Shown: positions 1 to 64,000 of the stretch, piece by piece
How the letters are laid out: every line of letters starts with the position of its first letter
How positions within the stretch are numbered: the stretch's first letter is position 1
Virus record (IMG/VR): IMGVR_UViG_3300017919_000016
Location: 1 to 64,000 of that record
From: a virus
Taxonomy: Duplodnaviria > Caudoviricetes
Strand: one strand, 5' to 3'
Length of the DNA: 64,000 nucleotides
The notes under the pieces: generated by a model
The model's database searches: none
Seen by the model: only the letters and a program-made list of their open reading frames with translations
What the model was told of the DNA's origin: nothing
Made by a program: the position numbers and the translations under genes

Positions 1-174
1 TTAGCGAGATAACATTTGTTTTAATTTTTGCTCACCTCGCCTCTCTTTTTCAGGCGATACCAAGTTTCTATTTATTTTAACGCTTTTGTTAGGAGTGGAA
101 ACAATTCTCTCGAATGACTCCACAGCCTTCTTGGTATTCAACGTGAAATCCTTATTAAAAGATGATGTGGCCAT
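1..174 (-). CDS. Small hypothetical protein (57 aa, MATSSFNKDF...), possible antitoxin
   Basis: ATG at 174 after SD AAAGGAGGG; paralogue at 13543-13734; TGnTATAAT upstream near 231-239. Confidence 0.65.
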   Translation of the reverse strand: MATSSFNKDFTLNTKKAVESFERIVSTPNKSVKINRNLVSPEKERRGEQKLKQMLSR

Positions 175-408
175 TCTAATCCCTCCTTTGCTATTATAAT
201 ATGCCTTACTCATTCTTTTGATACATATACATTATATCATATTCTGCCTTGATTGGCTAGATTCCTAATTTTTCTAGTTAGACCATTTTACCATCATTCA
301 GAATATCTTTCAAGAATTTTTTATTTTTGCGACTATTACTCTTGTCATTATTATACCCCGGATTAGTATTTATATCGACAAAATTCGAAAATTCATTACT
401 TCAAAATT

Positions 409-3400
409 TCAGCTTTCCGTATAATACTTCTGATCATGGCTGTAGATATATTCTGGAATCGTCCGTTTCAGTCTATCCATTTCAACCAATGGGTTGATTA
501 TCGTTGTCCTGAAATGTTCAATTGTCATCACATCTCCCATGAATGCTAACATCTCATGGCTAGTTCTAGGCGTTCGGCAATACTTCATAAGCTTTTTTAT
601 TTCAGGTCCGTTTAAAAAATCCAGTCGCTTCAAAAAGTTATCAAGCTTCCTTCGCTTAGTGATGAGCTTTTTATAGTTCTCATAAGTTACCGGCGTGGAC
701 CACTCAAGCCCGACTTTCAGATTGAACACCATTGTCCCATCTTTATAGATTATGCCAGATTCAATCAGCCTCTCAAATAATTCTCTGTTAAAGCTTGCTT
801 CTTCGACCTTAAGACCCGTCTCTAAAACCTTTGATGGAAGCAGTGATTTTCCGTACTTGGTTTGATCGAACCCATAAAAATTCATTCTTCTCTTCTTTCC
901 TAAAAGATCCTGAAGTTTGTAGCTATTAAAGAACCACTCCATTTCTGATTGTAGAAATTGTTGCTGCTCTCTTTTCTCTGTGTAGATTTTCAGTTGTTCC
1001 TGTATTGCCACAATCTTGCTCGTAAGCATATCAATTCGCTGGGAGTCTCTGCCCTTTTTGTTGAGCTCCTCATCCACCGCTTCGTAAAGTTTTTGATACA
1101 GCTCATTCATTCTATCTATCAGCTGTTTCTCCATACTTAGCTCTTCTTCACTTATCTCAAGCTCATCCATTTGCTTTTCATAGTAAGCCTTAAATTCAGG
1201 ATTTGAAATCATTTCAACCAGCAAATGCTGAAAATTGATTTCTAGATATTCTTGATTGAACTGTTTAGCATCACACGCCTGAAGCATATTCTGCAGGCCA
1301 TAACCACAGCGCCAAAATAGTGTAACGCTTGATTTTTTCTTGATCTTTTTCCTCTCAATTTCACCTGTTTTATCATCAAGCTTTTGAACTCTTTTTCTAT
1401 TTATATATCTTCCAAATCCAACTGTTCTACCACATTCTCCACATTTAAATTTATCAGTAAAAGCTTCATTTTTTACTTCCTCTTTTTCAAAACCGAGATG
1501 AACTCTTTTCACACTTTTTTGTCTCTCAGCTCTCATTTGTTGTACTTCATCCCACATGTCCTTCTCAATAATGGCCGGGTGGTGATCCTCAATATGAATC
1601 ATCGGCAGCTCTCCCCGGTTTGGAACAAGCGGTTGTTTACGTTCTGGATTTTTATATTTTTGATTGTGAATGTAATCCCCTTTGTAAACAACATTCACCA
1701 GGATGTTTTGAATGGAGGAATTGCTCCAAAGTCCGGAACCACATGGTGGCACGATACCCTCATCATTAAGTCTTTTAAAGATATCTGCTCGTCTGACCCC
1801 GTTCAAGTAATCCGTATATATGCGCCTAACAATTACTGCTTCCTCTTCTTTGATGACCCACTCTTTATTCTCGTTGTATTCATACCCATAGTTAAGCCTT
1901 CTTGGCCTGACTATCCCTCTACTGGCCAGCGCTCGTTTACCCCAGGAGATGGAACTTCCAATATTTCTACTCTCCTGCTGTGCTAAGGCTCCCATCAAGC
2001 TGACCATAAGCTCGCTGGTATCATCTTCTGATGAAATATTTTCTTTCTCGAAAATAATATAAGTCGGTGACTCTAATTCTCTCAAGATCCGTACATACTT
2101 AATTGCATCAATAGTATTTCGACTAAACCGTGACAATGATTTTGTCAGAATCAAATTGATTTTTCCTGCTTTGCAATCAGCAATCATTCTATTGAATCCT
2201 TCACGGTGTCTTGTTGAAGTTCCTGTAATGCCTTCATCTACATAGATACCAGCAAACTGATACTCGGGATTTTTGAGAATGGCGTAGGTATAAAAAGCTA
2301 TTTGGGTTTTTAGACTTGTCTCTTGTTCTTCCTTATCGGTCGACACTCGAACGTAGGCAGCGACCTTTAACTTCTTTTTAGTCTCAATCTTTGGGTGATA
2401 ATTGTCTTTTACGTTTTTATGGATGCGACTCATTAACTGCATATGCTGCTGATGATCAATCTGTGTTACTTGGGGTAATGCCACGTCGATTTCCTCCCTT
2501 CTCCCGTATTCTTTGATGCCTTCACTTGAATGAAGACTCTCTAATTTCTCTATCCTGTTATTTTTAGTGTCCGGTCCATATGAAGCTCTTGATATCAAAT
2601 TTTCAGTACTTAATGTCTTGGCCTCACGTTCATTGTCAATTGTGGCATCAGGTCCGGATATGAGTTCCGTTTGCTCAATTTTGGCGTCTCTAGATTTTCG
2701 GAAATCCTCAGCTTTACTTTTGCAAAGCTCAACATCACCCACACTCGTTTCGCTGCCATTAATCCAGTGAATCGTATAATTCTCGTCAGAATATATAGTA
2801 ACAGTAAAAATCCAGGCTCTCATGAGCTCCAGTGTTAGCTCAGTTAAGAAAGCCACTGAATCCTTTCCCTCACTAAGCCAGTCAAGAGCCTGGTCCCTGT
2901 ACTGCCTATCATCCTCTATCTGATTGATTTTATCTTCGAATTCTCCATATTGTTTACGCTTATCTTCAACATCCTCTAGCGTAAATCTGGATCCGATTAA
3001 ATGTTCCGCAATCTCAATTTCCGTTAAGTATTTGAGCCGATGAAATTCGAAATGGTCATTCTTATTTACCCACTCTATCATTTGCTCCAGCTCTTTAACT
3101 GTTCTATCAGATCCAAAATCAAACCATTCCTCAAAGCCTCTTTGAAGGATATCGCGCATAACTTCTTCCCTGATATAACTTGTAGGACATAGTTCCTTAT
3201 GCCCCACACGCAACTTGCAACCCCAATATGCTGCTTTCACTCGGTCTGTTGTTCTATAATGGATGTTCCCGCAATAACCGCATATAATCCGCCCTGCAAA
3301 AGGGCTGAATGTCTTTTTTGAGGTCGTGGTTTTATTTGGTCTATTGTCTTCAATAAGCTTTTGCACTTTCTCGAAGGTCTCCAAATCAATGATCGGTGGA

Positions 3401-4347
3401 TTTGCATTTTCAATTAAAATCTTATCTCTCATGCCCTTTGATGACCTAACCCTGTTCGTCATAAGATCCTTGTTTGTCGTTCTACCAATGTAATTCCCTG
3501 TATAAATCGGGAGGGTTAATATCTTCTTTACTGATGAAATGTTCCATGTATCCAGTCCTCTAGGCGTCTTGATACCACTAAGGGTCAATGTTCTCATGAT
3601 GTCTGTCTGAGATTTGCCGTTGAGGTATTCTCTGTAAATCCACCTAACAACGTCTGCTTCTTCATTAATAATCCTAAGTTCCGATCTACCAGAACCTTTT
3701 ACCAGTTCATATCCATAAGTCTTCTGGAAATATGGTCGACCGCTTAATAGTCTTTGCTCTATTCCCCACTTGCCCAGCTCTGACATTGCTTCCACTTCAG
3801 CTTGAGAAAGACTGCCATAGGTTGATAATAAAAAAGCATTATAATCGATGGATGTGTCAATTCGCTCTTTCTCGAAATATACCCCGGTGCCATGTCCTTT
3901 TAGTTCTTCAACGGCTTCAAGTAGTTCTTTTGTATTCCTTGAGAATCGCTGCACACTTTTGGTGATGATTAGGTCCAATTTGCCTTCTTCGGCATGGCGG
4001 AGCATTCTCTTAAAACTACGTCTATCCTTTATTGTCCTGCCAGAAATATTATCATCAAAATAGATCCCGACAAACTTCCAGTTAGGTTTATTCCGAATTA
4101 GTTCTGTATAATGACTCATCTGATTTTGAAGGGATCTTCCTCTTTTGTTCGGTGTTGGACTAACCCTGCAATAGGCGGCTACCCTTACTTCATCATCCGT
4201 TCTTTCAAGCGGACTTTTCCTCTTTTCATCTAAAGGGTTCCATAATGTTTGAACCCACTGCCTCGTATCATTGGGATTCATGTTTTCAATTTCATCCAAC
4301 TGATAAACAGTTGCTTTATTTACAGCATCATCTGATGTTTTGCCCAT
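409..4347 (-). CDS. LSR-C: tandem double large serine recombinase with C-terminal winged helix
   Basis: Two catalytic motifs (AAYCRVS, AAYVRVS), two SRFSRN-type motifs, two CxxCG zinc ribbons; SD GAGAGGAG. Confidence 0.92.
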   Translation of the reverse strand: MGKTSDDAVNKATVYQLDEIENMNPNDTRQWVQTLWNPLDEKRKSPLERTDDEVRVAAYCRVSPTPNKRGRSLQNQMSHYTELIRNKPNWKFVGIYFDDNISGRTIKDRRSFKRMLRHAEEGKLDLIITKSVQRFSRNTKELLEAVEELKGHGTGVYFEKERIDTSIDYNAFLLSTYGSLSQAEVEAMSELGKWGIEQRLLSGRPYFQKTYGYELVKGSGRSELRIINEEADVVRWIYREYLNGKSQTDIMRTLTLSGIKTPRGLDTWNISSVKKILTLPIYTGNYIGRTTNKDLMTNRVRSSKGMRDKILIENANPPIIDLETFEKVQKLIEDNRPNKTTTSKKTFSPFAGRIICGYCGNIHYRTTDRVKAAYWGCKLRVGHKELCPTSYIREEVMRDILQRGFEEWFDFGSDRTVKELEQMIEWVNKNDHFEFHRLKYLTEIEIAEHLIGSRFTLEDVEDKRKQYGEFEDKINQIEDDRQYRDQALDWLSEGKDSVAFLTELTLELMRAWIFTVTIYSDENYTIHWINGSETSVGDVELCKSKAEDFRKSRDAKIEQTELISGPDATIDNEREAKTLSTENLISRASYGPDTKNNRIEKLESLHSSEGIKEYGRREEIDVALPQVTQIDHQQHMQLMSRIHKNVKDNYHPKIETKKKLKVAAYVRVSTDKEEQETSLKTQIAFYTYAILKNPEYQFAGIYVDEGITGTSTRHREGFNRMIADCKAGKINLILTKSLSRFSRNTIDAIKYVRILRELESPTYIIFEKENISSEDDTSELMVSLMGALAQQESRNIGSSISWGKRALASRGIVRPRRLNYGYEYNENKEWVIKEEEAVIVRRIYTDYLNGVRRADIFKRLNDEGIVPPCGSGLWSNSSIQNILVNVVYKGDYIHNQKYKNPERKQPLVPNRGELPMIHIEDHHPAIIEKDMWDEVQQMRAERQKSVKRVHLGFEKEEVKNEAFTDKFKCGECGRTVGFGRYINRKRVQKLDDKTGEIERKKIKKKSSVTLFWRCGYGLQNMLQACDAKQFNQEYLEINFQHLLVEMISNPEFKAYYEKQMDELEISEEELSMEKQLIDRMNELYQKLYEAVDEELNKKGRDSQRIDMLTSKIVAIQEQLKIYTEKREQQQFLQSEMEWFFNSYKLQDLLGKKRRMNFYGFDQTKYGKSLLPSKVLETGLKVEEASFNRELFERLIESGIIYKDGTMVFNLKVGLEWSTPVTYENYKKLITKRRKLDNFLKRLDFLNGPEIKKLMKYCRTPRTSHEMLAFMGDVMTIEHFRTTIINPLVEMDRLKRTIPEYIYSHDQKYYTES

Positions 4348-4447
4348 AGAAAAAACTCCTCTCTTTTCGGTGATATACCTAGCTACTAGGTATGTTCACT
4401 CTGTACAGGATATAATGCAAGTACTTTATCCTGATTGAGGGAGTTTT
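4348..4447 (-). promoter_or_regulatory. LSR-C leader: promoter-like TTGCAT-N17-GAACAT inside an anti-SD fold-back
   Basis: Minus-strand AAAACTCCCTC (4437-4447) is complementary to SD GAGAGGAGTTTT (4352-4363); equivalent leaders precede all four C genes. Confidence 0.6.
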
Positions 4448-4510
4448 CATCTTTCTATGTTAAACACCTACAGTATTAAGGCGTTTGTTTTCATGATTTG
4501 GCTCGGCTGC

Positions 4511-5759
4511 CTACATGTAATCTTTACGGTCAGCGCTGATGCTCCATTTAATGCCGCATTTAAAATGGAAATCGACTTGATGATTGTCATGCACCACACC
4601 TTTTTCAATGGTCTTTACAAAAATATCTTCTCGAAAGCCATCGTCATCACTCAAGTCATCCAAACTTTCAATGAACTCTTCTAAATGTTTCTTTATAAAT
4701 ATGCTTTCGCTTTCCATCTTGCTTAAATTCTCATACTCGAGCTGAATGATCTCTTGCTCATAAATCATATGTCGCATTGTTGCATCATATACTGGATCAC
4801 TTGTAGCTGATTCTCTCGCCGCCAAATCACTGATTCTGTTAGTGATGTGTTCAAGCTTCGTCTCTAGTTCGACCAGTTTTTCCTGCTCCGCTTCTGTAAG
4901 GGCATAATCTTCACTGGCGAGTCGCGCTTCACGGATCACTTCATCACGATCATCATTCATCTCTTGGAGAATCTTCATGAAGGCTTTCTCCAATACTTCT
5001 TCCCATACATAACTCGCATTACATTTGATGCCTTTGTCTATATCCCTATGTGCTGCTACCCTGCAGTGCCATGTTGTAAAGTGATATTTTTCACCATTTT
5101 TTGATGAGGTCATTCGTCTGCGTGTAACGGGTCTGCCACATTTCCCGCAAAACAACATATTGGAAAATACGGATTTCCCGCTATAGGTCATCCTATACTT
5201 CTTTTCGGGATTTCTTAGTAGATCGTTTCTTCTTATGAGCTCCTTTTGAACCTTATCCCAATCCTCTTTTGAGATAATTGCAGGATGGTGATTTTGGATG
5301 TAATATTTCGGTTTGTGGTCTTTATTAGGAACTCTTTTATGGCTTAAAAAGTCTATTGTTACCGTCTTCTGTGCCACGCAATCTCCTGTATATTTTTCTT
5401 GGATCAATATTTTTCGAATTGAATCGCTGGTCCAGGTTTTCTTGCCCCTTGCTGTTAAAACGCCATCTTTCATCAACCCTTTAGCGATCCTTGCTGTTCC
5501 TTTTCCTTCTATAAATTCTCTAAATATCCGCCTCACAACTTCTGCTTCTTTTTCTAGAATAACAATCTTCCCATCTTCATTCGTATCGTATCCTAGAAAG
5601 TATGTGGTTGGTATATGAGGCTTACCTTGAGAGAAACGCTTTGTTACACCCCAGGTAGCATTCATGCTTAATGATTTTGATTCTTCCTGCGCGAGGGAGC
5701 TTAAAATTGTCAAAAATAGCTCTGATTTTGAGTCGAGTGTGTCCAAATTTTCCTTCTCG
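4511..5759 (-). pseudogene. 5'-truncated LSR-B lacking the catalytic N-terminus
   Basis: Matches 17908-19575 from EKENLDTLDSKSEL onward; homology stops at 5758-5759; no YxRVS motif and no SD. Confidence 0.9.
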
Positions 5760-5777
5760 CCTCGAATCTAAAAGGAT
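5758..5777. other. Putative recombination junction J1 (CG-cct-CGAATCTA-aaa-GGAT)
   Basis: Coincides with loss of LSR-B homology; same spacing as J2 and J3. Confidence 0.7.
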
Positions 5778-6370
5778 AAAAAGGAAACCCAATACACAGA
5801 AAAATGTCAAGAAATACTCTGTTTTGACCAGTAATTCTAGGATTTCGAAGTCTATAACGCAAAAAAAAGCCCACCACATTGTGATGAGCTGTAAAATTGA
5901 TCTATATATACGCTCTCAGAGCGATTTATACTTATCTGAATGAATCTTGGTTCATCTGAAATATGCTGAGTCTAATATACGACGTCTCATTATTTAATGC
6001 AAAACCATGAAAAGTCCACGCCTGAACTATACTATACTTCACTGGCAGATCGTTGCTTTTCAATTCTAATAAAACGAGTTTCTTCTATTATATATGTATT
6101 TATTCTGGCGGCTCTCATCCTAAACGATAATCTGTCCCGAGACATGAATTTTTGAAGGGTCACTGAAAAAACGACGCTTCAGTTTGCCCTGTAACGGATT
6201 TTAATTGATTTTATGACCCGTAGTTCCACCCATGGGCTAATTCCCTGAAATTGGCCACAAAAGCGATTTAGTCATTTGGGGCTTTAAAAAGCAAATAACC
6301 CACCAATATTCAGTCTAAGTTCGGTACTTTCCGAGCCTAGATGCCTTCATGGTGGGTTTCTTCATTTATA
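5760..6370. other. Conserved non-coding element-end module, copy 1
   Basis: Shares AGCCCA..TGAGCT hairpin (5868-5890), CGCTCTCAGAGCGATTT, CGTCTCATTA, CGCTTCAGTTTG.CCTGT.ACGG, GACCCGTAGTTC and long hairpin 6297-6358 with 43495-44173; partly shared with 13079-13543. Confidence 0.8.
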
Positions 6371-7330
6371 TTATCTAGTTTTCCATAATGCCATTGGGTG
6401 ATTTCTAATTCGTTCAATAATCTTCGCATCTTCAAAGAGTAGTTCTGGAACGTATTCTCCGCCTTCAAACTTATTCAGGAATTCCTTTTCTTCCTTCGTC
6501 AAAACCATCAGATCAGAAATGTACTCTTTAACAAGTTTCTTAGCCGACTCCAATTCAAAATCATCTTTTGTTTTAATGACAGGATTGAGATCTGTCTTAA
6601 TCTTCCTCTTAGTAATTGAGTCAATGCCTTTGGTATCAAAGGTCTTGTTTATACTGTTTTTATCTCTCGCTGATATGGCTGCATAGAATACAACGCACTT
6701 TCTCAGCATTTCCTCTTCCGATTCATCAAAGAGACCATAGTGAATCATATTTCTTGAATCATACAAATCCCTGGCTGCAGCTCTGCTTAGTAGCGCATTC
6801 ATCTTACTTCCGTATATCTCAAGTGGAGCTAGAGACTTCACCTTATACTCACTGGAAAAATGTTCAGTTATAATCGGTCTTTCTTCCGCTTCGAGAACGT
6901 GGGACCGTAATGAGTAATTGACTTCAATCTTGATATTATCCTTATTCCCGCTGGCTCCTATGTAGTCATAGACCCATGAGTCCAAGCTATGAGGATTCTT
7001 CGTCTTGGGATTTTTTGAATAACCCTGGGACACCATATAGCGATCAATAGTACTGTTAATGACCTCTCTACTTTCAAGCATTTCTTCTTTACTGTTGGTG
7101 ATTAAATAATCCAAATCTATATCTACAGAAAGACGTGGCAAGTTGAAAATCGTAAGATTAATTGCTGTGCCACCTTTTAATGCAAGACTATCTTTAAGAA
7201 TTGGATTTGTATTTAAATACTCCAGAATATCTGCTAGCCTCGTTACCTTTTCTAATGTATCCCTCACAAATCCTAATTCTTCAGCTTTTTTCCCTAAATA
7301 TATAATGTCGTAATTAGACAAGTATATCAC
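6371..7330 (-). CDS. abiEii: AbiEii/AbiGii-family nucleotidyltransferase toxin (type IV TA / abortive infection)
   Basis: LKGGTAINL..PRLSVDIDL nucleotidyltransferase motif and K..ALLSR..ARDLYD motif; overlaps the upstream antitoxin. Confidence 0.88.
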   Translation of the reverse strand: MIYLSNYDIIYLGKKAEELGFVRDTLEKVTRLADILEYLNTNPILKDSLALKGGTAINLTIFNLPRLSVDIDLDYLITNSKEEMLESREVINSTIDRYMVSQGYSKNPKTKNPHSLDSWVYDYIGASGNKDNIKIEVNYSLRSHVLEAEERPIITEHFSSEYKVKSLAPLEIYGSKMNALLSRAAARDLYDSRNMIHYGLFDESEEEMLRKCVVFYAAISARDKNSINKTFDTKGIDSITKRKIKTDLNPVIKTKDDFELESAKKLVKEYISDLMVLTKEEKEFLNKFEGGEYVPELLFEDAKIIERIRNHPMALWKTR

Positions 7331-8081
7331 CTCCTTGATCCGTTATTTCAAATAGCCCTTCCGGTACCATCAGTTCCCATTCACTGTTATAGAAGCTATC
7401 GTCCTTTGCTTCACTCACAAGGTACCGTCTGCTTTTTCCTATTTTACCTTTGCAATATTCTATGAACTCCTTCGATACCTGCATCTCTTTTCGATAATGA
7501 TCAAGGAGATATCCTACCCGTTGATATAGGCCCTGGGTATTATATATATCAAGGTATCGCTTCAGTTTCTTTTCATCCAAATACTGGATTCCTTCCAAGC
7601 AGTTCAACAATTCTTCAAACCCACCTATTTTATTGAAATCCCTTATGCTGTCAACAACTGTCCGTTCCATATCAGTTATTCTAACCCCGGTGGTGTTCTT
7701 TGCTTCAAAAACACCCTCACTCATCCTTGATGCAACATATTTATAAGTTACATGATCATATTCAAAATGATTGAACTTTGTTTCAGATGAAACATACACC
7801 TCATAGAACACTTGATTCGCCAATCCATAATATTCAAAAGCACTGTGATGAGAGATATATGCAGTGTCAGTTATAGCGCAAGCGATTTGATAACGAGTTG
7901 CCACAAGCTGCCCTGTTGTCGGGTTGACTACAGAGTATATGTTCTTTCGTATCTTTTTGACCAGATCCTTTTTCATTAAACGGTCCAGCTGGGAATAAGC
8001 TGTCTTTTCATTACCTACAAGATTCTTTACATCATCGATTGTAAAAACCGGATACTTCGCCAGTTCAGTTAACACATCCAC
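7314..8081 (-). CDS. abiEi: AbiEi-family antitoxin / transcriptional regulator
   Basis: N-terminal wHTH, YISHHSAFEYYGL and TDMERTVVD motifs; paired with AbiEii. Confidence 0.85.
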   Translation of the reverse strand: MDVLTELAKYPVFTIDDVKNLVGNEKTAYSQLDRLMKKDLVKKIRKNIYSVVNPTTGQLVATRYQIACAITDTAYISHHSAFEYYGLANQVFYEVYVSSETKFNHFEYDHVTYKYVASRMSEGVFEAKNTTGVRITDMERTVVDSIRDFNKIGGFEELLNCLEGIQYLDEKKLKRYLDIYNTQGLYQRVGYLLDHYRKEMQVSKEFIEYCKGKIGKSRRYLVSEAKDDSFYNSEWELMVPEGLFEITDQGGDILV

Positions 8082-8096
8082 TTATCTCACCTCTCT

Positions 8097-8399
8097 TTTT
8101 AATTTTGGCATGATTTTCTTCGCATTTAAAGAATAACGTTCCATTTTTAAAATTATTATAGCCGCTTTACTTTAGTGCTATTCATCTTTTTTTAATTTTA
8201 GCACGTTATTCTTCATAAGTAAAGAAAATCGTTCCATTTTTAAAAATAAACTGGATGGCCTTTGACTTTTTTAAGCATAAAAACAAACCCACCAAGTGGC
8301 TTGATCATTATAATCAGGCTACTCAGTGGGTTTCTTTGTGCGTTTTTAATTTTGTCATGATTTTCTTCATATTTTAAGAATAACGTTCCACTTTTAAAA
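8097..8399. repeat. Three ~56-bp imperfect palindromic repeats (about 8097-8152, 8189-8245, 8343-8399); probable AbiEi operators
   Basis: Consensus TTTTAATTTTG.CATGATTTTCTT-N8-AAGAATAACGTTCCATTTTTAAAA, upstream of abiEi. Confidence 0.75.
8285..8333 (-). terminator. Hairpin/terminator downstream of LSR-C
   Basis: AAACCCAC...GTGGGTTT stem followed by a T-tract on the minus strand; near-identical to 46490-46538. Confidence 0.7.
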
Positions 8400-8407
8400 A
8401 TGCATAC

Positions 8408-11400
8408 CTACTTTTTTACCGAATAATATTTCTGCAGCCTACTTGTTGGCTTATCCGGTATTGTTTCCTTAATAATTCCTTTTTCTAAAAGTGGCTTCAC
8501 GATAAACTTCTTAAAATTAGGATTTGTCAAATACCTTGGAAGATACTCACGCATTTCTGTTATTGTCTTCGGCTCTTCACAATATTTTAGTAAAGCCTTC
8601 ACTTCAGGCCCCTTTAAAAACTCTTTCTTTTCCAATTGCGTCTTTGCTTTTTTTCTACGCCTCTCCTGTTCTTGAAAGTCTTTATAGTTTATTGGTGCCT
8701 TCCACTCAAAACCAGAATGGAACAGATAAATAATCTGACCATCTTCTAGAATGGTCCCTTTTTCTATAAATTTTTCAAAAATTTCTCTTTTAAAATCAGG
8801 TGAGCTTTTGTAATATCCTAAATCATCATTCCCTTTATTTTTATAGGCTTCAAGATTCTTTCTAAGTTCTTCAATTTCTTTTGCTACTTCTTCCAGTTGT
8901 TCTTCACGAGCCGTATAACCTAGTAGTTTCTCTCTTATATCCATAATCTCATCAGTCAAATAATCAATAAGCTTTGCATCTTTACCTGCTTTCCCCAGCT
9001 CATCCTCTACAGCTTTGTATAACTGTTGATTTAACGCTTCTTTCTTCTGCTCTAGCTGTTCTCTTTGTATTTCTTCTTCTGGTGTAATCTTTAAAGCCTC
9101 CATAAATAAATCCAAGTACTCATCAAATGCAGGATTAAATTTTATATCCATTAGGACTTGAGAGAAGTTTTCTTCTACATAGTTTTGATTCAAATGAATA
9201 GAACCACAATGGCCTTTTAACCCCTTATTACACCGCCACCATCTCTTTTCATAACTCTTCATTTGTCTGTTAATTCCTCTTACATAGCCGACGACGGTTC
9301 CACATTCACCACAATATAGTTTCTTAGTAAAGGCATCATTCTTTTCCTTGTCCACTGGATATTTTTGAAAATTTTCTTTTCTGCTTTTTTCATTTTCTTC
9401 TAACATAGTTTGAACTCTTTTCCACTGCTCCCCATTAATAATTCCTTTATGATGACCTTCAATGAAATACATGGGCAGTTCTCCTGTGTTCTTCACCCGA
9501 TCGCTGGTTAAACTAAAGCCTGAATGAAATCTTTGATATATATAGTTTCCTCTGTAAATCTCAGAGCTTAATATCCTCCTAATGGTGCTCACCTGCCACA
9601 TCTTTTGTCCACCTGGTGTGGGAATAGACTCTTCTGTAAGCGTATTAGCTATCTCTCTCATGTTTTTTCCTTTTTCATAGTCATCATAGATCAGCTTCAC
9701 TACTTTTGCTTCTTCATCGTTTATTACCCATTCTTTATTTTTATCGTACTCATAACCGTAGCCTTGAACCGCAGGTCTTACAATACCTCTTTGGGCCAAA
9801 CTTTTTCTACCCCAGGCAATAGCTTCACCAATATTGACACTTTCCTCCTGTCCCAGTGCTGATAACAGATTAATCAAGACATTGCTTTTTTCAGAAAGAC
9901 TCAAAATATTTTCACGCTCGAACCACACTTCGACCTTTGGATCTAGACTTTTCAACATGTTTAAGTAGGTTAATGTATCGACAGTATTTCTAGCAAATCT
10001 AGAAATTGATTTTGTAATAATCAAGTCCACTTTTCCCTCTTTACAATCTTCCATCAGGCGCTTGAACTCATGCCTACCTTCAGTCGTTCTCCCGCTTTTT
10101 CCGTCATCTATATAGATATCAGCTAAGATATACCGTGGATCCTTGAGGATAAGGTACAGATAATATGAATATTGAGTTTTGATACTTGTTTTTTGCTGTT
10201 CCAGTTCTGTTGAAACTCGTACATATGCAGCTACTTTTAATTTCTTTTCTCTTACCACAGGTACACTCGTCTGCATGATCACAGAATTACTAAGTTGTTT
10301 TTGTATATTTTTAACCATCAAATTAGGCTCAAGTTTTCTTTCTGCTATCATCTTTCTGTCCTCCTCACCTACAGTATTTAAATCACCCCCTTTCTCCGAG
10401 GCGATTTGGATGTTTGTCATCAATTCAAAATTAGTGGCTTTTTGAACCACTAAATCCCCATTTGGATGCAACTCTGATAACGACTCTTCTATGTTTGGTT
10501 TTATGGGTATGCAGTTACCTATTTCTGTCTCTTTACCATCAATCCAATAAATTTTATAATCTTCTTTTGAGTAAATGACCATGGAGAGAATCCACGCCCG
10601 TAAGTATTCAATAGTGGCTTTCCCTTCAAATTCTTCAAATGTTTTAATATTCTCAAGCCACTTTATGGAATCAAGACGATACTTCCTATCATCTTCTATT
10701 TCTACTAGCCGGTTCTCAAACTTATCATAATCCCTTTCCATTTGAATGATATCATCATCTGTAAATTGAATATCTTTCAACCTTTTAGCCAATTGAATCT
10801 GTGTCAAGGCCTTAAGGCGATGAAACTCAAAGTAGTCATTCTTATTTATTCTAATCAACATTCTTCTAAGCATTTTAATCAATTTTGGATCTTGAGTATC
10901 AAAGCGTACTCTAAAAGCTTTTAGCATTATTTCAAGCATCAAGTCTTCCCGTATAGTCGGTGAGCTGCAGAGGTTTTTGTTTGTTATTGCCGAGACGCAC
11001 CTGAAATACTCCCATGGTTTATTTCTATTTCTTCTAAAATTCTGACCGCAGTTGCCACAGTGAATCCGCCTTGATAACGGATTGGGTCTAATTTGTTGAG
11101 GTTTAGTTTCCCTTTTGTTCTTGCTTCTCTCTTCTTGTACCCGGTCAAAGACTTCCTGACTTATAATCGCTGGATGGTGGTTCTCAATTAAATATTGATC
11201 CCGTATCCCTTCTGAAGACCGTCTTTTGTTGCTCATCAAATCTCTTGTAAGTTTCCTGGTCTTTGCGTTTCCTGTATAGGCAATGTTTGATAAGATTGAT
11301 GCTATCGTCTTCGGTCCCCACAGTTCCTTCCCAAAGTAGGTCCTGACTCCTCTAATGGTTAATTCACCTGCAATGGCATTATTACTCATACCATCAAGAT

Positions 11401-12055
11401 GCATTTGATAAATCTGTCTAACAACTTGTGCTTGCTCTTCATTGATTGTAATGACGGTCTCATTACCAACTTTTGTTTTATCATAGCCGTATGTGTGTCC
11501 GATATTAACCTTGCCTTTCATCATTCGTTTTTCATGTCCCCACTCTATCGCCTGGGAAGTTGCCTCAATCTCCCCTTGAGCAATGCTGGCATAGGTTTTT
11601 AGAAGATAGGCTGTTTCACTCCTAGTGCTCGTAATATTTTCCGCTTCAAAATATACCGCTACGTTTATTTCTTTTAATCGTTCAATGACTTCAATAAGCT
11701 CTTTCGTGTTTCTTGAAAACCGGGATACATTTTTGACTAAGATTAGGTCAATTCTATGCTCTTCACAGTGTCTGAGCATCCGAGTGAAGCCTCGTCTTAA
11801 TGATGCTTTTCTCCCGGTAACCAGATTATCAAAATAGATACCAACAAAGGTCCAGTTGTCCCTACTATTAATCACATGGGTATAGTGACTTACTTGGCTT
11901 TCCAATGAGTGGGACAGTCCCAGTGAATCAAGACTCACTCTACAATAGGCGGCTACCTTGATTCCCTCTCGCTTACTGTGAAGTGGACTGTCCTCTATCT
12001 TTTCTAAAGGATCCCATAATTTATTGATCCATAAGCTTTTATCTATTTGGTCCAT
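8408..12055 (-). CDS. LSR-C: tandem double large serine recombinase with C-terminal winged helix
   Basis: AAYCRVS and AAYVRVS units, two zinc ribbons; start placed at ATG 12055 after SD AAAGGAG. Confidence 0.92.
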   Translation of the reverse strand: MDQIDKSLWINKLWDPLEKIEDSPLHSKREGIKVAAYCRVSLDSLGLSHSLESQVSHYTHVINSRDNWTFVGIYFDNLVTGRKASLRRGFTRMLRHCEEHRIDLILVKNVSRFSRNTKELIEVIERLKEINVAVYFEAENITSTRSETAYLLKTYASIAQGEIEATSQAIEWGHEKRMMKGKVNIGHTYGYDKTKVGNETVITINEEQAQVVRQIYQMHLDGMSNNAIAGELTIRGVRTYFGKELWGPKTIASILSNIAYTGNAKTRKLTRDLMSNKRRSSEGIRDQYLIENHHPAIISQEVFDRVQEERSKNKRETKPQQIRPNPLSRRIHCGNCGQNFRRNRNKPWEYFRCVSAITNKNLCSSPTIREDLMLEIMLKAFRVRFDTQDPKLIKMLRRMLIRINKNDYFEFHRLKALTQIQLAKRLKDIQFTDDDIIQMERDYDKFENRLVEIEDDRKYRLDSIKWLENIKTFEEFEGKATIEYLRAWILSMVIYSKEDYKIYWIDGKETEIGNCIPIKPNIEESLSELHPNGDLVVQKATNFELMTNIQIASEKGGDLNTVGEEDRKMIAERKLEPNLMVKNIQKQLSNSVIMQTSVPVVREKKLKVAAYVRVSTELEQQKTSIKTQYSYYLYLILKDPRYILADIYIDDGKSGRTTEGRHEFKRLMEDCKEGKVDLIITKSISRFARNTVDTLTYLNMLKSLDPKVEVWFERENILSLSEKSNVLINLLSALGQEESVNIGEAIAWGRKSLAQRGIVRPAVQGYGYEYDKNKEWVINDEEAKVVKLIYDDYEKGKNMREIANTLTEESIPTPGGQKMWQVSTIRRILSSEIYRGNYIYQRFHSGFSLTSDRVKNTGELPMYFIEGHHKGIINGEQWKRVQTMLEENEKSRKENFQKYPVDKEKNDAFTKKLYCGECGTVVGYVRGINRQMKSYEKRWWRCNKGLKGHCGSIHLNQNYVEENFSQVLMDIKFNPAFDEYLDLFMEALKITPEEEIQREQLEQKKEALNQQLYKAVEDELGKAGKDAKLIDYLTDEIMDIREKLLGYTAREEQLEEVAKEIEELRKNLEAYKNKGNDDLGYYKSSPDFKREIFEKFIEKGTILEDGQIIYLFHSGFEWKAPINYKDFQEQERRRKKAKTQLEKKEFLKGPEVKALLKYCEEPKTITEMREYLPRYLTNPNFKKFIVKPLLEKGIIKETIPDKPTSRLQKYYSVKK

Positions 12056-12152
12056 TAAAAAAAACTCCTTTCCTCTGAAAGATTGCGCTTGCTTGTATGT
12101 TTGCATTGGTGTCAAACTATTGCAAGTACAATCTCCATACGGTAAAGGAGTA
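12056..12152 (-). promoter_or_regulatory. LSR-C leader (TTGCAA-N17-AAACAT; anti-SD ACTCCTTT)
   Basis: Minus-strand ACTCCTTT can pair with SD AAAGGAGT; conserved GTACTTGCA. Confidence 0.55.
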
Positions 12153-12185
12153 TTTTATTTAATTGGATAAATTCTTTAAAAATCG

Positions 12186-13078
12186 CTAGTCGTTCTTCCC
12201 ACGTCTCCAGCCTTGAGCCATTCTTATGACTCCACATTTAAAGATAAACTCAATCTCATAGTCCTTGTGGAGAATACCTCTTTCAACAAGCTTTTTAAAT
12301 TCTGCTGCATCAAAGGTTTCAAAGCTACTTTGGCTTTCAAGATATGTTATTAAAGCTTCTAGGTTCTGCCTCATGTAGATTTCTTCGTCCTGGCTTTTGA
12401 CAAGCGCTTCATGTTCCTGCTGGTAAATTTGTGATTCATAAATCATATTTCTAAGGGTTGCATCATAGATGGGGTCATTAGTGACACTTTCTCTCATGGC
12501 CATTTCACTTATACGATCATTGATTCGATCGATGATTTCTTCAAGCTCTTTAAGCCTTTCTTTTTCATCGTATGTTAAGCTCACATCCTCAATGGCCGCT
12601 TCACCCTCAGCTCTTATGAGATCAATCTCCTCAGTCATTTTCAGAAGCATTTCATTGTAGGCTGCTTCAATAACCTCTTCCCAAACATACTTTGAATGGC
12701 AGTCAAAGTCTGCTTCTACTTTTTGAGCCGCCAGTCTACAGTGCCAAACGGTAAACTTGTAGGGCTTCCCATCTCGCCTTGATGTGATGCGCCTTCTATG
12801 AACCGGCATGCCACACTCCCCACAATAGAGCATATTCGAAAATGGTGCCTTTCCGCTATAGGTTCTATGGTATTTCCCGTCAGGATCATGCTTCATTTTT
12901 CTTCTTCTTTCCAGTTCCTTTTGTACATAATTCCATTCCTCTTCAGAGATGATTGCAGGGTGATTATTCCGGATAAAGTACTGCGGCTTGTGGTTCTTAT
13001 TTCTGACCCGTTTGTGAGTTAAGGGGTCCAGGGTTACTGACTTCTGACATAACGCATGTCCACAAAATTTCTCATTCG
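12186..13078 (-). pseudogene. 5'-truncated LSR-B (zinc ribbon and coiled-coil half only)
   Basis: Homologous to LSR-B from NEK.G..L.QK.VT onward; upstream part of the track ORF is AT-rich end-module DNA. Confidence 0.88.
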
Positions 13079-13096
13079 AAGTGATACGATTTGGAT
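13077..13096. other. Putative recombination junction J2 (CG-aag-TGATACGA-ttt-GGAT)
   Basis: At the LSR-B truncation point; same spacing as J1 and J3. Confidence 0.7.
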
Positions 13097-13543
13097 AAAA
13101 GTACATTTTATAGTGGTTAATAATGTATTTATCTTGACTTAAATACAATATGTAGTTTTATCATTGTGCTGTAAGGATAAAAAAATAAGCCCATTTCGGT
13201 AAAGAAATGAGCTCTCTTGAAAAATTCCTTCTATTATATTGTTACTCAGTTGATTAGTTCGAAAGTTAGAAAATCTAGTCTAGTAATTGCCATTTTTGAT
13301 GATGCTCAAAAAAAATCAAGCCTTCAGATTGGCCTGTGTCGGATTTTTATTTTGTTTAGGACCTGTTGCTTAACTTCAAGCTAAATAGCCTGAAATCGAA
13401 AAACTGCCAAGATTCCTTCAAAAAAAAAACAAAAAACCACCAAGATGCAAGTCTAAGTTCGGAACTGATGCCGAGCTAAGATGCCATCTTGGTGGTTCAT
13501 CTGTGATCACAAAAAAATCAAGCCCATCACAATGTGATAGGCT
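13079..13543. other. Conserved non-coding element-end module, copy 2 (shorter, more diverged)
   Basis: Hairpins 13188-13213, 13435-13497 and 13521-13543; CTTCAGATTGGCCTGTGTCGG motif. Confidence 0.75.
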
Positions 13544-13734
13544 CATTTTTCTTTTGTACTGTTTCGAGATAGCATTTGTTTTACTTTATGCTCCCCACGC
13601 CTCGTATATTTAAGCGATACCAAGCTTCTATCTATTTTTATACTCTTTCTTGGTATGGAAATAATCCTCTCGAAAGACTCCACGGCCTTCTTGGTATTCA
13701 AAGTGAAATCCTTATTAAAAGATGATGTAGGCAT
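13543..13734 (-). CDS. Small hypothetical protein (63 aa), paralogue of 1-174
   Basis: MPTSSFNKDFTLNTKKAVESFERI; SD AAAGGGGTG. Confidence 0.6.
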   Translation of the reverse strand: MPTSSFNKDFTLNTKKAVESFERIISIPRKSIKIDRSLVSLKYTRRGEHKVKQMLSRNSTKEK

Positions 13735-13822
13735 TCTGATCACCCCTTTGCTATTATGATTTGCTTTCCTCACTACATTCACATTATCATATGCAGTGGG
13801 ACAATTCAAAATTTCTTAAGTT

Positions 13823-16800
13823 TCAACTTTCCGTATAGTACTTCTGATCATGGCTGTAGATAAACTCAGGAATCGTACGCTTTAGTCTCCCCATCTCAAC
13901 CAGTGGATTGATTATCGTTGTCCTGAAATGTTCAATTGTCAAAGTGTCCCCCATGAATGCTAACATCTCATGGCTAGTTCTAGGTGTTCTACAATACTTC
14001 ATAAGCTTTTTAATTTCAGGCCCATTTAAAAAATCTAGTCTCTTCAAGAAGTTCTCAAGCTTTCTTCGCTTGGTGATGAGCTTTTGATAATTCTCATAGG
14101 TTATTGGTGCGGACCATTCAAGTCCGACTTTCAGCGTGAATGTAATTGTCCCATCTCTATAGATTATGCCAGATTCTATTAATCTTTCAAATAAGTCTTT
14201 GTTAAAGCTCGCTTCTTCTACCTTAAGACCCGTCTCTAAAACCTTTGACGGAAGTAGTGATTTTCCGTACCTGGTTTGATCGAACCCTTGAAAATTCGCT
14301 CTTCTCTTCTTTCCTAAAAGATCCTGAAGTTTGCAGCTATTAAAGAACCACTCCATTTCTGATTGTAGATGTAGTTGCCGCTCTCTTTTCTCTGTATAGA
14401 ATTTCAGTTGTTCCTGTATTGCCACAATCTTGCTCGTAAGCATATCAATCCGCTGGGAGTCTCTGCCCTTTTTGTTAAGCTCGTCATCTACCGCTTCGTA
14501 AAGTTTTTGATACAGTGCATCCATTTCATCGATTAGTTGTTTTTCCATGCTCAGTTCTTCTTCACTTATCTCAAGCTCATCTATTTTCTTTTCATAGTAT
14601 GTTTTGAATTCTGGATTTGATACCATTTCAACCAGCAGATGCTGAAAATTGATTTCCAGGTATTCTTGATTGAACTGTTTAGCATCACATACCTGAAGCA
14701 TATTCTGCAGGCCATAGCCGCATCGCCAAAATAATGTCGCGCTTGATTTTTCTTTGGTCCTTTTTCTCTCAATTTCACCTGTTTCATCGTCACGCTTTTG
14801 AACTCGTTTTTTATTCATATATCGTCCAAAACCTACTGTGCTACCGCACTCTCCACACTTGAATTTATCGGTAAACACTTCATTTTTTACTTCTTTTTTT
14901 TCAAAACTCAGATGAACTCTTTTCATGCTCTTTTGTCGATCAGCTCTCATTTGCTGCACTTCATCCCATACGTCCTTCTCAATAATAGCTGGGTGATGAT
15001 CTTCAATATGAATCATGGGAATTTCTCCCCGGTTTGGTACAAGTGGTTGCTTGCGTTCTGGATTTTTATATTTTTGATTGTGAATGTAATCCCCTTTGTA
15101 AACGACATTCACCAGGATATTTTGAATGGAAGAGTTGCTCCAAAGTCCTGAACCACTTGGCGGAACGATTCTCTCGTCATTAAGACTTTTATAGATATCT
15201 GTTCGTCTCACCCCATTCAAGTAATCCGTATAAATGCGCCTAACAATGGCAGCTTCCTCTTCTTTGATGACCCACTCTTTCTTCTCGTTGTATTCATACC
15301 CATAGTTAAGCCTTCTTGGCCTGACTATCCCTCTACTTGCTAGCGCTCGTTTACCCCAGGAGATGGAACTTCCTATATTTCTACTCTCTTGCTGCGCTAA
15401 GGCTCCCATCAGGCTGACCATCAGCTCACTGGTATCGTCTTCTGTTGAAATATTTTCTTTTTCGAAAAATATATAGGTCGGTGACTCTAACTCTCTCAAA
15501 ACCCTTACATACTTAATCGCATCCAAAGTATTCCGACTAAACCGTGACAATGATTTTGTCAGGATCAAATCTATTTTTCCTGCTTTGCAGTCACTGATCA
15601 TTCTATTGAAGCCTTCTCGGTGCTTTGTTGAAGTTCCAGTGATACCTTCATCTACATAGATGCCAGCAAACTGATACTTAGGATTTTTAAGGATGGAGTA
15701 GGTATAAAAAGCGATTTGGGTTTTTAGACTTGTTTCTTGCTCTTCTTTATCCGTTGACACTCGAACGTAGGCAGCGACCTTCAGCTTCTTTTTAGTCTCA
15801 ATCTTTAGGTGATTATTGTCTTTTACGTTTTTATAGATGCGACTCATCAACTGCATATGTTGCTGATGATCGATCTGTGTTACTTGAGGTAATGCCACAT
15901 CGGTTTCCTCCTCTCTGTCATATTTTTCGATGACTTCATCAAGATGAAGATGCTCTGTTTTTTCTAAAGGATTAATTTTAGTATCTGATTCAAATGACGC
16001 TCTTGATATTAAGTTTTCTGTAGTTAGTGCTTTAGTATCTCGTTCATTGTCATGTATTGCTTCAGACCCAGAAATTAGTTCCACTTTTTTCTCTCTTGAT
16101 TTTCGGAAATCCTCAGCTTTACTTTTGCATAGCTCAACATCACCCATTTGAGTTTCACTTCCATTAATCCAGTGAACAATAAAATCTTCATATGAATAAA
16201 TAGTCACAGAAACAATCCAGGCTCTCATGAGCTCCAATGTTAACTCTGTTAAGAACGCCACCGAATCCTTTCCTTCTCTAAGCCAGTCAAGAGCCATGTC
16301 CCGGTACTTCCTATCATCCTCTATCTGATTGATTTTCTCTTCAAATTCTCCATATTGCTTACGCATATCCTCTACATCTTCTATAGTAAATCGGGACCCT
16401 ACCAAATGTTCAGCAATCTCAATTTCTGTTAAATATTTAAGCCGATGAAACTCAAAGTGGTCATTCTTATTGACCCTCTCTAATATTTTCTCCAGCTCAT
16501 TGACAGTTCTATCACTTCCAAAATCAAACCATTCTTCAAAACCGCTTTGAAGGATATCGCGCATAACTTCTTCTCTGATATAATTTGTAGGGCACAGCTC
16601 CTTATGCCCCACACGTAACTTGCATCCCCAATACGCTGCTTTCACTCGGTCTGTTGTTCGATAATGGATATTTCCACAGTAGCCACAAATAATTCGTCCT
16701 GCAAAAGGGCTGATTGTCTTTTTTGAAGCTGTCGTTTTATTTGGTCTGTTTTTCTCAATGAGTTTTTGCACTTTCTCGAAGGTTTTCAAATCAATAATGG

Positions 16801-17752
16801 GTGGGTTTGCATTTTCAATTAGAATCTTATCTCTCATACCCTCTGATGACCTAACCCTGTTTGTCATAAGATCCTTATTTGTCGTTCTACCAATGTAATT
16901 CCCTGTGTAAATCGGCAGGGTTAAAATCTGTTTAACTGTTGAAATATTCCATGTATCCAGTCCTCTAGGAGTCTTGTTGCTGCTAAAGGTCAGGGCTTTC
17001 ATGATTTCTGTCTGAGATTTGCCGTTGAGGTATTCTCTGTAAATCCACCTAACAACTTTTGCTTCTTCTTTGATAATTCTAAGCTTCGAGCGCCCTGAAC
17101 CTTTAACCAGTTCATACCCATAGGTCTTCTGGAAATAAGGCCTCCCACTTAGTAGTCTTTGTTCCACACCCCACTTTCCTAGTTCTGACATAGCTTCTAT
17201 CTCAGCTTGCGATAGGCTTCCGTAGGTTGATAATAAAAATGCATTATAATCAATGGACGTGTCAATCCGCTCTTTCTCGAAATACACCCCTACTCCGTGT
17301 TCTTTTAACTCTTCGACAGCTTCTAGCAACTCCTTCGTATTCCTGGAAAACCGCTGCACATTTTTTGTAATGATTAGATCCAGCTTGCCTTCTTCAGCAT
17401 GACGGAGCATTCTTCTGAAACTTCGTCTATCCTTTATTGTCCTACCAGAAATATTATCATCAAAGTAGATACCGACAAATTTCCAATTAGGTTTACTGCG
17501 AATTAGTTCTGTATAATGACTCATCTGATTTTGAAGCGATCGACTTTTTTTATTTGGAGTAGGACTCACTCTACAATAAGCCGCTACCCTTACTTCATCA
17601 TCCGTTTTCTCAAGCGGACTTTTCCTCTTTTCATCTAAAGGGTTCCATAATGTTTGAACCCACTGCATCTTATCATTGGGATTCATCTTTTCAATTTCAT
17701 CCAATTGATAACCGGTTGTTTTATTTAAAGTATCATCTGATCTTTTGCCCAT
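13823..17752 (-). CDS. LSR-C: tandem double large serine recombinase with C-terminal winged helix
   Basis: Close paralogue of 409-4347; two catalytic units. Confidence 0.92.
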   Translation of the reverse strand: MGKRSDDTLNKTTGYQLDEIEKMNPNDKMQWVQTLWNPLDEKRKSPLEKTDDEVRVAAYCRVSPTPNKKSRSLQNQMSHYTELIRSKPNWKFVGIYFDDNISGRTIKDRRSFRRMLRHAEEGKLDLIITKNVQRFSRNTKELLEAVEELKEHGVGVYFEKERIDTSIDYNAFLLSTYGSLSQAEIEAMSELGKWGVEQRLLSGRPYFQKTYGYELVKGSGRSKLRIIKEEAKVVRWIYREYLNGKSQTEIMKALTFSSNKTPRGLDTWNISTVKQILTLPIYTGNYIGRTTNKDLMTNRVRSSEGMRDKILIENANPPIIDLKTFEKVQKLIEKNRPNKTTASKKTISPFAGRIICGYCGNIHYRTTDRVKAAYWGCKLRVGHKELCPTNYIREEVMRDILQSGFEEWFDFGSDRTVNELEKILERVNKNDHFEFHRLKYLTEIEIAEHLVGSRFTIEDVEDMRKQYGEFEEKINQIEDDRKYRDMALDWLREGKDSVAFLTELTLELMRAWIVSVTIYSYEDFIVHWINGSETQMGDVELCKSKAEDFRKSREKKVELISGSEAIHDNERDTKALTTENLISRASFESDTKINPLEKTEHLHLDEVIEKYDREEETDVALPQVTQIDHQQHMQLMSRIYKNVKDNNHLKIETKKKLKVAAYVRVSTDKEEQETSLKTQIAFYTYSILKNPKYQFAGIYVDEGITGTSTKHREGFNRMISDCKAGKIDLILTKSLSRFSRNTLDAIKYVRVLRELESPTYIFFEKENISTEDDTSELMVSLMGALAQQESRNIGSSISWGKRALASRGIVRPRRLNYGYEYNEKKEWVIKEEEAAIVRRIYTDYLNGVRRTDIYKSLNDERIVPPSGSGLWSNSSIQNILVNVVYKGDYIHNQKYKNPERKQPLVPNRGEIPMIHIEDHHPAIIEKDVWDEVQQMRADRQKSMKRVHLSFEKKEVKNEVFTDKFKCGECGSTVGFGRYMNKKRVQKRDDETGEIERKRTKEKSSATLFWRCGYGLQNMLQVCDAKQFNQEYLEINFQHLLVEMVSNPEFKTYYEKKIDELEISEEELSMEKQLIDEMDALYQKLYEAVDDELNKKGRDSQRIDMLTSKIVAIQEQLKFYTEKRERQLHLQSEMEWFFNSCKLQDLLGKKRRANFQGFDQTRYGKSLLPSKVLETGLKVEEASFNKDLFERLIESGIIYRDGTITFTLKVGLEWSAPITYENYQKLITKRRKLENFLKRLDFLNGPEIKKLMKYCRTPRTSHEMLAFMGDTLTIEHFRTTIINPLVEMGRLKRTIPEFIYSHDQKYYTES

Positions 17753-17852
17753 AGAAAAAACTCCTCTCTTTGTAGTGGCATACTCAGTTACTAGGTATGT
17801 TCACTCTGTACAGGATATAATGCAAGTACTATATCCTAATTGAGGGAGTTTT
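17753..17852 (-). promoter_or_regulatory. LSR-C leader (promoter-like motif plus anti-SD)
   Basis: Near-identical to 4348-4447. Confidence 0.6.
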
Positions 17853-17907
17853 TATCTTTCTATGAAAAGCCTCTGTTATTTAGACGCTTATTTTCAGTAT
17901 TTGTTAT

Positions 17908-19575
17908 CTACAAGTATTCTTTACGATCAGCGCTTATGCTCCTTTTGATACCGCATTTAAAATGGAAATCGACTTGGTGGTTGTCATGCACGATACCTTT
18001 TTCAATGGTCTTTACAAAAATATCTTCTCGAAAGCTATCGTCATCGCTTAAGTCACTCAAACTCTCAATGAACTCTTCTAACTGTTTCTTTATAAAAATA
18101 CTTTCAGTTTCCATCTTGCTTAAGTTTTCATACTCAAGCTGAATGATTTCTTGTTCGTAAATCATGTGTCGCATAGTTGCGTCATATACAGGATCACTTG
18201 TCGCTGATTCTCTAGCTGCCAAATCACTGATTCGATTTGTAATATGTTCAAGTTTCGTTTCAAGTTCGATTAGTTTTTCTTTCTCAGATTCTGTAAGTGC
18301 ATAGTCCTCACTGGCAAGTCGCGCTTCTCGAATCACTTCATCACGATCTTCATTCATCTCATGGAGAATCTTCATAAATGCTTTTTCTAATACCTCTTCC
18401 CATACATAACTCGCATTACATTTAATGCCTTTGTCTATATCTCTGTGGGCTGCCACTCTGCAGTGCCATGTTGTGAAGTGGTACTTTTCTCCATTTTTAG
18501 ATGAAGTCATTCGCCTGCGTGTTACAGGTCTGCCACATTTCCCGCAAAACAACATATTGGAGAATACGGATTTCCCGCTATATGTCATCTTATATTTTCT
18601 CTCGGGATTTCTTAGCATATCGTTTCTTCTTATGAGTTCCTTTTGTACCTTATCCCAATCTTCTTTTGAGATAATTGCAGGATGGTGATTTTGAATGTAA
18701 TATTTCGGTTTATGGTCTTTGTTTGGAACTCTTTTATGGCTTAAAAAATCTATTGTTACCGTCTTTTGAGCCACACAGTCCCCTGTATATTTTTCTTGGA
18801 TTAATATTTTTCGAATAGAATCACTGGTCCAGGTTTTCTTACCTCTTGCTGTTAAAACACCATCTTTCATCAACCCCTTAGCAATCCTTGCTGTCCCCTT
18901 CCCTTCTAAAAATTCTCTAAATATTCGCCTTACAACTTTTGCTTCTTTTTCTAGAATAACAATCTTCCCATCTTCATCCGTATCGTATCCTAGAAAGTAT
19001 GTGGTTGGAATATGGGGTTTCCCTTGAGAGAAACGCTTCGTCACACCCCAGGTAGCATTCATGCTCAATGATTTTGATTCTTCCTGGGCTAGGGAACTTA
19101 AAATCGTCAAAAATAGTTCTGATTTCGAATCAAGTGTGTCCAAGTTTTCCTTCTCAAAAAATACGCCGACCTGGGGATCTAAGTTCTTCAATAACCTTAC
19201 ATAACTTAAACAATCAAGGGTGTTTCTAGCGAATCGACTGATGGATTTTGTTAGAATGTAGTCTATTTTTCCTGCTTTGGCATCTTCAATCATTTCAAGA
19301 AATCCCGTTCTGTTCTTTGTATTTGTACCCGTAATCCCTTCATCCGTGTAGATCTTATAAAGCTCCCACGCTGGGTTTTTATTTATATAGTCCGTATAAT
19401 ATGAAACCTGAAGTTCATAAGAGGACGCTTGGTGTTCGAGCAAAGTCGATACACGCGCATAGGCCGCAATCCTTTTTTTGCGTCCATCATGATGTTCATC
19501 ACTTCTTCCCGTCCTGCTGACTACTGGAATAATGCGGACTTTTGGGTTCATGCTTGTTGATAGATTCGTTTGCAT
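17908..19575 (-). CDS. LSR-B: large serine recombinase
   Basis: AAYARVS, TKSISRFARN, recombinase domain, CGKCG zinc ribbon, coiled coil. Confidence 0.93.
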   Translation of the reverse strand: MQTNLSTSMNPKVRIIPVVSRTGRSDEHHDGRKKRIAAYARVSTLLEHQASSYELQVSYYTDYINKNPAWELYKIYTDEGITGTNTKNRTGFLEMIEDAKAGKIDYILTKSISRFARNTLDCLSYVRLLKNLDPQVGVFFEKENLDTLDSKSELFLTILSSLAQEESKSLSMNATWGVTKRFSQGKPHIPTTYFLGYDTDEDGKIVILEKEAKVVRRIFREFLEGKGTARIAKGLMKDGVLTARGKKTWTSDSIRKILIQEKYTGDCVAQKTVTIDFLSHKRVPNKDHKPKYYIQNHHPAIISKEDWDKVQKELIRRNDMLRNPERKYKMTYSGKSVFSNMLFCGKCGRPVTRRRMTSSKNGEKYHFTTWHCRVAAHRDIDKGIKCNASYVWEEVLEKAFMKILHEMNEDRDEVIREARLASEDYALTESEKEKLIELETKLEHITNRISDLAARESATSDPVYDATMRHMIYEQEIIQLEYENLSKMETESIFIKKQLEEFIESLSDLSDDDSFREDIFVKTIEKGIVHDNHQVDFHFKCGIKRSISADRKEYL

Positions 19576-19577
19576 AA

Positions 19578-21218
19578 TCAGCCTTCTCCTTTCTCAATTT
19601 TCACTTCTTTTAGATCTCCATTCGCCCAATATAAAAGCAGCGTTCCTTTGTCTGTATAAGTCATTCTGATAAACCATGCTCTTAGAAACCTAGTATCCTC
19701 AGATAATTTATTCATCCCTTGCACAATTTTGGTTCCGCTTTTTATTTTTTCTAATGACTTTATAGCTTCTTCCCTGTACTCAGCATCCTTATCGATAAAC
19801 TCCCATAGATGCCTTTTAGATTCTAATTGTTTCTCAAGTTGAGTTCGTTGTTCTTTGAATGTTGACTCATCACGAAGTTCCATAATCGCTCTATTTTCAT
19901 CCACCAAAGCTTTTTCTAAAGACAGTCTCAGCCAACTTTGCTCTGACTCTCGATTTAACTCAATATTCTTAAGCTCTTTGATTAAATGTATGACAAGTTT
20001 TTTGTTTACATTGGTGCCACCATCCAGATACTTCCTAGTGAACTCTCTTTTTAGAGTCCTCACAATATCTAGTTCATCAATCGCTTCCATTTCGCAAAGT
20101 AATTTACTCTTAAGACTGCTCGAACATCTCCATAATACTTTCCTTCTGCCCGCATATCGATGGTAGTTCTTCCCGCAGCACCCACACTTGATTCTGCTAG
20201 TAAACTCATTTACGCTCTTTTTCTTTCTATCGTATGTGACTGATTTTTTCTCAAGAATTCTCTGCACTCTGTCAAAGATTTTCCTGTCAACAATTGGTTC
20301 ATGATGATTGCTTATATAATACTGCGGTCTTTCTCCATTGTTTATTTTGGTTTGATGTGTTAGATAATCTTTTGTGTAAGTCTTTTGGCAAAGAGCATCA
20401 CCAACATAACGTTCGTTGCTCAAAATACTTTTGATATTTGAATCTTTCCAGTCGATACGACCATTTGGTTTTTTATAACCTTTACTTATAAATTTTCTGG
20501 CTATATTGACCAGGCTGTAGCCTTCCAAATACAAGTCGTAAGTCTCCCTCACAATCTTTGCTTCCTCTAAATCAATGGTCCAGGGAACACCGTTCACTTT
20601 TTTATAACCTAGAATTCTTGTGAATAAAGGCTTTCCACTTGAAAACCTTTTTGTATGAGCCCAGGTTAGATTTTCTGAAATCATTCTGCTTTCTTCTTGC
20701 GCGACTACCGATAACAGGGTCAGAATAAATTCACTCTCCATACTTCCTGTATCAACAGATTCCTTCTCAAAGATGACCCTAATTCCATTTTCTTTGAGCA
20801 CTCTAATTGCTTCTAATGTGTCCATTACATTTCTCGCAAATCTCGAGATAGACTTACATAAAATTAAATCAATATTTCCTTCCAGGGCATGGCGCATCAT
20901 CTTATTGAATCCCGCCCTATGGGACCTTTTAGTTCCAGACTTGCCCCTGTCAGAGTAGATGCCCACAAACATCCAGTCAGAGTTATTTCTAATGTAGTTT
21001 GTGTAATGAATTGTTTGATTTTCAAGGGAGTTCATTTGAATTTCTTCTTCTGTACTCACTCGGCAATACGCACAAACTCTCAGTCTTTTAGGTTCTTCCT
21101 TAATATTTGATGCTGTTGATGCTCCTTGAGTTTTCATTCCAATTTCAATGACTTGTCTCTCTTGGGATTGGAAATCAATGCTGTCATAAAATCCACTTTC
21201 ATACAACGATCCAGTCAT
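19578..21218 (-). CDS. LSR-A: large serine recombinase
   Basis: CAYCRVS, CKSISRFARN, CGCCG; start placed at ATG 21218 after SD AAGGAGGG. Confidence 0.92.
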   Translation of the reverse strand: MTGSLYESGFYDSIDFQSQERQVIEIGMKTQGASTASNIKEEPKRLRVCAYCRVSTEEEIQMNSLENQTIHYTNYIRNNSDWMFVGIYSDRGKSGTKRSHRAGFNKMMRHALEGNIDLILCKSISRFARNVMDTLEAIRVLKENGIRVIFEKESVDTGSMESEFILTLLSVVAQEESRMISENLTWAHTKRFSSGKPLFTRILGYKKVNGVPWTIDLEEAKIVRETYDLYLEGYSLVNIARKFISKGYKKPNGRIDWKDSNIKSILSNERYVGDALCQKTYTKDYLTHQTKINNGERPQYYISNHHEPIVDRKIFDRVQRILEKKSVTYDRKKKSVNEFTSRIKCGCCGKNYHRYAGRRKVLWRCSSSLKSKLLCEMEAIDELDIVRTLKREFTRKYLDGGTNVNKKLVIHLIKELKNIELNRESEQSWLRLSLEKALVDENRAIMELRDESTFKEQRTQLEKQLESKRHLWEFIDKDAEYREEAIKSLEKIKSGTKIVQGMNKLSEDTRFLRAWFIRMTYTDKGTLLLYWANGDLKEVKIEKGEG

Positions 21219-21293
21219 ATTCGCCCTCCTTCCTTTATCCTTTTTCAAGCTGACGGCCTTTTTGTTTATCAATCAAACTCTTTAAAATATAAA

Positions 21294-21371
21294 ACCCTGA
21301 AACACACTAAAATCAAGGATTCAGGGTATCGGCGTCATAGTATATATCACTTATAAACACTGAAATAGCAA
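21294..21371 (-). promoter_or_regulatory. Recombinase operon promoter-like motif (TTGCTA-N17-GATATA) followed by a leader hairpin
   Basis: Conserved with 53485-53562; hairpin ACCCTGAA..TTCAGGGT at 21294-21327 followed by Ts. Confidence 0.55.
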
Positions 21372-21395
21372 GTCATTTCTACTAAGTAATGGGAC

Positions 21396-21430
21396 AAAAA
21401 TAAGCCGATGCTATGAGAATAACACCGGCT
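21396..21430 (-). terminator. Intrinsic terminator after the amidase
   Basis: AGCCGGTG..CATCGGCT stem followed by TATTTTT; conserved in E2. Confidence 0.75.
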
Positions 21431-21451
21431 AGAGTTCCCACAATTTTTCTT

Positions 21452-22432
21452 TTACTCGAATCTCAAGTAGGCAGCAAATCCTGCCTTCTTTAATTGCGCC
21501 ATAAGGGCCTCTGCATTCTTCTTATCACTGAAGGCTCCCACTTGCACCCGGTAGTATTTTCTACTGCTAGGCTTCTCAGGCTCTACTTCCACGCCAGCAC
21601 TGATGAGCTTTAGACTCTCTTTATCCACCCAGGTCATGATACCGGCCTTTTCATCCATGGTACTTTTCAGAATGGTTTTACCAAGAAGAACGCATTCCTT
21701 ACCGCCTTTAATCACGACTTTATCACCGGATTTATCCTGGGTGATTAAATGATAGTTCCATTTCACCCAGTTCGGAATGATTGGTCCACCTGGATAATAG
21801 GTTCTTGCCGATGCTTTGATTTCTACAATGTTGCCGGCTTCAAAGACCTCTTTGTTTTCATCTGCATTCTCAAGTGCCTTTCTGACTGCCGCTCTAAAGG
21901 TGTCCATACTCTCCCCATGCTTTGGAAACCAGTGGCCAACATCGGAATGATTAGAGGCAATCCCCTTCTTGTTTCCTTCTGCATGGCTGATGATGTCTTT
22001 CTCAGTCAGCCCGTACTCTTTGCAAAGAAACACGCATAGATCTACAGCATTTTTCCAAGCCGCTCTAAAAAAGGCTTCATTCTTTTTGGCATCATAGCCT
22101 ACCATCTGATTTTTAGAATAAGAAAACCCACCCGGCTCACATATCTCGAGACCGATGTGGGTATCATTCGCTTTTCCCCCGGCATGCCAACCCCTATGAT
22201 TCCAAGGAAGGTACTGCCAGATCTCTCTATCATCAAGAAAAGCATGAACACAGACTTGGCGTTTGATTTCTTTCGCTTTGTAAGATTTGTTCCACCAAAT
22301 GTACCAATCACCTGCCATCACACCTGGCGTGGCAGTGGAGTGGATCATGATGCCTTTGGGTGTGATTTTTCTCCCAGCTGTATAACAATCATTTCTGGTC
22401 ATGTACTTAGTCTTTAAATTACTTAGTGCCAT
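21452..22432 (-). CDS. Endolysin: N-acetylmuramoyl-L-alanine amidase (Amidase_2) with C-terminal SPOR-like domain
   Basis: IMIHSTA, VCVHAF, WHAG, ISHAEG..SNHSD; YRVQVGAFS.KKNA C-terminus. Confidence 0.9.
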   Translation of the reverse strand: MALSNLKTKYMTRNDCYTAGRKITPKGIMIHSTATPGVMAGDWYIWWNKSYKAKEIKRQVCVHAFLDDREIWQYLPWNHRGWHAGGKANDTHIGLEICEPGGFSYSKNQMVGYDAKKNEAFFRAAWKNAVDLCVFLCKEYGLTEKDIISHAEGNKKGIASNHSDVGHWFPKHGESMDTFRAAVRKALENADENKEVFEAGNIVEIKASARTYYPGGPIIPNWVKWNYHLITQDKSGDKVVIKGGKECVLLGKTILKSTMDEKAGIMTWVDKESLKLISAGVEVEPEKPSSRKYYRVQVGAFSDKKNAEALMAQLKKAGFAAYLRFE

Positions 22433-22447
22433 CCTTATCGCCTCCAT
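22429..22447 (+). repeat. 19-bp direct repeat, copy 1 (CCATCCTTATCGCCTCCAT)
   Basis: Identical to 24613-24631; flanks the ATPase/RloB insert. Confidence 0.9.
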
Positions 22448-22496
22448 TTTATTTTTTTGGCACAAAAAAAGACACTCTAATCTGAGTGCCTTCCAG

Positions 22497-23135
22497 CTAT
22501 ATGTTCTTTAATAAATCTCCGCTATCCTCCAAAACCGCTCTTAGAAATTCATGAATGGAGAAATCAGGATTCGAGTAAATTGTTGTATTTCCAATCTTTG
22601 TACTGTCAGCTTTCACCTTGTTCTTCCGAATCAACTCTGCTCTTCTAATTGCTGATTTTACATCATCTAAAGTTATTTGATGTAGGATCCTTTTTATAAC
22701 GTCTTCATTCTTTATATCGTCTGTGGGCTTCAACCCAAAGATTCTACGAACATCTGAGATATAAGCATCATTTCTTGAAACACTCTTATTGTAGTCCTCT
22801 TTATGGAGGATCAACCATAAATCAAAATTCACACTGCTGTATGCATGATAAATGTGTCTACCTTCTTTTCGTTTTGAAGGTTTAAGCTTTTTGTTCAGAG
22901 AATCACAGATTTCAATATTTCTCTTGAACTCCACATCGTTATGGTCAAAATCAAAAACCGCAGCACTATCATAGTTCTCATATCTTTTTTCAAGACGATG
23001 TGGCAAATCTTCAAAGGTATTAAACTTAAACACTTTCCTTGGAAAGTCCTTAATCAGCTTAGCCACATGATTTAAATACATTGTTTCCTGCTGCCCATCA
23101 CAAATGCATAGATATGCTTTTCTATAGGTTGCCAT
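22497..23135 (-). CDS. RloB / AbiLii-like protein
   Basis: CICDG..E..Y, AVFDFD and S.NFDLWLILH motifs resemble RloB; coupled to the upstream ATPase. Confidence 0.8.
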   Translation of the reverse strand: MATYRKAYLCICDGQQETMYLNHVAKLIKDFPRKVFKFNTFEDLPHRLEKRYENYDSAAVFDFDHNDVEFKRNIEICDSLNKKLKPSKRKEGRHIYHAYSSVNFDLWLILHKEDYNKSVSRNDAYISDVRRIFGLKPTDDIKNEDVIKRILHQITLDDVKSAIRRAELIRKNKVKADSTKIGNTTIYSNPDFSIHEFLRAVLEDSGDLLKNI

Positions 23136-24441
23136 CTTCATCCTCCTCACTGCTGTTTTGATTTAACAGCTTGGAAAAGTCGATGAAGGGAAGCGCTCCG
23201 TAGTTCCCTTTGAAGTAATTGATTAGATAATTATGGTCGTTCCTTACTTCCTCTGCGCCAAAATCAGCTAAAGAATAGATCACGCTCTCATAAGAATCCG
23301 TATCTTTTTCTACGAACCTGATCTGATCTCTTCTGAATATTTTATTGTTTAGATAAATCGGATTATGTGTCGTAAAAATAAGCTGTGCGCCAGCTTTATT
23401 TAAATCACTGTCATTAAAAAGCGCCAGGATTCCTTTAATCAGTTCTGGGTGTATTGCTGCGTCGAACTCATCAAGAATAAATACCCCACCTGCTTTAAAA
23501 AGTTCCTCAAAAGGAATCGCAAAATCAACAAGTTTAAGTGTTCCTCTTGATTCCATCAGCTCTGCCGGTATCACGATATTTTCATCGTGGTATTTATAGA
23601 TAGAAACTAGCTCCATACTGGATGACTCTTTATCTTCTGATTTGTTTGATTTAAAGGCTATACCCTGGGGACCAAAATCCGCATTTTTAACAAATCCATC
23701 AAGAATCTTGTTCCATGCAAAAAAATCTTTCTTGGGGCTGTCTTCCAATGAAAATGTTAGGTTCGTTTTCTTCAGTGTGAAATCACTCACCACAACAAGC
23801 TTTTCTTTAAAGAAGTCTAGCACCATATCTGCCAATTCATTGCTGATTGTACTTTTAAATGCCCTTGATAAGAACAGCTCAGTCTCATCAATGTTCTCAT
23901 TGATTTTCTTCTCAAACTGTTTTAGCAGCTTCTCATCAAATTCAATGATTGATAGTGCCTTTTTCTCTTTATTGATCTGAATCTTATCTTTTTCTCTTGT
24001 ATATATATTTGTTTTTTGGTCAGACTTATCAATGTAATTCAGAAATTCAGATACTATACTTCTGGTTTCTTTTTTGAAAGTGCTTACTTGAGCTTCAAAA
24101 CCAAACTCTAACCGTTTTCCTCCATAAATAAAATCAATCTCAAAGCTCAAAGGCTTCTCAGATTCCTGATAGGCAAATGGGTAAAGTTCCAGGTTCTTTA
24201 GGTTTGGTATATTAGCCTCAAGGGACCCTGAAAGAACAATGTCTTTCATCACTGCCAGAGACATGATGATATTGGATTTCCCACTGGCGTTGGCTCCATA
24301 TATTACAGCTGAAGGAATAATTCTCAAGTCATATTCTCTTATGAGATTATCATTTAGTGTGGTTTGTCTGCCAGCTATCATCGAAAGACTGGTCATTTCT
24401 TTAAATGACCTGAAATTTGAAAATCTATAATCAATTAACAT
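23122..24441 (-). CDS. AAA_21 ABC-type ATPase (RloA / AbiLi-like)
   Basis: NFRSF, Walker A YGANASGKS, ESRGT signature, LDEFDAAIHP, FTTH. Confidence 0.88.
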   Translation of the reverse strand: MLIDYRFSNFRSFKEMTSLSMIAGRQTTLNDNLIREYDLRIIPSAVIYGANASGKSNIIMSLAVMKDIVLSGSLEANIPNLKNLELYPFAYQESEKPLSFEIDFIYGGKRLEFGFEAQVSTFKKETRSIVSEFLNYIDKSDQKTNIYTREKDKIQINKEKKALSIIEFDEKLLKQFEKKINENIDETELFLSRAFKSTISNELADMVLDFFKEKLVVVSDFTLKKTNLTFSLEDSPKKDFFAWNKILDGFVKNADFGPQGIAFKSNKSEDKESSSMELVSIYKYHDENIVIPAELMESRGTLKLVDFAIPFEELFKAGGVFILDEFDAAIHPELIKGILALFNDSDLNKAGAQLIFTTHNPIYLNNKIFRRDQIRFVEKDTDSYESVIYSLADFGAEEVRNDHNYLINYFKGNYGALPFIDFSKLLNQNSSEEDEDGNL

Positions 24442-24479
24442 TGTAAAACCTCCTCAATAAGGACTTCGTTAGTAATTTT

Positions 24480-24508
24480 ATTATACCCCAAAGAGAAGGT
24501 TCTTACAA
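24480..24508 (-). promoter_or_regulatory. Sigma-A-type promoter of the ATPase-RloB moron
   Basis: TTGTAA-N17-TATAAT. Confidence 0.75.
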
Positions 24509-24602
24509 CTTTACTTGAGGTTTTTTCTCAAGTTTATCTTGTTTTTAGAGCTTTAATCCTTCCTATTGTCTTTTTATGTCGATTAAAGACATATAATTCG
24601 TT

Positions 24603-25019
24603 CTATTTGCTTCCATCCTTATCGCCTCCATCCTTTAGCTGCTCTAGGATGTCTTTTAGCTTCTCTGGAATAGGAAGCCCCAGTCTTGTTGCATTTTCTA
24701 TGATGCTGATTCCTTCATTGGACAGATAGAAGAAGATCACCGCTGTTCTTATCGCGCTACCATCACCAATAATATTCTGATCAATGATGTGTGCCACTCC
24801 CACCAAAGAAAAGATGACCACTTTTTTAAAGATTCCCTGAGCACCTACATCGCTAGACAAATGCTTTTCTAGCACAGCACACATCACACCCATGAGATAG
24901 TCCACCACTACAAAGGCAATCAGGGCATATAAAAAACCATCGTAGCCTCCTAGAAAATATCCAAGCCATCCGCCAACTGCCGCAAATATCATCTGAATGA
25001 AATTCCAAATCTCTCTCAT
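24603..25019 (-). CDS. Phage holin (toxin secretion / phage lysis family)
   Basis: Hydrophobic segments and NEGISIIEN..LG.PIP motif. Confidence 0.92.
   Translation of the reverse strand: MREIWNFIQMIFAAVGGWLGYFLGGYDGFLYALIAFVVVDYLMGVMCAVLEKHLSSDVGAQGIFKKVVIFSLVGVAHIIDQNIIGDGSAIRTAVIFFYLSNEGISIIENATRLGLPIPEKLKDILEQLKDGGDKDGSK
24613..24631 (+). repeat. 19-bp direct repeat, copy 2
   Basis: Identical to 22429-22447. Confidence 0.9.
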
Positions 25020-25108
25020 TGTTCTTCCCTCACTTTCGTAATTTTTTGTATATAAAAAGACGCCCCCACATTGAGGACGTCTGGCAACTCTACTTTGTTT
25101 GATGTTTT

Positions 25109-26182
25109 TTAATAGGGCGCGAAGTAAACATAACCGCTTGCTTTAGCATAAAAACCATCACCAGGAACATAGATCGCACCATCAAAGGTATCATACTCAC
25201 TTGTTGTGAATGCTGGTTGATGTACCCCTTCCCAGTAAAGACCATCATTGGAGACGCAGAGCATACTCTCTTTTAGAAGGGCGAATTTTCCCCAGTCCTC
25301 CATCCAGATGATGTTCCTTGGATTTGGAATGTTGTTATTGGCAAGATCTCCCACCCAGGAAAGATTCGTCTCGGTGATCTGTGTGGCGTCATCGCTCAAT
25401 ACGCAGAGCTTCACATAGTAGGTGTAATCACCCCCTACATTGGTGTAGTTAAACTTCATCACAAAGAGGACATCGTTCACAGACCGGATAAACATGTACC
25501 GGGTATCATTCACATCTTCAGGGATCGTTGTGGTCCAAAGTCCTGGAGTACCTGAACTAGCTCTTGCGATGGACTTATCCCCACCAACCACACCGACAAA
25601 GCTTCCCTTATGGGTGGTCAGATATTTGAAGATAGGTACCGAAGTTCCATCCGATCCAACTAAGGTCCAGGCGGTCCTTTCCTGTAAGGAGTCAAAACTA
25701 TAAAAGACCGGCGACTTGTAGTACCACCAACTGACAATACCAGAACCTCTAGCCATGTCATATGCACCACAGGTCATGGCGTTAAAGGCCCCGGGACAAT
25801 ACCCAGCGTTATGCCAGGTGATGCCATCAAAAGAAGCAATGACATTAGCAAGACCCACTATTTTTGCAAGGAACACGCCATCAGCGGCATAGAGAATTTC
25901 CGGTTGGCCATAGCTCCACCAAGGAACGCTGACAACGGTCCACTGCTTGGTGGTCTTGTTCCAGTAAGACATGTAGGGGGTCTTTGCAAAGTACACGGCA
26001 ATTTGAGCGTTGCCATTATCATAAACGTTAATCTGCTTCTCGCTGCCATACTGGGTGTAGCCAAAGTCATTATAGTATTTCTTTGACCAACTCAGTGTTG
26101 GAATGGTGAAAAGAACCTCTCCACGTCCTCCGAAAGCTGTCCAGATGGCCAAGGTGTTATTAAAAATATGATCATAGCTCAT
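25109..26182 (-). CDS. Tail-associated beta-propeller-like protein, putative receptor-binding protein
   Basis: Last gene of the tail cluster; Asp-box-like SFDGITW and SNDGLYW; aromatic-rich. Confidence 0.6.
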   Translation of the reverse strand: MSYDHIFNNTLAIWTAFGGRGEVLFTIPTLSWSKKYYNDFGYTQYGSEKQINVYDNGNAQIAVYFAKTPYMSYWNKTTKQWTVVSVPWWSYGQPEILYAADGVFLAKIVGLANVIASFDGITWHNAGYCPGAFNAMTCGAYDMARGSGIVSWWYYKSPVFYSFDSLQERTAWTLVGSDGTSVPIFKYLTTHKGSFVGVVGGDKSIARASSGTPGLWTTTIPEDVNDTRYMFIRSVNDVLFVMKFNYTNVGGDYTYYVKLCVLSDDATQITETNLSWVGDLANNNIPNPRNIIWMEDWGKFALLKESMLCVSNDGLYWEGVHQPAFTTSEYDTFDGAIYVPGDGFYAKASGYVYFAPY

Positions 26183-26186
26183 GGTT

Positions 26187-27326
26187 TCAGCCCTCCTCTA
26201 AGCTTTTAGTTACGCTGGTGATTCGACCACCGCTATCCACAGTGTAGTTGTATGTCGCTGTTGTTCCATCTGCATACTCAATATAAAAACTCATCATGTC
26301 CACCGTTAAGGTGGCCACTTCCTTAAGTAGAAGCTCTGAGAAAATGTTATCGAGAGTAATGCTCGTGATCCTTCCACCGCTGTCGGTGGTGTACTGGTAC
26401 TGGGCGTGGTACTGGTGTGTATCGCCCTTCTCCACAGTGTAGGTCACATCGATGGTGGATTCAGTCACCACCAGATCAGAAACAATGGTATAGGATACCC
26501 CTAAGTCATTCACCTGGTTTTGGATATCGTCAACTGAGCTCCCTACGCTATTTAAAGAGTTCTCTATCCGGTAAAAGGTGTCCGAGATGCTAGGTCTGTA
26601 CCTCCCGACTTCCACCCTGATATTGTACCGGTAAAACGGGTTGTATTCTAGGGAGATGATTCTCGTCTTCACATTGATCCCCAAGGGATTAAACACAATC
26701 TGTACATTATCTCCCACTGCAAGGTTCAAAAGTTTAAAAAAGGAAATGTCATAGGATGAAGCATTCTCCCTGGAATCATGGGATACTGCCACGTTTGTCA
26801 CGTTCTTTGAATCCATCACCGGGATATAGTCAGTGCTTCCCCTATGACTTCGAATGTTGATGTTGTAACCATCGTACTCAATCTCGCCACCAAGGATGGC
26901 AATGTACTGCATCAGGGCTGCTCTTCGTGAAACTTCCTGATTAATCTTCATGGTGACACTTTCTGTATAGTCAACAACCCCCGCATTAAAAGGGGTTCCT
27001 GAAAGAACTTGAGCAAGTCCCGCTGATGGATCCCCGGTAAAATCAAATTCTGTGATGTTATACATCTCATGGTTAAGTAGGTAAGATACATGCTCACAGA
27101 TCACAGAACAGATGGGAAGGCTGCCCTGAAGACTCTTTGATATCTGTACGATTTCGAAATATTGATCATCCAGCTTTGCGATCTGCTTTACCTTAAGTGC
27201 TAGTGCTGTTTTGGCAAGTACCGTGAATGAAAGGGTATACTCCCCTTCCAAGGTTTCTCTGACACCCGCACCCATCACTTTTTTGATGCTTTGAAGCAAA
27301 GTACTCCCCGCATATATTTCAATCAA
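26187..27326 (-). CDS. Phage tail hub/spike protein (Prophage_tail, Tal-like)
   Basis: Follows the tape measure gene; E.LEGEY.L.F, CEHVSY.L and GGEIEYD motifs. Confidence 0.8.
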   Translation of the reverse strand: MIEIYAGSTLLQSIKKVMGAGVRETLEGEYTLSFTVLAKTALALKVKQIAKLDDQYFEIVQISKSLQGSLPICSVICEHVSYLLNHEMYNITEFDFTGDPSAGLAQVLSGTPFNAGVVDYTESVTMKINQEVSRRAALMQYIAILGGEIEYDGYNINIRSHRGSTDYIPVMDSKNVTNVAVSHDSRENASSYDISFFKLLNLAVGDNVQIVFNPLGINVKTRIISLEYNPFYRYNIRVEVGRYRPSISDTFYRIENSLNSVGSSVDDIQNQVNDLGVSYTIVSDLVVTESTIDVTYTVEKGDTHQYHAQYQYTTDSGGRITSITLDNIFSELLLKEVATLTVDMMSFYIEYADGTTATYNYTVDSGGRITSVTKSLEEG

Positions 27327-27347
27327 GGCTCATCCCTCCTCTCTATA

Positions 27348-29627
27348 TTAGCTCCCTGCTACTCCAAGGTTTCTAACGGTTACTGTATTCTGGTTCCACT
27401 GTAGCTGTGCAATGACTCTGGTTAGAATATTTCCGTCAATGGTAAGTGGGATGGTCAAATCAAAGACTGCACCTTCAGATCCACCTAGATTTCCTGAGAC
27501 TTGAGAATTAAGATCAAGGTCAAAACCTGTAGGAATAGCGCCTTGAATGTCTTTTTCAACCCCACTCATGGCCTCAGTGAAACCTTCTCCAATACCTTCA
27601 CTCATGTTGGCACCAATCCCGGCGAACACTTTAGAAGGTGAGCGGATGCCTAGAACACCTTTGACGCCTTTAACAATACCCCCGACCATGCTGTCGACTT
27701 TTCCTTTCAGCCACCCAATCATGGATGAAATACCATCCCATAGGCCTCTTGCGATATTTCTCCCCACATCATTCATGGAAGGGATAGCTCTCCCAAGGCC
27801 TGTCACAATTGCCGAGATGATTTGTGGAAGCTGACCAACGAGTTGAGGAATCGCTCTGATTAGTCCTGCTGCCAGTTGAATGGTCAGCTGAAGGCCCATC
27901 TCGATAATTTTAGGGAGATTATTTGTGATGAAAGTAATGATACTATTGATGATTTGGGGTAGAGCATCTATTAGCTTCGGCAGTGAATTAAGTAGACCCT
28001 CGGCCAGTCCGCTGATGATCTGAAAAGCTGCATCAAGAACCAAATCCAGATTATTGATCAGCGTCTGGGCAATCAGAATCACAGCTTCTACAATGGAAGG
28101 AACCAGCTCCGGAAGAGCTTCACCAAGACCCATAGCAAGGGTCACTATCATCACAAGGGCTGCTTCTACAAGTGATGGAAGATTGGCGATGATCCCATCC
28201 ACTAGGGTGAGTACCAGTTGAAGGGCTCCTTCTGTAATCTGAGGTAGGGCTTCAATGAGTCCACCCACAATGGTCATGATGATATTTGTAGCCGCTTCAA
28301 TGAGCGTGGGTAGGTTATCTAAAATACCACTAACAAGAGCGAGGACAAGGTCAGGTGCCACTTCGGCTATCGCTGCTATCAGGCCAGTCACCACATCTAA
28401 AATCTGTGGAAGGATAACCGCAATCTGATCGACCGTTTGTCTGGCCCCTTCTTTTAGCTCTTCTGCGGCGCCTTCTTGACCGGTGATCAGTCCGGTAAGT
28501 CCATCAAGAACCATGGTGAACCCTGGAAGGAGCTGTGAGGTGATATTGTTTTTCACACCTGCAAAAGACCGAGTGAGATTATCCATGGCATCGGTGTAGT
28601 TTACCGCTGCATCTATGGATTCATCACTCATCACCAGGCCCAGTTCACTGGCTTTATTCTTTAGGGCGTTGGTACTTTCTGCCGTTTGGTTCAAAAGTGC
28701 GCCAAGTTCAACAGAAGACGTGCCAAGAAGGTCATTAGCTATAGCAGCTTTTTCACCTTCATCTGCTATTCCTTGAAGACCTCTTACGGTCATTTCAAAG
28801 ACCTCTTCCCTGGTTTTTCCCTGAAGGTCCTCCATGGAAATGCCCAGTCTCTCAAACTTCTCTGTTGCAGAAGCACTTCCGTTTATTGCATCATCCACGG
28901 TGCTATTTAGCTTTTTCATCCCAGTTTCTAAAGATGAGATGCTGGCGCCATTTTGCGAAAGGACATACTCCCACTGCTGATAGCCCTCTCTCGATAACCC
29001 CAACCTTTGACTGGCTTTATCCACTTCGTCTCCGGCAGCAGCTGCATCACTAGCCATATCATAAAGCTTTTTTCCTGCTCCCACTGCCGCAGTGCCAATG
29101 GCTGCCATAGCCACACCAATGCCAGTGGCCACACCTTTCATAACAGAGCCAAGTTTCTCAAACTTCCCGCCGGAGTCATCTGCTACTTTCGCTGATTCTT
29201 TAATTTCATCTCCAAACTTGCCGGCTTTCTTACCTGCATCTTCGAATCCACCAGTTGCTTCATCAAGAGCTTTGCTATTTTCATCAAGCTCCCGCTCCAT
29301 CTTGTTCAGATCAGCGTTAGCGTTGTTTAGCTGGATCTGCCAGGCTTTTGTCCGTTTATCATTTTCACCAAAGGAATCGGCCGCATTTTTAAGGGCAGAT
29401 TCTAGGGTGCTTATCTTATTTTTCTGAGCATCAATTTCTTTATTCAGAACTTCATTTCTTGCCGTCACTGCCTGCAGGGATTTATCCTGTTTATCAAACT
29501 GGGAAGTGACAAGTTTCATTTCAGAGCCCAGCACTTTGAAATCTCTATTGATCTCGCGCAAACTATTCTTGAACTCTTTTTCCCCTTCAACCCCTATTTT
29601 CAGGCCAAAGTTGCTATCACCTGCCAT
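27348..29627 (-). CDS. Tail tape measure protein
   Basis: FGLKIG.EGEKEFK N-terminus, coiled coil, amphipathic repeats, LGIRSPSKVF. Confidence 0.92.
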   Translation of the reverse strand: MAGDSNFGLKIGVEGEKEFKNSLREINRDFKVLGSEMKLVTSQFDKQDKSLQAVTARNEVLNKEIDAQKNKISTLESALKNAADSFGENDKRTKAWQIQLNNANADLNKMERELDENSKALDEATGGFEDAGKKAGKFGDEIKESAKVADDSGGKFEKLGSVMKGVATGIGVAMAAIGTAAVGAGKKLYDMASDAAAAGDEVDKASQRLGLSREGYQQWEYVLSQNGASISSLETGMKKLNSTVDDAINGSASATEKFERLGISMEDLQGKTREEVFEMTVRGLQGIADEGEKAAIANDLLGTSSVELGALLNQTAESTNALKNKASELGLVMSDESIDAAVNYTDAMDNLTRSFAGVKNNITSQLLPGFTMVLDGLTGLITGQEGAAEELKEGARQTVDQIAVILPQILDVVTGLIAAIAEVAPDLVLALVSGILDNLPTLIEAATNIIMTIVGGLIEALPQITEGALQLVLTLVDGIIANLPSLVEAALVMIVTLAMGLGEALPELVPSIVEAVILIAQTLINNLDLVLDAAFQIISGLAEGLLNSLPKLIDALPQIINSIITFITNNLPKIIEMGLQLTIQLAAGLIRAIPQLVGQLPQIISAIVTGLGRAIPSMNDVGRNIARGLWDGISSMIGWLKGKVDSMVGGIVKGVKGVLGIRSPSKVFAGIGANMSEGIGEGFTEAMSGVEKDIQGAIPTGFDLDLNSQVSGNLGGSEGAVFDLTIPLTIDGNILTRVIAQLQWNQNTVTVRNLGVAGS

Positions 29628-29654
29628 AGTGCCTCACCTCCTCCTCATTAGGCG

Positions 29655-29683
29655 AAAAAAAAGACACCTCGTTTGAAGTGTCT
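29655..29683 (-). terminator. Intrinsic terminator upstream of the tape measure gene
   Basis: AGACAC..GTGTCT stem followed by T-tract; also present at 60985-61011. Confidence 0.7.
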
Positions 29684-30450
29684 CGAAATGTAACGTTAAA
29701 ATTTTCAATGTAACAATCGTTCTGTACCATATACAGTTAATATTGTTAAATTATCCTTTTTATTGAGCCTATTTTATGTCACTTAAAAACTGCTCTTAGA
29801 ATATCAGTAATTTCATCAAACTGAATACCTTCTGCATAGGGAAACTTCTGCACATATGATTCCCAAATTGTCTTAAGATCTTCACTTTCCTCTATATCTT
29901 TTAAATACTTCTCACTATTCTCTAAATAGATCAATGTGTTTCTTTCTTCAGCTTTCTTTCGAATTGCGTTTCTTAGACTTTCTAAATCAATATCATTTCT
30001 TCGAAGTGTTAGAAGAATATAAACATCATAATAATCCCTAGCTCTGGTATTTGCCACATTCCGCGCCAAAATAGACTCAATCTTTTCTGCAAGAATTGTA
30101 TTTAAATTATACGCTTTTATTGAAATATCACGTTCTTCAAACATAAGCTTAAACGAATATTCTACTTCTCTTGGTATGATTACATCTCCAGTAGTGATGT
30201 CAATCTTCATATTGACTCTGATCGTAAAGAACTGGGCTTCTACAGAGACTCTGAAATCATCATAGTCACTAACATCATGGATGTTTTTAATAGCTTTTAG
30301 CCTAAAAATTACATTATCATCAAGCTCTATCGATAGAATCTCATTTAATATTTCTTCTATTGCCTCTCTATTGACAGGAATCCCTTTTATCGTTGTATCC
30401 ATGTCCATAGTGCTTCTCATATCTATACCAACCATAGCTGCAATCAAGAA

Positions 30451-32036
30451 AGTCAAGTCCGATTTTGTGTGTAAAAACATATTCGGTACAAATAGTAAAT
30501 ATATGTCAACGCCGAGTTGCTAAAGTGAGTTCGGAGAATACGGGCTTAGTTTCTCAAGTGATCGCTGAGCACTGGTTCAATATCCTAGCCTAAATAGAAA
30601 GGTCAAATCCAAAACTGTGAAGAATGCAGCTGCTCTTACAGAGGCCGCAGACAGCTCTTTGAAGCCGACAAAATGTTATCCTCAATAGAGACCGCTTAAG
30701 CTCCTACAGCAAGGCTCTTCGGCTCATCTATCACTTCTTTTCTTTTGCTTTGCTCCTTCATAAAGGTATGGTACTCCTCCATATCAAAGTATCTCTTACC
30801 TGAGATCCACCTCTCATGTATTTCGAGCAACACCGATCCAATGATGCGGACAATACTATCATCGTTTGGGAAAATGCTGATAACCCGCTCACGCCTCCGC
30901 ACTTCTCTGTTCACACGTTCCTGCATATTAGTGGTGCGCAGTCTCTTTCTGTATTTTGAGGGGTAGTACAGTACGTGGGTGGCATCGTCAAAACCTCGAT
31001 CAAGGATTTCGATTGCCTTAGGTGCTTTATCTTCAAAGGTAGCAATGATTTCATCTCGGATTTCACGTGCGATATCAATCTTCGGTGCGGTGAACATCGC
31101 TTGAAGCATTTCTTTGAGTTCAGGACGAATGGACTTCGGCGTTTTTTCGAGAATGTTCCTCGAGAAGTGTGTCTGGCATCGCTGCCAAGACGCTCCGACA
31201 AAATGCTCCTCTATCGCAGCCACTAGACCTTTATGATCATCTGAGACAACCGTTTGAACACCACTGATCCCTCGCTCTTTCAGGTTTTCAAATAAGCATG
31301 CCCAAGTGTCCTTCGTCTCTGTTTTTTCAACAGCAAACCCTACGATTTCTCTATAGCCGTCCTCATTGATTCCACTTGCGATCAGAACTCCGCGGGACTT
31401 CACCCTGCCTTGATGTCGCGCTTTTGTGTAGAGGGCATCAACAATTAGGAAAGGGAACTTCTTGTCGTCGAGCGGGCGATTTCTGAAACTTTCTACGATG
31501 GGATCTAGACGCTTGGCTAAGTCGGATATGGTACTTTTGCTGAAGTTTTTGCCGCATAGCGTTTCAGTGATTTCTCCAACTTTCCGAGTGGATACACCAT
31601 TGACGTACATTTCCATCATAGTCAACACCAGAGCTTGCTCACTTCGTTGATAGCGCTCAAAGAGTTCTGTGCTAAAGTCGCCATTTCGTAGCCTGGGAAC
31701 GGTAAGCGTGAGCGTACCCACGCGAGTCGTCAGTTGACGCTCTCTATGCCCGTTACGATAGGCTTTACGCTCGGATGTTCTTTCATATTTTTCCGCTTGG
31801 ATCTGCTCTGTGATTTCGGTTTCTAATACTTGATTAAGAATCTCCTCATGGAGTGTCCTAAATGCTTGATCTCTACCGTCGATTGAAAAAAGCCCGTGCA
31901 CGATCTCGCTGTCTACGGTAAAATGAAATTGAGCCATATCTGTCTCCTTTCGGTCCTAATAGTTGTCTGTCAACTTCTATTATACCGAAGCTTCGGATGT
32001 GGCTCATCCTTTTTACACCATTATATGGACTCTATC
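30451..32036 (-). mobile_element. IS256-family insertion sequence with 8-bp target duplication ATCAAGAA
   Basis: Duplication at 30443-30450 and 32037-32044; ends GATAGAGTCCATATAATGGTGTAAAA and AGTCAAGTCCGATTTTGTGTGTAAAA resemble IS256 inverted repeats. Confidence 0.95.
30696..31937 (-). CDS. IS256-family (Mutator-type) DDE transposase
   Basis: RNG.R.R.L.TRVG.L.L.VPR.R, GVSTRKV, VDA, SDDH.GL, WQRCQ.HF.RN, TTN..ER.N.E.RRR. Confidence 0.96.
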   Translation of the reverse strand: MAQFHFTVDSEIVHGLFSIDGRDQAFRTLHEEILNQVLETEITEQIQAEKYERTSERKAYRNGHRERQLTTRVGTLTLTVPRLRNGDFSTELFERYQRSEQALVLTMMEMYVNGVSTRKVGEITETLCGKNFSKSTISDLAKRLDPIVESFRNRPLDDKKFPFLIVDALYTKARHQGRVKSRGVLIASGINEDGYREIVGFAVEKTETKDTWACLFENLKERGISGVQTVVSDDHKGLVAAIEEHFVGASWQRCQTHFSRNILEKTPKSIRPELKEMLQAMFTAPKIDIAREIRDEIIATFEDKAPKAIEILDRGFDDATHVLYYPSKYRKRLRTTNMQERVNREVRRRERVISIFPNDDSIVRIIGSVLLEIHERWISGKRYFDMEEYHTFMKEQSKRKEVIDEPKSLAVGA

Positions 32037-32202
32037 ATCAAGAATCCACCTTTGAGGATAAAATTGTCTTTGTACTTTGAAATCGAAATTCTTTCTAGAA
32101 GCCTTTCCATCATAAAATTCTGAAGCACAGTATTCGCTATCAAATTATTCTCTTTAGCCACATTGTTAATCCAGTCTTTCAATTGTCTAGGACTACCAAC
32201 TT

Positions 32203-32802
32203 TCATGTCAACACCTCCATGTATTTTCGAACCAAATCTTTAATATTAAAAACATCGGCATACTTAAGTAGTTTAGAATAATCTGCTCCGGGAGTTTTCA
32301 TATATCTTTTGACTGCTTCATTCACTAAATCAGTATCGAGATGTTCTTTCTTTTTTAGGCAGTCACAAATGGTTCTTTCTTTATCATATACATAGACTTG
32401 ATGCCCAAATGGTGTCTCCATGGTAATCCTACCAACTGTATAAAGCTTCTCCGCAATATAAAAGAACTTATATTTTTCTTTCTCTTTCAGGAGCCTAGTA
32501 TTGTATCCTGATGGAATTGTCAGCATTAATTGGAAAGGTGTCCTATCTGTTAAATCGTGAAAATATAATGCTGTCTCATGGGAAAAGATACCTTTTTTAC
32601 ATCTGTACTGAGTTAAAAAGTACTCATCTTCCATCTGATCAGGATCCATATATAACCCTTGCTCAAGTTTTTCAATTTCACCAACCTGATACATACGTTG
32701 TAGAGTTTTATAAGCCACACCAGCTTCTTTAGCTTCACCTGATGTCAAAATACCTTTGTTGTCTTTCAATAGTTTAGTCACTAAATCCTTTTGAGTCATC
32801 AA
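32203..32802 (-). CDS. abiEi: AbiEi-family antitoxin
   Basis: FSHETALYFHDLTD and YDKERTICD motifs; 4-nt overlap with abiEii. Confidence 0.88.
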   Translation of the reverse strand: MMTQKDLVTKLLKDNKGILTSGEAKEAGVAYKTLQRMYQVGEIEKLEQGLYMDPDQMEDEYFLTQYRCKKGIFSHETALYFHDLTDRTPFQLMLTIPSGYNTRLLKEKEKYKFFYIAEKLYTVGRITMETPFGHQVYVYDKERTICDCLKKKEHLDTDLVNEAVKRYMKTPGADYSKLLKYADVFNIKDLVRKYMEVLT

Positions 32803-32815
32803 ATCACCTCCTCAT

Positions 32816-33002
32816 TTGTCATATTCGTTCGTAAATACAATATCATATACGAACGAATATGACAACTATTTTTTTGCTAATTTTTAGGAGATGATTCAAT
32901 TTTACCTTTTATGCTAAAATAACATTTTATGTTAGCACAATTGACAATACCGTTTTGTCATTTTTGTTCGTATAATTTGTTGTTCATACGCACAAATATG
33001 AC
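32816..33002. promoter_or_regulatory. Two inverted-repeat operators upstream of abiEi, the proximal one overlapping the promoter
   Basis: Perfect 18-bp IR at 32816-32833/32848-32865 with a 14-bp spacer; degenerate copy at 32955-33002; TTGTCA-N17-TATTGT on the minus strand. Confidence 0.75.
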
Positions 33003-33004
33003 GC

Positions 33005-33214
33005 CTAAAGCCACGAAGGAATTACATCATCAATAAACAGTTCTCGCTTCGGCTTTGCAATACCAATGAACTGTTTGTGACATTCCCAAAGGTCCATCAG
33101 GTATCCTATAGGCATCAGCCACACCTCATCTTCTTTACGATTAAGATGGGCTGTGCCATAGTAGATCAGTCGGGTAAATAACTCCTCATCACTTACCCGA
33201 CCACCTCGTTTTTT
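33005..33214 (-). CDS. Tail assembly chaperone -1 frameshift extension (lambda gpGT-like)
   Basis: Slippery A AAA AAC at 33214-33208; -1 frame open to TAG at 33005; conserved in E2. Confidence 0.8.
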   Translation of the reverse strand, partial: KKRGGRVSDEELFTRLIYYGTAHLNRKEDEVWLMPIGYLMDLWECHKQFIGIAKPKRELFIDDVIPSWL

Positions 33215-33603
33215 GAGGGTTCACTCTCCACGTTTCTCTTGGTCCCTTTTATCATACTGGCCATGATTGCATTCTTATAGCTTGCCAGATCAAAAGGTGT
33301 GGTGAGAAGTTCTACTTCATCTTCTGTCAGGAGTTCTTTTTTCTGGTCCTTGTTTCTGATGTTATGAATCAAGATAGACTGATTGGCCAGAAGTGTAATC
33401 AGCCACACAATCTCAGAAAGCGCCATTTCAAAGTTCTCAGTTTTCATGAGCTTCTCGCCCAGGTTCTCAAGACCTCCATAACGTCCAGCAATTTCTTTTG
33501 TCGCTTTCGTAGTCAGCACCAGTTTAAATTCTGTCCCACCGATTTCTATGGTGGCGCTTCTATCTTCAGCCGCTTCAGTAAGTTTTACATTTTCATCTGC
33601 CAT
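33193..33603 (-). CDS. Tail assembly chaperone (gpG-like)
   Basis: Lies between major tail and tape measure genes; ends at a slippery site. Confidence 0.85.
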   Translation of the reverse strand: MADENVKLTEAAEDRSATIEIGGTEFKLVLTTKATKEIAGRYGGLENLGEKLMKTENFEMALSEIVWLITLLANQSILIHNIRNKDQKKELLTEDEVELLTTPFDLASYKNAIMASMIKGTKRNVESEPSKNEVVG

Positions 33604-33617
33604 TTATTTTCCCTCCA

Positions 33618-34499
33618 TTAAGATACGATTACTGTTGCTACATCAGTGGTGACAGGATCCGCTCCACTTAAACTCAGCACACAGTAGTAGTAATAGGTAT
33701 CTGCCAGAAGATCCGTTGGGATATCAAAGCTGGCAGATGTTTCTCCATTAATCGGTGTACCGCCTGTAGAACTGTCGATGGTGTTTTCATACCACTGATA
33801 AGTTACAGGGTTAGACGTATTGGAGCTTGCAACCACAGCGAGACTTCCCGTAATGCTACCAGCAGTTACTTCTGTGAGTCCTGCAGGTTGAGTCGTAATG
33901 GTAATCGCCGGTGTTACCGGAGTAAAGTCCGGTTCATACACAGAAGTAAACCATCCAGAAATGGTTGATGGGGCAACACCACTGTCTCCCTCAGTGACTT
34001 CTGCTTTCCACGGATGCTTATTCTCGCCATCCAGTTTGTTTCGCCTAAAAACCGTTCCTTCTATGGTGGGGCTACTAAAGGTTATGGAGTCGCCTTTGGT
34101 CGCAAGGCTGGTAGCTGGAACGCTGAAGATAACTCTGTAAAGCCAAAAATATCTATAGCGCCCATTGGCCTTCTTAGCACGAAAGCCGATGGCTACGGGG
34201 CTTCCTCCATCTTCACTTCTTGAAACCACCACATTGTTGCTGTCGATTTTACACCCAGTCAAATCCTGGGCCACGATAGATCCGATATCATCAATCCCAA
34301 GTGTCAGTGCACCACTTTTGAATTCCTTCACTACTTCAGAAGCTCCATCATCTGCGTAAAGAATCGCTTCAATCAGCTCCACACTTAGTTCTGCTGTCAT
34401 GGCTTTTGCCAGAACTTTCGGTGTCCCATAGGTTTCGATACCATTTTCATCTTCTGTGATCTTGGCGTAATATAAACTATCCAAACCAATTGTTGCCAT
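33618..34499 (-). CDS. Major tail protein (phi13-like) with C-terminal Ig-like domain
   Basis: MATIGLD.LYYAKI, LYADDG; ITTQP..YQWY..YYYC tail. Confidence 0.9.
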   Translation of the reverse strand: MATIGLDSLYYAKITEDENGIETYGTPKVLAKAMTAELSVELIEAILYADDGASEVVKEFKSGALTLGIDDIGSIVAQDLTGCKIDSNNVVVSRSEDGGSPVAIGFRAKKANGRYRYFWLYRVIFSVPATSLATKGDSITFSSPTIEGTVFRRNKLDGENKHPWKAEVTEGDSGVAPSTISGWFTSVYEPDFTPVTPAITITTQPAGLTEVTAGSITGSLAVVASSNTSNPVTYQWYENTIDSSTGGTPINGETSASFDIPTDLLADTYYYYCVLSLSGADPVTTDVATVIVS

Positions 34500-34537
34500 G
34501 TCCTATTCCTCCTTTAAAATAGCTGAGTCAACTTCAG

Positions 34538-34885
34538 CTAAACTTTCAATTCGTATTCTCTTGCCACATCGATGGCGAAGTGGTGAAAACCGGTATCTTC
34601 TTCATATCCCAGATACCTTCTGTCCGTTATGATAAAGCCTGCTCCCAGTAGTGTTATTACCAGTTCATTCTTTCTCGCCTGGTAGTTACCCTTAGAAAAT
34701 AAGGAGAGGCGAACTTCCTGTAGTTCTGCACTTGGCAGATCATCAGCGTAATGATCGAAGATATCACTCATGGGAGTAAGGACCAGATACTCATCCGGTG
34801 CCTTTTTACTAAACACGCCCGTTTCAATGGGGATCCCCAAAGGCTCAAGGACCTCGCCTATATCTTTCAAGATACTGTTATACAT
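34538..34885 (-). CDS. Tail terminator/completion protein
   Basis: Position before the major tail gene; YEEDTGFHH motif. Confidence 0.7.
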   Translation of the reverse strand: MYNSILKDIGEVLEPLGIPIETGVFSKKAPDEYLVLTPMSDIFDHYADDLPSAELQEVRLSLFSKGNYQARKNELVITLLGAGFIITDRRYLGYEEDTGFHHFAIDVAREYELKV

Positions 34886-34905
34886 TTCGCTCGCCCTCCT
34901 TATCT

Positions 34906-35337
34906 TTAGATTTTGCTAATCTCTTCATCCAGCTTTCTTTTCATTGCTTCAATACAGGCGTTCCGGCTGGCTGTTTTTGCCGGTTTTAAGAAGGGCTTTG
35001 CGGGCTGACCGGACTTTCCATACTCCAAAATATTGGCTATCTTTGCATTAGACTCCCCGTCTTTTCGCGGTTCATCAAAGCCCACCTTCACATTGTAATT
35101 CCCGTCCCGATCCACACCAGCCGGTGTTACACCAAGAGCATCAATCAGTTCTCCTGTTGATCTTGATGGAAGTTTTGTGTCACTACCAAGGCTCGCCTGG
35201 AGATTGGCTTTCACTTTGGCTTTCACCACTTCGCCACCTGCTTCCAGGACCTTGGGGATGATTTCATCGGTCTTTTCAGCTAGGGCAGATACCTTTAACA
35301 AGAAAGCTTCTGGCATTTTGTAGGTCCCACGAGCCAT
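34906..35337 (-). CDS. HK97 gp10-family tail component
   Basis: TGEL and LEYG.S.QPAKPFLKPA motifs. Confidence 0.88.
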   Translation of the reverse strand: MARGTYKMPEAFLLKVSALAEKTDEIIPKVLEAGGEVVKAKVKANLQASLGSDTKLPSRSTGELIDALGVTPAGVDRDGNYNVKVGFDEPRKDGESNAKIANILEYGKSGQPAKPFLKPAKTASRNACIEAMKRKLDEEISKI

Positions 35338-35348
35338 GAAATCACCTC

Positions 35349-35678
35349 CTAGTCCTTCGTGGCTTCTAACTTTTCTGCTGCTACTTCTAAGTAAAATCCC
35401 ATAATAACCTCAACGCTTAGGATCCGGTACTCACCGGTGTCACAGCGAATGAGCATACCAGGTTCAATCACCACATTAGGAGTCCTTCTAAACTGAAAGG
35501 TGGCACTTGCTTTGGTGTAGGCGGCCATATTGGCCCACTTCCTTGAGCCATGCCTTTCATCCCTGTACGCACGAACACTGGCGATAATTTCTTCTCCCTT
35601 AGAAGAGAATCCTTCATCGTCCTTGATGGGAATCGTATCGATGATGTCGATTCGGGTGTTCATCTTCCCAAAGCTCAT
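35349..35678 (-). CDS. Head-tail adaptor / head closure protein
   Basis: MSFGKMN..I.I, D.EGF; syntenic position. Confidence 0.8.
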   Translation of the reverse strand: MSFGKMNTRIDIIDTIPIKDDEGFSSKGEEIIASVRAYRDERHGSRKWANMAAYTKASATFQFRRTPNVVIEPGMLIRCDTGEYRILSVEVIMGFYLEVAAEKLEATKD

Positions 35679-35796
35679 ACCCTTCACCTGCCTTTACTGC
35701 CTTCTCCTCATAACCATGACTGCGATCCTTTCGTCTGCCTTTTCGGTAGCATCTTTTCTGACGTTTCCTTCTTTTCTTCACCCATAGTCGTTTCAT
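35614..35796 (-). CDS. Arg/Lys-rich 60-aa microprotein overlapping the adaptor gene
   Basis: TGATG coupling to the connector stop, SD GGGAGG; differences from the E2 copy are mostly synonymous in this frame. Confidence 0.6.
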   Translation of the reverse strand: MKRLWVKKRRKRQKRCYRKGRRKDRSHGYEEKAVKAGEGYELWEDEHPNRHHRYDSHQGR

Positions 35797-36104
35797 CAGA
35801 CCTCCCACTCCTTTCCCATGCGTAGAAGTAGATGTACTGTCTTCCACACCTGTTCTGAAGCACTGACATTGTCATTAAAAAAGCCACCGGTGGAGCCATC
35901 GCGACTCTCATAAAAATGAGAGGCTAGCATGATGACCCCTTGCTCGGTAGCCGGTGACATGGTGTTTTCTTTATAGAAGTTCGCACCTAGATGCTGATAA
36001 CCTTCGGCATAGCTAATGGCGGCAGCAATCAAACCTTCCAGTAAGGCATCATCCTCATTATGGGTTACAATGAGATTTGCTTTTACCTTCTCAAGAAGCG
36101 CCAT
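35796..36104 (-). CDS. Head-tail connector (HK97 gp6-like)
   Basis: LEKVKANL...EDDALL..LI.AA and HFYESR motifs. Confidence 0.88.
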   Translation of the reverse strand: MALLEKVKANLIVTHNEDDALLEGLIAAAISYAEGYQHLGANFYKENTMSPATEQGVIMLASHFYESRDGSTGGFFNDNVSASEQVWKTVHLLLRMGKEWEV

Positions 36105-36110
36105 CTACCA

Positions 36111-36335
36111 TCACTCGCTTTCCATAAGGCCAGCGGCTTTTAGCTTAGCAAGTAAGGCATTGAAATCTGCAACCAGGTCCGCCACATCCACAGCGGTGCT
36201 GTCTGCTTGAACAGCTGCAGGTTTCAGTTCCGTCCCATCAAAGGTGACTTTTCCTTCTGCAGTTACAGCAAGCTCTCCACCAATTACGGTCTTATCGCCA
36301 CCCTGCTCAGTATAGTTTTTCGTGTTATATCCCAT
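36111..36335 (-). CDS. Small head fibre/decoration protein
   Basis: Follows the capsid gene; DSTA.DVA.L.ADFNALLAKLKAAG. Confidence 0.7.
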   Translation of the reverse strand: MGYNTKNYTEQGGDKTVIGGELAVTAEGKVTFDGTELKPAAVQADSTAVDVADLVADFNALLAKLKAAGLMESE

Positions 36336-36399
36336 GGTTTTCCCTCCTTATCAAAGTGAAAGGAAGGCAGTAACTAGGACCACCTTCCTATTAGATTAC

Positions 36400-37593
36400 T
36401 TAGGCCTTTTGCTGAAGCACCTTGATGGCTTCAGGAAGGATCAGCTTCGCATCCAGTCTCTGGGATGCAAGGAAACCCACCTGACCACTTGCTGCATAGA
36501 GTTCGTTCAGACGCTTGAAGGTTCTACCCTGACGATCAGCAATCCAGTAGTACTTGAAGTCTCCGAAGAGAATGGTCTTCTCCCCCGCTGCAGCTGTTGG
36601 CATGTACTGAGAAGTTGCCACTGGACGATTGAGAATCGTATCCGGTGTGCCCGCCTGAACAGATGGCTGCCACAGGTACTGACCCTGACCATCTTTCAGC
36701 TTTCTGATGGCCTTGATGGTTGCATCGTTCACAAGGAATGTCGCATTCTTTCTGTAGGCCGACTTCAAGCTGTGGTAAAGGTCCAGCACTTCATCAATGG
36801 TGATGGCTGTCGCACTTGCTGCGGTCACACCGAGGCTTGCTCCACCGGTTGTATGAAGAAGACCTGTAGGTTTGCTGCTTCCGTTTCCAGTGAGGAATGC
36901 TTCCTCTTCAGCTGCTCCGATTCTTCTTGCAAACTCAGCTGCAATGTAGGCTTCAAGGTCGAAGTAGCTGTCATTAAGAAGCTCGTCAGAAACCTTCAGC
37001 ATGGTACCAAGTTTGTAGGCCGACAAGGTCACCTGAGTGAACGCATCGTCGCTTTCAGTGAAGGCGGCTTCCTCGTCCATCCATGTAGCGGATCCATGAC
37101 TCGCCACCACAGGAATCTTTCTATCCCCGTAGCTGGTCGTAATCACGTTGCACAGATTTCTAAGAAGGTTCGCCTCTTGAAGTGCCTGAATCAGCTGGTT
37201 CTCATACTCATCCGGTACAAGGAAGCCACCTTCTGAATCGGTACCGATTTGAAGCGCATTGTGAACAGCAGGGTTCATCTTGTTTCTCATAGCACCCCAA
37301 AAGGCACTCTTATAGGCATCGGATGCTCTACCAGTTTTCTCTTCGGTCATCTTCTCAGGTCTTGATGCAAGAGGTTTGCTAAGGGCAGCTGAAAGTTCCC
37401 TATCCATCATCTCCTGACGCTCAAGACGCTCGATTTCCTTTCCAAGGTTGACCACTTCATCTTCCATCTTTTCATAGACGGCATTGTCCTCAGGTTTGAT
37501 CAGACCATTCTCCTGACGATGTTCATCCAGGAAGCCTTTAGCCTGTTCCCAAACCTTGGCACGTTTCTCTCTTAGTTCTTGAATTTTACTCAT
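36400..37593 (-). CDS. HK97-fold major capsid protein
   Basis: N-terminal coiled-coil delta domain, GGFLVP, KLKD..GQYLW, FGDF. Confidence 0.95.
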   Translation of the reverse strand: MSKIQELREKRAKVWEQAKGFLDEHRQENGLIKPEDNAVYEKMEDEVVNLGKEIERLERQEMMDRELSAALSKPLASRPEKMTEEKTGRASDAYKSAFWGAMRNKMNPAVHNALQIGTDSEGGFLVPDEYENQLIQALQEANLLRNLCNVITTSYGDRKIPVVASHGSATWMDEEAAFTESDDAFTQVTLSAYKLGTMLKVSDELLNDSYFDLEAYIAAEFARRIGAAEEEAFLTGNGSSKPTGLLHTTGGASLGVTAASATAITIDEVLDLYHSLKSAYRKNATFLVNDATIKAIRKLKDGQGQYLWQPSVQAGTPDTILNRPVATSQYMPTAAAGEKTILFGDFKYYWIADRQGRTFKRLNELYAASGQVGFLASQRLDAKLILPEAIKVLQQKA

Positions 37594-37598
37594 ATTCA

Positions 37599-38420
37599 TT
37601 ACCTCCAATTTTTAATCAGCTCCAGCCGTCTTTCCAGCTGGGCAGTAGGGATCTGGTTTACTGAATGGGCAGGATCCTTCAAATCGTCTTCACCTTGTGT
37701 TTCAGGATCTTGACTCTTCTCCGGCTCCTTAGCTTTGCCCTCATCATCATGTGCTTTTAGATATTTCATCCTCGCCTGAATACCAGGGAGTTTGTTCCTT
37801 AGAGCATTCGTCACTGTCATCTGGTCAAAGATAAAACCACCGGAACCTTCATCTACCACCTCTGATTCATAAAGAATCTTGTCGGCAAATTTTAGCTCGA
37901 TGGCTTTGTGGGCACTCATCCAGGTTTCAGCGTCCATCATGTGTGAGATTTTCGCTCTGGAAAGTCCCGTCTTTGTCTGATAAGCATTGATAATGCTCTC
38001 CTTCACTTCACTGAGGAGATTAATCCCCACCTGCAGATCCGCCACCTCACCAGCAATAAGCATGGCTGGGTTATGGATCATGAGCACTGACAGGGGAGAA
38101 ACACACACCTCATCTCCCGCCATAGCAATGACAGAAGCAGCACTGGCTGCCAGCCCATCAATATGGACACTGACCTTGCCGGGATATTCCTTAAGCATGT
38201 TGTAAATCTGCGCTGCTGCGAAGGTGTCACCACCTGGTGAGTGTATCTTTACAACAATGTCATCCGTCTCCGGCCCACTGGCATAAAGCTCTGTCTTAAA
38301 TTGTTTAGGGGTGATGTCATCATCAAACCAAGAGGACTCAGCAATGTACCCTTCAAGATGCAGAGTTCTTACCATAGGCTCCTCGGCTTCATTCACCACC
38401 CAACGCCAAAATTTATCCAT
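37599..38420 (-). CDS. ClpP-type prohead protease
   Basis: IHSPGGD, DGLAASAAS, MIHNP, ETWM. Confidence 0.93.
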   Translation of the reverse strand: MDKFWRWVVNEAEEPMVRTLHLEGYIAESSWFDDDITPKQFKTELYASGPETDDIVVKIHSPGGDTFAAAQIYNMLKEYPGKVSVHIDGLAASAASVIAMAGDEVCVSPLSVLMIHNPAMLIAGEVADLQVGINLLSEVKESIINAYQTKTGLSRAKISHMMDAETWMSAHKAIELKFADKILYESEVVDEGSGGFIFDQMTVTNALRNKLPGIQARMKYLKAHDDEGKAKEPEKSQDPETQGEDDLKDPAHSVNQIPTAQLERRLELIKNWR

Positions 38421-38529
38421 CTAATCGACCTCCTTTTTCCCATAAAAAATGCACTCCTCATTAAGAGAAATGCTGTTGATACTTAAATTTAACTTTGTAG
38501 TTGTCCACAGAAATGGCCTTATTTATACA

Positions 38530-39771
38530 CTACTCATCAGGACCATCACCGCCAGACTCATCCAGGGCTTTCTTTGCATAAGCCCCGGCCATCTCTAGAG
38601 GCAGCATGTTGCCATTCACCAGATACCAATCACCACCGTCTTCTTCCGAGATTGGATCCATGTTCTCCATCCTTCTTACATCATTGACGGAGAAGAATCC
38701 GTTCTGAATACCGATGGCGTAACCATCCATCCTGGATTTATAATCCCCTCGCATCAGTGCCGATGCATTGAAGGACACGAAGCACTGACCTTTCTCTTTT
38801 TCTAGAAAGAGCTTCTTGTTCATGGCCTGCTCTATTCGAACCAGCCAAGGCCGGATGGTATGGACCACAAAGCTGATGGACTGGTTCTCAATGTTACTGA
38901 ATGAACTCTTGCTGAGATCCGCCACCATATGGGGAGGCACCTGAAAGATTCTACAGATTTCCTCTATCTGAAACTTCCTGGTCTCAAGAAACTGCGCATC
39001 GGAGTTTGGCATGCTGATGGCTTGATACTGAAGACCATCTTCAAGAACTGCCACCTTATTGCTATTTCCACTTCCTCCATAGGCCGCCTGCCAAGCATCT
39101 CTCACCTTTGTAGGATCCTTGATGGTTCCTGAAGTTGAAAGAATACCACTTGGTGTAGCGTTATTGGCAAAGAATCTACCGCCATATTCTTCAGCGGCTA
39201 TGTTCAGTCCGATGGCATTTTTCGCAAGGGCCACTGGTGAATAACCCATGACACCGTCAAAGCCAAGACCCGGTACATGAAGCACATCTTCCGGTCCTAA
39301 ATAATGGGTGGTGGTGTCCTTCCTGTAAGCATAGTAAAGATTGCCATTCTTATCTCTGTCCACCGTCATCTTGTCGGGAAGCAGAGGATACAGATGCACC
39401 ACCTCTCCTTTACCATTTCGAATGATCTGACAGTAGGCATTCCCCCAAAGAAGAAGGTGAGTCATCATGGTCTCCCTCAGAGTAAAAGACGTCATCTCCG
39501 GATTCGGTTCATCATGCAAAATCCTATACAGTGGATGGGTGTACATCTTTTCTTTACCGTCCCCTTTGTACTGATACGTATGAAGAGGTAAAGATGCCAC
39601 CGTCTCTGCAATAATTCTCACGCAGGCGAAGACTGCTGTTGTCTGCATGGAGCTTCGCTCATTGACTATTTTCCCAGAGACACTTTGCCCCATATAAAAG
39701 TTCGGAGCGCTGCTAACACTGTCTGTGGGTTCTGCCCTGGCTTTAAAGAGCCATTTAAAAAAGTTCGCCAT
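38530..39771 (-). CDS. HK97-family portal protein
   Basis: AVFACVRII, LLLWGNAY, QFLETRKFQ..EICRIF.VPPH. Confidence 0.95.
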   Translation of the reverse strand: MANFFKWLFKARAEPTDSVSSAPNFYMGQSVSGKIVNERSSMQTTAVFACVRIIAETVASLPLHTYQYKGDGKEKMYTHPLYRILHDEPNPEMTSFTLRETMMTHLLLWGNAYCQIIRNGKGEVVHLYPLLPDKMTVDRDKNGNLYYAYRKDTTTHYLGPEDVLHVPGLGFDGVMGYSPVALAKNAIGLNIAAEEYGGRFFANNATPSGILSTSGTIKDPTKVRDAWQAAYGGSGNSNKVAVLEDGLQYQAISMPNSDAQFLETRKFQIEEICRIFQVPPHMVADLSKSSFSNIENQSISFVVHTIRPWLVRIEQAMNKKLFLEKEKGQCFVSFNASALMRGDYKSRMDGYAIGIQNGFFSVNDVRRMENMDPISEEDGGDWYLVNGNMLPLEMAGAYAKKALDESGGDGPDE

Positions 39772-39790
39772 AATTGTTGTTCACCCCCTT

Positions 39791-41347
39791 CTATCCTAAA
39801 ATGATCATGTCCCGTTCATCATAGATAGAGCCTTCATCATCCGGTGGATTTACCGTAGCTCTGGCAAGACCCATGATTAAAGCCACGATACCATCGATCT
39901 TTTCTGATGATTTTTCCTTGTCCACCTTAATGTTTCCTGCAGGGTCCGTTCTGACCACAATGTTATCTGCCATCCACCGAAGAACGGGATGTCCTCCATG
40001 GGCTATCTGCTTGCTTAAAGTAAGCCGCATCAAGTCCTTTGTAGGTGGAGACATATCCTTAAAGCCCTGACCAAATGGCACCACGGTAAATCCCATTCCT
40101 TCTAGGTTCTGACTCATCTGTGTGGCACCCCATCTGTCATAGACAATTTCTCTGATGTTGTACATCTCACCAAGTCGCTCGATGAACTTTTCTATAAATC
40201 CATAGTGGACCACGTTTCCTTCTGTGAGATTAAGTAGTCCCTGCCTATGCCAGATGTCATAGGGAACGCTGTCTCTTTTCACCCGCTGATGAAGGGTTTC
40301 TTCTGGTAACCAAAAGTATGGGAGCACCTGAAACTTATCTCCCTCTTCTAAGGGTGGAAACACGAGTACAAAAGCTGTAATGTCACTGGTAGATGACAGG
40401 TCCAGACCTCCGTAGCAGACTCGTCCTTTCAGCTCTTCCGGGTCTACAGGATAATTACAAAGGTCCCACTTATCCATGGGCATCCATTTGATTTCCTGCT
40501 TTAACCACATGTTCAGCCTTAGTTGTTTAAACAAGGCGAGATCTGCCGGATCGTCTTTAACTTGATTGTAATGCTCCCTGACTCTCTCTATAGAAATGGT
40601 ATGGCCAAGACTTGGGTTGGCTTTATACCAGTTGTTTTCATCTTCAATATCCGCATCGTCCTCTAAGCCATAGATAATAGCGAGGAATGTCGGATCTATT
40701 CTCTTTCCTTCCAGTATGTCTTTTGCCTTTTGATGCATCTCCCAGCCATAGCCAGAGAGTTGATTTCCTGCGGTGGTGAGGTATAAAAAGAGCGGTTGGG
40801 TTCTGGCATCTCCTGAACCGGTAGTCAGCATCTTGGCAAGATCCGGATTCGGATAGGTCCAAATCTCATCAAGGATAACGCAGGAAGCATTGATCCCGGA
40901 TTTTGATTTAACATCGGAACTAAGTACCTGATAGAAGCTTCCTGTCTTTGGATAGACGATTCGCTTGGTGGACCTTACCAGATTGGTCACTTTTGATAGG
41001 GTTGAATTCCCTTCAACAAAATTCATACTGGTGTTAAAAATGATGCTGGCCTGTTGTCTGTCACAGGCGGCTACATAAACCTCTGCATTAGGTTCTCCAT
41101 CAGCAAGAAGCATGTAAAGGGCTATGGCTGCGCCAAGCTCCGACTTACCATTTTTCTTACCAATCTCCACATAGGCGGTTCGGTACTGACGGGTACCATC
41201 TTCCCTCAAGGTTCCAAAAAGTCGCCTTACCAAATCCTTCTCCCAGGGAAGTAACTTAAAAGGCTGACCGGCCCATCTGCCTTTGGTCAGCTTCAGTTGT
41301 TCGATAAAATTTATGGCGTGGTTCGCATGAGCTTCACTAAATGGCAT
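39791..41347 (-). CDS. terL: Terminase large subunit
   Basis: KKNGKSE Walker A, ILDE, GGLDLS, KIDG.VA. Confidence 0.95.
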   Translation of the reverse strand: MPFSEAHANHAINFIEQLKLTKGRWAGQPFKLLPWEKDLVRRLFGTLREDGTRQYRTAYVEIGKKNGKSELGAAIALYMLLADGEPNAEVYVAACDRQQASIIFNTSMNFVEGNSTLSKVTNLVRSTKRIVYPKTGSFYQVLSSDVKSKSGINASCVILDEIWTYPNPDLAKMLTTGSGDARTQPLFLYLTTAGNQLSGYGWEMHQKAKDILEGKRIDPTFLAIIYGLEDDADIEDENNWYKANPSLGHTISIERVREHYNQVKDDPADLALFKQLRLNMWLKQEIKWMPMDKWDLCNYPVDPEELKGRVCYGGLDLSSTSDITAFVLVFPPLEEGDKFQVLPYFWLPEETLHQRVKRDSVPYDIWHRQGLLNLTEGNVVHYGFIEKFIERLGEMYNIREIVYDRWGATQMSQNLEGMGFTVVPFGQGFKDMSPPTKDLMRLTLSKQIAHGGHPVLRWMADNIVVRTDPAGNIKVDKEKSSEKIDGIVALIMGLARATVNPPDDEGSIYDERDMIILG

Positions 41348-41367
41348 AGGCGTCTCCTCCTTTCAAA

Positions 41368-41880
41368 TTAGTCGTCCTTACTCTTTTTCAGAATATCCTC
41401 CGCCTTTGGTACATTTGAAAGTAGCTCCTCCATGGCATCTCCCTCGATGGTGTTACCACTGTTATTGATGTTGAGTCTACTTCTGGCTGATGGGCTTAGC
41501 CCAAGCTCTGAACAGAAGTTTCTCATCTGCTTAAGGTTCTGCTGGGCAATGGATACTTGAGGAATCTGCTGAATGTATCCTGAAGCTGTCTTCAAAATGG
41601 ATCCATGCTTTGAGATGAATTCCTCTGCTTCCTTCCATCTAGCATAGGCTTGACAGTACCCGGCAAAGGCAGCCATATCCACTTGAGTCAGTAGCCCCAT
41701 GGCTTCCAGCTCTTTTGATAGCCTTCTCCATTCTTTCTTAGCATCCGGTTCCAGCCATGACGGGCACTTCGGTGCTATCTGTTTCGGTTTCGGTTCGTTC
41801 TTATTCAGTGGCCTTTTTCCTGGATTGCCTTCCAGCTCTTTGACCGCTGTAGGTTTTGGTGGTCTTCCTCTACCTGCCAT
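41368..41880 (-). CDS. terS: Terminase small subunit (P27 family)
   Basis: GRPPKPT..K.L.GNPGKR and LGLSPSARSR. Confidence 0.93.
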   Translation of the reverse strand: MAGRGRPPKPTAVKELEGNPGKRPLNKNEPKPKQIAPKCPSWLEPDAKKEWRRLSKELEAMGLLTQVDMAAFAGYCQAYARWKEAEEFISKHGSILKTASGYIQQIPQVSIAQQNLKQMRNFCSELGLSPSARSRLNINNSGNTIEGDAMEELLSNVPKAEDILKKSKDD

Positions 41881-41941
41881 AACTTTCACCTCCTTCATTT
41901 ACTGCAAAGAAAAAGAGCCATTTTTCAGGCTCCAAATGTTA

Positions 41942-42157
41942 TTAATTCACTTTGTTTATGTCGACTTTAATTTCTTCAACTGCCCATCCTGTGAAGTCTT
42001 TGAACCATTCCTTTGAAAACTTCTCTGCCATCTCTTCGGTGTCCCAGTAGCACGCTTCGTCAAAATCAAAGGTCCATTTTGGGTGGCCATCCCACATGCT
42101 GAGGTATAGCTTCTTACCCGCTTTCGTTTGCATCGTTACCGTGTAGAAAATCTCCAT
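41942..42157 (-). CDS. Hypothetical protein
   Basis: SD AAGGAGG, upstream promoter-like motif, downstream hairpin. Confidence 0.6.
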   Translation of the reverse strand: MEIFYTVTMQTKAGKKLYLSMWDGHPKWTFDFDEACYWDTEEMAEKFSKEWFKDFTGWAVEEIKVDINKVN

Positions 42158-42188
42158 TCCTTTCGCCTCCTTCGTTTTGGTATATACA

Positions 42189-42217
42189 TATATCACTCTG
42201 AAGGCAAAATTAGTCAA
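42189..42217 (-). promoter_or_regulatory. Element promoter-like motif TTGACT-N17-GATATA
   Basis: Same AGTGATATAT motif and spacing as 21343-21371 and 53534-53562. Confidence 0.55.
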
Positions 42218-42220
42218 GGA

Positions 42221-42430
42221 TTACTTCCCACGGATTCCTTTATAATTAAAGTTCCCTTTTCGAATCTCTTCATGATCTGCTTCTACAGCTCTTTTGTATT
42301 CAGGGTCTTTTGTTTCCTTCTCTTTGCAACTCATGCAGATGCACTGCTCATTGAACATGGACATAATACGTCCACCTTCTAAGATGCCACCGCAGCGGTC
42401 ACAATATTTCTGACTAAAAAATCGTTCCAT
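42221..42430 (-). CDS. Small CxxC zinc-finger-like phage protein
   Basis: CDRCG and CMSC; SD GGAGG. Confidence 0.7.
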   Translation of the reverse strand: MERFFSQKYCDRCGGILEGGRIMSMFNEQCICMSCKEKETKDPEYKRAVEADHEEIRKGNFNYKGIRGK

Positions 42431-42443
42431 CTATCTGCACCTC

Positions 42444-42632
42444 CTACTCTATGTCTACATATTCCATCAACATGGCCAGGGCCTCATCATAACTATTGGC
42501 TTCCTTGGTGACTCGCCTAATCATTTCATCTGCCTTTTCAGGCTCCCCAGATTTCTTTAGGGTTCTTGATACAATCCCCATGAGATTAAAGATGTTACCG
42601 TTCTCTCCAATGAGTCTGCATTTAGGTTTCAT
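42444..42632 (-). CDS. Hypothetical phage protein
   Basis: L.GENGNIFNLMG motif; overlaps the upstream gene end. Confidence 0.7.
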   Translation of the reverse strand: MKPKCRLIGENGNIFNLMGIVSRTLKKSGEPEKADEMIRRVTKEANSYDEALAMLMEYVDIE

Positions 42633-43446
42633 CGACTTCATCAACCTTTCTGAATGCACCGTTTCCTTCTAGGTGCTTAAGAAGTGTCTTTCTGGTTTCC
42701 TTATATTCCGGACCATTCATCCCGATACGGATTAGCCAGGTTCTAAGGGCATACTTGGGATTATCATCCTGTGCCTGTTTAAAGGATGCGCGGTTTAAGG
42801 TTCTGGCATAGTTCGCTATGAGAACACATAAATCCTGAAATGCTTTGATTTTTTCTGGAGTAAGTTCTGCTTCTAAAAGCCAGAAGCTAAAGGTCCTCTC
42901 TTCAAAATCAATCTGAAATCCTGGACATCTCTCGGCCCCTAGTGTTTCAATGGCAGCTCCCAATCCCTCTAAACCCTCTATGTTCTCATTGTTTAAATCT
43001 TCAGCAAAGCCTTCATCCATAAAAGGTTGTTCTGTTTTAAATGCCATCATGATCAGTCGCTGCTTGCTGTAAAGCATGTTGATGATGTTCTTAAGGCTTG
43101 TAGCTGTGTGGTCTTTCATATCCATCTTAAGTTCAAGTCCATCTAGATCCTGAAGCGATGGACTCAAGGTTTCTCTACTATTTGTTTCTTGCTCTGCTTG
43201 CAGCTGTTCACGTTCATCTGAAGTTGATTCTTCCCTTACTTCAGTCGGCTCTTCTATCACAGGTTGACTTAGAATTTCTTCCATAGTGATGAGCTCACCA
43301 TCTCCCTTTGTAATAGCACCATGTCTGTCGATGGTATACACTTCATTCGCTGTCCTAATTTCGTAATTAAAGGTTGGAACACTTAAGTACTTAGGTTTCA
43401 CGCCCAAATGCTCTCCTAGCTTTTTAATCATTAATTTTCGGTCCAT
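42622..43446 (-). CDS. Conserved clostridial prophage protein (often labelled 'virulence-related protein')
   Basis: NPKYALRTWLIRIG..G.EYK..RK.LL..L.G..AF C-terminal motif. Confidence 0.7.
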   Translation of the reverse strand: MDRKLMIKKLGEHLGVKPKYLSVPTFNYEIRTANEVYTIDRHGAITKGDGELITMEEILSQPVIEEPTEVREESTSDEREQLQAEQETNSRETLSPSLQDLDGLELKMDMKDHTATSLKNIINMLYSKQRLIMMAFKTEQPFMDEGFAEDLNNENIEGLEGLGAAIETLGAERCPGFQIDFEERTFSFWLLEAELTPEKIKAFQDLCVLIANYARTLNRASFKQAQDDNPKYALRTWLIRIGMNGPEYKETRKTLLKHLEGNGAFRKVDEVDET

Positions 43447-43492
43447 TTTCATACCTCCCTGCGTTTTTGGTACTTACATATATCACTCTAAA

Positions 43493-43512
43493 CGCCATGA
43501 TACGAGAAGGAT
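43493..43512. other. Putative recombination junction J3 (CG-cca-TGATACGA-gaa-GGAT)
   Basis: Cuts through a promoter-like motif (AGAGTGATATAT kept, TTG box missing); same spacing as J1 and J2. Confidence 0.7.
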
Positions 43513-44173
43513 TACCTAGGGCCAATTAGTACATTTAATTTTGCATTTTCTGCTCCGACTATGCTATATAGACCCTCTTGTTTGGCCCAGAACTTACTCT
43601 TTATGTAAAAAAGACAATAAAAAAAGCCCACCACGACGCGATGAGCTGAAAAATCCATTTGTATAGACGCTCTCAGAGCGATTTTAAATTCCTTCAATAC
43701 ATAATTCGATCACGTGAAGTAGACTGAATCGAATATACAACGTCTCATTATGTCATTGAAATCATCAAGATCCCAAGCTACAGTTACTCTTTTCATTAAG
43801 ACGAGTTTCTTCCTATTGTTATGTGCTTGTTCCGTATGTACATATTCAGTATGTACTTGCTCGGTATGTGCTTGTTCATATAGCCTAGATGGAAGAGAAT
43901 CCTATCGAAACTCAAAATTTGAAGGATCCTTGGAAAAACGTCGCTTCAGTTTGGCCTGTGACGGCTTTTTATCGATTTTAGGACCCGTAGTTCGATGTGG
44001 GGGATGAATCGCACAAATCGCCCGGAAAAGCGATTTAGCCAATTTGAGTTCAAAAAATGAAAACAACCCACCAATATCCCGTCTCAGTCTGGTGTTTTCC
44101 CGATGCTAGAGACCTTATTGGTGGGTTATTTGAAAGGCTGAAAGTAGAAAAGCCCACCACATTGTGATGAGCT
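43495..44173. other. Conserved non-coding element-end module, copy 3
   Basis: Hairpins 43625-43647, 44065-44127 and 44151-44173; motifs shared with 5760-6370. Confidence 0.8.
43820..43879 (+). repeat. Four tandem 15-bp imperfect repeats
   Basis: TATGTGCTTGTTCCG, TATGTACATATTCAG, TATGTACTTGCTCGG, TATGTGCTTGTTCAT. Confidence 0.85.
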
Positions 44174-44179
44174 CTCGAT

Positions 44180-45589
44180 TTATCTGTTAGAGTAATACTT
44201 TTGATTAGGACTTGTCGGTTTATCGGGCATTGTGAGATTTAGAAGATTCCCTTTAACTAATGGCTTCAATATACTGTTCGCAAAATATCTCCTATCTTGC
44301 AATCCCAAGAATTCCTGAATTTCTTTTCTACTTCTAGGTTCTTTACAAAATTCCAGTATTGACTCCGTTCGCTTATCCTCAGCATCCATTTCAGCTTGGG
44401 GGGTAGCTTGGGGGGTCAATGGAATAATTGTCTTAAACACATCTCCCTCGATGAATTCAGGATCGGCACCCGAATAGATTTTATTGTACTTATATATGTT
44501 CCTAACTCCCGACCCAAGTTCATCAACCCATCCGATTTCTTTAAAGAACTTTGCAATCTTTGGGTTCTTGGGATAAGGTGAAAAGTCCTCAGGGTCAATC
44601 ATTCCATGACCATGGGGCTTGTTGCCATTTTCGATAAAGACTCTGTCCTTCTCCACGACTAGCTTTGCAGGAAATGGATTTGAGAATTATCTATGGATCA
44701 ATAGGTTTGAGACCGCTTCTCTGAAAATCTTATCCCTTAAACTTACACGCTGATCACCTTCGAGATAGAATTTGTCATTGAGATGCTTGGCAATAAACTG
44801 CATTAATCTTTCGTAGCTTCTTAGAAGATTCACCCTAATATCATCCCGGTCATCATACCTGTCGAGGTTTTCTCTTCTTAAAATTGCATCTGTCCTATAG
44901 TGTGGAAGCGCTGTTTGAATCATCAGCTCACTTCCAAAAATTAAAATGCCCGCTAATGTAATCCCTTGCTTACCTGTGCTCTGATCCTTTAGATACATGC
45001 CTGCACTTTTCAGCAGCTCGATGTTATCCATCGAAACCCACGGGTGGCCGGGCTTCAAATTTCCAACCGTTTTTCTAACCCTTGTAAACAACTCATCTTC
45101 CAGCTCATCCAAGTCAGCATAGGGAAAAATTCTATTTTCTGTATATGTGGCTTGCTTTCTCATGTACAATCCAGATACTAGATTTGTATTATTTGTAATG
45201 TCAAAATCTCCATCTTCGTTTCGATCAAAGATTTTTCCCTTACAACGATGCACCTGAGAACTCTCCGGTACGTTAATGTACAGGATCGTCTTCCCATCTA
45301 TTTCAACATCTTCTACTGCCAAGTAAAAAGCAGGATTGAGAGTTTGTGGATTATTAAGCGATGTAACGAAATCTTTCTTCAGCTGCTCCACAGAATCTTT
45401 ATCGACGCCTACAATATCACCGTTATCCTTCACCCCAAGAAACAAATGCCCCCCGTGGCGATTCAAAAATGCGCATACAGAATCATACACATCCTTATTT
45501 AACTTCTTTTTACTCTCTTTGAATTCTACAGTAATGCTTTCACCACTACTGATTATTTTCTTTAAACTTTCTATTTTCACTTGCAACAC
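44180..45589 (-). pseudogene. Schlafen/AlbA_2 + HATPase-like + wHTH protein with an in-frame stop
   Basis: GES.TVEFK..AFLN..GG.L.LGV.D; REAVSNLLIHR*FSNPFP with TAA at 44687-44689, same frame continues to 44180. Confidence 0.85.
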
Positions 45590-45647
45590 CTCGTTTACGC
45601 CAATGCAAGGCGCTATAATTTAGTATATCCATTCAATCAGATAGTAA

Positions 45648-45977
45648 TCATGAGTTCGCGAATTTTGATATCAACCCAAAGATATACGCTGTGTTCCTAG
45701 ACTGTTCTCTTACTTCCTGCCTTAGATGGGTTTCTCCATTTTTCCATCGTTCATAATATCCAGCTACATTCATAAAATCATCTTTTGTAATTTTTCTAGC
45801 TCCATTTAGTTGAACAGAAGGATTCTTATCGGGTGTGCTATCTACGTACAAATATATTTCTTTTGTATAAGCTCTAAACCACAATGGAGTTCTATTGTTT
45901 TGAGGAACTGTTGATACATCAAAAGCCTCTTCAGTTGCCGTGCTAAGAATCTGATGCCATAGCTTTTCAAAATCCAT
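45648..45977 (-). CDS. Hypothetical protein (109 aa)
   Basis: TAATG coupling with the upstream gene; SD AAGGAGGG. Confidence 0.7.
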   Translation of the reverse strand: MDFEKLWHQILSTATEEAFDVSTVPQNNRTPLWFRAYTKEIYLYVDSTPDKNPSVQLNGARKITKDDFMNVAGYYERWKNGETHLRQEVREQSRNTAYIFGLISKFANS

Positions 45978-46387
45978 TACTCAACACCCTCCTTCAACTG
46001 AATAATATTTCCGGGTAAAGCTTCAAACATGTCAGGGTAATGTCCACATCTTGCGCGGATCTGATTGTACTTCGCCTGAGTCCCATCTTTCTTCAAGTAC
46101 AACTTCCTTCTGTATATTTCATCTGAAAGCTCTGCAGCATGCATTTTTCTGCTTTCCACTTCCTTAAGTACAATTTTCATAGCTTCTTGTAAAGTTCTTT
46201 TAGGAATCGAAGGACCAAGAATTTTTTCAATTGGACCAGCACTCGGGTCATACTTAAGCAGAATGTATACCGGCTCGTTGTCTTTTAGTATGACAACCTT
46301 TCCATTTTTCTCAACAATTTTCACGACATCATCCAGGTCCGTCTTCAGTTTTTCATAAGAAATCAAACTTTCCAAACTAACTTCCAT
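45977..46387 (-). CDS. Phd/YefM-like N-terminus fused to a winged-helix (HARE-HTH-like) domain
   Basis: V..NGKVVILKDNEP.Y.L; TLQEAMKIVL..MHAAEL.DEI; promoter TTGAAA-N18-TATACT upstream. Confidence 0.6.
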   Translation of the reverse strand: MEVSLESLISYEKLKTDLDDVVKIVEKNGKVVILKDNEPVYILLKYDPSAGPIEKILGPSIPKRTLQEAMKIVLKEVESRKMHAAELSDEIYRRKLYLKKDGTQAKYNQIRARCGHYPDMFEALPGNIIQLKEGVE

Positions 46388-46489
46388 AGCTCTCACCTCA
46401 CCTGTAGTATACCACAGACACTAATACAATTTCAATATTTTTGTACGTATTTGTAACTTTTTTGTTCTGCTCTTTTATTTCATAAAAAT

Positions 46490-46538
46490 AAACCCACCAA
46501 GTGGCTTGATCACTACAATCAGGCTACTCAGTGGGTTT
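46490..46538 (-). terminator. Hairpin/terminator after LSR-C
   Basis: Differs from 8285-8333 at two loop bases only. Confidence 0.7.
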
Positions 46539-46543
46539 CATTC

Positions 46544-49500
46544 TTACTTTTTTATCGGGAGCTTCCAATATTCCCTGCGATTATCTCTTGCATTCCATCT
46601 CACACCAACACTTAGTTGATACTCAATAACGTCATCAGCTAGTAAGGTTCCTGACTTGATTAACCTCGTGAAAATATCTCTTCTAAAGGGAACTCTCTCT
46701 TTCTTGGGATTGAATGGCTCCAAAGCAAGGAGTTCTTTCCTCAACCACTTTAACTCTTCACTAAGTGCACTCACTCTCTCCTTTCTATCTTCATAGCTTC
46801 GAATCTTATCGTGAAGATCCATGATATGGTCAGTAATCACTTTGATCGCACCGGTATCCTCGCCATGTTTCTTTCCCTCTTCAACAGTCTCGTAGAGTTT
46901 CTGGTAGTAGATTTCGATTTCTTTTTCTAAACGTTCAAGTTCTTGCTCCTCGTGAGGTTTCAGGCTAACCTCTTCGATAACTTCATTTACCAATTCCGAT
47001 AACTTCTTCGAGTTTTTCATTTCCTGCAGCATTGCCATGAAAGTGTGTTCGATGTTCTCTTCCCTGATAGCTTTTTCAAAACACTCCTCGGAATGGTTCT
47101 TAACAACAGAAGCTCTACACCGCCAATAATGCTTCTCCAACCCCTTATGGCTTGAAAGATGTACAATCGGACAGCCGCAAATTCCGCATTGAAAAACCTT
47201 GAAGAACTCATCTCTAGTGTGCCGGTTTGTTTTCGTGATTTTCCTCGCCTTACTATTGATGATTCTCTGCACCTCATCCCACTTTTCTTTATCGATAATA
47301 GCTTCGTGATTATCTTCAATATAGTACATTGGCAGTTCACCATTGTTCGGGACTCTCTTCCCGGTAATGGAGTCGCTTGTGTACTTTCTTTGATAAAGCA
47401 CATCTCCGATGTATGCTGGATTATTTAACATTCTACGAACTGTAGTGACCCCCCAAGCACTATTATTCTTAGGACTTGGAATTTTATCCTCCGTTAGGCC
47501 TTTTGCAATACCCAGCATGCTTTTCCCTAATAGATACTCATCAAAGATTCTTTTAACCACGGCAGCCTTCTCGCTGTCAATTTCCCAGCTTCCATCTTTA
47601 CCATAATAGAATCCATAAGGCAGTGTGCTGAGTTTAACAGATCCCCTTTCTGCTAATTTACTTCGACCCCATGTAAGGCTTTCACCAAGACTCCGCGACT
47701 CTTCTTGTGCGAGCGCGCTGTATACAGTCAGTAAGATTTCACCATCTTTTTCAGCTGTATCTATCTCTTCTTTCTCGAACATTATAGAAACACCTAGAGC
47801 CTCTAATTCTCTCACATACTCCAAGCAATCTACAGTGTTCCTAGCAAATCTCGATATAGACTTGGTGATGACGCGATCAATTTTTCCTTTTCTGCAATCT
47901 GAAATCAACTCTTGAAAACCATCTCGATTCTCCGCCTTCGTTCCTGATACCCCCTCGTCATAATAAACCTTAATCAGTCGATAATCAGGATTCTTTAACA
48001 CAGCATAAGTGTAGTAGGCCATCTGAGCTTCCAACGATCCTAATTGCACTGGATCATCAGTACTAACTCTTGCATATACAGCGATTCTAACCTTTTTCTT
48101 GGCAGGCGGGCTATGTTGTTTACTTTCCCTGATTTCTCTTCGTATACGATCGATAATATTCTCTGAAAAGTATTTTTCAACTCTAACTGCTTGCATGTTC
48201 TCACCTCTTACTTTAGGAAATGGTGGATCTATTTCTTCCACGCCTTCAATTTCACATCCCTCTACTAAGATGCGATATTGCTCCTTATTTTGGGATTTTA
48301 GTATCAAATCTTTCCCCATCAATTGTTCCCGCTTTAGCTCCATTTCCACTTTTCTATTCTCACAAGTCCCAACAGTCGTATGTAGATCATCATACCAATG
48401 CACCTGGTAATCTTCTAAAGAGAAAATCCTGATTTCCAAAATCCACGCTCTAAGAACATCAACATTAGCTCTCTCTATAAAATCTTCAGGAGATTTTGCT
48501 TTTCGTAATAGTTCAATCGCGAGATCACGATACTTCCGATCTTCTTCTATCATGGTCGCTAGATGCTCGAACTCCACTATTGCTCGCTCCACCTTTTCTT
48601 TTTCAATGATTGCTAATTCATCTTCCGATGCTCGTCTTTGATGCTCTTTCGCGATTTGTAATTTGCTTAGTAAGCTAAGGCGATGAAGTTCAAACCGATC
48701 ATTTTTGTTCACCCAAATCAATTCATCCTTCATCACTTCTAATATTTTAGGATTGTTGAAATCATACCTCTTTCTGATAATTTCCTTCATCAGTTTGAGA
48801 ATCTTTTTATCGGTTAACCGTGGAGAATCACATAATCTCGCTTGTTTTTGCTTCACGCTGCAGACCCATTCAACGCGATTCTTTTTTCTGCTCTTGTGAT
48901 AGTTCACATCGCATAGGCCGCAACTTATCCTCTTCGAACAAGAGTGATGTATCTTTTTGCCAAGTCCTTTTTTTCTCCTCTTCTCCGAGAGCATATCTTT
49001 TGCTTTTTCAAAACACTCAGGTGAAAGAATTCTGGGATAGGCATTCTCAATGAGATACATATCCTTCTCACTATCTTTAAGAAATTCGACTTTTTGAGAG
49101 AGGGAACTGTTATATTGATTTGTTATCTTCTCACCAATATAAGACCTATTCTCTAAGATATTCAGTATCAATGTATGCGACCAAATAGTATGCCCACTAA
49201 CGGTCTTTACACCTCTATCCGTTAAGAGTTTTAGAATTTCAGCGATTTTCATACCTCCAATAAAGAGTTCAAAGACTTCTTTTATCACCTCAGCTTCTTC
49301 TTCGTGAATGACTGCCACCTGTCCCTGTGTTGTCTTTACAATTTTATAACCGAACTGTCTTCTATAGATTGGATTACCGGAAAGGATTCGTTTGTTTTGG
49401 CCCCACTTACTATTGTGGGCTATGCTCACAATTTCATCTTGGCTGATCGCCGCCAAGGCTGTTAGAAAGAACTTGTTTTTTCTTTCCATACTATTGATGT

Positions 49501-49900
49501 TTTCTTTCTCAAAAATTACCGGTATTCCAAGATCACTTAAATGGTCCACAACTTCCAGAAGATCTTTCGCGTTTCTAGAAAACCTAGAGATGCTCTTCGT
49601 TAACACCAAATCTATCAATCCATCGTCGCAATGTCTAAGGAGTCTTTTGAACCCGGGACGACCATCTATCGTTACACCTGATATTTCCTTATCATAATAT
49701 AAACCCACCAACTTATACTCATCATGACTTCTGATGTAATGGGTGTAATATTTTAACTGATTCTCGAGAGAGTTGATTTGCTTATCACCGCTCTGTCTAC
49801 TAAGCCTGCAATAGGCAGCAACTCTTAACTTTCCATTACTCTCTTTTTCTGGCTCTTCTTTTTCCTTTGGCCATAGCACTTCAACCGTCTTTTTCCTCAC
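46544..49900 (-). CDS. LSR-C: tandem double large serine recombinase without the C-terminal wHTH
   Basis: AAYCRLS and AVYARVS units, two zinc ribbons; GTG start at 49900 after SD AAAGGAG. Confidence 0.92.
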   Translation of the reverse strand: MRKKTVEVLWPKEKEEPEKESNGKLRVAAYCRLSRQSGDKQINSLENQLKYYTHYIRSHDEYKLVGLYYDKEISGVTIDGRPGFKRLLRHCDDGLIDLVLTKSISRFSRNAKDLLEVVDHLSDLGIPVIFEKENINSMERKNKFFLTALAAISQDEIVSIAHNSKWGQNKRILSGNPIYRRQFGYKIVKTTQGQVAVIHEEEAEVIKEVFELFIGGMKIAEILKLLTDRGVKTVSGHTIWSHTLILNILENRSYIGEKITNQYNSSLSQKVEFLKDSEKDMYLIENAYPRILSPECFEKAKDMLSEKRRKKGLGKKIHHSCSKRISCGLCDVNYHKSRKKNRVEWVCSVKQKQARLCDSPRLTDKKILKLMKEIIRKRYDFNNPKILEVMKDELIWVNKNDRFELHRLSLLSKLQIAKEHQRRASEDELAIIEKEKVERAIVEFEHLATMIEEDRKYRDLAIELLRKAKSPEDFIERANVDVLRAWILEIRIFSLEDYQVHWYDDLHTTVGTCENRKVEMELKREQLMGKDLILKSQNKEQYRILVEGCEIEGVEEIDPPFPKVRGENMQAVRVEKYFSENIIDRIRREIRESKQHSPPAKKKVRIAVYARVSTDDPVQLGSLEAQMAYYTYAVLKNPDYRLIKVYYDEGVSGTKAENRDGFQELISDCRKGKIDRVITKSISRFARNTVDCLEYVRELEALGVSIMFEKEEIDTAEKDGEILLTVYSALAQEESRSLGESLTWGRSKLAERGSVKLSTLPYGFYYGKDGSWEIDSEKAAVVKRIFDEYLLGKSMLGIAKGLTEDKIPSPKNNSAWGVTTVRRMLNNPAYIGDVLYQRKYTSDSITGKRVPNNGELPMYYIEDNHEAIIDKEKWDEVQRIINSKARKITKTNRHTRDEFFKVFQCGICGCPIVHLSSHKGLEKHYWRCRASVVKNHSEECFEKAIREENIEHTFMAMLQEMKNSKKLSELVNEVIEEVSLKPHEEQELERLEKEIEIYYQKLYETVEEGKKHGEDTGAIKVITDHIMDLHDKIRSYEDRKERVSALSEELKWLRKELLALEPFNPKKERVPFRRDIFTRLIKSGTLLADDVIEYQLSVGVRWNARDNRREYWKLPIKK

Positions 49901-50006
49901 AACAAAAACTCCTTTCACTAGAGCCCACCTGTAAGGTCCCAGGTATGTTATTAATGGCTCTAGTCCAGAGATAATGCAAGTACTATCTCCAGAATGAAAG
50001 AAGTTC
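49901..50006 (-). promoter_or_regulatory. LSR-C leader (anti-SD AACTTCTTTCA, TACTTGCA loop)
   Basis: Pairs with TGAAAGGAGTT; inner stems GGAGATAG/TTATCTCT and ACTAGAGCC/GGCTCTAGT. Confidence 0.6.
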
Positions 50007-50093
50007 TTTTTCTCGATCTGTTTCTCATGTCATGGCATTAGGTTTTCTTAGGTTTTGTAAGTCGAGAGTTGTGAATCTCTGTTTCAGAAGAAG

Positions 50094-51776
50094 CTATCTT
50101 GATTTCTTTTTCTGCGCTCTTCTCCTCGCGTCTACTTCATAAGAGGCTCCGCATTTGAGTCTAAACTCTACTCGCCATTTATTGTAGACGATTCCTTTCT
50201 CAAGAACTTTGGCCAGGATGTCTGGAACAAAGTCTTCTTCGGGGCCTTTGATGTTCTCTAAGACTTCAATTAGGATTTTCAGATTCTCTTCAAGGTATTC
50301 ACTTTCCTTTTTGTTCTCACTCAACCCATCATACTCCATTTGGAGAATCTCCTGTTCGTATATTAAGTGTCGCATAGTCGCCTCGTAAATGACCTCATTC
50401 GATCCTGTTGATCTGGCAGCCATTGCAGTAATTTTATCTGTAATCCTATCGATTTGGGTGCCTAGTTCATTTAGCCTTCTGTCTTCTTCCTCTGTTAATG
50501 AGGCTTCTTCAATCGCCAGTTCCACATCTTCAATCAGTTTATCTCTGTCATTTTTAATATCAAAGAGAAGTTTCATGAAGGCCCTTTCTAACTCTTCTTC
50601 CCAAACATAACTGCATTTACAATCTTTAAAATTTGGATCTCGTTTGGAAGCGACTCTACAGTGCCAGGCCGTGAACTTCACAGGTGCTCTATCCACTCCG
50701 CAGTGAGTCGTGAGCCGCCTTCTGGTCACCGGCCTTCCGCACTCTCCGCAAAATAGTTTATTTGAAAATGGCGCTGCCCCGCTATAAGCCATGTTGTATT
50801 TATTGTCTGGATCCCTAAACATCTTACTACGTCTATTCAGCTCTTCTTGTACCTTTTCCCAATCTTCCTCGCTGATGATAGCTGGATGGTGATTTCTAAT
50901 ATAGTACTGCGGCTGATGCTCTTTATTCCTCACTCGCTCATGGGTCAGAAAATCCACCGTCACGGTCTTCTGTGCTAGGCAATCACCTTTGTATTTTTCA
51001 TTTCGTAGAATTTTGTACACAGAATCTGAAGTCCAGGTCTTCTTATTTCTCGCTGTCCTAATCCCATCTTTCATCAGTTCCTTGGCAATTGTAGGTGTAC
51101 CTTTCCCTTCAAGTACCTCACGGTATATTCGCCTAACCACTTCAGCCTGCTTCTCATCGATGATAATATTTCCATCCTCGTCTTCTGTGTATCCTAGAAA
51201 GTAGGTCGTTGGAACATGGGCTTTGCCCTGTTGGAACCTTTTCTGAACACCCCACTTCGTGTTTTCTGAAATGGACCTCGACTCTTCCTGGGCCATGGAT
51301 GAAAGAATAGTGAGGAACAGCTCACTTTTACTATCTAACGTGTCGAGGTTTTCCTTTTGAAAGTAAATCCCAATGCCGAGGTTCTTCAGCATTCTGATGT
51401 AGTGTAGACAGTCCAGGGTGTTCCTCGCAAATCGGCTGATGGATTTGGTGATGATGTAGTCGATTTCTTTCTTCTGGCAACGCTCGATCATCCGATTAAA
51501 CTCAACCCGGTTCTTAGTTGAAGTCCCTGACAGGCCCTCATCAGCAAAGATCTCTACGAGTTCCCAGTTAGGGTTCTTCTCTACATATTCTTTGAAGTAA
51601 GATACCTGTATATCGTAGCTGGTGGCCTGCATGGCTGAGTCTGTAGAAACACGTACATAAACCCCAATTCTTTTCTTTTGACCATCAAAGTTCTCTTCAT
51701 TCCTCGAGGTCCTAGTTCGAGCTGGGATGATGCTGACCCTTGATGCTGGCAGCCTTCGTGTTTGTTCTGTATTCAT
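50094..51776 (-). CDS. LSR-B: large serine recombinase
   Basis: GVYVRVS, TKSISRFARN, CGECG. Confidence 0.93.
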   Translation of the reverse strand: MNTEQTRRLPASRVSIIPARTRTSRNEENFDGQKKRIGVYVRVSTDSAMQATSYDIQVSYFKEYVEKNPNWELVEIFADEGLSGTSTKNRVEFNRMIERCQKKEIDYIITKSISRFARNTLDCLHYIRMLKNLGIGIYFQKENLDTLDSKSELFLTILSSMAQEESRSISENTKWGVQKRFQQGKAHVPTTYFLGYTEDEDGNIIIDEKQAEVVRRIYREVLEGKGTPTIAKELMKDGIRTARNKKTWTSDSVYKILRNEKYKGDCLAQKTVTVDFLTHERVRNKEHQPQYYIRNHHPAIISEEDWEKVQEELNRRSKMFRDPDNKYNMAYSGAAPFSNKLFCGECGRPVTRRRLTTHCGVDRAPVKFTAWHCRVASKRDPNFKDCKCSYVWEEELERAFMKLLFDIKNDRDKLIEDVELAIEEASLTEEEDRRLNELGTQIDRITDKITAMAARSTGSNEVIYEATMRHLIYEQEILQMEYDGLSENKKESEYLEENLKILIEVLENIKGPEEDFVPDILAKVLEKGIVYNKWRVEFRLKCGASYEVDARRRAQKKKSR

Positions 51777-53404
51777 TAAGCATCTCCCCCTTCTTTAAGA
51801 CTGACCTCTGTTTCCTCACCAGTAACCCACACAATTCTCAATAAAAAAGATGACTCCGCTATTACACGTGTCATCCATGCCCTTAAAAATTTTGTGCTAT
51901 CTAGTTTTTTGTATAACTCATTGATAGGATTCGTTGACTCTTTAACTCTACCAAGCTCAGCAATAGCGTCTCTTCTGTATGGATCATCTGAATCAATCAT
52001 TGCCCACCAAGGTTCTCTTTCAGATATAGTTTTTTCGATAGCTATTCTCTGATTCTCAAACTCAGTACTATCTTTGTTTTCAATAACTGCCATGCTTTCT
52101 GCGAAGAGGGCTTTTTCCAGTTCTAGGCGCAGTTTATTCTGTTCCCCGTCTCTTAGCACTTCTGTGTTTAAGAGGTTCTTCTCAAGTTGAATGATTTGAC
52201 GTTTTGCAGGTGCCTTTGGATCAATCTCAAACTTCTCTATAAAGGCTTTCTTCAGAGCCTTAAAAATCGTCTCATCTTTGATACCATCCATTTTACAGAG
52301 TCTTGCGCTTTTCATGCGTGTGCTACAACGCCATGTGACATATCCTCTGGTCTTGTATCTATGGTAATTTGCACCACATTCACTGCAGACAATTCTTCCG
52401 GTAAAATCATAGCGTTTACTGGGCCCGCGCTTAACCCCTTTCGTTTTAGGTTTAAGCATCTTTTGTGCACTTTCAAATGTATCTCTATCAATAATCCCTT
52501 CATGATGATCTTTGATGTAGTATTTCGTTTTTTGTCCTTTGTTCACTACCTTCTTATGGGTTAGATAGTCTTCTGTAAATGTCTTTTGACAAACAACATC
52601 CCCTACGTAACGTTCATTTCTAAGGATTGATGTAATGGCAACGTTGGTCCAGTCATTTCTCCCGTTTGCCTTCACATAGCCATTTCTGATAAAGTGATTC
52701 GCAATTTCAGTCGGGGTTCTTCCTTCTAGAAACTGTCTGAAAATCTCGCGTACCGCGGCTGCTTCCTTTGGATCTATCACCCATCGTTTACCCTTCACCT
52801 TTTTATAGCCAAGAATTCTAACAAACCTGGCTTCGCCTTGCTCAAAGCGCTTTGATGTAGCCCAAGTGATGTTTTCTGACGTGCTTCGGCTTTCCTCTTG
52901 AGCTGTTGCTGCGAGCATCGTGAGTATAAATTCGCTCTGCATGTCCCCTGTGTAGAGATTTTCTTTCTCGAACAGGACATAGATCTTTTTCTCTCGGAGC
53001 TCTCTAATTACTTTTAAGGTGTCCATGACATTTCGAGCAAACCTTGAGATGGATTTGCAGAGGATCAAGTCGATCTTACCAGCTTTGGCGTAGCGGATCA
53101 TTTTATTGAACCCGTGCCTACTTTCCATCTTCGTTCCGGATTTGCCAAGGTCTGAAAAGACTCCAGCAAACTGCCACTCAGGGTTTGAGCGGATGTAGTT
53201 GGTATAGTGGACGATTTGATTATCAAGTGAATTCATTTGAAGCTCTTCTTCCGTACTAACCCTGCAATATGAAGCAACTCTTAATCTTTCACTATCGATC
53301 GCTAGGTTTCCCAAACTAAGTTCACTAGAACGATTTCTTGACGCTCCGTACCTAAAAGTTTCATTGTCCATGTCTAGTGTTCTCGCTGATAAAGTTTTCT
53401 CCAC
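51776..53404 (-). CDS. LSR-A: large serine recombinase
   Basis: ASYCRVS, CKSISRFARN, CSECG; TAATG-coupled to B. Confidence 0.93.
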   Translation of the reverse strand: MEKTLSARTLDMDNETFRYGASRNRSSELSLGNLAIDSERLRVASYCRVSTEEELQMNSLDNQIVHYTNYIRSNPEWQFAGVFSDLGKSGTKMESRHGFNKMIRYAKAGKIDLILCKSISRFARNVMDTLKVIRELREKKIYVLFEKENLYTGDMQSEFILTMLAATAQEESRSTSENITWATSKRFEQGEARFVRILGYKKVKGKRWVIDPKEAAAVREIFRQFLEGRTPTEIANHFIRNGYVKANGRNDWTNVAITSILRNERYVGDVVCQKTFTEDYLTHKKVVNKGQKTKYYIKDHHEGIIDRDTFESAQKMLKPKTKGVKRGPSKRYDFTGRIVCSECGANYHRYKTRGYVTWRCSTRMKSARLCKMDGIKDETIFKALKKAFIEKFEIDPKAPAKRQIIQLEKNLLNTEVLRDGEQNKLRLELEKALFAESMAVIENKDSTEFENQRIAIEKTISEREPWWAMIDSDDPYRRDAIAELGRVKESTNPINELYKKLDSTKFLRAWMTRVIAESSFLLRIVWVTGEETEVSLKEGGDA

Positions 53405-53484
53405 GATTCTTCCTCCTTTCGTCTAGTAAGCCATTCTATAAAAATCTTTTGAATGACCATCCAAACACCTCTTTTTAACAAAAG

Positions 53485-53562
53485 ACCCTGAAACGCTGAA
53501 AATTCAATGCTTCAGGGTATCGGCGTCATAGTATATATCACTTATAAACAGATGAATAGCAA
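53485..53562 (-). promoter_or_regulatory. Recombinase operon promoter-like motif and leader hairpin
   Basis: Conserved with 21294-21371. Confidence 0.55.
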
Positions 53563-53641
53563 GTCATTTCTACTATAAATTGGGATGAAAATAAGCCGAT
53601 GCTATAGAGATAACACCGGCTAGAGTTTTGCGATTTTTCTT

Positions 53642-54622
53642 CTATTCGAACTTCATATAGCCATCAAATCCTGCCGTTTTCAAACGGGCCATGAGATCCT
53701 CTGCATTCTTCTTTTCGCCGAATGCGCCCGCCTGGACCCGATAGAGTTTTTTGTCTCGCTTTTTCTCTGGCTCAACCTCCACACCAGCGCTGATCATGTC
53801 AAGGTTGTCTTTCGCTACCCAAGTCATAACCCCAGCCTTTTCATCCATGGTGCTTTTCAGAATGGTTTTTCCCAGTAGGACACATTCTTTGTCTCCTTTA
53901 ACCACTGGTTTACCACCGGACTCATCTTGGGTGATTAAGTGGTAGTTCCACTTCACCCAGTTTGGAATAATGGGACCGCCTGGATAGTAGGTTTTGGCAG
54001 ATGCCTTGATTTCTACAATATTACCAACTCCAAAGACCGTTTTACTATCATCTTCATTTTCGAGTTCTCTTTTCACAGCAGCTCTAAAGGAGTCCATATT
54101 TTCTCCATGCTTTGGAAACCAGTGCCCAACATCAGAATGATTAGAAGCAATGCCCTTCTTGTTTCCTTCTGCATGGCTGATGATATCCTTCTCGGTGAGC
54201 CCATATTTTCTGCAAAGGAACACGCAAAGATCCACTGCATTTTTCCAGGCCGCTCTAAAATAAGCCTCATGCTTTTTTGCGTCATAGCCCACCATCTGAT
54301 TTCTAGAATAAGAAAACCCACCCGGCTCGCATATCTCAAAGCCGATGTGGGTATTGTTTGCATCTCCTCCGGCATGCCAACCCCTGTGATTCCAAGGAAG
54401 GTACTGCCAGATTTCTCTATCATCCAGGAAGGCATGAACACAAACCTGACGTTTGATCTCTTTCGCTTTATAGGATTTGTTCCACCAAATGAACCAGTCA
54501 CCTGCCATCACACCGGGAGTTGCCGTGGAGTGGACCATGATGCCCCTCGGTGTGATCTTTCTCCCTGCGGTATAGCAATCATTTCTAGTCATGTACTTGA
54601 TTCTCAGATTATTTAGTCCCAT
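53642..54622 (-). CDS. Endolysin amidase with SPOR-like domain
   Basis: Paralogue of 21452-22432; overlaps the holin stop. Confidence 0.9.
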   Translation of the reverse strand: MGLNNLRIKYMTRNDCYTAGRKITPRGIMVHSTATPGVMAGDWFIWWNKSYKAKEIKRQVCVHAFLDDREIWQYLPWNHRGWHAGGDANNTHIGFEICEPGGFSYSRNQMVGYDAKKHEAYFRAAWKNAVDLCVFLCRKYGLTEKDIISHAEGNKKGIASNHSDVGHWFPKHGENMDSFRAAVKRELENEDDSKTVFGVGNIVEIKASAKTYYPGGPIIPNWVKWNYHLITQDESGGKPVVKGDKECVLLGKTILKSTMDEKAGVMTWVAKDNLDMISAGVEVEPEKKRDKKLYRVQAGAFGEKKNAEDLMARLKTAGFDGYMKFE

Positions 54623-55025
54623 CCTTATCACCTCCATCCTTTAGCTGCTCTAGGATGTCTCTCAGCTTCTCTGGGACCGGTAGGCCGAGTCTTGTGGCGT
54701 TTTCGACGATACTGATTCCTTCATTGGATAGATAGAAGAAGATCACCGCAGTCCTAATGGCGCTGCCATCTCCGATAATATTCTGATCAATAATGTGTGC
54801 CACTCCTACCAAAGAAAAAATCACTACCTTCTTAAAGATGCCCTGAGCGCCTACGTCGCTAGATAAGTGCTTTTCAAGCACCGCACACATAACACCCATG
54901 AGATAGTCAACCACTACAAAGGCAATCAGGGCATATAAAAAACCATCGTAGCCTCCTAGAAAATAACCAAGCCATCCACCAACCGCCGCAAACATCATCT
55001 GAATGAAATTCCAAACTTCTCTCAT
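54609..55025 (-). CDS. Phage holin
   Basis: Paralogue of 24603-25019. Confidence 0.92.
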   Translation of the reverse strand: MREVWNFIQMMFAAVGGWLGYFLGGYDGFLYALIAFVVVDYLMGVMCAVLEKHLSSDVGAQGIFKKVVIFSLVGVAHIIDQNIIGDGSAIRTAVIFFYLSNEGISIVENATRLGLPVPEKLRDILEQLKDGGDKDGTK

Positions 55026-55057
55026 TTATATCCCTCACTTTCATAAATTCTCGTATA

Positions 55058-55087
55058 TAAAAAGGCGCCCCCACAATGAGGACGCCT
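55058..55087 (-). terminator. Intrinsic terminator upstream of the holin
   Basis: AGGCGTCCTC..GGGGGCGCCT stem followed by Ts; homologue near 25054-25082. Confidence 0.75.
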
Positions 55088-55116
55088 GGTGTTTCTATTC
55101 TGTTTGATTGTTTCCC

Positions 55117-56265
55117 TTAATAGGGTGCGAAGTAAATATACCCACTTGCCTTTATATAAAAGCCATCACCCGGAATGTAGATGGCCCCATCGAATGTATC
55201 GTATTGACTTACCGCTAGATCAGGTTGATCCACCCCTTTCCAGCTGATACCATCATCGGACAAATACATCATCTTCTCAGTGAACAAAGCGTATTTCTTC
55301 CACTCATTCATCCAGATGATATTCCTTGGATTAGAGATGTTATTACTAGCGAGGTCACCGACCCATGAAAGATTCGTCTCCGTCATCTGTGTGGCATCGT
55401 CACTCATTACAGAGAGTTTCACATTGTAAATATAATCTCCACCCGTTTTTCTATAGTTATACTTTGTCACAAATAGCTTTTCATTTACTGACTGGATGAA
55501 CATGTATCTTGTATCATTCTCGTCTTCTGGTATTGTCGTGATCCACTCATCTGGAGCCATTGAGTTAGCAATAGCTATTGATTTATCGCCGCCTACCACA
55601 CCTACAAAGCTTCCTTTATGCGCTGTTAGATATTTGAAGATAGGCACCTTTTTTTCTTCAGTTGGTTCGATAAGAGTCCACTTAGTTTTCTCTTCTAATG
55701 AATCAAAGCTATGATAGATTGGAGTTTTCTCATACCACCAACTAACGACGCCACTTGATTCTTCCGCATCATATGCCGCTGTCGTCATGGCATTATAGGC
55801 TCCTTCACAGAAGCCCGCGTTATACCAAGTGATGCCATCATGAGAAGCGATGATATTAGCGAGTCCCGTAATCTTGGCCAGGAAAACTCCATCATCCGCG
55901 TAAAGTATCTCTGGTTCTCCATTTTCCCACCAAGAACAATCCACCATTGTCCACTCGCCACTATCTTTATCAAAATATGAAACGTAAGGAGCTTTTGCTC
56001 TATACACAGCGATCTGAGCACTTCCGTTATCATAAACATTGATCTGCTTTTCATCACCCAGCATCTCGTAACCAAAGTCTTCAAGGGTTAACTTTTCCCA
56101 GCTAAGTGAGTTCAGTCCAAGGTTTTCTACTGCATCATCGTCAAGATACTCTATCGCCTTAGCTTCATCAACTGGTGTGGTGTCAAAAAACACCATCGCG
56201 ACGATTGCAATAAAAGCGACAATCATCAAACTGATGATGAGCTTACCTTTACCACTTTTTATCAC
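55117..56265 (-). CDS. Membrane-anchored or secreted paralogue of the tail beta-propeller protein
   Basis: Basic N-region plus hydrophobic helix (KGKLIISLMIVAFIAIVAMVFF), then colinear homology to 56438-57511; SD AAAGGAG. Confidence 0.85.
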   Translation of the reverse strand: MIKSGKGKLIISLMIVAFIAIVAMVFFDTTPVDEAKAIEYLDDDAVENLGLNSLSWEKLTLEDFGYEMLGDEKQINVYDNGSAQIAVYRAKAPYVSYFDKDSGEWTMVDCSWWENGEPEILYADDGVFLAKITGLANIIASHDGITWYNAGFCEGAYNAMTTAAYDAEESSGVVSWWYEKTPIYHSFDSLEEKTKWTLIEPTEEKKVPIFKYLTAHKGSFVGVVGGDKSIAIANSMAPDEWITTIPEDENDTRYMFIQSVNEKLFVTKYNYRKTGGDYIYNVKLSVMSDDATQMTETNLSWVGDLASNNISNPRNIIWMNEWKKYALFTEKMMYLSDDGISWKGVDQPDLAVSQYDTFDGAIYIPGDGFYIKASGYIYFAPY

Positions 56266-56345
56266 TACTTCTCACCGCTCCTTTCAAATGGATAACACAT
56301 AGACACCATCTATGAACTCAAATATCCTACGATATTCTGACATCT

Positions 56346-56375
56346 ATTATAAAATATATAACTATATTTTTCCAA
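56346..56375 (-). promoter_or_regulatory. Sigma-A-type promoter for 55117-56265
   Basis: TTGGAA-N18-TATAAT in an AT-rich spacer absent from E1. Confidence 0.6.
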
Positions 56376-56437
56376 TCAATTCGAGCGTAAAACCATCTTT
56401 TTAATCGCCTCACTCAGCTTAAGAAATGTAGTTTTCA

Positions 56438-57511
56438 TTAGTATGGGGCATAGTAAACATAACCGCTAGCTTTAGCATAAAAACCATCACCAGGAATGTA
56501 CATGGCACCATCGAAGGTGTCATACTGACTTGTGGTGAAACCCGGCTGTTCAACTCCCTCCCAGTAAAGACCATCATTGGAGACACAGAGCATACTCTCT
56601 TTTAGAAGTGCGAACTTTCCCCAGTCCTCCATCCAGATGATGTTCCTTGGATTTGGGATATTGTTGTTGGCCAGATCCCCTACCCAGGAAAGATTGGTCT
56701 CGGTGATCTGTGTGGCATCATCACTCATCACACAGAGCTTTACATAGTAGGTATAATCACCGCCCACATTGGTGTAGTTGAACTTCATCACAAAGAGGAC
56801 ATCATTCACAGACCTGATAAACATATACCGGGTGTCGTTCACATCCTCTGGTATAGTCGTAGTCCAAAGACCGGGAGTGGCTGAACTGGCTATTGCTATG
56901 GATTTGTCTCCACCAACTACGCCGACAAAGTTTCCCTTATGGGTGGTCAGGTATTTAAAAATCGGTACCGAAGTTCCGTCAGATCCAACCAAGGTCCATG
57001 CAGTTCTTTCCTCTAAAGAGTCAAAGCTATAGAAGACTGGTGATTTGTAGTACCACCAACTGACGATACCGGAGCCTCTGGCCATATCATAAGCCCCACA
57101 TGTCATTGCATTATAAGCTCCGGGACAATACCCCGCATTATGCCAAGTGATGCCATCAAAGGATGCGATGACATTGGCAAGGCCCACAATCTTGGCAATA
57201 AACACACCATCTGCTGCATAGAGAATCTCCGGCTGGCCATAGCTCCACCAAGGAACACTGACCACTGTCCACTGCTTTGTGGTCTTGTTCCAGTAGGACA
57301 TGTAGGGAGTCTTTGCAAAGTACACAGCAATTTGAGCGTTGCCATTATCGTAAACGTTAATCTGCTTCTCGCTGCCATACTGGGTGTAGCCAAAGTTATT
57401 ATAGTATTTCTTTGACCAACTCAGTGTTGGAATGGTGAAAAGAACCTCTCCTCGTCCACCGAAAGCTGTCCAGATGGCTAGGGTGTTATTAAAAATATGA
57501 TCATAGCTCAT
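56438..57511 (-). CDS. Tail-associated beta-propeller-like protein, putative receptor-binding protein
   Basis: Near-identical protein to 25109-26182. Confidence 0.6.
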   Translation of the reverse strand: MSYDHIFNNTLAIWTAFGGRGEVLFTIPTLSWSKKYYNNFGYTQYGSEKQINVYDNGNAQIAVYFAKTPYMSYWNKTTKQWTVVSVPWWSYGQPEILYAADGVFIAKIVGLANVIASFDGITWHNAGYCPGAYNAMTCGAYDMARGSGIVSWWYYKSPVFYSFDSLEERTAWTLVGSDGTSVPIFKYLTTHKGNFVGVVGGDKSIAIASSATPGLWTTTIPEDVNDTRYMFIRSVNDVLFVMKFNYTNVGGDYTYYVKLCVMSDDATQITETNLSWVGDLANNNIPNPRNIIWMEDWGKFALLKESMLCVSNDGLYWEGVEQPGFTTSQYDTFDGAMYIPGDGFYAKASGYVYYAPY

Positions 57512-57526
57512 GGATTCAGCCCTCCT

Positions 57527-58654
57527 TTATACTTTTGTGACGCTGGTGATTCTTCCGCCGCTATCCACGGTGTAGTTATATGTTGCTGTTGTTCCGTCTG
57601 CGTATTCAATATAAAAACTCATCATATCCACCGTTAAAGTGGATACTTCTTTCAAAAGAAGCTCCGAGAAAATATTATCCAGGGTGATGCTTGTAATACG
57701 GCCCCCGCTATCTGTGGTGTACTGGTACTGGGCATGATACTGGTGAGTATCACCCTTTTCCACAGTGTAGGTCACATCAATGGTTGTTTCCGTCACTACA
57801 AGATTGGAAACTATGGTATAGGAGACCCCTAGGTCATTCACCTGTGTTTGAATGTCATCCACCGAGCTTCCCACATTATTTAAAGAACTCTCTATCCGGT
57901 AGAAGGTATCTGAAATGCTGGGTCTATACCTCCCAACTTCCACCCGGATGTTGTACCTATAAAAGGGATTGTATTCTAGGGAGATGATTCTCGTCTTCAC
58001 GTTGATTCCTAAGGGGTTAAAAACAATCTGTACATTATCTCCTACAGCAAGGTTCAAGAGCTTAAAGAATGAGATGTCATAGGATGAAGCATTCTCCCTG
58101 GAATCATGGGATACCGCTACGTTGGTTACATTCTTTGAATCCATCACCGGGATATAGTCAGTGCTTCCCCTATGACTTCGAATGTTGATGTTGTAACCAT
58201 CGTACTCAATTTCCCCGCCAAGGATAGCAATATATTGCATCAGAGCAGCCCTTCTTGATACTTCCTGATTTATCTTCATAGTGACACTCTCTGTGAAATC
58301 TACAATCCCAGCATTAAATGTTGTGCCTGAAAGAACCTGCTCAAGTCCTGCAGCCGGATCTCCGGTGAAGTCAAACTCTGTGATGTTATACATCTCATGA
58401 TTCAGGAGATAGGATACGTGCTCACAAATCACTGAACAGATAGGAAGGCTGCCCTGAAGACTCTTTGAAATCTGAACAATCTCAAAATACTGATCATCCA
58501 GTTTTGCGATCTGTTTTACCTTAAGAGCCAGTGCTGATTTTGCGAGCACCGTAAAAGAAAGTGTATACTCCCCTTCTAGGGTTTCTCTGACAGTAGCACT
58601 CATGACTTTTTTAATGTTTTGAAGCAGTGTACTACCTGCATAGATTTCAATCAA
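57527..58654 (-). CDS. Phage tail hub/spike protein
   Basis: Paralogue of 26187-27326. Confidence 0.8.
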   Translation of the reverse strand: MIEIYAGSTLLQNIKKVMSATVRETLEGEYTLSFTVLAKSALALKVKQIAKLDDQYFEIVQISKSLQGSLPICSVICEHVSYLLNHEMYNITEFDFTGDPAAGLEQVLSGTTFNAGIVDFTESVTMKINQEVSRRAALMQYIAILGGEIEYDGYNINIRSHRGSTDYIPVMDSKNVTNVAVSHDSRENASSYDISFFKLLNLAVGDNVQIVFNPLGINVKTRIISLEYNPFYRYNIRVEVGRYRPSISDTFYRIESSLNNVGSSVDDIQTQVNDLGVSYTIVSNLVVTETTIDVTYTVEKGDTHQYHAQYQYTTDSGGRITSITLDNIFSELLLKEVSTLTVDMMSFYIEYADGTTATYNYTVDSGGRITSVTKV

Positions 58655-58675
58655 GGCTAATCCCTCCTCTCTGTT

Positions 58676-60955
58676 TTATGATCCTGCCACTCCAAGATTT
58701 CTAACGGTGACGGTATTTTGATTCCACTGTAGTTGTGCTATGACTCTTGTTAGAATATTTCCATCAATTGTAAGTGGAATGGTCACATCAAAGACTGCAC
58801 CTTCAGAACCACCGAGACTTCCTGAAACTTGAGAGTTCAGATCGAGATCAAAGTCTGTAGGTATAGCTCCTTGAATGTCTTTTTCAACCCCACTCATGGC
58901 TTCAGTGAAGCCCTCTCCAATACCTTCACTCATGTTGGCACCAATCCCAGCGAATACTTTTGATGGTGAGCGGATTCCAAGAACACCTTTAACACCTTTA
59001 ACGATACCACTGACCATGCTATCCACTTTTCCTTTCAGCCAACCGATCATGGAGGAGATACCGTCCCATAGACCTCTAGCGATGTTTTTTCCCACATCAT
59101 TCATAGAAGGAATGGCTCTTCCCAGTCCTGTCACAATTGCCGAGATGATTTGTGGAAGCTGACCGACAAGCTGCGGAATGGCTCTGATGAGTCCTGCCGC
59201 CAGCTGGATGGTCAGCTGAATGCCCATCTCAATAATCTTAGGTAAGTTATTTGTGATGAAGGTAATAATGCTATTGATTATTTGAGGGAGGGCATCTATT
59301 AGCTTCGGCAGTGAGTTGATCAGACCCTCGGCAAGGCCACTGATGATCTGAAAGGCTGCATCAAGGACCAGGTCTAAGTTGTCGATGAACGTCTGGGCAA
59401 TGAGAATCACTGCTTCAACAATGGAAGGAACCAGCTCAGGTAGCGCTTCACCAAGTCCCGTAGCAAGGGTAACAATCATCACAAGGGCTGCTTCTACAAG
59501 TGCTGGCAGATTGGCGATGATTCCATCTACTAAAGTCAGCACCAGTTGGAGTGCGCCTTCAGTAATCTGAGGTAGAGCTTCGATGAGTCCACCTACGATG
59601 GTCATAATAATATTTGTCGCCGCTTCAATAAGCGTTGGCAAGTTATCGATGATGCCACTTACTAGAGCAAGAACAAGGTCCGGTGCCACTTCGGCAATAG
59701 CCGCTATGAGTCCAGTCACCACCTCTAAAATCTGCGGAAGAATCACTGCAATCTGATCCACCGTTTGCCTGGCCCCTTCTTTTAACGCTTCTGCGGCTCC
59801 TTCTTGGCCAGTAATTAGTCCGGTAAGCCCATCAAGCACCATGGTGAAGCCAGGAAGGAGCTGCGAGGTGATGTTGTTTTTCACCCCTGCAAAGGAACGA
59901 GTGAGGTTATCCATGGCATCGGTGTAACCCACCGCCGCATCAATGGATTCATCACTCATCACTAGGCCAAGTTCACTGGCTTTATTCTTCAGAGCATCTG
60001 TGCTTTCTGCTGTTTGATTTAAAAGGGCTCCAAGCTCTACAGAAGACGTGCCAAGAAGGTCATTGGCAATAGCAGCTTTTTCGCCTTCATCTGCAATCCC
60101 CTGTAGTCCTCTAACGGTCATCTCAAAGACTTCTTCTCGAGATTTCCCTTGAAGGTCCTCCATAGAAATGCCGAGTCTTTTAAACTTTTCAGTAGCAGAA
60201 GCACTCCCATTAATGGCATCATCCACGGTGCTATTCAGTTTCTTCATCCCGGCTTCAAGAGATGAGATGCTGGCACCATTTTGAGAAAGTACATACTCCC
60301 ATTCCTGATAGCCTTGTCTCGAAAGGCCCAGTCTTTGACTGGCTTTATCCACTACATCTCCGGCGGCAGCTGCATCATTTGCCATATCATACAGCTTCTT
60401 TCCCGCACCCACTGCTGCAGTTCCAATGGCTGCCATGGCCACACCAATACCGGCGGCTACACCTTTCATGACAGATCCTAGTTTTTCAAGCTTCCCACCG
60501 GAATCATCTGCTACTTTAGCTGACTCTTTAATCTCATCGCCAAACTTATCAGCTTCTTTACCGGCATCATCAAATCCATTGCTGGCTGCATCGAGAGCTT
60601 TATTGTTTTCATCAAGCTCCCGCTCCATCTTGTTAAGATCTGCATTTGCATTATTCAGCTGAATCTGCCAGGCCTTGGTTCGCTTGTCATTCTCGCCAAA
60701 GGAGTCGGCGGCATTTTTAAGGGCAGCTTCCAGGGTGCCGATTTTGTTTTTCTGGGCATCGATCTCTTTATTCAGGACTTCATTTCTTGCTGTCACTGCC
60801 TGTAGAGATTTATCCTGTTTATCAAACTGAGATGTGACGAGCTTCATCTCAGAACCAAGCACTTTGAAATCTCTGTTGATTTCACGAAGGCTATTCTTGA
60901 ACTCCTTTTCCCCTTCAATACCTATTTTTAGGCCAAAATTGCTATCACCTGCCAT
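58676..60955 (-). CDS. Tail tape measure protein
   Basis: Paralogue of 27348-29627 with the same length. Confidence 0.92.
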   Translation of the reverse strand: MAGDSNFGLKIGIEGEKEFKNSLREINRDFKVLGSEMKLVTSQFDKQDKSLQAVTARNEVLNKEIDAQKNKIGTLEAALKNAADSFGENDKRTKAWQIQLNNANADLNKMERELDENNKALDAASNGFDDAGKEADKFGDEIKESAKVADDSGGKLEKLGSVMKGVAAGIGVAMAAIGTAAVGAGKKLYDMANDAAAAGDVVDKASQRLGLSRQGYQEWEYVLSQNGASISSLEAGMKKLNSTVDDAINGSASATEKFKRLGISMEDLQGKSREEVFEMTVRGLQGIADEGEKAAIANDLLGTSSVELGALLNQTAESTDALKNKASELGLVMSDESIDAAVGYTDAMDNLTRSFAGVKNNITSQLLPGFTMVLDGLTGLITGQEGAAEALKEGARQTVDQIAVILPQILEVVTGLIAAIAEVAPDLVLALVSGIIDNLPTLIEAATNIIMTIVGGLIEALPQITEGALQLVLTLVDGIIANLPALVEAALVMIVTLATGLGEALPELVPSIVEAVILIAQTFIDNLDLVLDAAFQIISGLAEGLINSLPKLIDALPQIINSIITFITNNLPKIIEMGIQLTIQLAAGLIRAIPQLVGQLPQIISAIVTGLGRAIPSMNDVGKNIARGLWDGISSMIGWLKGKVDSMVSGIVKGVKGVLGIRSPSKVFAGIGANMSEGIGEGFTEAMSGVEKDIQGAIPTDFDLDLNSQVSGSLGGSEGAVFDVTIPLTIDGNILTRVIAQLQWNQNTVTVRNLGVAGS

Positions 60956-61021
60956 AGTGTCTCACCTCCTCCTCTTTAGGCATGAAAAAAGACACCTCGT
61001 CTCAAGTGTCTAAAAATCAAT

Positions 61022-61231
61022 CTAGATCCAAGCGGGAATGACGTCATCGATCGATAGATTTAGCTTCGGTTTTGCGATGCCAATAAACTGCTTGTGGCAT
61101 TCCCAAAGATCCATCAGATAACCTATAGGCATCAGCCACACCTCATCTTCTTTACGATTAAGATGGGCCGTGCCGTAGTAGATCAGTCGGGTAAATAACT
61201 CCTCATCACTTACCCGACTACCTCGTTTTTT
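61022..61231 (-). CDS. Tail chaperone -1 frameshift extension
   Basis: A AAA AAC at 61231-61225; -1 frame open to TAG at 61022. Confidence 0.8.
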   Translation of the reverse strand, partial: KKRGSRVSDEELFTRLIYYGTAHLNRKEDEVWLMPIGYLMDLWECHKQFIGIAKPKLNLSIDDVIPAWI

Positions 61232-61620
61232 GAAGGTTCGCTCTCCACATTTCTCTTGGTCCCCTTCATCATACTGGCCATGATGGCGTTCTTGTAGGCC
61301 GCTAGATCAAAAGGTGTGGTGAGAAGCTCCACTTCTTCTTCAGTGAGGAGTTCTTTCTTCTGATCCTTATTCCTGATGTTATGAATCAAGATGGACTGAT
61401 TGGCCAGAAGGGTGATGAGCCAAACCACCTCCTCGAGCGCCATTTCAAAGTTCTCAGTTTTCATGAGCTTCTCGCCAAGGTTTTCAAGACCGCCATAACG
61501 TCCTGCAATTTCTTTTGTTGCCTTCGTTGTGAGTACCAGCTTAAACTCTGTGCCACCGATTTCAATAGTGGCGCTTCGATCTTCAGCTGCTTCTGTGAGT
61601 TTTACATTTTCATCTGCCAT
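61210..61620 (-). CDS. Tail assembly chaperone
   Basis: Paralogue of 33193-33603. Confidence 0.85.
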   Translation of the reverse strand: MADENVKLTEAAEDRSATIEIGGTEFKLVLTTKATKEIAGRYGGLENLGEKLMKTENFEMALEEVVWLITLLANQSILIHNIRNKDQKKELLTEEEVELLTTPFDLAAYKNAIMASMMKGTKRNVESEPSKNEVVG

Positions 61621-61634
61621 CTATCTTCCCTCCA

Positions 61635-62516
61635 TTAAGATACGATTACTGTTGCTACTTCAGTTGTCACAGGATCTGCTCCACTTAAGTTCAGCACACA
61701 GTAATAGTAATAGGTATCCGCCAGAAGACCCGTTGGGATATCAAAGCTGGCAGAGGTCTCTCCATTAATTGGTGTACCTCCTGTAGAACTGTCAATGGTG
61801 TTTTCATACCACTGATACGTTACAGGGTTAGACGTATTGGAACTTGCCACCACAGAAAGACTTCCAGTTATGCTACCGGCTGTCACTTCGGTGAGGGCTG
61901 CAGGCTGAGTCGTGATGGTAATCGCCGGTGTTACCGGAGTAAAGTTTGGTTCATACACGGAAGTGAACCAACCTGAAATAGTCGATGGTGCAACACCGCT
62001 ATCTCCTTCAGTGACTTCGGCTTTCCATGGGTGCTTGTTTTCTCCATCCAGTTTGTTTCGTCTAAAGACCGTTCCCTCTATGGTGGGACTACTAAAGGTA
62101 ATGGAATCACCTTTGGTCGCAAGGCTGGTGGCAGGGACACTAAAGATAACTCGATAGAGCCAAAAATATCTATAGCGTCCGTTGGCCTTCTTAGCACGAA
62201 ACCCGATGGCCACTGGGCTTCCTCCATCTTCACTTCTTGAAACAACGACATTGTTGCTGTCGATTTTGCATCCTGTTAAATCCTGGGCCACCACTGAACC
62301 AATATCATCAATCCCAAGAGTCAGTGCGCCGCTTTTGAATTCCTTCACAACTTCTGATGCACCATCATCCGCATAAAGAATTGCTTCAATCAGCTCCACA
62401 CTCAGTTCTGCCGTCATGGCTTTAGCCAGGACCTTTGGTGTGCCATAGGTTTCGATGCCATTTTGATCTTCTGTAATCTTGGCGTAGTATAGACTGTCGA
62501 GTCCAATTGTTGCCAT
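61635..62516 (-). CDS. Major tail protein with Ig-like domain
   Basis: Paralogue of 33618-34499. Confidence 0.9.
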   Translation of the reverse strand: MATIGLDSLYYAKITEDQNGIETYGTPKVLAKAMTAELSVELIEAILYADDGASEVVKEFKSGALTLGIDDIGSVVAQDLTGCKIDSNNVVVSRSEDGGSPVAIGFRAKKANGRYRYFWLYRVIFSVPATSLATKGDSITFSSPTIEGTVFRRNKLDGENKHPWKAEVTEGDSGVAPSTISGWFTSVYEPNFTPVTPAITITTQPAALTEVTAGSITGSLSVVASSNTSNPVTYQWYENTIDSSTGGTPINGETSASFDIPTGLLADTYYYYCVLNLSGADPVTTEVATVIVS

Positions 62517-62554
62517 ATCCTATTCCTCCTTCAAAATAGCTGAATCCGCTTCAG

Positions 62555-62902
62555 CTAAAAATTCACTTCATAAACTTTTGCCACATCGATGGCGAAGTGG
62601 TGAAAACCAGTATCTTCTTCGTATCCGAGATACCTTCTGTCCGTTATGATAAAGCCTGCTCCCAGTAGTGCTTTTACCACTTCATTTTTTCTCACCTGGT
62701 AGTTGCCCTTAGAGAACAAGGAGAGACGAACTTCCTGCAGTTCTGCTCCTGGCAGATCATCAGCAAAATGATCAAAGATATCACTCATAGGGGTAATGAC
62801 CAGATATTCATCCGGAGCTTTTTTACTGAACACACCTGTTTCAATGGGAACCCCCAAAGGCACAAGGACCTCGCCTATATCCTTCAAAATACTGTTATAC
62901 AT
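62555..62902 (-). CDS. Tail terminator/completion protein
   Basis: Paralogue of 34538-34885. Confidence 0.7.
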   Translation of the reverse strand: MYNSILKDIGEVLVPLGVPIETGVFSKKAPDEYLVITPMSDIFDHFADDLPGAELQEVRLSLFSKGNYQVRKNEVVKALLGAGFIITDRRYLGYEEDTGFHHFAIDVAKVYEVNF

Positions 62903-62922
62903 ATCGCTCGCCCTCCTTCTCT

Positions 62923-63354
62923 TTAGATTTTACTGATCTCTTCATCCAGCTTTCTTTTCATCGCATCTATACAGGCGTTTCGGCTGGCTGTTTTTGCCGG
63001 TTTCAAGAATGGCTTAGCCGGCTGACCAGACTTACCGTACTCTAAGATATTGGCGAGTTTAGCATTTGATTCTCCGTCTTTTCGCGGTTCATCAAAGCCC
63101 ACCTTCACATTGTAATTGCCATCTCGATCCACGCCAGCAGGCGTTACACCGAGTGCATCAATCAGCTCTCCAGTAGACCTTGATGGAAGTTTTGTGTCAC
63201 TTCCAATCGTTGCATGTAGATTGGTTTTCACTTTGGCTTTCACCACTTCGCCACCTTCTTTTAGGACTTTGGGGATGATTTCATCGGTCTTCTCAGCTAG
63301 GGTAGATACCTTTAACAAGAAGCTTTCAGGCATTTTGTAGGTTCCACGTGCCAT
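62923..63354 (-). CDS. HK97 gp10-family protein
   Basis: Paralogue of 34906-35337. Confidence 0.88.
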   Translation of the reverse strand: MARGTYKMPESFLLKVSTLAEKTDEIIPKVLKEGGEVVKAKVKTNLHATIGSDTKLPSRSTGELIDALGVTPAGVDRDGNYNVKVGFDEPRKDGESNAKLANILEYGKSGQPAKPFLKPAKTASRNACIDAMKRKLDEEISKI

Positions 63355-63365
63355 GAAATCACCTC

Positions 63366-63695
63366 CTAGTCCTTCGTGGCTTCAATCTTTTCTGCTGCTA
63401 CTTCAAAATAAAATCCCATAATAACCTCAACGCTTAAGATTCGGTACTCCCCGGTATCGCAGCGGATCAACATACCAGGTTCAATCACCACATCAGGAAT
63501 CCTTCTAAACTGAAAGGTGGCACTCGCTTTGGAATAGGCGGCCATATTGGCCCACTTTCTTGAACCGTGCCTTTCATCCCTATATGCACGAACACTGGCG
63601 ATGATCTCTTCTCCCTTGGAGGAGAATCCTTCAGCGTCCTTGATGGGAATCGTATCGATGATGTCGATTCGGGTGTTCATCTTCCCAAAGCTCAT
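63366..63695 (-). CDS. Head-tail adaptor
   Basis: Paralogue of 35349-35678. Confidence 0.8.
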   Translation of the reverse strand: MSFGKMNTRIDIIDTIPIKDAEGFSSKGEEIIASVRAYRDERHGSRKWANMAAYSKASATFQFRRIPDVVIEPGMLIRCDTGEYRILSVEVIMGFYFEVAAEKIEATKD

Positions 63696-63813
63696 ACCCT
63701 TCACCTACCTTTACTACCTTTTCCTCATAACCATGACTGCGATCCTTCCGTCTGCCCTTTCGGTAGCATCTTTTCTGACGTTTCCTTCTTTTCTTCACCC
63801 ATAACCGTTTCAT
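63631..63813 (-). CDS. Arg/Lys-rich 60-aa microprotein
   Basis: Paralogue of 35614-35796. Confidence 0.6.
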   Translation of the reverse strand: MKRLWVKKRRKRQKRCYRKGRRKDRSHGYEEKVVKVGEGYELWEDEHPNRHHRYDSHQGR

Positions 63814-64000
63814 CAGACCTGCCACTCCTTTCCCATGCGTAGAAGTAGATGTACTGTCTTCCACACCTGCTCTGAAGCACTGACATTGTCATTAAAGAAA
63901 CCACCGGTGGAGCCATCACGACTCTCATAAAAATGAGAAGCCAGCATAATGACTCCCTGCTCAGTGGTCGGTGACATGGTGTTTTCTGTGTAGAAGTTTG
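63813..64000 (-). CDS. Head-tail connector (3' part, cut by window edge)
   Basis: Paralogue of 35796-36104. Confidence 0.85.
   Translation of the reverse strand, partial: NFYTENTMSPTTEQGVIMLASHFYESRDGSTGGFFNDNVSASEQVWKTVHLLLRMGKEWQV

Follow-up and report, generated by a model that had tools for sequence, protein, structure and literature searches.

Four related elements lie head to tail in the window, a 64,000-nt stretch of viral DNA analysed together with the rest of its record: one is a complete temperate phage, and the other three are older relatives of which only the right-hand part remains. The evidence on how they came together comprises precise joins, recurrent targets specific to the type of element end, uncut precursors, a left flank of host type and a lack of 5′ halves. 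The reading that we prefer, at a probability of about 0.45, is serial arrival at one chromosomal site, in which recombinases join the newcomer's end to a secondary site of the resident, whose left part is lost.

All long ORFs of the window are on the minus strand. Comparison of window and record with themselves yielded four collinear units, in minus-strand reading E2, E1, E0 and E-1, through matches of 33005-41919 to record 61022-69946 (89%), 25104-29689 to 56431-61017 (86%), 21278-22447 to 53469-54637 (82%) and 387-5758 to 13800-19155 (87%). The units are:

43493..64000, minus strand: E2, right two-thirds of a complete ~47-kb siphophage that extends in the record to about 90.5-91.05 kb; tail, holin, amidase, LSR A/B/C, cargo and end module in the window
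13077..43492, minus strand: E1, from the late operon to the right end, without early genes; packaging, head, tail, lysis, LSR A/B/C, small ORF and end module
5759..13076, minus strand: E0 remnant; B from residue ~256, double recombinase C, AbiEi, AbiEii and end module
1..5758, minus strand: E-1 remnant; B from residue 141, double recombinase C and a small ORF (213-1)

The early genes of E2 (sigma, SAM synthetase, DUF2800, PolA, VapE, SNF2 and methylase) span record 72.8-89.2 kb, and a Cheo/LexA box listed with E2 is found at L002:18499-18510. E1 matches Anaerotalea at 86% over 16.3 kb and contains an IS256-type transposase; E1 and E0 may be a single inherited composite, not two separate arrivals. 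The distal end of E-1 has been trimmed by an IS3-type element, 22 nt short of the E-1 terminus. A megablast search against GenBank phages returned one weak tail match, and the recombinase region was unmatched.

The joins could be placed exactly. The E2 end meets E1 at 43493/43492, directly upstream of the E1 amidoligase-like/terminase genes, the E1 end enters the middle of the E0 B gene at 13077/13076, and the E0 end enters the middle of the E-1 B gene at 5759/5758; the B truncation points, residue ~256 in E0 and residue 141 in E-1, were obtained by tblastn. An earlier sequence-only reading had described a stack of four related elements, each cut by the end of its neighbour, with two of the three joins inside LSR-B and one upstream of packaging genes, and had taken the joins to be element ends spliced into relatives. 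Self-comparison and exact joins agree with it on all of these points. The sequences at the joins are:

43493..44180, minus strand: E2 non-coding end module, terminus at 43493
13077..13545, minus strand: E1 end module, terminus at 13077
5759..6371, minus strand: E0 end module, terminus at 5759
43475..43492, minus strand: half-site targeted at the E2|E1 join: -10 half of a promoter-like, conserved phage element

Common to all three ends is a 460-690-nt non-coding module with a TTATCC-type box (TAATCC in E2) some 14-16 nt before a terminal CG. This shared terminal motif abuts unrelated flanks at more than 20 loci, and the E2 terminus itself is attached to other flanks in L014, L018, L043, L045, L092 and L095. 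At the E0|E-1 crossover only G(A) is common to the cut and uncut alleles; several joins have a T after the terminal G, and evidence for a GA core is confined to E0|E-1. The joins are outside any repeat common to the joined partners, and the end arm yielded no dyad partner when one was sought.

The recombinase genes and cargo at the right of each element are:

51776..53404, minus strand: E2 LSR A, 542 aa, by tblastn homology to E1 A and B; domains inferred from homology
50094..51776, minus strand: E2 LSR B, 560 aa, by tblastn/alignment homology; 59% identical to E1 B
46544..49918, minus strand: E2 LSR C, fused double recombinase of 1124 aa; two Resolvase and two Recombinase stretches (Pfam)
44180..46396, minus strand: E2 cargo; PhdYefM/HARE-HTH-like gene, 109-aa ORF and Schlafen AlbA_2 + HATPase_c_4 + Fic-like_C gene
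21272-19578, minus strand: E1 LSR A (Pfam)
19575-17908, minus strand: E1 LSR B, full-length (Pfam)
13823..17752, minus strand: E1 LSR C, double recombinase of 1309 aa (Pfam)
13148-12186, minus strand: E0 truncated B, catalytic domain absent (Pfam)
12115-8408, minus strand: E0 double recombinase C (Pfam)
8081-7314, minus strand: E0 AbiEi (PADLOC, 1.8e-106)
7330-6371, minus strand: E0 AbiEii (PADLOC, 3.8e-124)
5746-4511, minus strand: E-1 truncated B ORF, catalytic domain absent (Pfam)
4347-409, minus strand: E-1 double recombinase C (Pfam)

Pfam finds the Resolvase, Recombinase and zinc-ribbon domains of large serine recombinases in E1 A and E1 B and twice in each C; the Resolvase domain is missing from both truncated B genes. 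Abortive-infection cargo is paired: besides AbiE in E0, PADLOC detected AbiLi (4.5e-78) and AbiLii (2.4e-11) in E1, and in the E1 tail module a second AbiE pair interrupted by an IS. The Schlafen-type ATPase gene of E2 is split in this record and is a single gene of 466-474 aa in other assemblies. Distal cargo has thus been kept, as the sequence-only reading held, in E0 (AbiEi/AbiEii) and E2 (the Schlafen-type gene).

The targets are characteristic of each type of end. E0-type ends meet the F-E-K-E-N-(L/I)-D-T codons of serine-recombinase genes, whether in B (window, L004, L031, L040, L102), in A (Anaerotalea), in the first C unit (Anaerotalea) or in the second C unit (Desulfitispora, L123). 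For E1-type ends the target is codon ~256 of B, in two distinct B lineages. E2-type ends abut the same promoter half in the window, L045 and L043, and the intact promoter-like element occurs in more than 115 viral contigs. Truncation points in B range overall from ~117 to 276, and the starting points of other remnants lie in A, C or a tail gene, or at promoters.

Assembly error does not account for the joins. The record corresponds at 99.98-100% to ENA contig k141_6180, found in 4 samples; the E2|E1 join is present again in a JGI contig (99.8%), the E0|E-1 join in L004, and the join of an E1 end to B256 twice in the isolate Anaerotalea alkaliphila and also in a Zodletone MAG. Isolate genomes of Anaerotalea, Heliorestis and Desulfitispora carry stacks of the same build, partly with the same joins, and the pattern, with recombinase and defence genes left behind, extends to several Bacillota. 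The distal remnants in Heliorestis have stop codons, so the oldest elements are those furthest from the full phage.

Uncut precursors were found for two of the remnants. E-1 occurs with A and a full B in L310 and L312, 100% identical; the uncut allele L312, from a sister sample, is identical over 5758 nt, and identity stops at the join. The same element as E0, with full A and B, is present in L004 as a near-identical precursor (95-99%). E0 of the window and of L004 are 98-99% identical but the E-1 parts of the two differ by 10-13%, so same-site insertions can be independent. An uncut E1 with early genes was not found, and exact look-up of the E1 276-aa protein gave no match on record.

The sequence-only reading had offered three models: nested insertion, tandem integration followed by end-mediated deletion, and integron-like accretion of cassettes. 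It had set the sequence beyond 64000 as a check in advance, expecting E1 early genes and B 5′ halves from nesting. Beyond the remainder of E2 the record holds orf98 and then an LTD-domain gene; searches there, tblastn among them, saw neither early genes of E1 nor 5′ halves of B, which tells against pure nesting. Nor were 5′ halves seen upstream of the Heliorestis stack on its 429-kb contig, and exact-sequence look-ups for the left part of E-1 (A, tape-measure proteins) had no match on record in stack-bearing samples.

Several observations bear on the chromosomal site. Homologues of orf98 are located in phage-free polysaccharide loci; orf98 also adjoins a second E2-like phage (L183), and phage G001 (95-98% identical) has a different flank. 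The empty locus in L318 reads orf98-HTH-DegT, and DegT/Bac_transf lie to the right of single elements. The same ends also abut one chromosomal arm beside polysaccharide genes in L033, L092, L093 and L310, the last with an E1-type end attached to it. The left junction of E2 is within record 90.5-91.05 kb, and all assemblies stop 115-225 nt left of the LTD gene. An LTD homologue in the phage middle region of L172, between SNF2 and methylase, leaves some probability of a phage origin for the flank.

Three candidates concerning this flank were set aside. Nesting of E2 in E1, with LTD and orf98 as E1 middle-region genes, was dropped given the orf98 homologues in phage-free loci. A 7-nt 'common core', TTTAGAG, at the orf98 3′ end and the E2|E1 join was rejected, the orf98 stretch being intrinsic coding sequence that is also present in L183 and Alkaliphilus. 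A candidate for the left junction (record ~90,975), similar to the chromosomal arm, was not confirmed.

Under the preferred reading, related temperate siphophages would pile up at one attachment site in a cell-surface polysaccharide locus, between the small conserved gene orf98 and the DegT/sugar-transferase genes. Each phage would carry a four-unit serine-recombinase module (A, B and the fused double C), and the last ~25 nt of its non-coding right-end module would be one arm of the attachment site. When a newcomer met an occupied site, this arm would recombine with a secondary site that it prefers within the resident: the FEKEN(L/I)DT codons of any serine-recombinase gene for E0-type arms, B codon ~256 for E1-type arms, and the phage promoter for E2-type arms. 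The stretch of the resident from its own left end to the secondary site would be lost, leaving the newcomer beside the host left flank, and the resident would persist as recombinase 3′ part, C, cargo and end. Repeated rounds would build the stack, with the newest element leftmost.

The recombinases presumably perform the joining, and tandem entry followed by intramolecular recombination of the attP-like joint with the secondary site is, we infer, the most likely route. Tandem integration with end-mediated deletion, as the earlier model had it, comes closest once it is made site-specific; no tandem intermediate, with a newcomer end on a resident left end, was found. Canonical serine integrases of phages are not known to recombine attP with attL, and tandem entry would therefore call for a putative Ccr-like promiscuity.

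A less likely course is that a circular newcomer integrates in the secondary site, nested, and the left part of the resident is lost later, by homologous recombination between collinear relatives or by non-canonical attL × attL recombination. Integration of attP into pseudo-sites is ordinary behaviour for serine integrases. True nesting is found in Robertmurraya andreesenii, where a 14.3-kb satellite-like element with a tyrosine integrase interrupts B at the same FEKEN codons, with both B halves kept and a TTCGAG core on each side, and other assemblies hold short 5′-only B proteins that end just after FFE (P0007, P0119). Against this course, the 5′ halves are absent from the record, the stack-bearing samples and Heliorestis, and the gene left of E2 is of host type; retention of both resident halves around an insert was seen with the Robertmurraya element alone, and the window has right halves only. 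As for later homologous collapse, E1 is just 77-87% like the lost left part of E-1 and therefore lacks the expected signature, an E1 segment identical to that part; in the sole testable case E1 holds no stretch from it.

We regard as unlikely a more elaborate possibility, in which the FEKEN(L/I)DT codons of the catalytic domain and B ~256 would be dedicated landing pads in a conflict between mobile elements, through which four-unit LSR phages and at least one tyrosine-integrase satellite disable a rival and seize its site, the B-3′ proteins and intact C genes being kept as still active. Their products might serve, for example, as DNA-binding partners or inhibitors, letting the newest phage use old ends and carry the accreted cargo. 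The B-3′ ORFs do remain open, with dN/dS of 0.02-0.04, but we rejected this as proof of selection after truncation: because independent insertions are documented, the low values may predate truncation.

Integron-like capture of B-3′/C/cargo/end units as single mobile cassettes is highly improbable. The units do repeat, each ending in the same recombination arm, an E1 end joined to B256-C0 occurs as a composite in several genomes, and the open B-3′ ORFs would also suit cassettes. However, E0 and E-1 have near-identical full-length precursors, truncation points in B vary and other remnants start elsewhere, and distal units are decaying in Heliorestis. Among the scanned ORFs of the window there was no tyrosine recombinase, and the units are truncated phages with precursors rather than integron cassettes.

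Ordinary decay, in which random deletions and IS trim tandem prophages with no site-specific step, or its variant, an assembly chimera, is the least probable account and largely refuted: the IS3-type trimming of E-1, the IS256-type transposase in E1 and the origin of the sequences as metagenome contigs speak for it, but the joins fall nucleotide-exactly at element termini and at the same codons of paralogous genes in many independent lineages, share no repeat between partners, and occur in stacks from three assemblies and isolate genomes.

If the preferred reading is true, a serine-recombinase route would be added to known prophage-in-prophage clustering and tandem accretion, with a twist of its own: secondary attachment sites would be conserved coding motifs of rivals' recombinase genes, and therefore the arriving phage would decapitate the resident, leaving recombinase remnants and defence genes behind as an ever longer tail. 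Such a process would offer one route by which defence-rich islands arise beside surface-polysaccharide loci in Bacillota. The natural pairs of cut and uncut alleles (window and L310/L312) make the reaction directly testable, and recombinase modules of four units, with several natural targets defined, may interest those engineering serine integrases. In a limited literature search, no account of such phages targeting recombinase genes was found.

Known systems resemble the window in part. With ICESt1/ICESt3 and the CIMEs of Streptococcus thermophilus, a newcomer inserts beside a resident relative and later deletions yield a composite whose old parts lack mobility genes; unlike in the window, the integrases are tyrosine enzymes acting at a tRNA gene or the fda 3′ end, and the deletions are unlinked to recombinase-gene motifs. 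TnpX and TndX of Tn4451/Tn5397, both large serine recombinases, link the end of an element to several joint-like targets with a GA crossover, comparable to the G(A) that alone is common to the E0|E-1 join and its uncut allele; unlike those of the window, each is the single recombinase of a small transposon, and no phage is involved.

In the prophage-in-prophage clusters of STEC/EPEC, incoming phages use attachment sequences inside defective resident prophages, and cargo accumulates (PMC8112680). Entry at sites within residents, cargo-gathering clusters and defective residents are thus common to both. The E. coli clusters involve lambdoid tyrosine integrases and chromosome-derived attB copies in effector loci, and keep both resident parts (PMC8112680), whereas the window has serine recombinases, targets that are rival recombinase coding motifs or a phage promoter, and residents whose left part is gone.

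SCC/SCCmec, moved by the paired large serine recombinases CcrAB, forms composite islands and tandem cassettes (PMC11470126; discussion in PMC5595907), and Ccr enzymes accept non-canonical site pairs (PMC11470126; PMC5595907). The window shares with SCC entry beside a conserved host gene (orf98, left of E2 and the L183 phage and in the empty L318 locus), one-sided growth, defence genes in the array and recombinases in pairs. SCC units, however, are whole and separated by repeats of one attachment core; in the window the element-side arm repeats, its partners differ (promoter, B-256, B-141), and the older units are all truncated, at differing internal sites. Unlike SCC, the elements of the window are phages with four recombinase units, two of them fused.

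The gin element of Bacillus cereus likewise comes from Bacillota and has several serine recombinase genes, three in its case, of which only some are needed for the known reaction (PMC5595907). It is a non-phage element in gerE, unstacked, and its GirA, GirB and GirC are 22-26% identical to each other, with none fused (PMC5595907).

Every long ORF of the window lies on the minus strand, and self-comparison together with Pfam annotation divides that strand into four related phage units placed head to tail: E2 (the most complete), E1, E0 and E-1. The full virus record is 91,964 nt, the window being its first 64 kb. A 175.7-kb ENA metagenome contig, found in four samples, is 99.98-100% identical to the record over matching stretches, and the E2/E1 region is also on a JGI contig at 99.8% identity; the nearest isolate is Anaerotalea alkaliphila F-3ap (86-97%). 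In what follows A, B and C are the large serine recombinase (LSR) genes of a unit, the end module is its non-coding right end, and B-3′ is a remnant of B without its 5′ part, numbered by first residue.

Units of the stack and their C genes
Record ~90.5-91.0 kb to 43493, minus strand: E2
43492 to 13077, minus strand: E1
13076 to 5759, minus strand: E0, with B from residue ~256, C, AbiEi/AbiEii and end module
5758 to 1, minus strand: E-1, with B from residue 141, C and a small ORF
46544-49918, 13823-17752, 8408-12115 and 409-4347, minus strand: LSR C copies, one ORF each, 1124-1312 aa

The early part of E2 holds an SOS-box promoter, sigma factor, SAM synthetase, DUF2800 nuclease, PolA, VapE primase, SNF2 helicase, methylase and amidoligases; next are genes for packaging, head, tail, holin and amidase. 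The recombinase genes come after these (A, B and a C that fuses two units), and cargo and a non-coding end module of 690 nt complete the element. The promoter of the first E2 gene (276 aa) has a perfect LexA (Cheo) box of the Firmicute type, GAAC-N4-GTTC (L002:18499-18510; record 90,499-90,510), placed between its -35 and -10, which suggests direct SOS control of that gene. The last tail gene of E2 is a tandem duplicate (55117-56265 and 56438-57511, ~70% identity). E1 lacks early genes, beginning immediately upstream of its own amidoligase-like and terminase genes and continuing through head, tail and lysis genes to A, B, C, a small ORF and end module. Two complete serine-recombinase units lie within the single ORF of C, so that with A and B each element has four catalytic units. 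This fusion is kept in dozens of related loci; three of the four C copies have a Fic-like C-terminal winged-helix domain, which is below the Pfam cut-off in the 13823-17752 copy.

Joins between units were positioned from partners that are intact elsewhere. At E1/E0 the partner is L004, an E0-type element whose A and B are both full length; homology of the window to it begins at 13076. At E0/E-1, sister-sample loci with full A and B (L310/L312) are 100% identical to window 1-5758, identity ending at the join, where the sole overlap between element end and uncut target is G(A). At E2/E1, homology of E1 to the late-promoter region of E2 itself begins 4-5 nt from 43492. The sequence-only reading, that element ends are spliced into relatives and that two of three joins fall inside LSR-B, is thus borne out (B of E0 is cut at ~256 and that of E-1 at 141). 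The three end modules can be aligned with one another; in each, a terminal CG is preceded at ~14-16 nt by a TTATCC-type box, which reads TAATCC in E2.

Sorting joins by end type shows that targets are end-type specific. E0-type ends adjoin codons of the conserved F-E-K-E-N-(L/I)-D-T motif in B, in A and in the first and second C units, across at least eight different target genes, and a variant end with a following T adjoins B residue ~157 (L019, L025, L028). E1-type ends adjoin codon 256 of B and do so in two lineages of that gene. For E2-type ends the target is a promoter-like element, adjoined at its -10 half in the window and in two other loci (L045, L043).

Promoter-like element
Window 42185-42201 and 43475-43491, and L191-L270: conserved to the base

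It consists of a -35-like CTTGCTAT box, an invariant 20-nt block, and then RBS and ATG. Several copies per phage precede middle and late operons, and over 115 viral contigs carry the intact form; the phage-encoded sigma factor possibly reads this site.

Searches of viral and genome collections with B found many loci of the same architecture. On the Anaerotalea isolate contig the order is A-B-C-end, B-3′(256)-C-end, C-3′(~158)-end, B-3′(256)-C-cargo-end and A-3′(146)-B-C. In Heliorestis acidaminivorans a full E2-like prophage precedes three to four B-3′-C remnants (residues 173, 121 and 252, and a fragment), the distal ones containing stop codons. Desulfitispora alkaliphila has two such end joins, one at residue 117 of the second C unit and the other 130 nt ahead of an A gene. 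The stacking of truncated B genes with phage units is real and recurrent. The dN/dS of truncated B ORFs is 0.02-0.04, equal to that of intact B, a value from which the period after truncation is not separable.

One composite, an E1 end joined to B256 and C0, is shared by the window, Anaerotalea (two copies) and one Zodletone MAG (78-92% identity). In the window and in Anaerotalea alike the next join is into an E-1-type element, at B-141 in the former and in the first C unit in the latter, where the element is 97% identical to that of the window. This suggests that everything from E1 to the E0 end can act as one unit using its outer end. Another possibility is recurrent targeting of codon 256 by E1-type ends, of which a B2-like gene at the end of L004 gives one independent instance.

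At loci without a remnant, ends of all three types adjoin one chromosomal arm (L033, L092, L093, L310), which includes an inverted copy of the TTATCC box and then DegT, sugar-transferase and glycosyltransferase genes; the Heliorestis stack terminates at a Wzz gene. Left of E2 are orf98 (98 aa), strongly conserved among Bacillota, and an LTD-domain gene. In phage-free polysaccharide loci orf98 is beside MurJ and UDP-glucose dehydrogenase (Alkaliphilus pronyensis) or directly before an HTH gene and DegT (a JGI contig). A second E2-like phage (L183) likewise has orf98 at its left flank, with a sharp breakpoint; a phage 95-98% identical (G001) has another flank. With orf98 on the left and sugar genes on the right of related elements, the whole stack lies in one chromosomal site between them. 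The parent contig continues past window position 1 with an IS3-type element (HTH_21/rve; L309:15402-16700), which has truncated E-1 22 nt short of its distal terminus and taken the place of the polysaccharide-locus flank present in the sister allele L310.

A site-specific version of tandem integration with end-mediated adjacent deletion fits all of this. A newcomer would enter on the host-left side of the resident, its end arm would recombine with the neighbouring resident at a secondary site, and the interval between joint and secondary site would be deleted. The mechanism is partly inferred: the tandem intermediate was looked for and not found, and the entry step would require non-canonical site pairing, of a kind reported for CcrAB in the discussion of PMC5595907. 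Integron-like accretion of B-3′-C-cargo-end cassettes is unlikely, since near-identical full-length precursors of E0 and E-1 exist, truncation points vary and fall also in A, C, a tail gene and at promoters, and distal remnants are decaying.

Pure nesting of newcomer in resident predicted, beyond 64000, early genes of E1 followed by 5′ B halves in reversed order. The sequence there is the remaining E2 and then orf98/LTD; no E2 early-gene homologue or recombinase 5′ fragment is in the remaining 28 kb, and the readable sequence ends 115-225 nt left of the LTD gene, where all three assemblies break. When the A and tape-measure proteins encoded by the uncut E-1 allele were looked up by exact sequence, they were found only in samples without the stack. 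On a 429-kb Heliorestis contig all family recombinase matches are inside the array, with host genes beyond the left end of the prophage. Homologous collapse, the simplest repair of this model, leaves no trace in the testable case: had homologous recombination with E1 removed the left part of E-1, some stretch of E1 should be identical to the lost part, and none was found, E1 being 77-87% identical throughout. Nesting alone therefore fails at this locus.

It does occur with another element, at the same FEKEN codons, in B of a related Robertmurraya andreesenii prophage.

Insert in B of Robertmurraya andreesenii
L189:11065-20000 plus L190:1-5345 (contig C2, 11,065-25,345): satellite-like, 14.3 kb

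The insert encodes a tyrosine integrase, HTH repressor, D5/Pox_D5 primase and capsid-like gene. Both B halves are present with a TTCGAG core on each side, and an additional remnant comes next (B from ~276, then C). Logan contigs have a like arrangement, and a related 5′-only B protein (P0119) is common in other assemblies. Recombinase genes are thus landing sites for unrelated elements too, and B halves persist where the insert has no homology or recombination sites in common with the resident.

The nearest described cases include ICE/CIME accretion and multi-target serine transposases with GA crossover. Also among them are prophage-in-prophage clusters of E. coli (PMC8112680), and SCC composite islands and the tandem defence cassettes that Ccr serine recombinases move (PMC11470126). 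None of these four unites phage elements, a four-unit recombinase module, rival-recombinase targets and serial truncation, and a limited literature search found no description of such recombinase-targeting stacks. We regard the stack as a variant of known accretion and nesting phenomena, itself new.

Cargo was annotated with PADLOC and Pfam.

Cargo and inserts
44180-45589: E2 Schlafen gene, 300-aa and 158-aa ORFs in the record versus one 466-474 aa gene in ENA and JGI assemblies
22497-24441: E1 AbiLi/AbiLii-like pair (AAA_21 ATPase and RloB), between holin and amidase
29779-32802: E1 tail-module insert, 3.3 kb, not in E2

The expectation that retained distal slots build a defence-island-like array holds in part: the slot has AbiEi/AbiEii in E0 and a Schlafen AlbA_2-HATPase_c_4-Fic-like_C gene in E2, but small ORFs only in E1 and E-1. 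Against the record, L320 has 3 mismatches and 0 gaps in 17.6 kb. E2 and L003 are without the AbiLi/AbiLii-like pair. The E1 tail insert consists of AbiEi, a 61-aa ORF, an IS256-family (Transposase_mut) transposase and AbiEii, the position of the transposase indicating an AbiE pair split by an IS; Anaerotalea has this type of insert without the IS. Between C and AbiEi of E0 are three direct repeats of ~64 nt, 81-84% identical (8092-8402).

Follow-up and report, generated by a model that had tools for sequence, protein, structure and literature searches.

Three sites in the 64,000-nucleotide window (the whole stretch of DNA that was analysed, part of a 92-kb contig) are probably att arms on the recombinase side of a stack of four related temperate phages or their remnants, whose ends join either a primary chromosomal site or secondary sites by exchange at a G and the A or T that follows it.

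The contig is highly repetitive. Self-comparison matches positions 404-5758 with 13818-19155 (87%) and 41905-43488 with 70243-71809, and the contig holds many repeats that are 80-95% identical. Terminase, portal, capsid, tail, holin and endolysin genes indicate a tailed phage and not a conjugative element. The structural genes are 80-87% identical to those of a Heliusvirales phage, and the stacked elements are close to Ca. Heliusvirales phage PV036459.1. A prophage of Anaerotalea alkaliphila encodes a recombinase B with 97% identity to that of element 2. The module of each element consists of two genes for single large serine recombinases, A and B, and a double-length gene, C, encoding two full units. 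Elements 2 and 3 have intact modules, and elements 0 and 1 have remnants:

409..4347, minus strand: double-length recombinase C of element 0 (remnant)
4511..5758, minus strand: truncated recombinase B of element 0, C-terminal 411 aa (residues 145-555 of the intact 555-aa paralog), cut at F/EKENLD
8408..12115, minus strand: double-length recombinase C of element 1 (remnant)
12186..13077, minus strand: truncated recombinase B of element 1, C-terminal part, cut just before NEKFCG and beginning at about residue 256 of intact B
13823..21272, minus strand: intact recombinase module of element 2 (A 19578-21272, B 17908-19575, double-length C 13823-17752)
46544..53404, minus strand: intact recombinase module of element 3 (A 51776-53404, B 50094-51776, double-length C 46544-49918)

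The Pfam domains PF00239, PF07508 and PF13408 are present in A, B and both halves of C, and the truncated B copies lack PF00239. The catalytic serine motif Y-x-R-V-S appears as AAYARVST in the translation of element 2 B, the only unit read for it. The window recombinases have no match to DUF4368 at E<=0.001. Besides elements 2 and 3, PV036459.1 and five other records also have the three genes co-oriented in the order A-B-C. PV036459.1 is the only GenBank phage with the double recombinase, and the end module has no match among GenBank phages. Large serine recombinases are the only recombinases in these phage-sized elements, in agreement with an earlier sequence-only reading of this DNA, which had proposed att-like ends of phage-sized elements. 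We infer, only from the position of the genes, that A, B and C catalyse the joints described here. An AbiE toxin-antitoxin cargo lies at 6371-8081, alongside the recombinase C remnant of element 1.

The motif CG-N3-YGAWWCKA-N3-GGAT matches the plus strand at 5758, 13077 and 43493 and nowhere else in the window, compared with a mean of 0.00 matches over 100 dinucleotide-preserving shuffles; the fixed-spacing CG...GGAT motif noticed earlier is therefore real, and its sequences were quoted correctly. In the orientation of the element, the conserved arm of 20 nt reads ATCC-N3-NNGWWTCR-N3-CG, then target, and is accompanied by a terminator and an outward TTGACA-like box. The junctions and their neighbours are as follows:

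5758..5777, minus strand: J1 end arm of element 1, ATCC TTT TAGATTCG AGG CG, then truncated recombinase B of element 0
13077..13096, minus strand: J2 end arm of element 2, ATCC AAA TCGTATCA CTT CG, then truncated recombinase B of element 1
43493..43512, minus strand: J3 end arm of element 3, ATCC TTC TCGTATCA TGG CG, then the spacer of a promoter-like motif of element 2
43470..43492, minus strand: -10-side half of the promoter-like motif, TTTA GAGTGATATATGTAAGTAC, upstream of a 276-aa gene; the CTTG (-35-like) half is missing
5861..5892, minus strand: terminator-like hairpin inside the end of element 1 (read directly, not folded)
about 13179-13214 and about 43614-43648: equivalent terminator-like hairpins (read directly, not folded)

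All three motif copies sit exactly where homology to an uninterrupted allele ends. At J1, the truncated B (4511-5758) matches the intact B of the next element (17908-19575) up to C5758, and the break falls between the F and E codons of FFEKENLD. At J2, the match to intact B genes ends just before the AAT GAG AAA (NEK) codons, and in the nearest intact alleles (96% identical) the base facing C13077 is A instead of G. At J3, the interrupted feature is the promoter-like motif CTTG-N17-GAGTGATATATGTA, of which this contig and PV036459.1 hold five intact copies. These carry, about 17 nt upstream, the CTTG that the J3 copy has lost, whereas its GAGTGATATATG half is retained. The proposal that each CG coincides with the break of an independent feature was thus exact to the base at all three junctions, except that the J2 break sits one base further left than the other two. 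The shared CAAAWTTTC at -14 to -6 of J1 and J2 was also confirmed by direct reading. The A/T-run and hairpin terminators lie roughly 105-155 bp inside each end.

The same end, followed by a target, was found at 40 distinct junctions in public contigs, among them genomes of Anaerotalea, Desulfitispora and Youngiibacter, MAGs from Clostridia, and contigs from IMG/VR and JGI. Those IMG/VR relatives that were checked proved to be proviruses or linear fragments. The spacing is kept in these homologous ends. Across ten arm subtypes, the final dinucleotide of the arm is CG at 39 junctions and TG at one, and the next base is A at 32 and T at 8, but never G or C. The J1 arm recurs in identical form at 19 other junctions. 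The idea of multiple targets is upheld by arm TAGATTCGAGG, which is found at 19 junctions on at least six kinds of target. The J2 arm type occurs at the same NEKFCG position at two further junctions, in Anaerotalea and a Clostridiales MAG. The 20-nt J3 arm also occurs unchanged in IMG/VR contig 3300029182_000058 and in Desulfitispora, where this promoter motif, upstream of recombinase A, is again the target. Truncated copies of B or C follow the end arm in five other records, from Anaerotalea C15, a Clostridiales MAG and IMG/VR proviruses.

The targets form a small, recurrent and discrete set, mostly in recombinase genes of relatives, and the earlier description of a relaxed target is too loose. 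The primary chromosomal site, CG/ACGTGAGTATGGTGAAAGGATAA, lies upstream of a polysaccharide sugar-transferase gene, which is followed by other polysaccharide genes. It is used by arms of the J1 kind, and not by the J2 or J3 arm types. Eight distinct occupied forms were found, along with six unoccupied copies, all of which read CGACGTGAGTATGG and have divergent left flanks. An Rfam search of the primary site matched no family. The att sites of phage large serine integrases are short, imperfect inverted repeats; in the end arm of the present phages, TTATCC is located 14 nt before the CG, and in the primary site GGATAA is located 17 nt after it. The secondary sites are four positions within serine-recombinase genes of resident relatives and encode conserved motifs, with F/E(K/R)E corresponding to J1 and /NEKFCG to J2. 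The J3 arm type targets the spacer of the promoter motif that is repeated in these phages, and the remaining targets are several single cases. One junction in Desulfitispora interrupts a UDP-glucose dehydrogenase gene.

The far junction was not recovered in the records searched, nor was an attP: no record has the end arm preceding, and co-oriented with, genes of the far side. A single match at one far-region locus lay downstream on the opposite strand and was taken as chance. A 24-nt tandem repeat at 90,900-90,950 of the contig was considered as the far end of element 3, with a GTT overlap, and was rejected because related phages in Youngiibacter and Anaerotalea are linked to the genes that lie beyond it; the contig stops short of the true far end of this element. 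Exact-pattern scans of IMG/VR with the J3 arm, the supposed far arm, the host left flank and the last gene of the contig returned nothing. In three genomes, far-side homology stops at an epimerase gene, with no common arm at the breakpoints.

The search for the missing N-terminal halves of recombinase B, suggested by the sequence-only reading, yielded no N-terminal recombinase fragments ending at the target positions. One N-terminal recombinase fragment in a MAG breaks at another position. In the Desulfitispora assembly, a search for the N-terminal half of the interrupted UDP-glucose dehydrogenase found only a full-length paralog. Since neither kind of N-terminal part was recovered, simple insertion is not demonstrated. 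The stacks may have originated by serial entry into the recombinase module of a resident, or by deletion up to it. In either case, recombinase remnants would pile up downstream of the newest phage, and the recombinase gene of the resident would be inactivated.

A pure deletion origin of the secondary junctions is unlikely. Here, the end arm of the new phage would recombine within the molecule with a look-alike site downstream, in a recombinase gene of the resident or in a host gene, and the intervening DNA would be removed to leave C-terminal remnants. The absence of N-terminal partners fits this explanation, since the stacks in six records hold only C-terminal recombinase remnants, and the N-terminal part of the dehydrogenase was not found in the Desulfitispora genome. 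In Anaerotalea, the Clostridiales MAG and Desulfitispora, moreover, a single epimerase gene borders one phage far region in all three, and stacks are seen on the near side. However, element 2 retains a complete late region beside element 3 in the window, a pattern that is also predicted by insertion followed by slow loss through homologous recombination, and the assemblies are fragmented. In addition, we know of no reaction of large serine recombinases between an attR-type site and a third site.

As judged from alignment with intact alleles, the CG is part of the phage end, and most targets do not have it as a common core. An intact allele that is identical over 200 nt beside the break has AA at the position of the CG. 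At the F/EKE site, two intact alleles, 100% (over 122 nt) and 94% identical, both have TG, and the other closest intact alleles have GC (99.5%), CA (97.5%) and AA (96%). Among intact recombinase units, CG is present in 33% at the J1 site, in 2/125 at site 2 and in 0/56 at the J2 site (site 3); of the targets, the primary chromosomal site alone carries CG (6/6 unoccupied copies). Site-1 junctions in recombinase genes have C in 13/14 cases, compared with 33% of 172 intact units (P ~5e-6, our own arithmetic). This enrichment, together with the TG of the closest alleles, argues that the C is phage-borne. The G is common to phage end and target at the primary site, at site 1 (where it begins a Glu/Asp codon, GA-), at J3 (the counterparts in PV036459.1 and G003 read TG/TTTAGAG) and at two single targets. 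The primary site and its junction have CGA in common; secondary sites do not share the CG and only partly share the G.

These comparisons bear on the proposal of the sequence-only reading that a palindromic CG is the crossover core in the element and in every target, as part of a relaxed-target, TnpX-like system. Such a reading is tempting but wrong on the present evidence, and is corrected here; we consider it quite improbable. It would account for the CG at 39/40 junctions across ten arm subtypes and in all six unoccupied primary sites, and the excess of C at site-1 junctions could reflect selection of CG-bearing alleles. Against it stand the closest intact alleles at secondary sites and the near absence of CG at sites 2 and 3. 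The sequence-only reading had itself named uninterrupted targets lacking CG as grounds for refutation, and this is what the secondary sites show. Furthermore, a palindromic core cannot set polarity in the known large serine recombinases, as established for phiC31 and Bxb1.

Under the preferred account of a primary site, secondary sites and a G+W exchange, the C of the CG would be the last base of the phage arm, and strand exchange would more likely take place at the G together with the base after it (GA or GT). This dinucleotide is inferred from one side of the junction, because neither a far junction nor an attP was recovered. On the plus strand it would correspond to TC at 5757-5758 and 13076-13077, and to AC at 43492-43493. 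In known large serine recombinases the two-base crossover dinucleotide is the same in attP and attB and is not palindromic; the proposed dinucleotide is likewise non-palindromic. At sites 0, 2 and 3 (8 junctions), the first base of the core would be mismatched, since the intact alleles have A or C where the junctions have G. With standard serine-recombinase chemistry, about half of the products of a mismatched core are expected to carry the base of the target. All eight junctions keep the G, which counts against a G+W exchange. After arm subtypes GAGAATCAAGG and GCGAATCGTGG, moreover, the next base is either A or T depending on the target, which also counts against it.

An origin of the junctions as assembly chimeras, or by homologous recombination among recombinase paralogs, is highly improbable. 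The many 80-95% identical repeats in the contig can mislead assemblers, but the same base-exact joints between arm and target recur in independently assembled isolates and metagenomes, and the 40 distinct junctions exclude chimeras as their source. Nor is the arm homologous to the recombinase genes beside it.

It is tempting to speculate that integration follows a two-tier programme, although we hold this only tentatively. The phage would use the leader of the polysaccharide operon if it is free. If a relative is already there, it would join its end to DNA for conserved catalytic-domain motifs of the resident's serine recombinases, of which any resident has four copies, thus disabling or erasing a competitor and producing the stacks found in many genomes. 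A one-base core mismatch would be tolerated with the phage base always kept, and the four different recombinase units might divide the target classes between them.

The temperate phages of this family, found in anaerobic Clostridia, allow an integration end to be traced base by base over dozens of independent events, and the set of junctions is a natural catalogue of targets for a multi-subunit serine-recombinase module. If true, repeated use of sites within recombinase genes of relatives already in residence would amount to competition between prophages of a kind for which no description was found in the literature searched, and would explain the stacks of remnants beside these prophages. One long primary site with a few defined secondary sites, and any tolerance of core mismatches, would also be of interest for genome engineering.

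Several known systems resemble this one in part. Phage large serine integrases (phiC31, Bxb1, A118, SPbeta SprA) have the same Resolvase, Recombinase and zinc-ribbon domains; in both cases the genes occupy one extremity of a temperate phage whose end is short and exact to the base, and integration within genes is possible. In contrast to their single gene, there are three genes and four units here, one gene being a covalent double; the same arm is found at many targets, and the target base in the presumed core is sometimes mismatched.

Streptococcal integrative conjugative elements carry three adjacent, co-oriented serine integrase genes at their extremity, and their insertion disrupts genes including traG of another mobile element, with secondary sites noted (Ambroset et al. 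2016, PMC4701971). The number, orientation and location of the genes, the gene disruption and the secondary sites are all similar to the present case. Conjugative elements with such modules are flanked by direct repeats of 2-8 bp. However, the present modules are carried by tailed phages, their third gene consists of two fused units, and recombinase genes of relatives are the preferred secondary targets, which gives rise to stacks.

TnpX and TndX (Tn4451, Tn5397) and the multi-targeting clade of Durrant et al. 2022 (PMC10083194), in which DUF4368 is common, are likewise serine recombinases with several targets. TnpX/TndX have GA at both element ends and in their targets. Arms of the J1 and J2 types (CG/A) would fit a GA at the joint, whereas the J3 arm type would use GT. 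A single recombinase suffices for TnpX/TndX; the present system differs in having several (three genes in each intact module), no detected DUF4368, and few long recurrent sites instead of a loose short motif.

Finally, SCCmec with CcrA/CcrB and composite islands is similar in having more than one serine recombinase per element and successive elements at one locus. In SCC, the chromosomal site is regenerated and further elements accumulate there, whereas each newcomer described here is joined within recombinase genes of the element that preceded it.

The 64-kb window covers the first part of a 91,964 bp virus record, and all of its long genes lie on the minus strand. Self-comparison, together with an all-against-all protein comparison, resolves it into four related elements lying end to end, two of them remnants:

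409-4347, minus: element 0 (remnant), double-length serine recombinase C
4511-5758, minus: element 0, truncated recombinase B
8408-12115, minus: element 1 (remnant), recombinase C; the element also carries AbiE cargo
12186-13077, minus: element 1, truncated recombinase B
13823-21272, minus: element 2, full recombinase module A, B, C
up to 43452: element 2, full lysis, tail, head and terminase region
43493: start of element 3, a complete phage genome running off the contig
46544-53404, minus: element 3, its own A, B, C

Recombinases A and B contain Resolvase, Recombinase and zinc-ribbon domains (Pfam), and each C contains two such sets. PV036459.1, a Ca. Heliusvirales phage from human faeces, matches the structural region at 80-87% identity. 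The element 2 recombinase B shares 97% identity with its counterpart in an Anaerotalea alkaliphila F-3ap prophage. Defence-type cargo (AbiEi/AbiEii pairs, an AAA_21 and RloB pair, a Schlafen AlbA_2 protein and a protein with a Fic-like C-terminal domain) is found near the ends or among late genes, at 6371-8081, 22497-24441, 29779-30480 and 44180-45589.

Three element ends, J1 (5758), J2 (13077) and J3 (43493), had been proposed from the sequence to share a motif at fixed spacing. The window contains exactly three matches to the pattern, where chance predicts 0.00, and each end is the point at which homology to an uninterrupted allele stops. At J1, alignment of the truncated B to its intact counterpart in element 2 extends as far as C5758; the break separates the Phe codon from the Glu codon in FFEKENLD. 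The J2 break lies directly ahead of the NEKFCG codons, and J3 falls in the spacer of a promoter-like motif, CTTG-N17-GAGTGATATATGTA, of which the J3 copy retains the downstream half alone. Read from element to target, the arm (the conserved phage end sequence) has the consensus ATC(C/A)-N3-NNGWWTCR-N3-CG.

GTDB genomes, IMG/VR and JGI metagenomes were scanned with the J1-type arm, leaving the last two bases unconstrained, and fetched records were additionally searched with the general arm pattern. Together, these searches gave 40 distinct junctions, 39 ending in CG and one in TG, and the next base is A or T at every one. The junctions recur in independently assembled isolates (Desulfitispora alkaliphila, Anaerotalea alkaliphila, Youngiibacter fragilis), MAGs and metagenome contigs, which rules out the assembly chimeras considered earlier. 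Across this broad phage family, the arm is conserved.

At eight distinct junctions, all of them of J1-kind arms, the sequence runs on into ACGTGAGTATGGTGAAAGGATAA and from there into a polysaccharide-locus gene for a sugar transferase or an aminotransferase. Arm-free copies of this site in other genomes (n = 6) all read CGACGTGAGTATGG, with left flanks that vary among hosts. The locus is taken here as the primary attachment site for J1-kind arms; among the 40 junctions, it was not seen with J2 or J3 arm types. The site is the beginning of a leader upstream of sugar-transferase genes, extending about 90 nt after CGAC, with copies in host genomes L111, L112, L114, L165, L166 and L168. Most copies, from different Clostridia, keep its first ~50 nt (GTGAGTATGGTGAAAGGATAAAGAG...GTGATATCAAGGGTTT); in some, another motif (...AATGTACTAATGTTACAGAAGCATTACACGT) comes next. 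The leader has no Rfam match and is a candidate cis-regulatory element of polysaccharide operons.

Secondary targets lie largely in recombinase genes. Fourteen junctions fall at site 1, the Phe-Glu/Asp boundary of a conserved F-E-(K/R)-E motif, in differing serine recombinase units (B, or either half of C). Four lie at site 2, ~13 codons downstream; three, J2 among them, at site 3 (NEKFCG); and one at site 0, ~40 codons upstream of site 1. The one TG junction among the 40 is at a site 1 target (Desulfitispora contig G001, 43504-43523), where TG is also the commoner reading in intact alleles. The J3 arm was found three times: twice in the same promoter motif, upstream of a 276-aa gene in the window and of recombinase A in Desulfitispora, and once upstream of a holin gene. 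Single cases involve genes for a UDP-glucose dehydrogenase and a sugar transferase, plus a few genes without identification. In the first of these (G001, 29736-30086), the outermost arm is joined to the last 117 codons. Since the junctions are spread over primary, recombinase-gene, promoter and single targets, the system is multi-target with few recurrent sites. Of the relaxed-target system proposed in the sequence-only reading, the multiplicity of targets therefore stands, but relaxation overstates their range, the targets being few, discrete and recurrent across the 40 junctions.

The same reading took CG as a shared palindromic core. For each junction, the closest uninterrupted allele was sought and the bases at the CG position were read. 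At site 3, these are AA for Anaerotalea (100% identity over 200 nt) and J2 (96%), and GC for a Clostridiales MAG (99.5%). For the site 0 junction, L106, the uninterrupted allele has CA (97.5%), and for three site 2 junctions it has GA, AA or TA (93%). At site 1, the alleles for L161 (100% over 122 nt) and J1 (94%) have TG, and those for several other junctions have CG (80-99%). In intact recombinase units, CG occurs at site 1 in 56/172 (TG in 113/172), at site 2 in 2/125 and at site 3 in 0/56. C is present at 13 of the 14 site 1 junctions versus 33% of intact alleles (chance P ~5e-6, by our own arithmetic). The C is thus supplied by the phage arm. The proposed interpretation holds in part: the ends are att-type and belong to a multi-target serine-recombinase system, but no palindromic CG core is shared. 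Uninterrupted alleles without CG, named beforehand as a refuting observation, are found at secondary sites, although not at the primary site.

The G is common to junction and target at the primary site, at all site 1 targets (as the first base of a GA- codon), at J3, where PV036459.1 and another intact copy read TG|TTTAGAG, and in two single cases. Known large serine recombinases require a non-palindromic dinucleotide for polarity, and TnpX/TndX use GA. Given these precedents, the shared G and the A or T that always follows, the simplest reading would be a crossover core of G+A or G+T, one base targetward of CG. On the plus strand, it would be TC at 5757-5758 and 13076-13077, and AC at 43492-43493. 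Two observations weaken this proposal. At sites 0, 2 and 3 (8 junctions), the target has A or C in place of G and the junction has G in 8/8, where simple strand segregation after mismatched exchange predicts an even split. In addition, for two arm subtypes the following base differs among targets, being A in some and T in others.

Searches that included IMG/VR and GenBank phages found no far junctions or attP. The missing 5' halves, expected elsewhere in the genome, were also sought, and no N-terminal partner of any interrupted gene was found; a Pfam N-terminal domain model did not detect that of the UDP-glucose dehydrogenase elsewhere in the Desulfitispora assembly. The junctions may have arisen by nested insertion, after which homologous recombination removed duplicated DNA; element 2, which keeps its late region intact next to element 3, fits this history. 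Alternatively, a deletion may have extended from the end arm of the newcomer to a similar site within the resident. The missing N-terminal halves are compatible with either.

The far end of element 3 lies beyond the contig. The same epimerase gene of a polysaccharide locus adjoins one phage's far side in each of three genomes (Anaerotalea, a Clostridiales MAG and Desulfitispora), with no common arm visible there. In Anaerotalea alkaliphila contig 42 (L138:2190-2420), about eight ~25-nt repeats of the form CAGATWGGCAGTGATGGTAAC separate a host epimerase gene from the first phage genes of the far side. Outside the window, at contig 90,900-90,950 (L119:6900-6950), a 24-nt unit, TATCCTTTTTAGTCCTAGCTCCCA, occurs as a tandem pair in the regulatory region preceding a 276-aa early gene. 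Both copies share the TTATCC/GGATAA word with the end arms. The pair was rejected as the far end of element 3, and the copies may be operators.

The promoter-like motif interrupted at J3 has five intact copies in this contig and PV036459.1. Its positions are:

43470-43488 and 42180-42198, minus: window
71,791-71,809: contig
14587, 36331 and 37016: PV036459.1

Each phage has up to three copies, which precede the 276-aa gene, a small gene next to it and, in PV036459.1, recombinase A; in this contig, two are in element 2 and one in element 3. The motif is probably a phage-specific promoter class.

Each of four double recombinase ORFs (1124-1312 aa) holds two complete serine-recombinase units in a single frame:

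409-4347, minus
8408-12115, minus
13823-17752, minus
46544-49918, minus

A scan of IMG/VR with their alignment gave >500 related stretches, some of which may be adjoining separate genes; among GenBank phages, the fusion is found in PV036459.1 only. Stacks of truncated recombinase modules resembling those of the window occur in five more records. IMG/VR provirus 2890566355 has at least four partial modules downstream of an intact one, and an Anaerotalea contig has five or more modules.

Serine-integrase triplets have been described at one extremity of streptococcal conjugative elements, which insert in mutT, in hsdM and, in other elements, in traG, with secondary sites noted (PMC4701971). Multi-targeting large serine recombinases are TndX-related and often carry DUF4368 (PMC10083194), whereas the recombinases here have no DUF4368 match. 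The paper defining Ca. Heliusvirales (PMC11283538) discusses neither the recombinases nor their sites. What appears to be new in tailed phages is the combination of a four-unit module that includes a fused double recombinase, a base-exact arm followed across 40 events, a primary site located in the leader of a polysaccharide operon, and secondary joining preferentially inside the recombinase genes of resident relatives.

Follow-up and report, generated by a model that had tools for sequence, protein, structure and literature searches.

The window, a 64,000-nucleotide stretch of viral DNA, carries four copies of a gene, C, whose product is a fusion of two large serine recombinases (LSRs), and, on two tandem prophages, the complete modules E1 and E2, in which C lies behind two stand-alone LSR genes, A and B (Table 1). 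The open reading frames and Pfam confirm the claim of the first-pass annotation that E1 and E2 both encode A, B and C. The four copies of C that it counted are also all present, but only those of E1 and E2 are paired with A and B; Ca and Cb are each preceded by an N-terminally truncated B remnant (open frames 4511-5746 and 12186-13148, respectively), with no A and no whole B. On the minus strand the open frame of A1 is longer when read from a TTG (19578-21272, 564 aa in the list of open reading frames), and GGGAGGAGG precedes the ATG at 21218 from which the 546-residue protein would start. The hairpin upstream of A suggests that the recombinase module is a transcription unit of its own. The long hairpins at the right ends have z-scores of -2.3 to -4.2 and no Rfam family match, and the Rfam and tRNA scans gave no matches. 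The 88-aa ORF downstream of Cc has no family match.

Table 1. Recombinase genes, remnants, hairpins and element ends in the window
Feature	Coordinates	Strand	Description
E1 module A-B-C	13823-21218	-	three co-oriented genes
A1	19578-21218	-	stand-alone LSR, 546 aa from ATG; Resolvase, Recombinase, Zn ribbon domains
B1	17908-19575	-	stand-alone LSR, 555 aa; starts 2 nt past the A stop codon
Cc (P0001)	13823-17752	-	fused double LSR, 1309 aa; two Resolvase and two Recombinase domains
Cc unit 1	16118-17596	-	A-like, residues ~53-545; catalytic Ser63, R134/R137
Cc linker	15791-16117	-	residues ~546-654, poorly conserved
Internal start in Cc	15896-15914	-	Shine-Dalgarno-like GAGGAGG and in-frame GTG (codon 619), 35 codons before unit 2
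Cc unit 2	14108-15790	-	B-like, residues ~655-1215; catalytic Ser666, R737/R740
Cc C-terminal extension	13826-14107	-	Fic-like_C winged-helix match (Pfam)
88-aa ORF	13543-13809	-	just 3' of Cc; counterpart 3' of Ca (5-212)
Ca	409-4347	-	intact fused LSR, 1312 aa, 88% identical to Cc
Cb	8408-12115	-	intact fused LSR of older element, 1235 aa
E2 module	46544-53404	-	A2 51776-53404, B2 50094-51776, Cd
Cd	46544-49918	-	fused LSR of E2, 1124 aa
B' remnant	4511-5758	-	truncated at FEKEN motif (~B residue 140)
B'' remnant	12186-13077	-	without catalytic domain; begins at unit-profile position 221
Terminator-like hairpin	21403-21430	-	between amidase gene and A
Conserved long hairpin with U tail	13400-13500	-	prophage right end; copies at 6230-6365 and 44000-44135
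E1 right end	13076-13098	-	half-site TTATCCAAATCGTATCACTTC then GA; directly adjoins truncated B'' remnant
Element b right end	5757-5779	-	half-site TTATCCTTTTAGATTCGAGGC then GA
E2 right end	43487-43514	-	half-site TAATCCTTCTCGTATCATGGC, GTTTA, GA; adjoins E1 late-operon leader

A and B each have the Pfam domains Resolvase, Recombinase and Zn_ribbon_recom, and each C carries both Resolvase and Recombinase twice, with E-values of 1e-42 to 1e-65. PF00239 occurs once in A, once in B and twice in each C, and PF07508 occurs once per unit. A doubling of all three domains in C had been expected; it holds for Resolvase and Recombinase. Zn_ribbon_recom (PF13408) is recognised in A, in B and in at least one unit of each C; where the second unit of a C gives no match, its four Cys are invariant in the alignment. 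Each unit runs from the catalytic domain through the long helix E, the recombinase domain and the zinc ribbon to putative coiled-coil helices, the same order as in the A118/LI integrase (4KIS/6DNW), TP901-1 and the TnpX catalytic domain; A118-integrase and TnpX-type relatives are found among solved structures.

The two halves of C correspond to the two stand-alone proteins. In blastp the N-terminal half aligns with A end to end, including the LRAW...W..G tail, and the C-terminal half aligns end to end with B, in keeping with the earlier description of unit 1 as A-like and unit 2 as B-like; N-units also group with A in trees. The linker between them is about 110 residues in Cc and about 70 in Cd. 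The AlphaFold2 model of Cd shows one folded LSR unit at residues 31-533 and a second at 607-1110; the segment that joins them, residues 536-606, has pLDDT below 50 and is modelled as disordered. Long paired helices follow each zinc ribbon in this model (residues 392-473 and 972-1065) and may correspond to the coiled-coil motif that LSRs carry within the zinc-ribbon domain. The Fic-like_C match in the tail is weak in Cc and over the Pfam cut-off in Cb.

The internal Shine-Dalgarno sequence and GTG of Cc sit where a B gene would start, and 14 of 22 non-redundant fusion genes carry such a signal, compared with 54 of 985 control windows (5.5%). The ribosome-binding site and start kept before unit 2 may allow a free B-like unit to be made as well. 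A relic start at this place would also be expected if the fusion were an artefact of two separate genes, produced by a frameshift in sequencing or assembly or by an overlooked stop codon. This is almost certainly not the case, since the frame is continuous in the four divergent copies of the window, which are 31-88% identical, as well as in over 40 database sequences from isolates, MAGs and metagenomes.

In two sets of divergent fusions, one of 17 and one of 30, neither unit shows any change at the serine of the YxRxS motif or at the SRFxRN arginines, and the same holds for 10 A and 10 B proteins and for 44 N-units and 45 C-units. The claim that all of these motifs are intact thus stands for every unit type, in the window and in homologues, and the loss of catalytic residues among homologues, which the first-pass annotation would have counted against its proposal, is seen in none of 10 A, 10 B and about 44 fusions. 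Judged by their sequences, the four distinct and complete LSR units look catalytically competent. Non-catalytic paralogues usually lose the nucleophilic Ser and the Arg residues. Since Ser and both SRFxRN Arg are invariant in four unit types, it is very unlikely that one or two units do the catalysis while the rest are structural or regulatory, for example as a built-in directionality factor, even though engineered integrase-RDF fusions reportedly work (PMC5737554), and a separate recombination directionality factor is not recognised here; the small ORFs next to C match no family.

In trees of 10 A, 10 B and about 44 fusions, A, B, the N-units and the C-units of C are each monophyletic, with SH-aLRT values of 100 for the A clade, 100 for the B clade and 99 for the node that joins A with the N-units. 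The phylogeny of the separated units, proposed earlier as a check, therefore gives four clades with the N-units beside A. The trees show a common origin of the four units and fit a single ancient duplication of an A-B pair and a later fusion. The fused family is rare: a collection of 1.84 billion representative proteins contains about 22 clusters of it. It always lies behind holin-amidase genes of Bacillota siphophages, and its members are annotated in databases as "recombinase family protein" and nothing further. No description of a natural LSR-LSR fusion was found in the literature searched, so the point that the annotation could not confirm, that the fusion is undescribed, is upheld by this search.

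Ten full modules are known from Proteiniclasticum, Niallia, Robertmurraya, MAGs and viral contigs, all ordered holin-amidase-A-B-C; an eleventh (L100), in which a contig end cuts C, lies outside this set. The distance from the module to the right end of the prophage is 0.7-3 kb. B is the most conserved unit, with a mean pairwise identity of 61%, and C diversifies fastest among the module proteins. Across modules the identities of A correlate with those of B (r 0.85) and those of N-units with C-units (0.80), while A and B correlate weakly with C (r 0.16-0.42). One example is the pair L081 and L101, in which A and B are 79-82% identical and C is 33-38% identical. Given the weak correlation, the module looks like two separable dimers, one made of A and B and the other being the fused pair, and less like a set of four tightly co-adapting units. 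It also indicates that C can be swapped between modules, and independent enzymes would fit it as well.

In two other readings A/B and C are not partners. In one, A+B and C would be two separate integrases of one phage, working at different sites or in different reactions, such as a chromosomal site versus resident LSR genes, or integration versus excision or multimer resolution. The divergence of L081 and L101 is as this reading expects, but the constant order of the three genes in all ten full modules and the retention of catalytic residues in four units across 33-60% divergence are not, and it is considered rather unlikely. In the other, C alone would be the integrase, two single-chain dimers making the tetramer, and A and B would be accessory, redundant or remains of an older system. 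C diversifies fastest, as expected of a specificity determinant, and C rather than A or B stays intact in the stacked remnants; moreover, one locus (L004) has a solo intact C flanked by host genes and cargo, where C may act alone. However, its position closest to the right end is enough to explain why C survives in remnants, and in every complete phage A and B have intact active sites and show clear purifying selection. This second reading is improbable.

A conserved half-site marks the right ends: TTATCC, 4 nt, a CGTATCA-like motif, 1 nt and GGC, with the target joined at GA. This half-site with its GA, and window breakpoints that fall exactly there, are new here. The repeat homology at element b ends at 5758, the G of GA, and the homology between E1 and E2 (41905-43488) stops at the G of the E2 right-end GA; both breakpoints, 5758 and 43488, were found independently. 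At the element b junction, the EKEN codons of B' begin with this GA. The E1 right junction recurs in a Clostridiales MAG (L083), where the next junction downstream differs. Scans of viral contigs with the E1 and E2 half-site patterns gave no matches, and an inverted copy of the half-site is absent from the E2 left region (88.5-92 kb) and from the Niallia left region. Neither attP nor attL nor an empty attB was recovered, and the presumed crossover position and asymmetry of the sites are read from right junctions only.

The half-site of the Cb lineage, identical over 21 nt and followed by GA, was found at 14 further loci with several different target arms. Nine of the 14 lie at the EKE codons of LSR genes, the same place as in the window, L081 and L083. 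The loose target choice proposed in the first-pass annotation is therefore borne out only in part: several arms do follow GA, but the concentration at EKE codons indicates that targeting, in these sequences, is a strong preference with some tolerance. At least one lineage (Cb) is thus inferred to insert repeatedly at EKE codons of LSR genes of other elements. In four metagenome contigs a recurring sequence follows the Cb half-site. A P' arm was considered on account of an inverted TTATCCTTT and rejected; since host DegT/Bac_transf genes come next, the recurring sequence is taken as a chromosomal target arm. One half-site type occurs at LSR-gene sites and also at a site in a polysaccharide locus, which could be expected of two separate integrases, whereas the single conserved half-site seen per right end speaks against them. 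Half-site similarity does not clearly track either protein block (r about 0.25 with A/B and about -0.1 with C; 28 pairs).

If phages inserted repeatedly at EKE codons and the older left parts were then lost, the observed stack of E2, E1, b and a would result, and insertion at these codons would explain stacks of truncated recombinase modules in several Bacillota genomes. Simple nesting predicts A together with N-terminal fragments of B upstream, and none are present in 100 kb of a Niallia contig, for which reason the loss of older left parts is added to the scheme. At its right end the Niallia stack adjoins a comM-like fragment, but the left end lacks the matching piece. Two other candidate fragments were rejected: an N-terminal LSR fragment on contig 60 of G004 is part of an unrelated broken LSR, and the split B of Robertmurraya andreesenii comes from a tyrosine-integrase satellite, not an LSR phage.

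The explanation that best accounts for these observations as a whole, with a probability of about one half, is that A, B and C form an integration/excision module of temperate siphophages of Bacillota. A and B would form a heterodimer on one attachment site, while C, a covalently linked heterodimer in the form of a fused A'-B' chain, would occupy the other. Four different catalytic units would in that case meet in one synapse and cut one strand each, and symmetry would be required of neither site. Integration would be aimed at preferred sequences, which for the Cb lineage would be EKE codons in LSR genes that belong to other elements. The sequence data fit such a putative heterotetramer of four units. 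A stricter form of this explanation, in which the integrase is obligately heteromeric with one unit per half-site, a swap of C retargets it, and the recombinase genes of rivals are disabled, is tentative and somewhat doubtful. In this form the phages would home into catalytic-motif codons of rival recombinase genes and so disable the rival during integration.

Serine integrases are valued tools for genome engineering, and each acts as a homodimer, which is why their sites are nearly symmetric. If the heterotetramer is real, the four-unit system would reveal a natural design for an integrase with fully asymmetric sites and would offer a template for engineered hetero-specific integrases. Insertion of phages at EKE codons of the recombinase genes of others would likewise be a case of competition between mobile elements.

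Among known systems, CcrA/CcrB of SCCmec is similar in several respects. Both Ccr proteins are used and probably heterodimerise on the site, and as in the present module the genes are adjacent LSR paralogues within one mobile element that forms tandem arrays with related elements where it inserts. The present module differs in having four units, two of them covalently fused, instead of two, in being borne by a phage and not a cassette, and in its targets, which are recombinase genes of other elements and polysaccharide loci rather than rlmH. The A118/LI and TP901-1 integrases, in spite of the shared domain order, are homodimers with quasi-palindromic sites and a separate RDF. Engineered integrase-RDF fusions, like C, have recombinase parts covalently joined by a flexible linker but are man-made (PMC5737554).

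Members of the TndX/TnpX clade are single self-sufficient proteins in which DUF4368 is typical, whereas this domain was not found in four A, B and C tails in a Pfam scan with E-values up to 10. Like TndX/TnpX and the multi-targeting LSRs, which use a GA crossover dinucleotide, the present system has GA at its putative crossover and several targets per enzyme lineage; TndX prefers sequence coding for a conserved domain, Fic (PMC4430133), and in the multi-targeting clade one enzyme uses several targets (bioRxiv 10.1101/2021.11.05.467528). By gene layout, the module also resembles the LSR triplets of streptococcal ICEs, several co-oriented LSR genes at an element end, even though the triplets are three separate, unfused genes on conjugative elements (PMC4701971). 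These triplets are likewise undissected, a parallel on the side of two separate integrases in the present module. The triplet proteins cluster by position (E, M, I), which points to an ancestral multi-gene module, and their ICEs have very short repeats and disrupt conserved genes, including traG of another ICE (PMC4701971).

Every gene of the window is encoded on the minus strand. The recombinase module of E1, one of two tandem prophages, consists of two stand-alone large serine recombinase (LSR) genes, A and B, followed by C, a fused double LSR. Pfam assigns Resolvase, Recombinase and Zn_ribbon_recom domains to both A and B, and two Resolvase and two Recombinase domains to C. This doubled set is present in each of the four C genes of the window (Ca to Cd), which share 31-88% identity. 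The ORFs and domains bear out the first-pass annotation, which had claimed that E1 and E2 each carry A, B and C, with four C copies in all.

Positions of module genes and associated features (window coordinates unless a locus is named)
Feature	Position	Strand	Remarks
A (E1)	ORF 19578-21272	-	likely start ATG at 21218 behind GGGAGGAGG; 546 aa
B (E1)	17908-19575	-	555 aa; begins 2 nt past A stop
Cc (E1)	13823-17752	-	1309 aa; 155-nt gap from B
Terminator-like hairpin	21403-21430		between amidase gene (upstream) and module
A2 (E2, second complete module)	51776-53404	-	
B2 (E2)	50094-51776	-	
Cd (E2)	46544-49918	-	
Ca	409-4347	-	
Cb	8408-12115	-	
B remnants, N-terminally truncated	4511-5746; 12186-13148	-	precede the remaining two C genes
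Right-end hairpins	6230-6365; 13400-13500; 44000-44135	-	
Variable defence-like cargo	window 6371-8081; L081 589-2218 and 10926-12407; L086 14024-17533		
AAA_21 ATPase and RloB	22497-24441		E1
AbiEii	29779-30480		E1 tail region 29779-32802
IS256-family (Transposase_mut)	30696-31937		E1 tail region
AbiEi-like	32203-32802		E1 tail region
Amidoligase PHROG match	42622-43452		first late gene of E1
Schlafen/AlbA_2 cargo	44180-45589		E2, past Cd; ORFs of 300 and 158 aa

In blastp comparisons, the N-terminal half of every C aligns end to end with A and the C-terminal half with B. Alignments of 17 and of 30 fusions, which share only 31-45% identity, show no substitution of the nucleophile serine or of either SRFxRN arginine in either half (S63, R134 and R137 in unit 1 and S666, R737 and R740 in unit 2 of the Cc protein). 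The same motifs, which had been described as intact in the window, are invariant in 10 A proteins, 10 B proteins, 44 N-units (unit 1 of C) and 45 C-units (unit 2). In trees built from the first 430 residues of each unit, the N-units, C-units, A and B are each monophyletic (support 98-99, 98-99, 100 and 100, respectively). A joins the N-units with a support of 99 and B joins the C-units with 95 in the larger FastTree, in agreement with the earlier description of unit 1 as ending like A and unit 2 as more B-like. The N and C subtrees are mirror images. The simplest history suggested by these sequences would be that an A-B pair was duplicated and one copy was then fused, once, long ago. In the AlphaFold2 model of Cd (mean pLDDT 77), residues 31-533 and residues 607-1110 each form a complete LSR unit, which runs from a catalytic domain and long helix E through a recombinase domain and a zinc ribbon to long helices and a small C-terminal sheet. 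The stretch between the units has a pLDDT below 50.

The linker of C is poorly conserved apart from an internal SD and start. Each of the four window copies has an SD-like sequence with an in-frame ATG or GTG 32-35 codons ahead of unit 2, at exactly the position of a B gene start. Among non-redundant fusion genes with DNA sequence, 14 of 22 have an SD and start 23-45 codons upstream of unit 2, compared with 54 of 985 control windows of equal size. The site may be a relic of a former gene start; since its signals are kept in an otherwise poorly conserved linker, unit 2 may also be produced as a separate protein.

The half-site, a conserved 21-nt motif at the prophage right end, consists of TTATCC, 4 nt, a CGTATCA-like core, 1 nt and GGC. 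Each truncated LSR remnant of the window, as well as those in six other genomes, has a related motif directly upstream. The pattern was derived from the remnant junctions themselves and is hence partly circular, but three results stand independent of that derivation. First, homology between the repeats Ca-B′ (B′, a truncated B remnant) and Cc-B1 ends at 5758, and that between E1 and E2 at 43488, in both cases at the G of the GA past the motif. Second, the motif occurs once in locus L086, where a UDP-glucose dehydrogenase gene, present as a C-terminal fragment, directly adjoins it. Third, exact searches of viral and metagenome contigs with the Cb-lineage half-site, TTATCCTTTTAGATTCGAGGC, found 14 additional loci, and GA follows directly in all 14.

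In nine additional loci, and likewise in the window, L081 and L083, this GA opens the (F)-[E/D]-[K/R]-E codons (EKE codons) of an LSR catalytic domain. The genes hit vary, being B-like in some loci and the N-unit of a C or an unrelated LSR in others. In four additional loci, the Cb half-site is followed by one common sequence upstream of host DegT/Bac_transf genes; in a fifth locus the junction is within a Bac_transf-like reading frame, and in a sixth it is elsewhere. Remnants of the other lineages likewise have recurrent truncation points (unit-profile positions 90-91, 101-108, 125, 137-138, 221 and 240-241). The window and a Clostridiales MAG (L083) share a junction of an E1-type end with position 221 of a Cb-type B; because the next junction downstream is not alike in the two, these appear to be independent events. 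From the junctions, the phages are taken to integrate with a site preference, crossing over at GA, and often to do so within recombinase genes of resident relatives. The left parts that the remnants lack were not found upstream in Niallia, which suggests that older left parts were lost later, plausibly via homologous recombination between related phages. Both habits have precedents: TndX has a GA core and prefers a conserved domain-coding sequence (PMC4430133), and the streptococcal LSR triplets integrate into another element's gene (PMC4701971).

In L090 (Robertmurraya andreesenii G003:C2:9500-28500), a 14-kb element at about 1500-15800 interrupts a B gene around residues 140-150, in the same EKE region used by Cb-lineage phages. 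With its tyrosine integrase, HTH repressor, D5/NrS-1-type primase and phage capsid genes, it looks like a capsid-encoding phage satellite, so that a second, unrelated kind of mobile element targets the B recombinase gene too.

The order holin-amidase-A-B-C is found in ten full modules, the two of the window and those of L001, L005, L081, L086, L089, L099, L101 and L102; in L100, the contig ends inside C. Across ten modules, pairwise identities of A correlate with those of B (r 0.85) and those of the N-unit with those of the C-unit (r 0.80), whereas r is 0.16-0.42 between A/B and N/C. Between L081 and L101, A and B are 79-82% identical, while C is 33-38% identical; mean identity is highest for B (61%) and lowest for C (40-41%). 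The low correlation between the two blocks, against the high correlation within each, indicates that the history of C, whether by exchange or by its own divergence, is independent of that of the A-B pair. The module has four intact units in a gene order that does not vary, and each phage has a single conserved half-site at its right end, with GA at the junction. In the mechanism inferred, an A-B heterodimer would occupy one site and the fused C chain the other, giving a synapse of four different catalytic units. Both the evolution in two blocks and the retention of every one of the four active sites fit such a synapse. A swappable C would suit equally well an arrangement in which A+B and C are two separate integrases, or one in which C alone is the integrase, and so would the one case of a solo C, a divergent but intact gene beside host UDP-glucose dehydrogenase genes (L004).

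A word-indexed search gave 31 fusion clusters at 90% identity, and when 1.84 billion representative proteins were searched exhaustively with phmmer, the 57,617 LSR-like hits included about 22 clusters of full-length two-unit proteins (1066-1346 aa). Where a source is named, it is Litchfieldia, Proteiniclasticum, Niallia, Robertmurraya or a Clostridia MAG, and the database labels are solely "recombinase family protein" or "DNA invertase Pin-like". Multi-LSR modules as such are not new, CcrAB and the ICE triplets being known examples. Full-text literature searches, which bear on the earlier question of whether the fusion had been described, returned no natural fused, tandem or double LSR. The metagenome contig L087 has two intact fused C genes, of 1281 and 1322 aa, in immediate succession (1913-9866), with a truncated B ahead of them and host genes directly beyond.

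The provirus record is 91,964 bp long, and its first 64 kb make up the window. E2 is a complete siphophage: its early genes encode DNA polymerase A, a VapE primase-helicase and an SNF2 helicase, and are followed by the terminase, portal, capsid and tail genes, the holin and amidase genes, A2-B2-Cd and cargo. E1 retains the late half alone (43488 down to 13078), and beyond it are two shorter right-end fragments, b with Cb and then a with Ca. The E2 early region (L084/L085, record 72.8-88.3 kb) also encodes an amidoligase with a gamma-glutamyl cyclotransferase-like protein, a ParB-methylase fusion and SAM synthetase; the first late gene of E1 has an amidoligase match too. Past Cd, E2 carries an apparently split Schlafen/AlbA_2, HATPase_c_4 and Fic-like_C protein with a winged-helix end similar to the C-terminal tail of Cb. 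In the E1 tail region, an IS256-family gene is located between AbiEi-like and AbiEii genes. E1 has an AAA_21 ATPase and RloB pair, absent in E2, that separates its tail/holin genes from its amidase gene; the pair is a defence-like insertion in the lysis cassette. Defence-like cargo, in the stretch from C to the right end and in the lysis region, varies by phage (AbiEi/AbiEii, SocA_Panacea, AAA with S8 peptidase). Downstream of C at three prophage right ends is a conserved long hairpin with a U tail (folding z-scores -2.3 to -4.2), which matches no Rfam family and may be a terminator or a small RNA.

Follow-up and report, generated by a model that had tools for sequence, protein, structure and literature searches.

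Why would a tailed phage keep a second, membrane-anchored copy of its own tail-tip protein beside the gene for the virion form? The question is raised by element E2 of the window (the whole stretch of 64,000 nucleotides analyzed here), which also holds a second element, E1. We consider the best reading to be receptor masking by an exported tail-tip propeller, to which we give a probability of about 0.4. The E2 features concerned are the following.

58676-60955: tape-measure gene, preceding the Tal-like gene
57527..58654, minus strand: Tal-like tail hub protein, 375 aa, directly upstream of the 357-aa gene
56438..57511, minus strand: virion-type 357-aa gene of E2 (open reading frame, AlphaFold2 model)
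57434-57511: conserved N-terminal peptide of the 357-aa form, residues 1-26
Residues 27-357 of the 357-aa form: seven-bladed beta-propeller (AlphaFold2)
55117..56265, minus strand: anchored 382-aa paralogue (translated open reading frame, GTG start)
56188-56250: membrane helix of the 382-aa form, residues 6-26 (AlphaFold2), preceded by a basic N-terminus
56116-56187: disordered acidic tether of the 382-aa form, residues 27-50 (AlphaFold2)
55120-56115: propeller of the 382-aa form, residues 51-382 (AlphaFold2)

The tail propeller and its anchored paralogue

The gene order of tape measure, Tal-like protein, 357-aa protein, and holin was found in the window and in all related loci, with the 357-aa gene always the last tail gene before the holin. 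The Tal-like protein matches Pfam Prophage_tail (5.7e-14), Prophage_tailD1, and, above the cut-off at 29.9 bits, NCBIfam TIGR01665 ("phage tail spike / putative anti-receptor"); its orthologues are 71-98% identical across Bacillota. The N-terminus of the 357-aa form reads MSYDHIFNNTLAIWTAFGGRGEVLFT, and the 26-residue N-terminal peptide is the best-conserved part of the family. Its motif, M-x-Y-x-x-x-F-N-x-P/T-L-x-I-W/F-T-A-F, is kept even where the propeller has strongly diverged (library-search E values of 1e-20 to 1e-43), and those relatives keep the order of Tal-like gene, propeller gene, and holin. Retention of the peptide despite propeller divergence fits a docking role and counts for masking. 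We infer that the peptide docks the virion form onto the tail hub and that the 357-aa protein is a virion component that binds the receptor.

Both forms were modeled as seven-bladed beta-propellers (pLDDT of 92 and 89). In the model of the 357-aa form (pLDDT 91.6) there are 28 strands, and blade 7 is closed by strand 33-35. The best structural matches were Ycf48 (Foldseek E value of 3e-9, TM 0.52-0.6), GH74, and WD40 propellers, with no solved phage receptor-binding protein among them, which counts against masking; in the viral library, the matches were propeller domains within annotated tail-fiber proteins (TM 0.5-0.6). Neither propeller had a match in Pfam, PHROGs, NCBIfam, PADLOC, or PDB sequences. 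We regarded a sub-threshold match to DUF5415 as chance. The BNR/Asp-box and Ycf48-like propellers have the same seven four-stranded blades closed by an N-terminal strand, and S-x-D-G-x-T-W-like motifs in their C-D loops; the motifs found here, at 117-123 and 311-317, are S-x-D-G-x-T-W, one residue shorter than S-x-D-x-G-x-T-W. Identity to these proteins is 8-13%, and there is no Pfam BNR match. The likeness is one of fold only and says nothing on function.

The original prediction described a second colinear copy of the 357-aa protein in which the N-terminus was exchanged for a basic and hydrophobic signal anchor and in which Glu, Asp, and Lys had been gained. We confirmed all of this. Both open reading frames are present on the minus strand at the coordinates above, and BLASTP aligned their products over 332 aa with 68% identity, 81% positives, and one gap (E value of 8e-166). 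Colinearity extends over the whole propeller, from its first strand to the C-terminal residue, and only the N-termini differ; that the same fold is kept and the N-terminal peptide alone is swapped counts for masking. The 382-aa form begins with MIKSGKGK, followed by a 19-residue hydrophobic stretch and then an acidic stretch, and its Kyte-Doolittle 19-mer mean is 3.13 versus 0.85 in the virion form. The model places a helix at residues 6-26, with pLDDT below 50 at residues 28-49 and about 95 in the propeller.

Several properties of the anchored forms bear on export. Lysines precede the helix and acidic residues follow it in 4 of 4 anchored lineages, which is the positive-inside pattern and argues for masking. 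Few cysteines are expected in exported proteins of Bacillota; in four anchored/virion pairs, the anchored forms have 0-2 cysteines versus 2-4 in the virion forms, which points the same way. A small-x-small motif lies 10-20 residues past the helix in all anchored lineages. This counts against the masking reading, and the 382-aa anchor could alternatively be a long cleaved signal peptide. No anchored form has a lipobox cysteine, either within its hydrophobic segment or beyond it.

The gain of charge is genuine. The 382-aa form has 58 Asp and Glu residues versus 31 in the 357-aa form, and 30 Lys and Arg residues versus 22. The same shift was found in every anchored homologue, with 49-58 acidic residues in anchored forms versus 20-36 in virion forms, and it counts for masking. 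The added charges are distributed over all seven blades and both faces, so no single virion-contact face is marked. The idea that a binding face was conserved while a virion-contact face became charged is therefore unsupported. Both the fold and those loops that are best conserved in the virion form are kept in the 382-aa form.

The top-face loops of propellers are the usual site of ligand binding. Between the two forms these loops are the least conserved class, with 27% identical columns versus 48% in strands, and this low conservation counts against masking through a shared ligand.

Receptor masking would work as follows. A short basic N-terminus would lie in the cytoplasm, followed by a single membrane helix and then by about 22 flexible, acidic residues that would tether a complete seven-bladed propeller outside the membrane. 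The 382-aa form is without the conserved 26-residue peptide, the putative hub-docking element, and so could not join tails. Its propeller would bind the cell-envelope ligand that the tail tip recognizes, and would occupy it from the cell side. Incoming particles of the same phage family would then be unable to engage the ligand, which would amount to superinfection exclusion, and progeny released by lysis would be spared from loss to debris or sister lysogens.

The cassette at the tail-lysis junction

The features around the 382-aa gene, and the E1 counterpart of the virion-type gene, are the following.

56266..56437, minus strand: spacer of 172 nt between the 357-aa and 382-aa genes
56375-56370 (-35) and 56351-56346 (-10), minus strand: promoter-like site TTGGAA-18-TATAAT
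56284-56278 (AAAGGAG) and 56276-56271 (GGTGAG), minus strand: Shine-Dalgarno sequence before the GTG start
55055..55087, minus strand: terminator-like hairpin and T-run between the 382-aa gene and the holin gene (hairpin at 55087-55063)
54609..55025, minus strand: holin, the downstream slot boundary (Pfam Phage_holin_4_1, 2.5e-45)
53642..54637, minus strand: endolysin (Pfam Amidase_2 and SPOR)
25109..26182, minus strand: virion-type gene of E1, without an anchored partner, 96% identical to the E2 virion form

As predicted, the second copy is absent from E1, where 89 nt separate the 357-aa gene from the holin. The flanking genes are likewise adjacent (about 70 to 100 nt apart) in most of about 100 related loci. 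Near-identical phages (L083, L084, L089, L118, L015, L016, and L051) are found without the 382-aa gene, and the anchored gene is missing from all 53 representative-genome loci. Elsewhere the same slot holds a mer operon (mercury resistance), an ABC-3C defense system, or uncharacterized genes, which counts for masking. The GC3 of the 382-aa gene is 0.42, compared with 0.51 for the virion gene and 0.48-0.49 for the holin and amidase genes. We read the 382-aa gene as moron-type accessory cargo, carried by a family of Bacillota prophages that is widespread. The final ~18 nt of the E1 357-aa gene, together with the spacer before its hairpin, look like the 3' end of the anchored gene of E2 and not like that of the E2 virion gene. 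Since the virion forms of E1 and E2 are 96% identical and the two elements are co-resident, any exclusion would be not absolute or later than E1, which counts against masking.

A TATAAT promoter had been proposed for the 382-aa gene alone. This was borne out in part: no other sigma-70-like site of the region matches as well as the one in the spacer (10 of 12 positions), and its core lies in a 30-nt block, TGGAAAAAyATAGTTwTnTATTTTATAATA, that E2 and locus L010 have kept in spacers otherwise diverged, which counts for masking. However, the region contains 10 promoter-like sites versus 7.3 expected, a total not above chance. The spacer and leader matched no Rfam family, and the fold of the 5' leader was not significant (z of -0.6). 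From its match to the consensus, the site is a putative promoter from which the 382-aa gene would be expressed in the lysogen.

A terminator had also been assigned to the gene. A hairpin is indeed present, with an 11-pair stem of which 7 pairs are G-C, followed by TTTTTAT. However, a homologous hairpin occurs in E1 (25058-25082) directly 3' of the 357-aa gene, so the hairpin is not special to the 382-aa gene; another follows the anchored gene in L010 and in L007. We assign this terminator to the tail operon, which it closes in E1 as well.

This arrangement bears on whether the protein acts in the lytic cycle instead. After induction, the exported propeller might occupy the tail-tip ligand and so keep progeny from readsorbing to debris and to cells undergoing lysis. 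The gene lies between the late tail genes and the lysis genes, co-oriented with both and upstream of the shared terminator, so transcription probably reads through from the tail operon however the promoter behaves, and we found no terminator-like site between the 357-aa and 382-aa genes. However, a conserved promoter-like block would be superfluous for a purely late gene, the other slot genes (the mer operon and ABC-3C) are typical lysogen-expressed cargo, and a differently anchored copy persists without surrounding phage genes. We consider a purely lytic role quite unlikely.

The neighboring holin and endolysin genes also raise the possibility that the protein binds virion components or wall material and not the receptor, acting as a decoy for incoming tails or as a helper of assembly or lysis; it might trigger premature ejection, for example, or aid the lysis cassette. 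Propellers often bind other proteins. However, the 382-aa form is without the N-terminal peptide, the most strongly conserved element of the family and presumably the one that binds tails, tail assembly is cytoplasmic while the propeller is predicted to be outside the membrane, and most related phages lyse without the anchored gene. Such a role is thus very unlikely.

Recurrence, history, and selection

The search for similar pairs in other prophages that the original prediction had proposed was successful. The pair is present in loci L006, L007-L009 (Schinkia azotoformans), L010, L065-L068, and L080, which counts for masking, and at least four diverged phage lineages combine a virion form and an anchored form with a holin, an amidase, and serine recombinases. 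Because the arrangement recurs in distant relatives, the anchored form may act from the cell side to block the receptor that its own phage uses.

The 382-aa gene had been described as a moron made from a duplicated tail gene. The cargo slot, the lower GC3, and the paralogy agree with this description, but the duplication did not happen in E2. Nucleotide identity between the two genes is even, at 72-75%, there is no conversion tract, and dS is saturated. With synonymously saturated paralogues and anchored forms in at least four diverged lineages, we rejected a recent duplication inside E2.

In comparisons with close relatives, dS of the 382-aa gene is 4-9 times lower than that of flanking genes (0.07 versus 0.24-0.97 for the closest relatives; 0.25 versus 0.62-1.16 for L067). 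This low dS relative to the flanks indicates recent exchange of the cassette and counts for masking. The 382-aa gene is under purifying selection, with a dN/dS of 0.11-0.15 versus 0.02 for the virion copy.

We then asked how anchored and virion forms are related. The anchored copies are closest to virion forms of their own partner's lineage, the partner ranking 1, 2, 1, and 9 of 46, which counts for masking, and both an indel and the identity ranks of anchored forms go with the local partner. Maximum-likelihood trees group the anchored forms together (SH-aLRT of 95-99). In AU tests, trees that pair E2-type anchored forms with E2-type virion forms were not rejected (P of 0.22-0.63).

A third copy, differently anchored, is chromosomal and lies among housekeeping genes without phage genes around it. 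These forms have 475-478 aa with a long linker and are under purifying selection (dN/dS of 0.2), which counts for masking. A type IV pilin-like identity is not supported for them: the Pfam N_methyl score was 11.6 bits versus a cut-off of 21.2 (E value of 0.22), and the prepilin Glu at +5 is absent. Three kinds of anchor, perhaps unrelated, can be told apart: the E2/L010 type, the L006/L007 type, and the chromosomal long-linker form.

The chromosomal copies, in their housekeeping context, are what might be expected if the anchored form served the host as a surface lectin, adhesin, or glycan-acting enzyme (lysogenic conversion) and no longer acted on infection. The 382-aa gene also evolves 4-7 times faster than the virion copy, with surface changes over the whole propeller, and by structure and by language model its product most resembles BNR/Asp-box, DUF6242, and sortilin-type propellers and GH74 glycosidases, although the protein-atlas look-alikes scored below 0.9 and are leads only. 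However, in phages the anchored gene is always directly beside its virion paralogue and the anchored form covaries with the partner lineage. Family-profile searches detected no catalytic motif or glycosidase family, and the Asp-box-like motifs, in C-D loops, are structural. Thus, we hold a host adhesin or lectin to be unlikely. Many of the BNR/Asp-box, DUF6242, and sortilin-type look-alikes are lipoproteins.

Comparison with known exclusion systems

Llp of T5 and Cor of T1, phi80, and N15 are envelope proteins that block the phage's own receptor from the cell side; they block superinfection and protect progeny, and llp of T5 lies beside the receptor-binding protein gene (PMC9586334; bioRxiv 10.64898/2026.03.26.714494). 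The mode of action is the one proposed here for the 382-aa protein. However, Llp and Cor come from Gram-negative hosts, where they are small lipoproteins of the outer membrane, and have no relation to the receptor-binding protein, whereas the 382-aa protein is a predicted type II membrane protein of a Gram-positive host, a full-length tail paralogue, and without a lipobox. T5 Llp has two ascribed roles, and protection against readsorption is among them.

Ltp of Streptococcus thermophilus TP-J34 and Sie2009-type proteins, from temperate phages of Gram-positive hosts, are prophage-expressed, membrane-tethered surface proteins that halt infection at the adsorption step or later (PMC3952083). The gene for Ltp, a lipoprotein with no relation to a tail protein, belongs to the lysogeny module, in contrast to the tail-derived gene described here, which lies at the tail-lysis junction and encodes no lipobox.

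Receptor interference by envelope proteins is known from retroviruses. Receptor interference also occurs with herpesvirus gD (PMC4810564), and exclusion by pIII of filamentous phages is classed under receptor inactivation (PMC11436027). In each case a membrane-anchored form of the virus's own attachment protein likewise makes the receptor unavailable in the infected cell. These systems use one gene product for virion and exclusion, or an endogenized env gene, whereas the tailed phage studied here has a separate, dedicated paralogue in which the virion-docking end is replaced. In full-text searches of the literature and in a review that we checked, we found no description of an anchored tail-protein paralogue acting in exclusion, and the known receptor-level exclusion proteins of tailed phages (Llp and Cor) are unrelated to the receptor-binding protein.

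A wider claim is that the tail-tip propeller has repeatedly been made into a tethered, receptor-occupying immunity protein, by tailed phages that infect Bacillota and by one or more bacterial lineages, which we regard as doubtful. If true, this conversion would parallel, in bacteria, the receptor interference by envelope proteins and the domesticated env genes of animals, and exclusion systems assembled from a virus's own attachment module would form a general class not yet described. If a dedicated, exported tail-tip paralogue does act at the receptor, such genes would be recognizable from sequence alone as an anchored copy beside a tail gene, and the chromosomal copy would represent a host that tamed a viral attachment protein for defense. 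The ectodomain would then be usable as a soluble probe for the receptor of this phage family across spore-forming Bacillota. The matched pairs are a natural experiment on which propeller surface carries receptor specificity.

The virion form shows 45-98% identity from Bacillaceae to Syntrophomonadaceae and Heliorestis. Its conservation (dN/dS of 0.02) is unusually high for a host-range determinant and counts against masking.

Gene order in the two elements

The window comes from an IMG/VR provirus of 91,964 nt and carries two related prophage-like elements, E1 and E2, both on its minus strand.

Features of the tail-to-lysis region
58676-60955, minus: E2 tape measure, start of the tail-to-lysis order
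57527-58654, minus: E2 Tal-like hub (Pfam Prophage_tail; TIGR01665 above its cut-off)
56438-57511, minus: E2 357-aa gene, directly after the hub
Spacer of 172 nt, minus: between the E2 357-aa and 382-aa genes
55117-56265, minus: E2 382-aa gene, after the spacer and before the hairpin
Terminator-like hairpin, minus: between the E2 382-aa gene and holin
54609-55025, minus: E2 holin, after the hairpin
53642-54637, minus: E2 amidase with SPOR domain, after the holin, then serine recombinases
25109-26182, minus: E1 357-aa gene, 96% identical to the E2 copy; holin 89 nt further on

E1 follows the same order but lacks the 382-aa gene, and the hairpin lies directly 3' of its 357-aa gene. Thus, the hairpin is the end of the tail operon; the original prediction, that the 382-aa gene ends at a terminator, was right about the hairpin but not about its belonging to the gene. 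The gene was also predicted to have its own promoter, and the region's best sigma-70-like match indeed falls in the spacer, making it a candidate. The 30-nt block holding this site is conserved between E2 and a related locus, L010, whereas the remaining spacer is unalignable; the Shine-Dalgarno sequence and start codon are conserved as well. We found no Rfam family and no significant structure in the leader.

Only two genes come after the tape measure in the E2 tail module, and no distal tail protein (Dit) gene lies between it and the Tal-like gene (window 57527-60955). The C-terminal end of the Tal-like protein carries the motif Y-x-Y-T-T-D-S-x-G-R-I-T-x-I twice.

Virion-type and anchored propellers

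The 357-aa protein is predicted to be a four-stranded seven-bladed beta-propeller (pLDDT 91.6), with blade 7 closed by strand 33-35 and S-x-D-G-x-T-W motifs in the C-D loops. Its structural neighbours are generic propellers (Ycf48, GH74, WD40, integrin alpha), and in a viral structure library it matches propeller domains within annotated tail-fibre proteins. Neither the 357-aa nor the 382-aa propeller matched a sequence family in Pfam, PHROGs, NCBIfam or PDB sequences. Although the model gives residues 1-26 low confidence, no other part of the family is better conserved. Their motif, M-x-Y-x-x-x-F-N-x-T/P-L-x-I-W/F-T-A-F, is kept even where the propeller has strongly diverged, in relatives whose gene likewise lies between the Tal-like gene and the holin. 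From this conservation we infer that the N-terminal 26-residue peptide attaches the propeller to the tail hub.

The original prediction of a second colinear copy in E2, with changed N-terminus and charge and absent from E1, was correct in every particular; the two proteins align over 332 residues with a single gap and 68% identity. The 382-aa form retains the entire propeller and closing strand (model of residues 50-382, pLDDT about 95). In place of the virion peptide, the model has MIKSGKGK, a helix (6-26) and a disordered acidic stretch (28-49). All four anchored lineages have lysines before the helix and acidic residues after it. Therefore, the N-terminus is predicted to be inside and the propeller outside, although the anchor may instead be cleaved as a long signal peptide. 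Anchored forms are always richer in acidic residues, by about 20-27, and had fewer cysteines in all four pairs examined. Whether the virion-contact face had become charged while a binding face stayed conserved had been raised as a point to check; the charges were added on all blades and both faces.

Distribution, selection and exchange

All homologues belong to prophages of Bacillota (Bacillaceae to Clostridia, Syntrophomonadaceae and Heliorestis) and form a small family (28 matches among 1.84 billion representatives). Nearly all are virion type. The 382-aa gene is not a duplication private to E2: anchored forms are present elsewhere.

Anchored forms in other loci (identity to the E2 382-aa protein)
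L010: virion form, then anchored, then holin; 70%
L006: virion form, then anchored, then holin; 60%
L007-L009 (Schinkia azotoformans): virion form, then anchored, then holin; 56%
L065-L068 (viral collection): virion form, then anchored, then holin; 94-98%
L080: at contig end, upstream neighbour not visible; 94%

None of the 53 representative-genome loci had an anchored form, nor did phages sharing 96-98% identity with E2 in the virion gene. In other relatives the slot between 357-aa gene and holin holds MerR, MerA (mercuric reductase) and an SBF-family transporter (two species; L018:6962-11017, L030:6956-10782), an ABC-3C defence pair, CTD10 plus DUF2326 (L022:7337-10214), or unknown genes (L043). 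Thus, the slot is a cargo site.

Against close relatives, dN/dS was about 0.02 for the Tal-like, 357-aa and holin genes and 0.11-0.15 for the anchored gene. Thus, the anchored gene is functional and evolves several times faster. Its dS was 0.07 and 0.25, versus 0.24-0.97 and 0.62-1.16 in the flanks, which indicates a cassette exchanged recently between related phages; its GC3 is also below that of its neighbours. The Tal-like/357-aa/holin/amidase module (window 53642-60955; loci L012-L122) keeps 45-98% protein identity, with dN/dS about 0.02, across Bacillaceae, Syntrophomonadaceae, Pelotomaculum and Heliorestis; tail-tip and lysis modules are not usually so conserved, nor found in so wide a range of hosts.

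In maximum-likelihood trees the anchored forms group together. AU tests did not reject pairing them with the local virion lineage. At a three-residue indel and at position 276 they match the local partner, and each anchored copy is closest to the lineage of its own virion partner. The anchor sequences are of two unrelated types. Two histories agree with these comparisons: the anchored forms arose twice and acidified convergently, or they arose once and the paralogues later exchanged sequence.

The E1 357-aa gene resembles the E2 virion gene except at its 3' end (25109-25130, compared with 56438-56460). Its last ~18 nt (..YFAPY, stop) and the ~26-nt spacer before the hairpin (25083-25108) instead match the sequence at which the E2 anchored gene ends (55117-55140). 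Locus L083, also without the anchored gene, has an alternative junction of virion-type tip, TGAAAAC and hairpin. Both junctions look like the footprint of cassette loss or gain through recombination between paralogues.

Possible function and accessory genes

The anatomy of the 382-aa form best fits an exported, tethered tail-tip propeller that occupies the virion's ligand, to which we assign a probability of about 0.57. Such a propeller would bind the envelope ligand used by the virion tail tip, which would then be unavailable to incoming particles. The outcome would be exclusion of a very widespread phage family, tentatively in the lysogen at somewhat below even odds, or protection of progeny at lysis, which is unlikely. 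The premise, a hypothetical one, is that the 357-aa protein binds a receptor. Against occupancy, this protein is more conserved than is usual for a host-range determinant, top-face loops are weakly conserved between the two forms, and E1 and E2 co-reside.

A lectin or enzyme of benefit to the host is also unlikely, if slightly less so than the protection of progeny, and other roles are improbable; we leave the rest of the probability unassigned. Copies of a third kind, 475-478 aa long (L011:4303-5739, L125:1747-3174), have a different anchor: the N-terminus is strongly hydrophobic, with a prepilin-like match below threshold, and the linker has 120 residues. They branch within the virion-type radiation with a dN/dS of 0.2. 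In L011 the gene is flanked by pfk and a gene for a class A penicillin-binding protein; lexA is nearby, and no phage genes surround this stand-alone copy.

Animal-virus envelope proteins are also known to interfere with receptors, doing so with the attachment protein itself. The action proposed for the 382-aa form would follow the mode of T5 Llp and the Cor proteins, which block receptors from the cell side (PMC9586334; bioRxiv 10.64898/2026.03.26.714494), and filamentous-phage pIII is an attachment protein that itself makes the receptor unavailable (PMC11436027). Our full-text literature searches turned up no account of a tailed phage with a dedicated anchored tail-protein paralogue.

Other genes accompany the two elements. 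An AAA_21 ATPase and RloB pair (22497-24441) lies between the E1 holin and amidase, a junction at which L013, L024 and L051 also have ~2 kb inserted. Between the E1 tape-measure gene and upstream tail genes (29779-32802) are an AbiEii toxin and an AbiEi antitoxin gene, split by an IS256-family (Transposase_mut) transposase gene. Two large serine recombinase genes come after each element, then an ORF of 1124-1309 aa (46544-53404 and 13823-21272), an arrangement also seen in L007; Pfam finds two complete recombinase units in 46544-49918. The remainder of E2 (L004 and L005; record 64001-91964) encodes a family A DNA polymerase, DUF2800 nuclease, VapE-like primase/helicase, SNF2 helicase, ParB-methylase, amidoligase and SAM synthetase.
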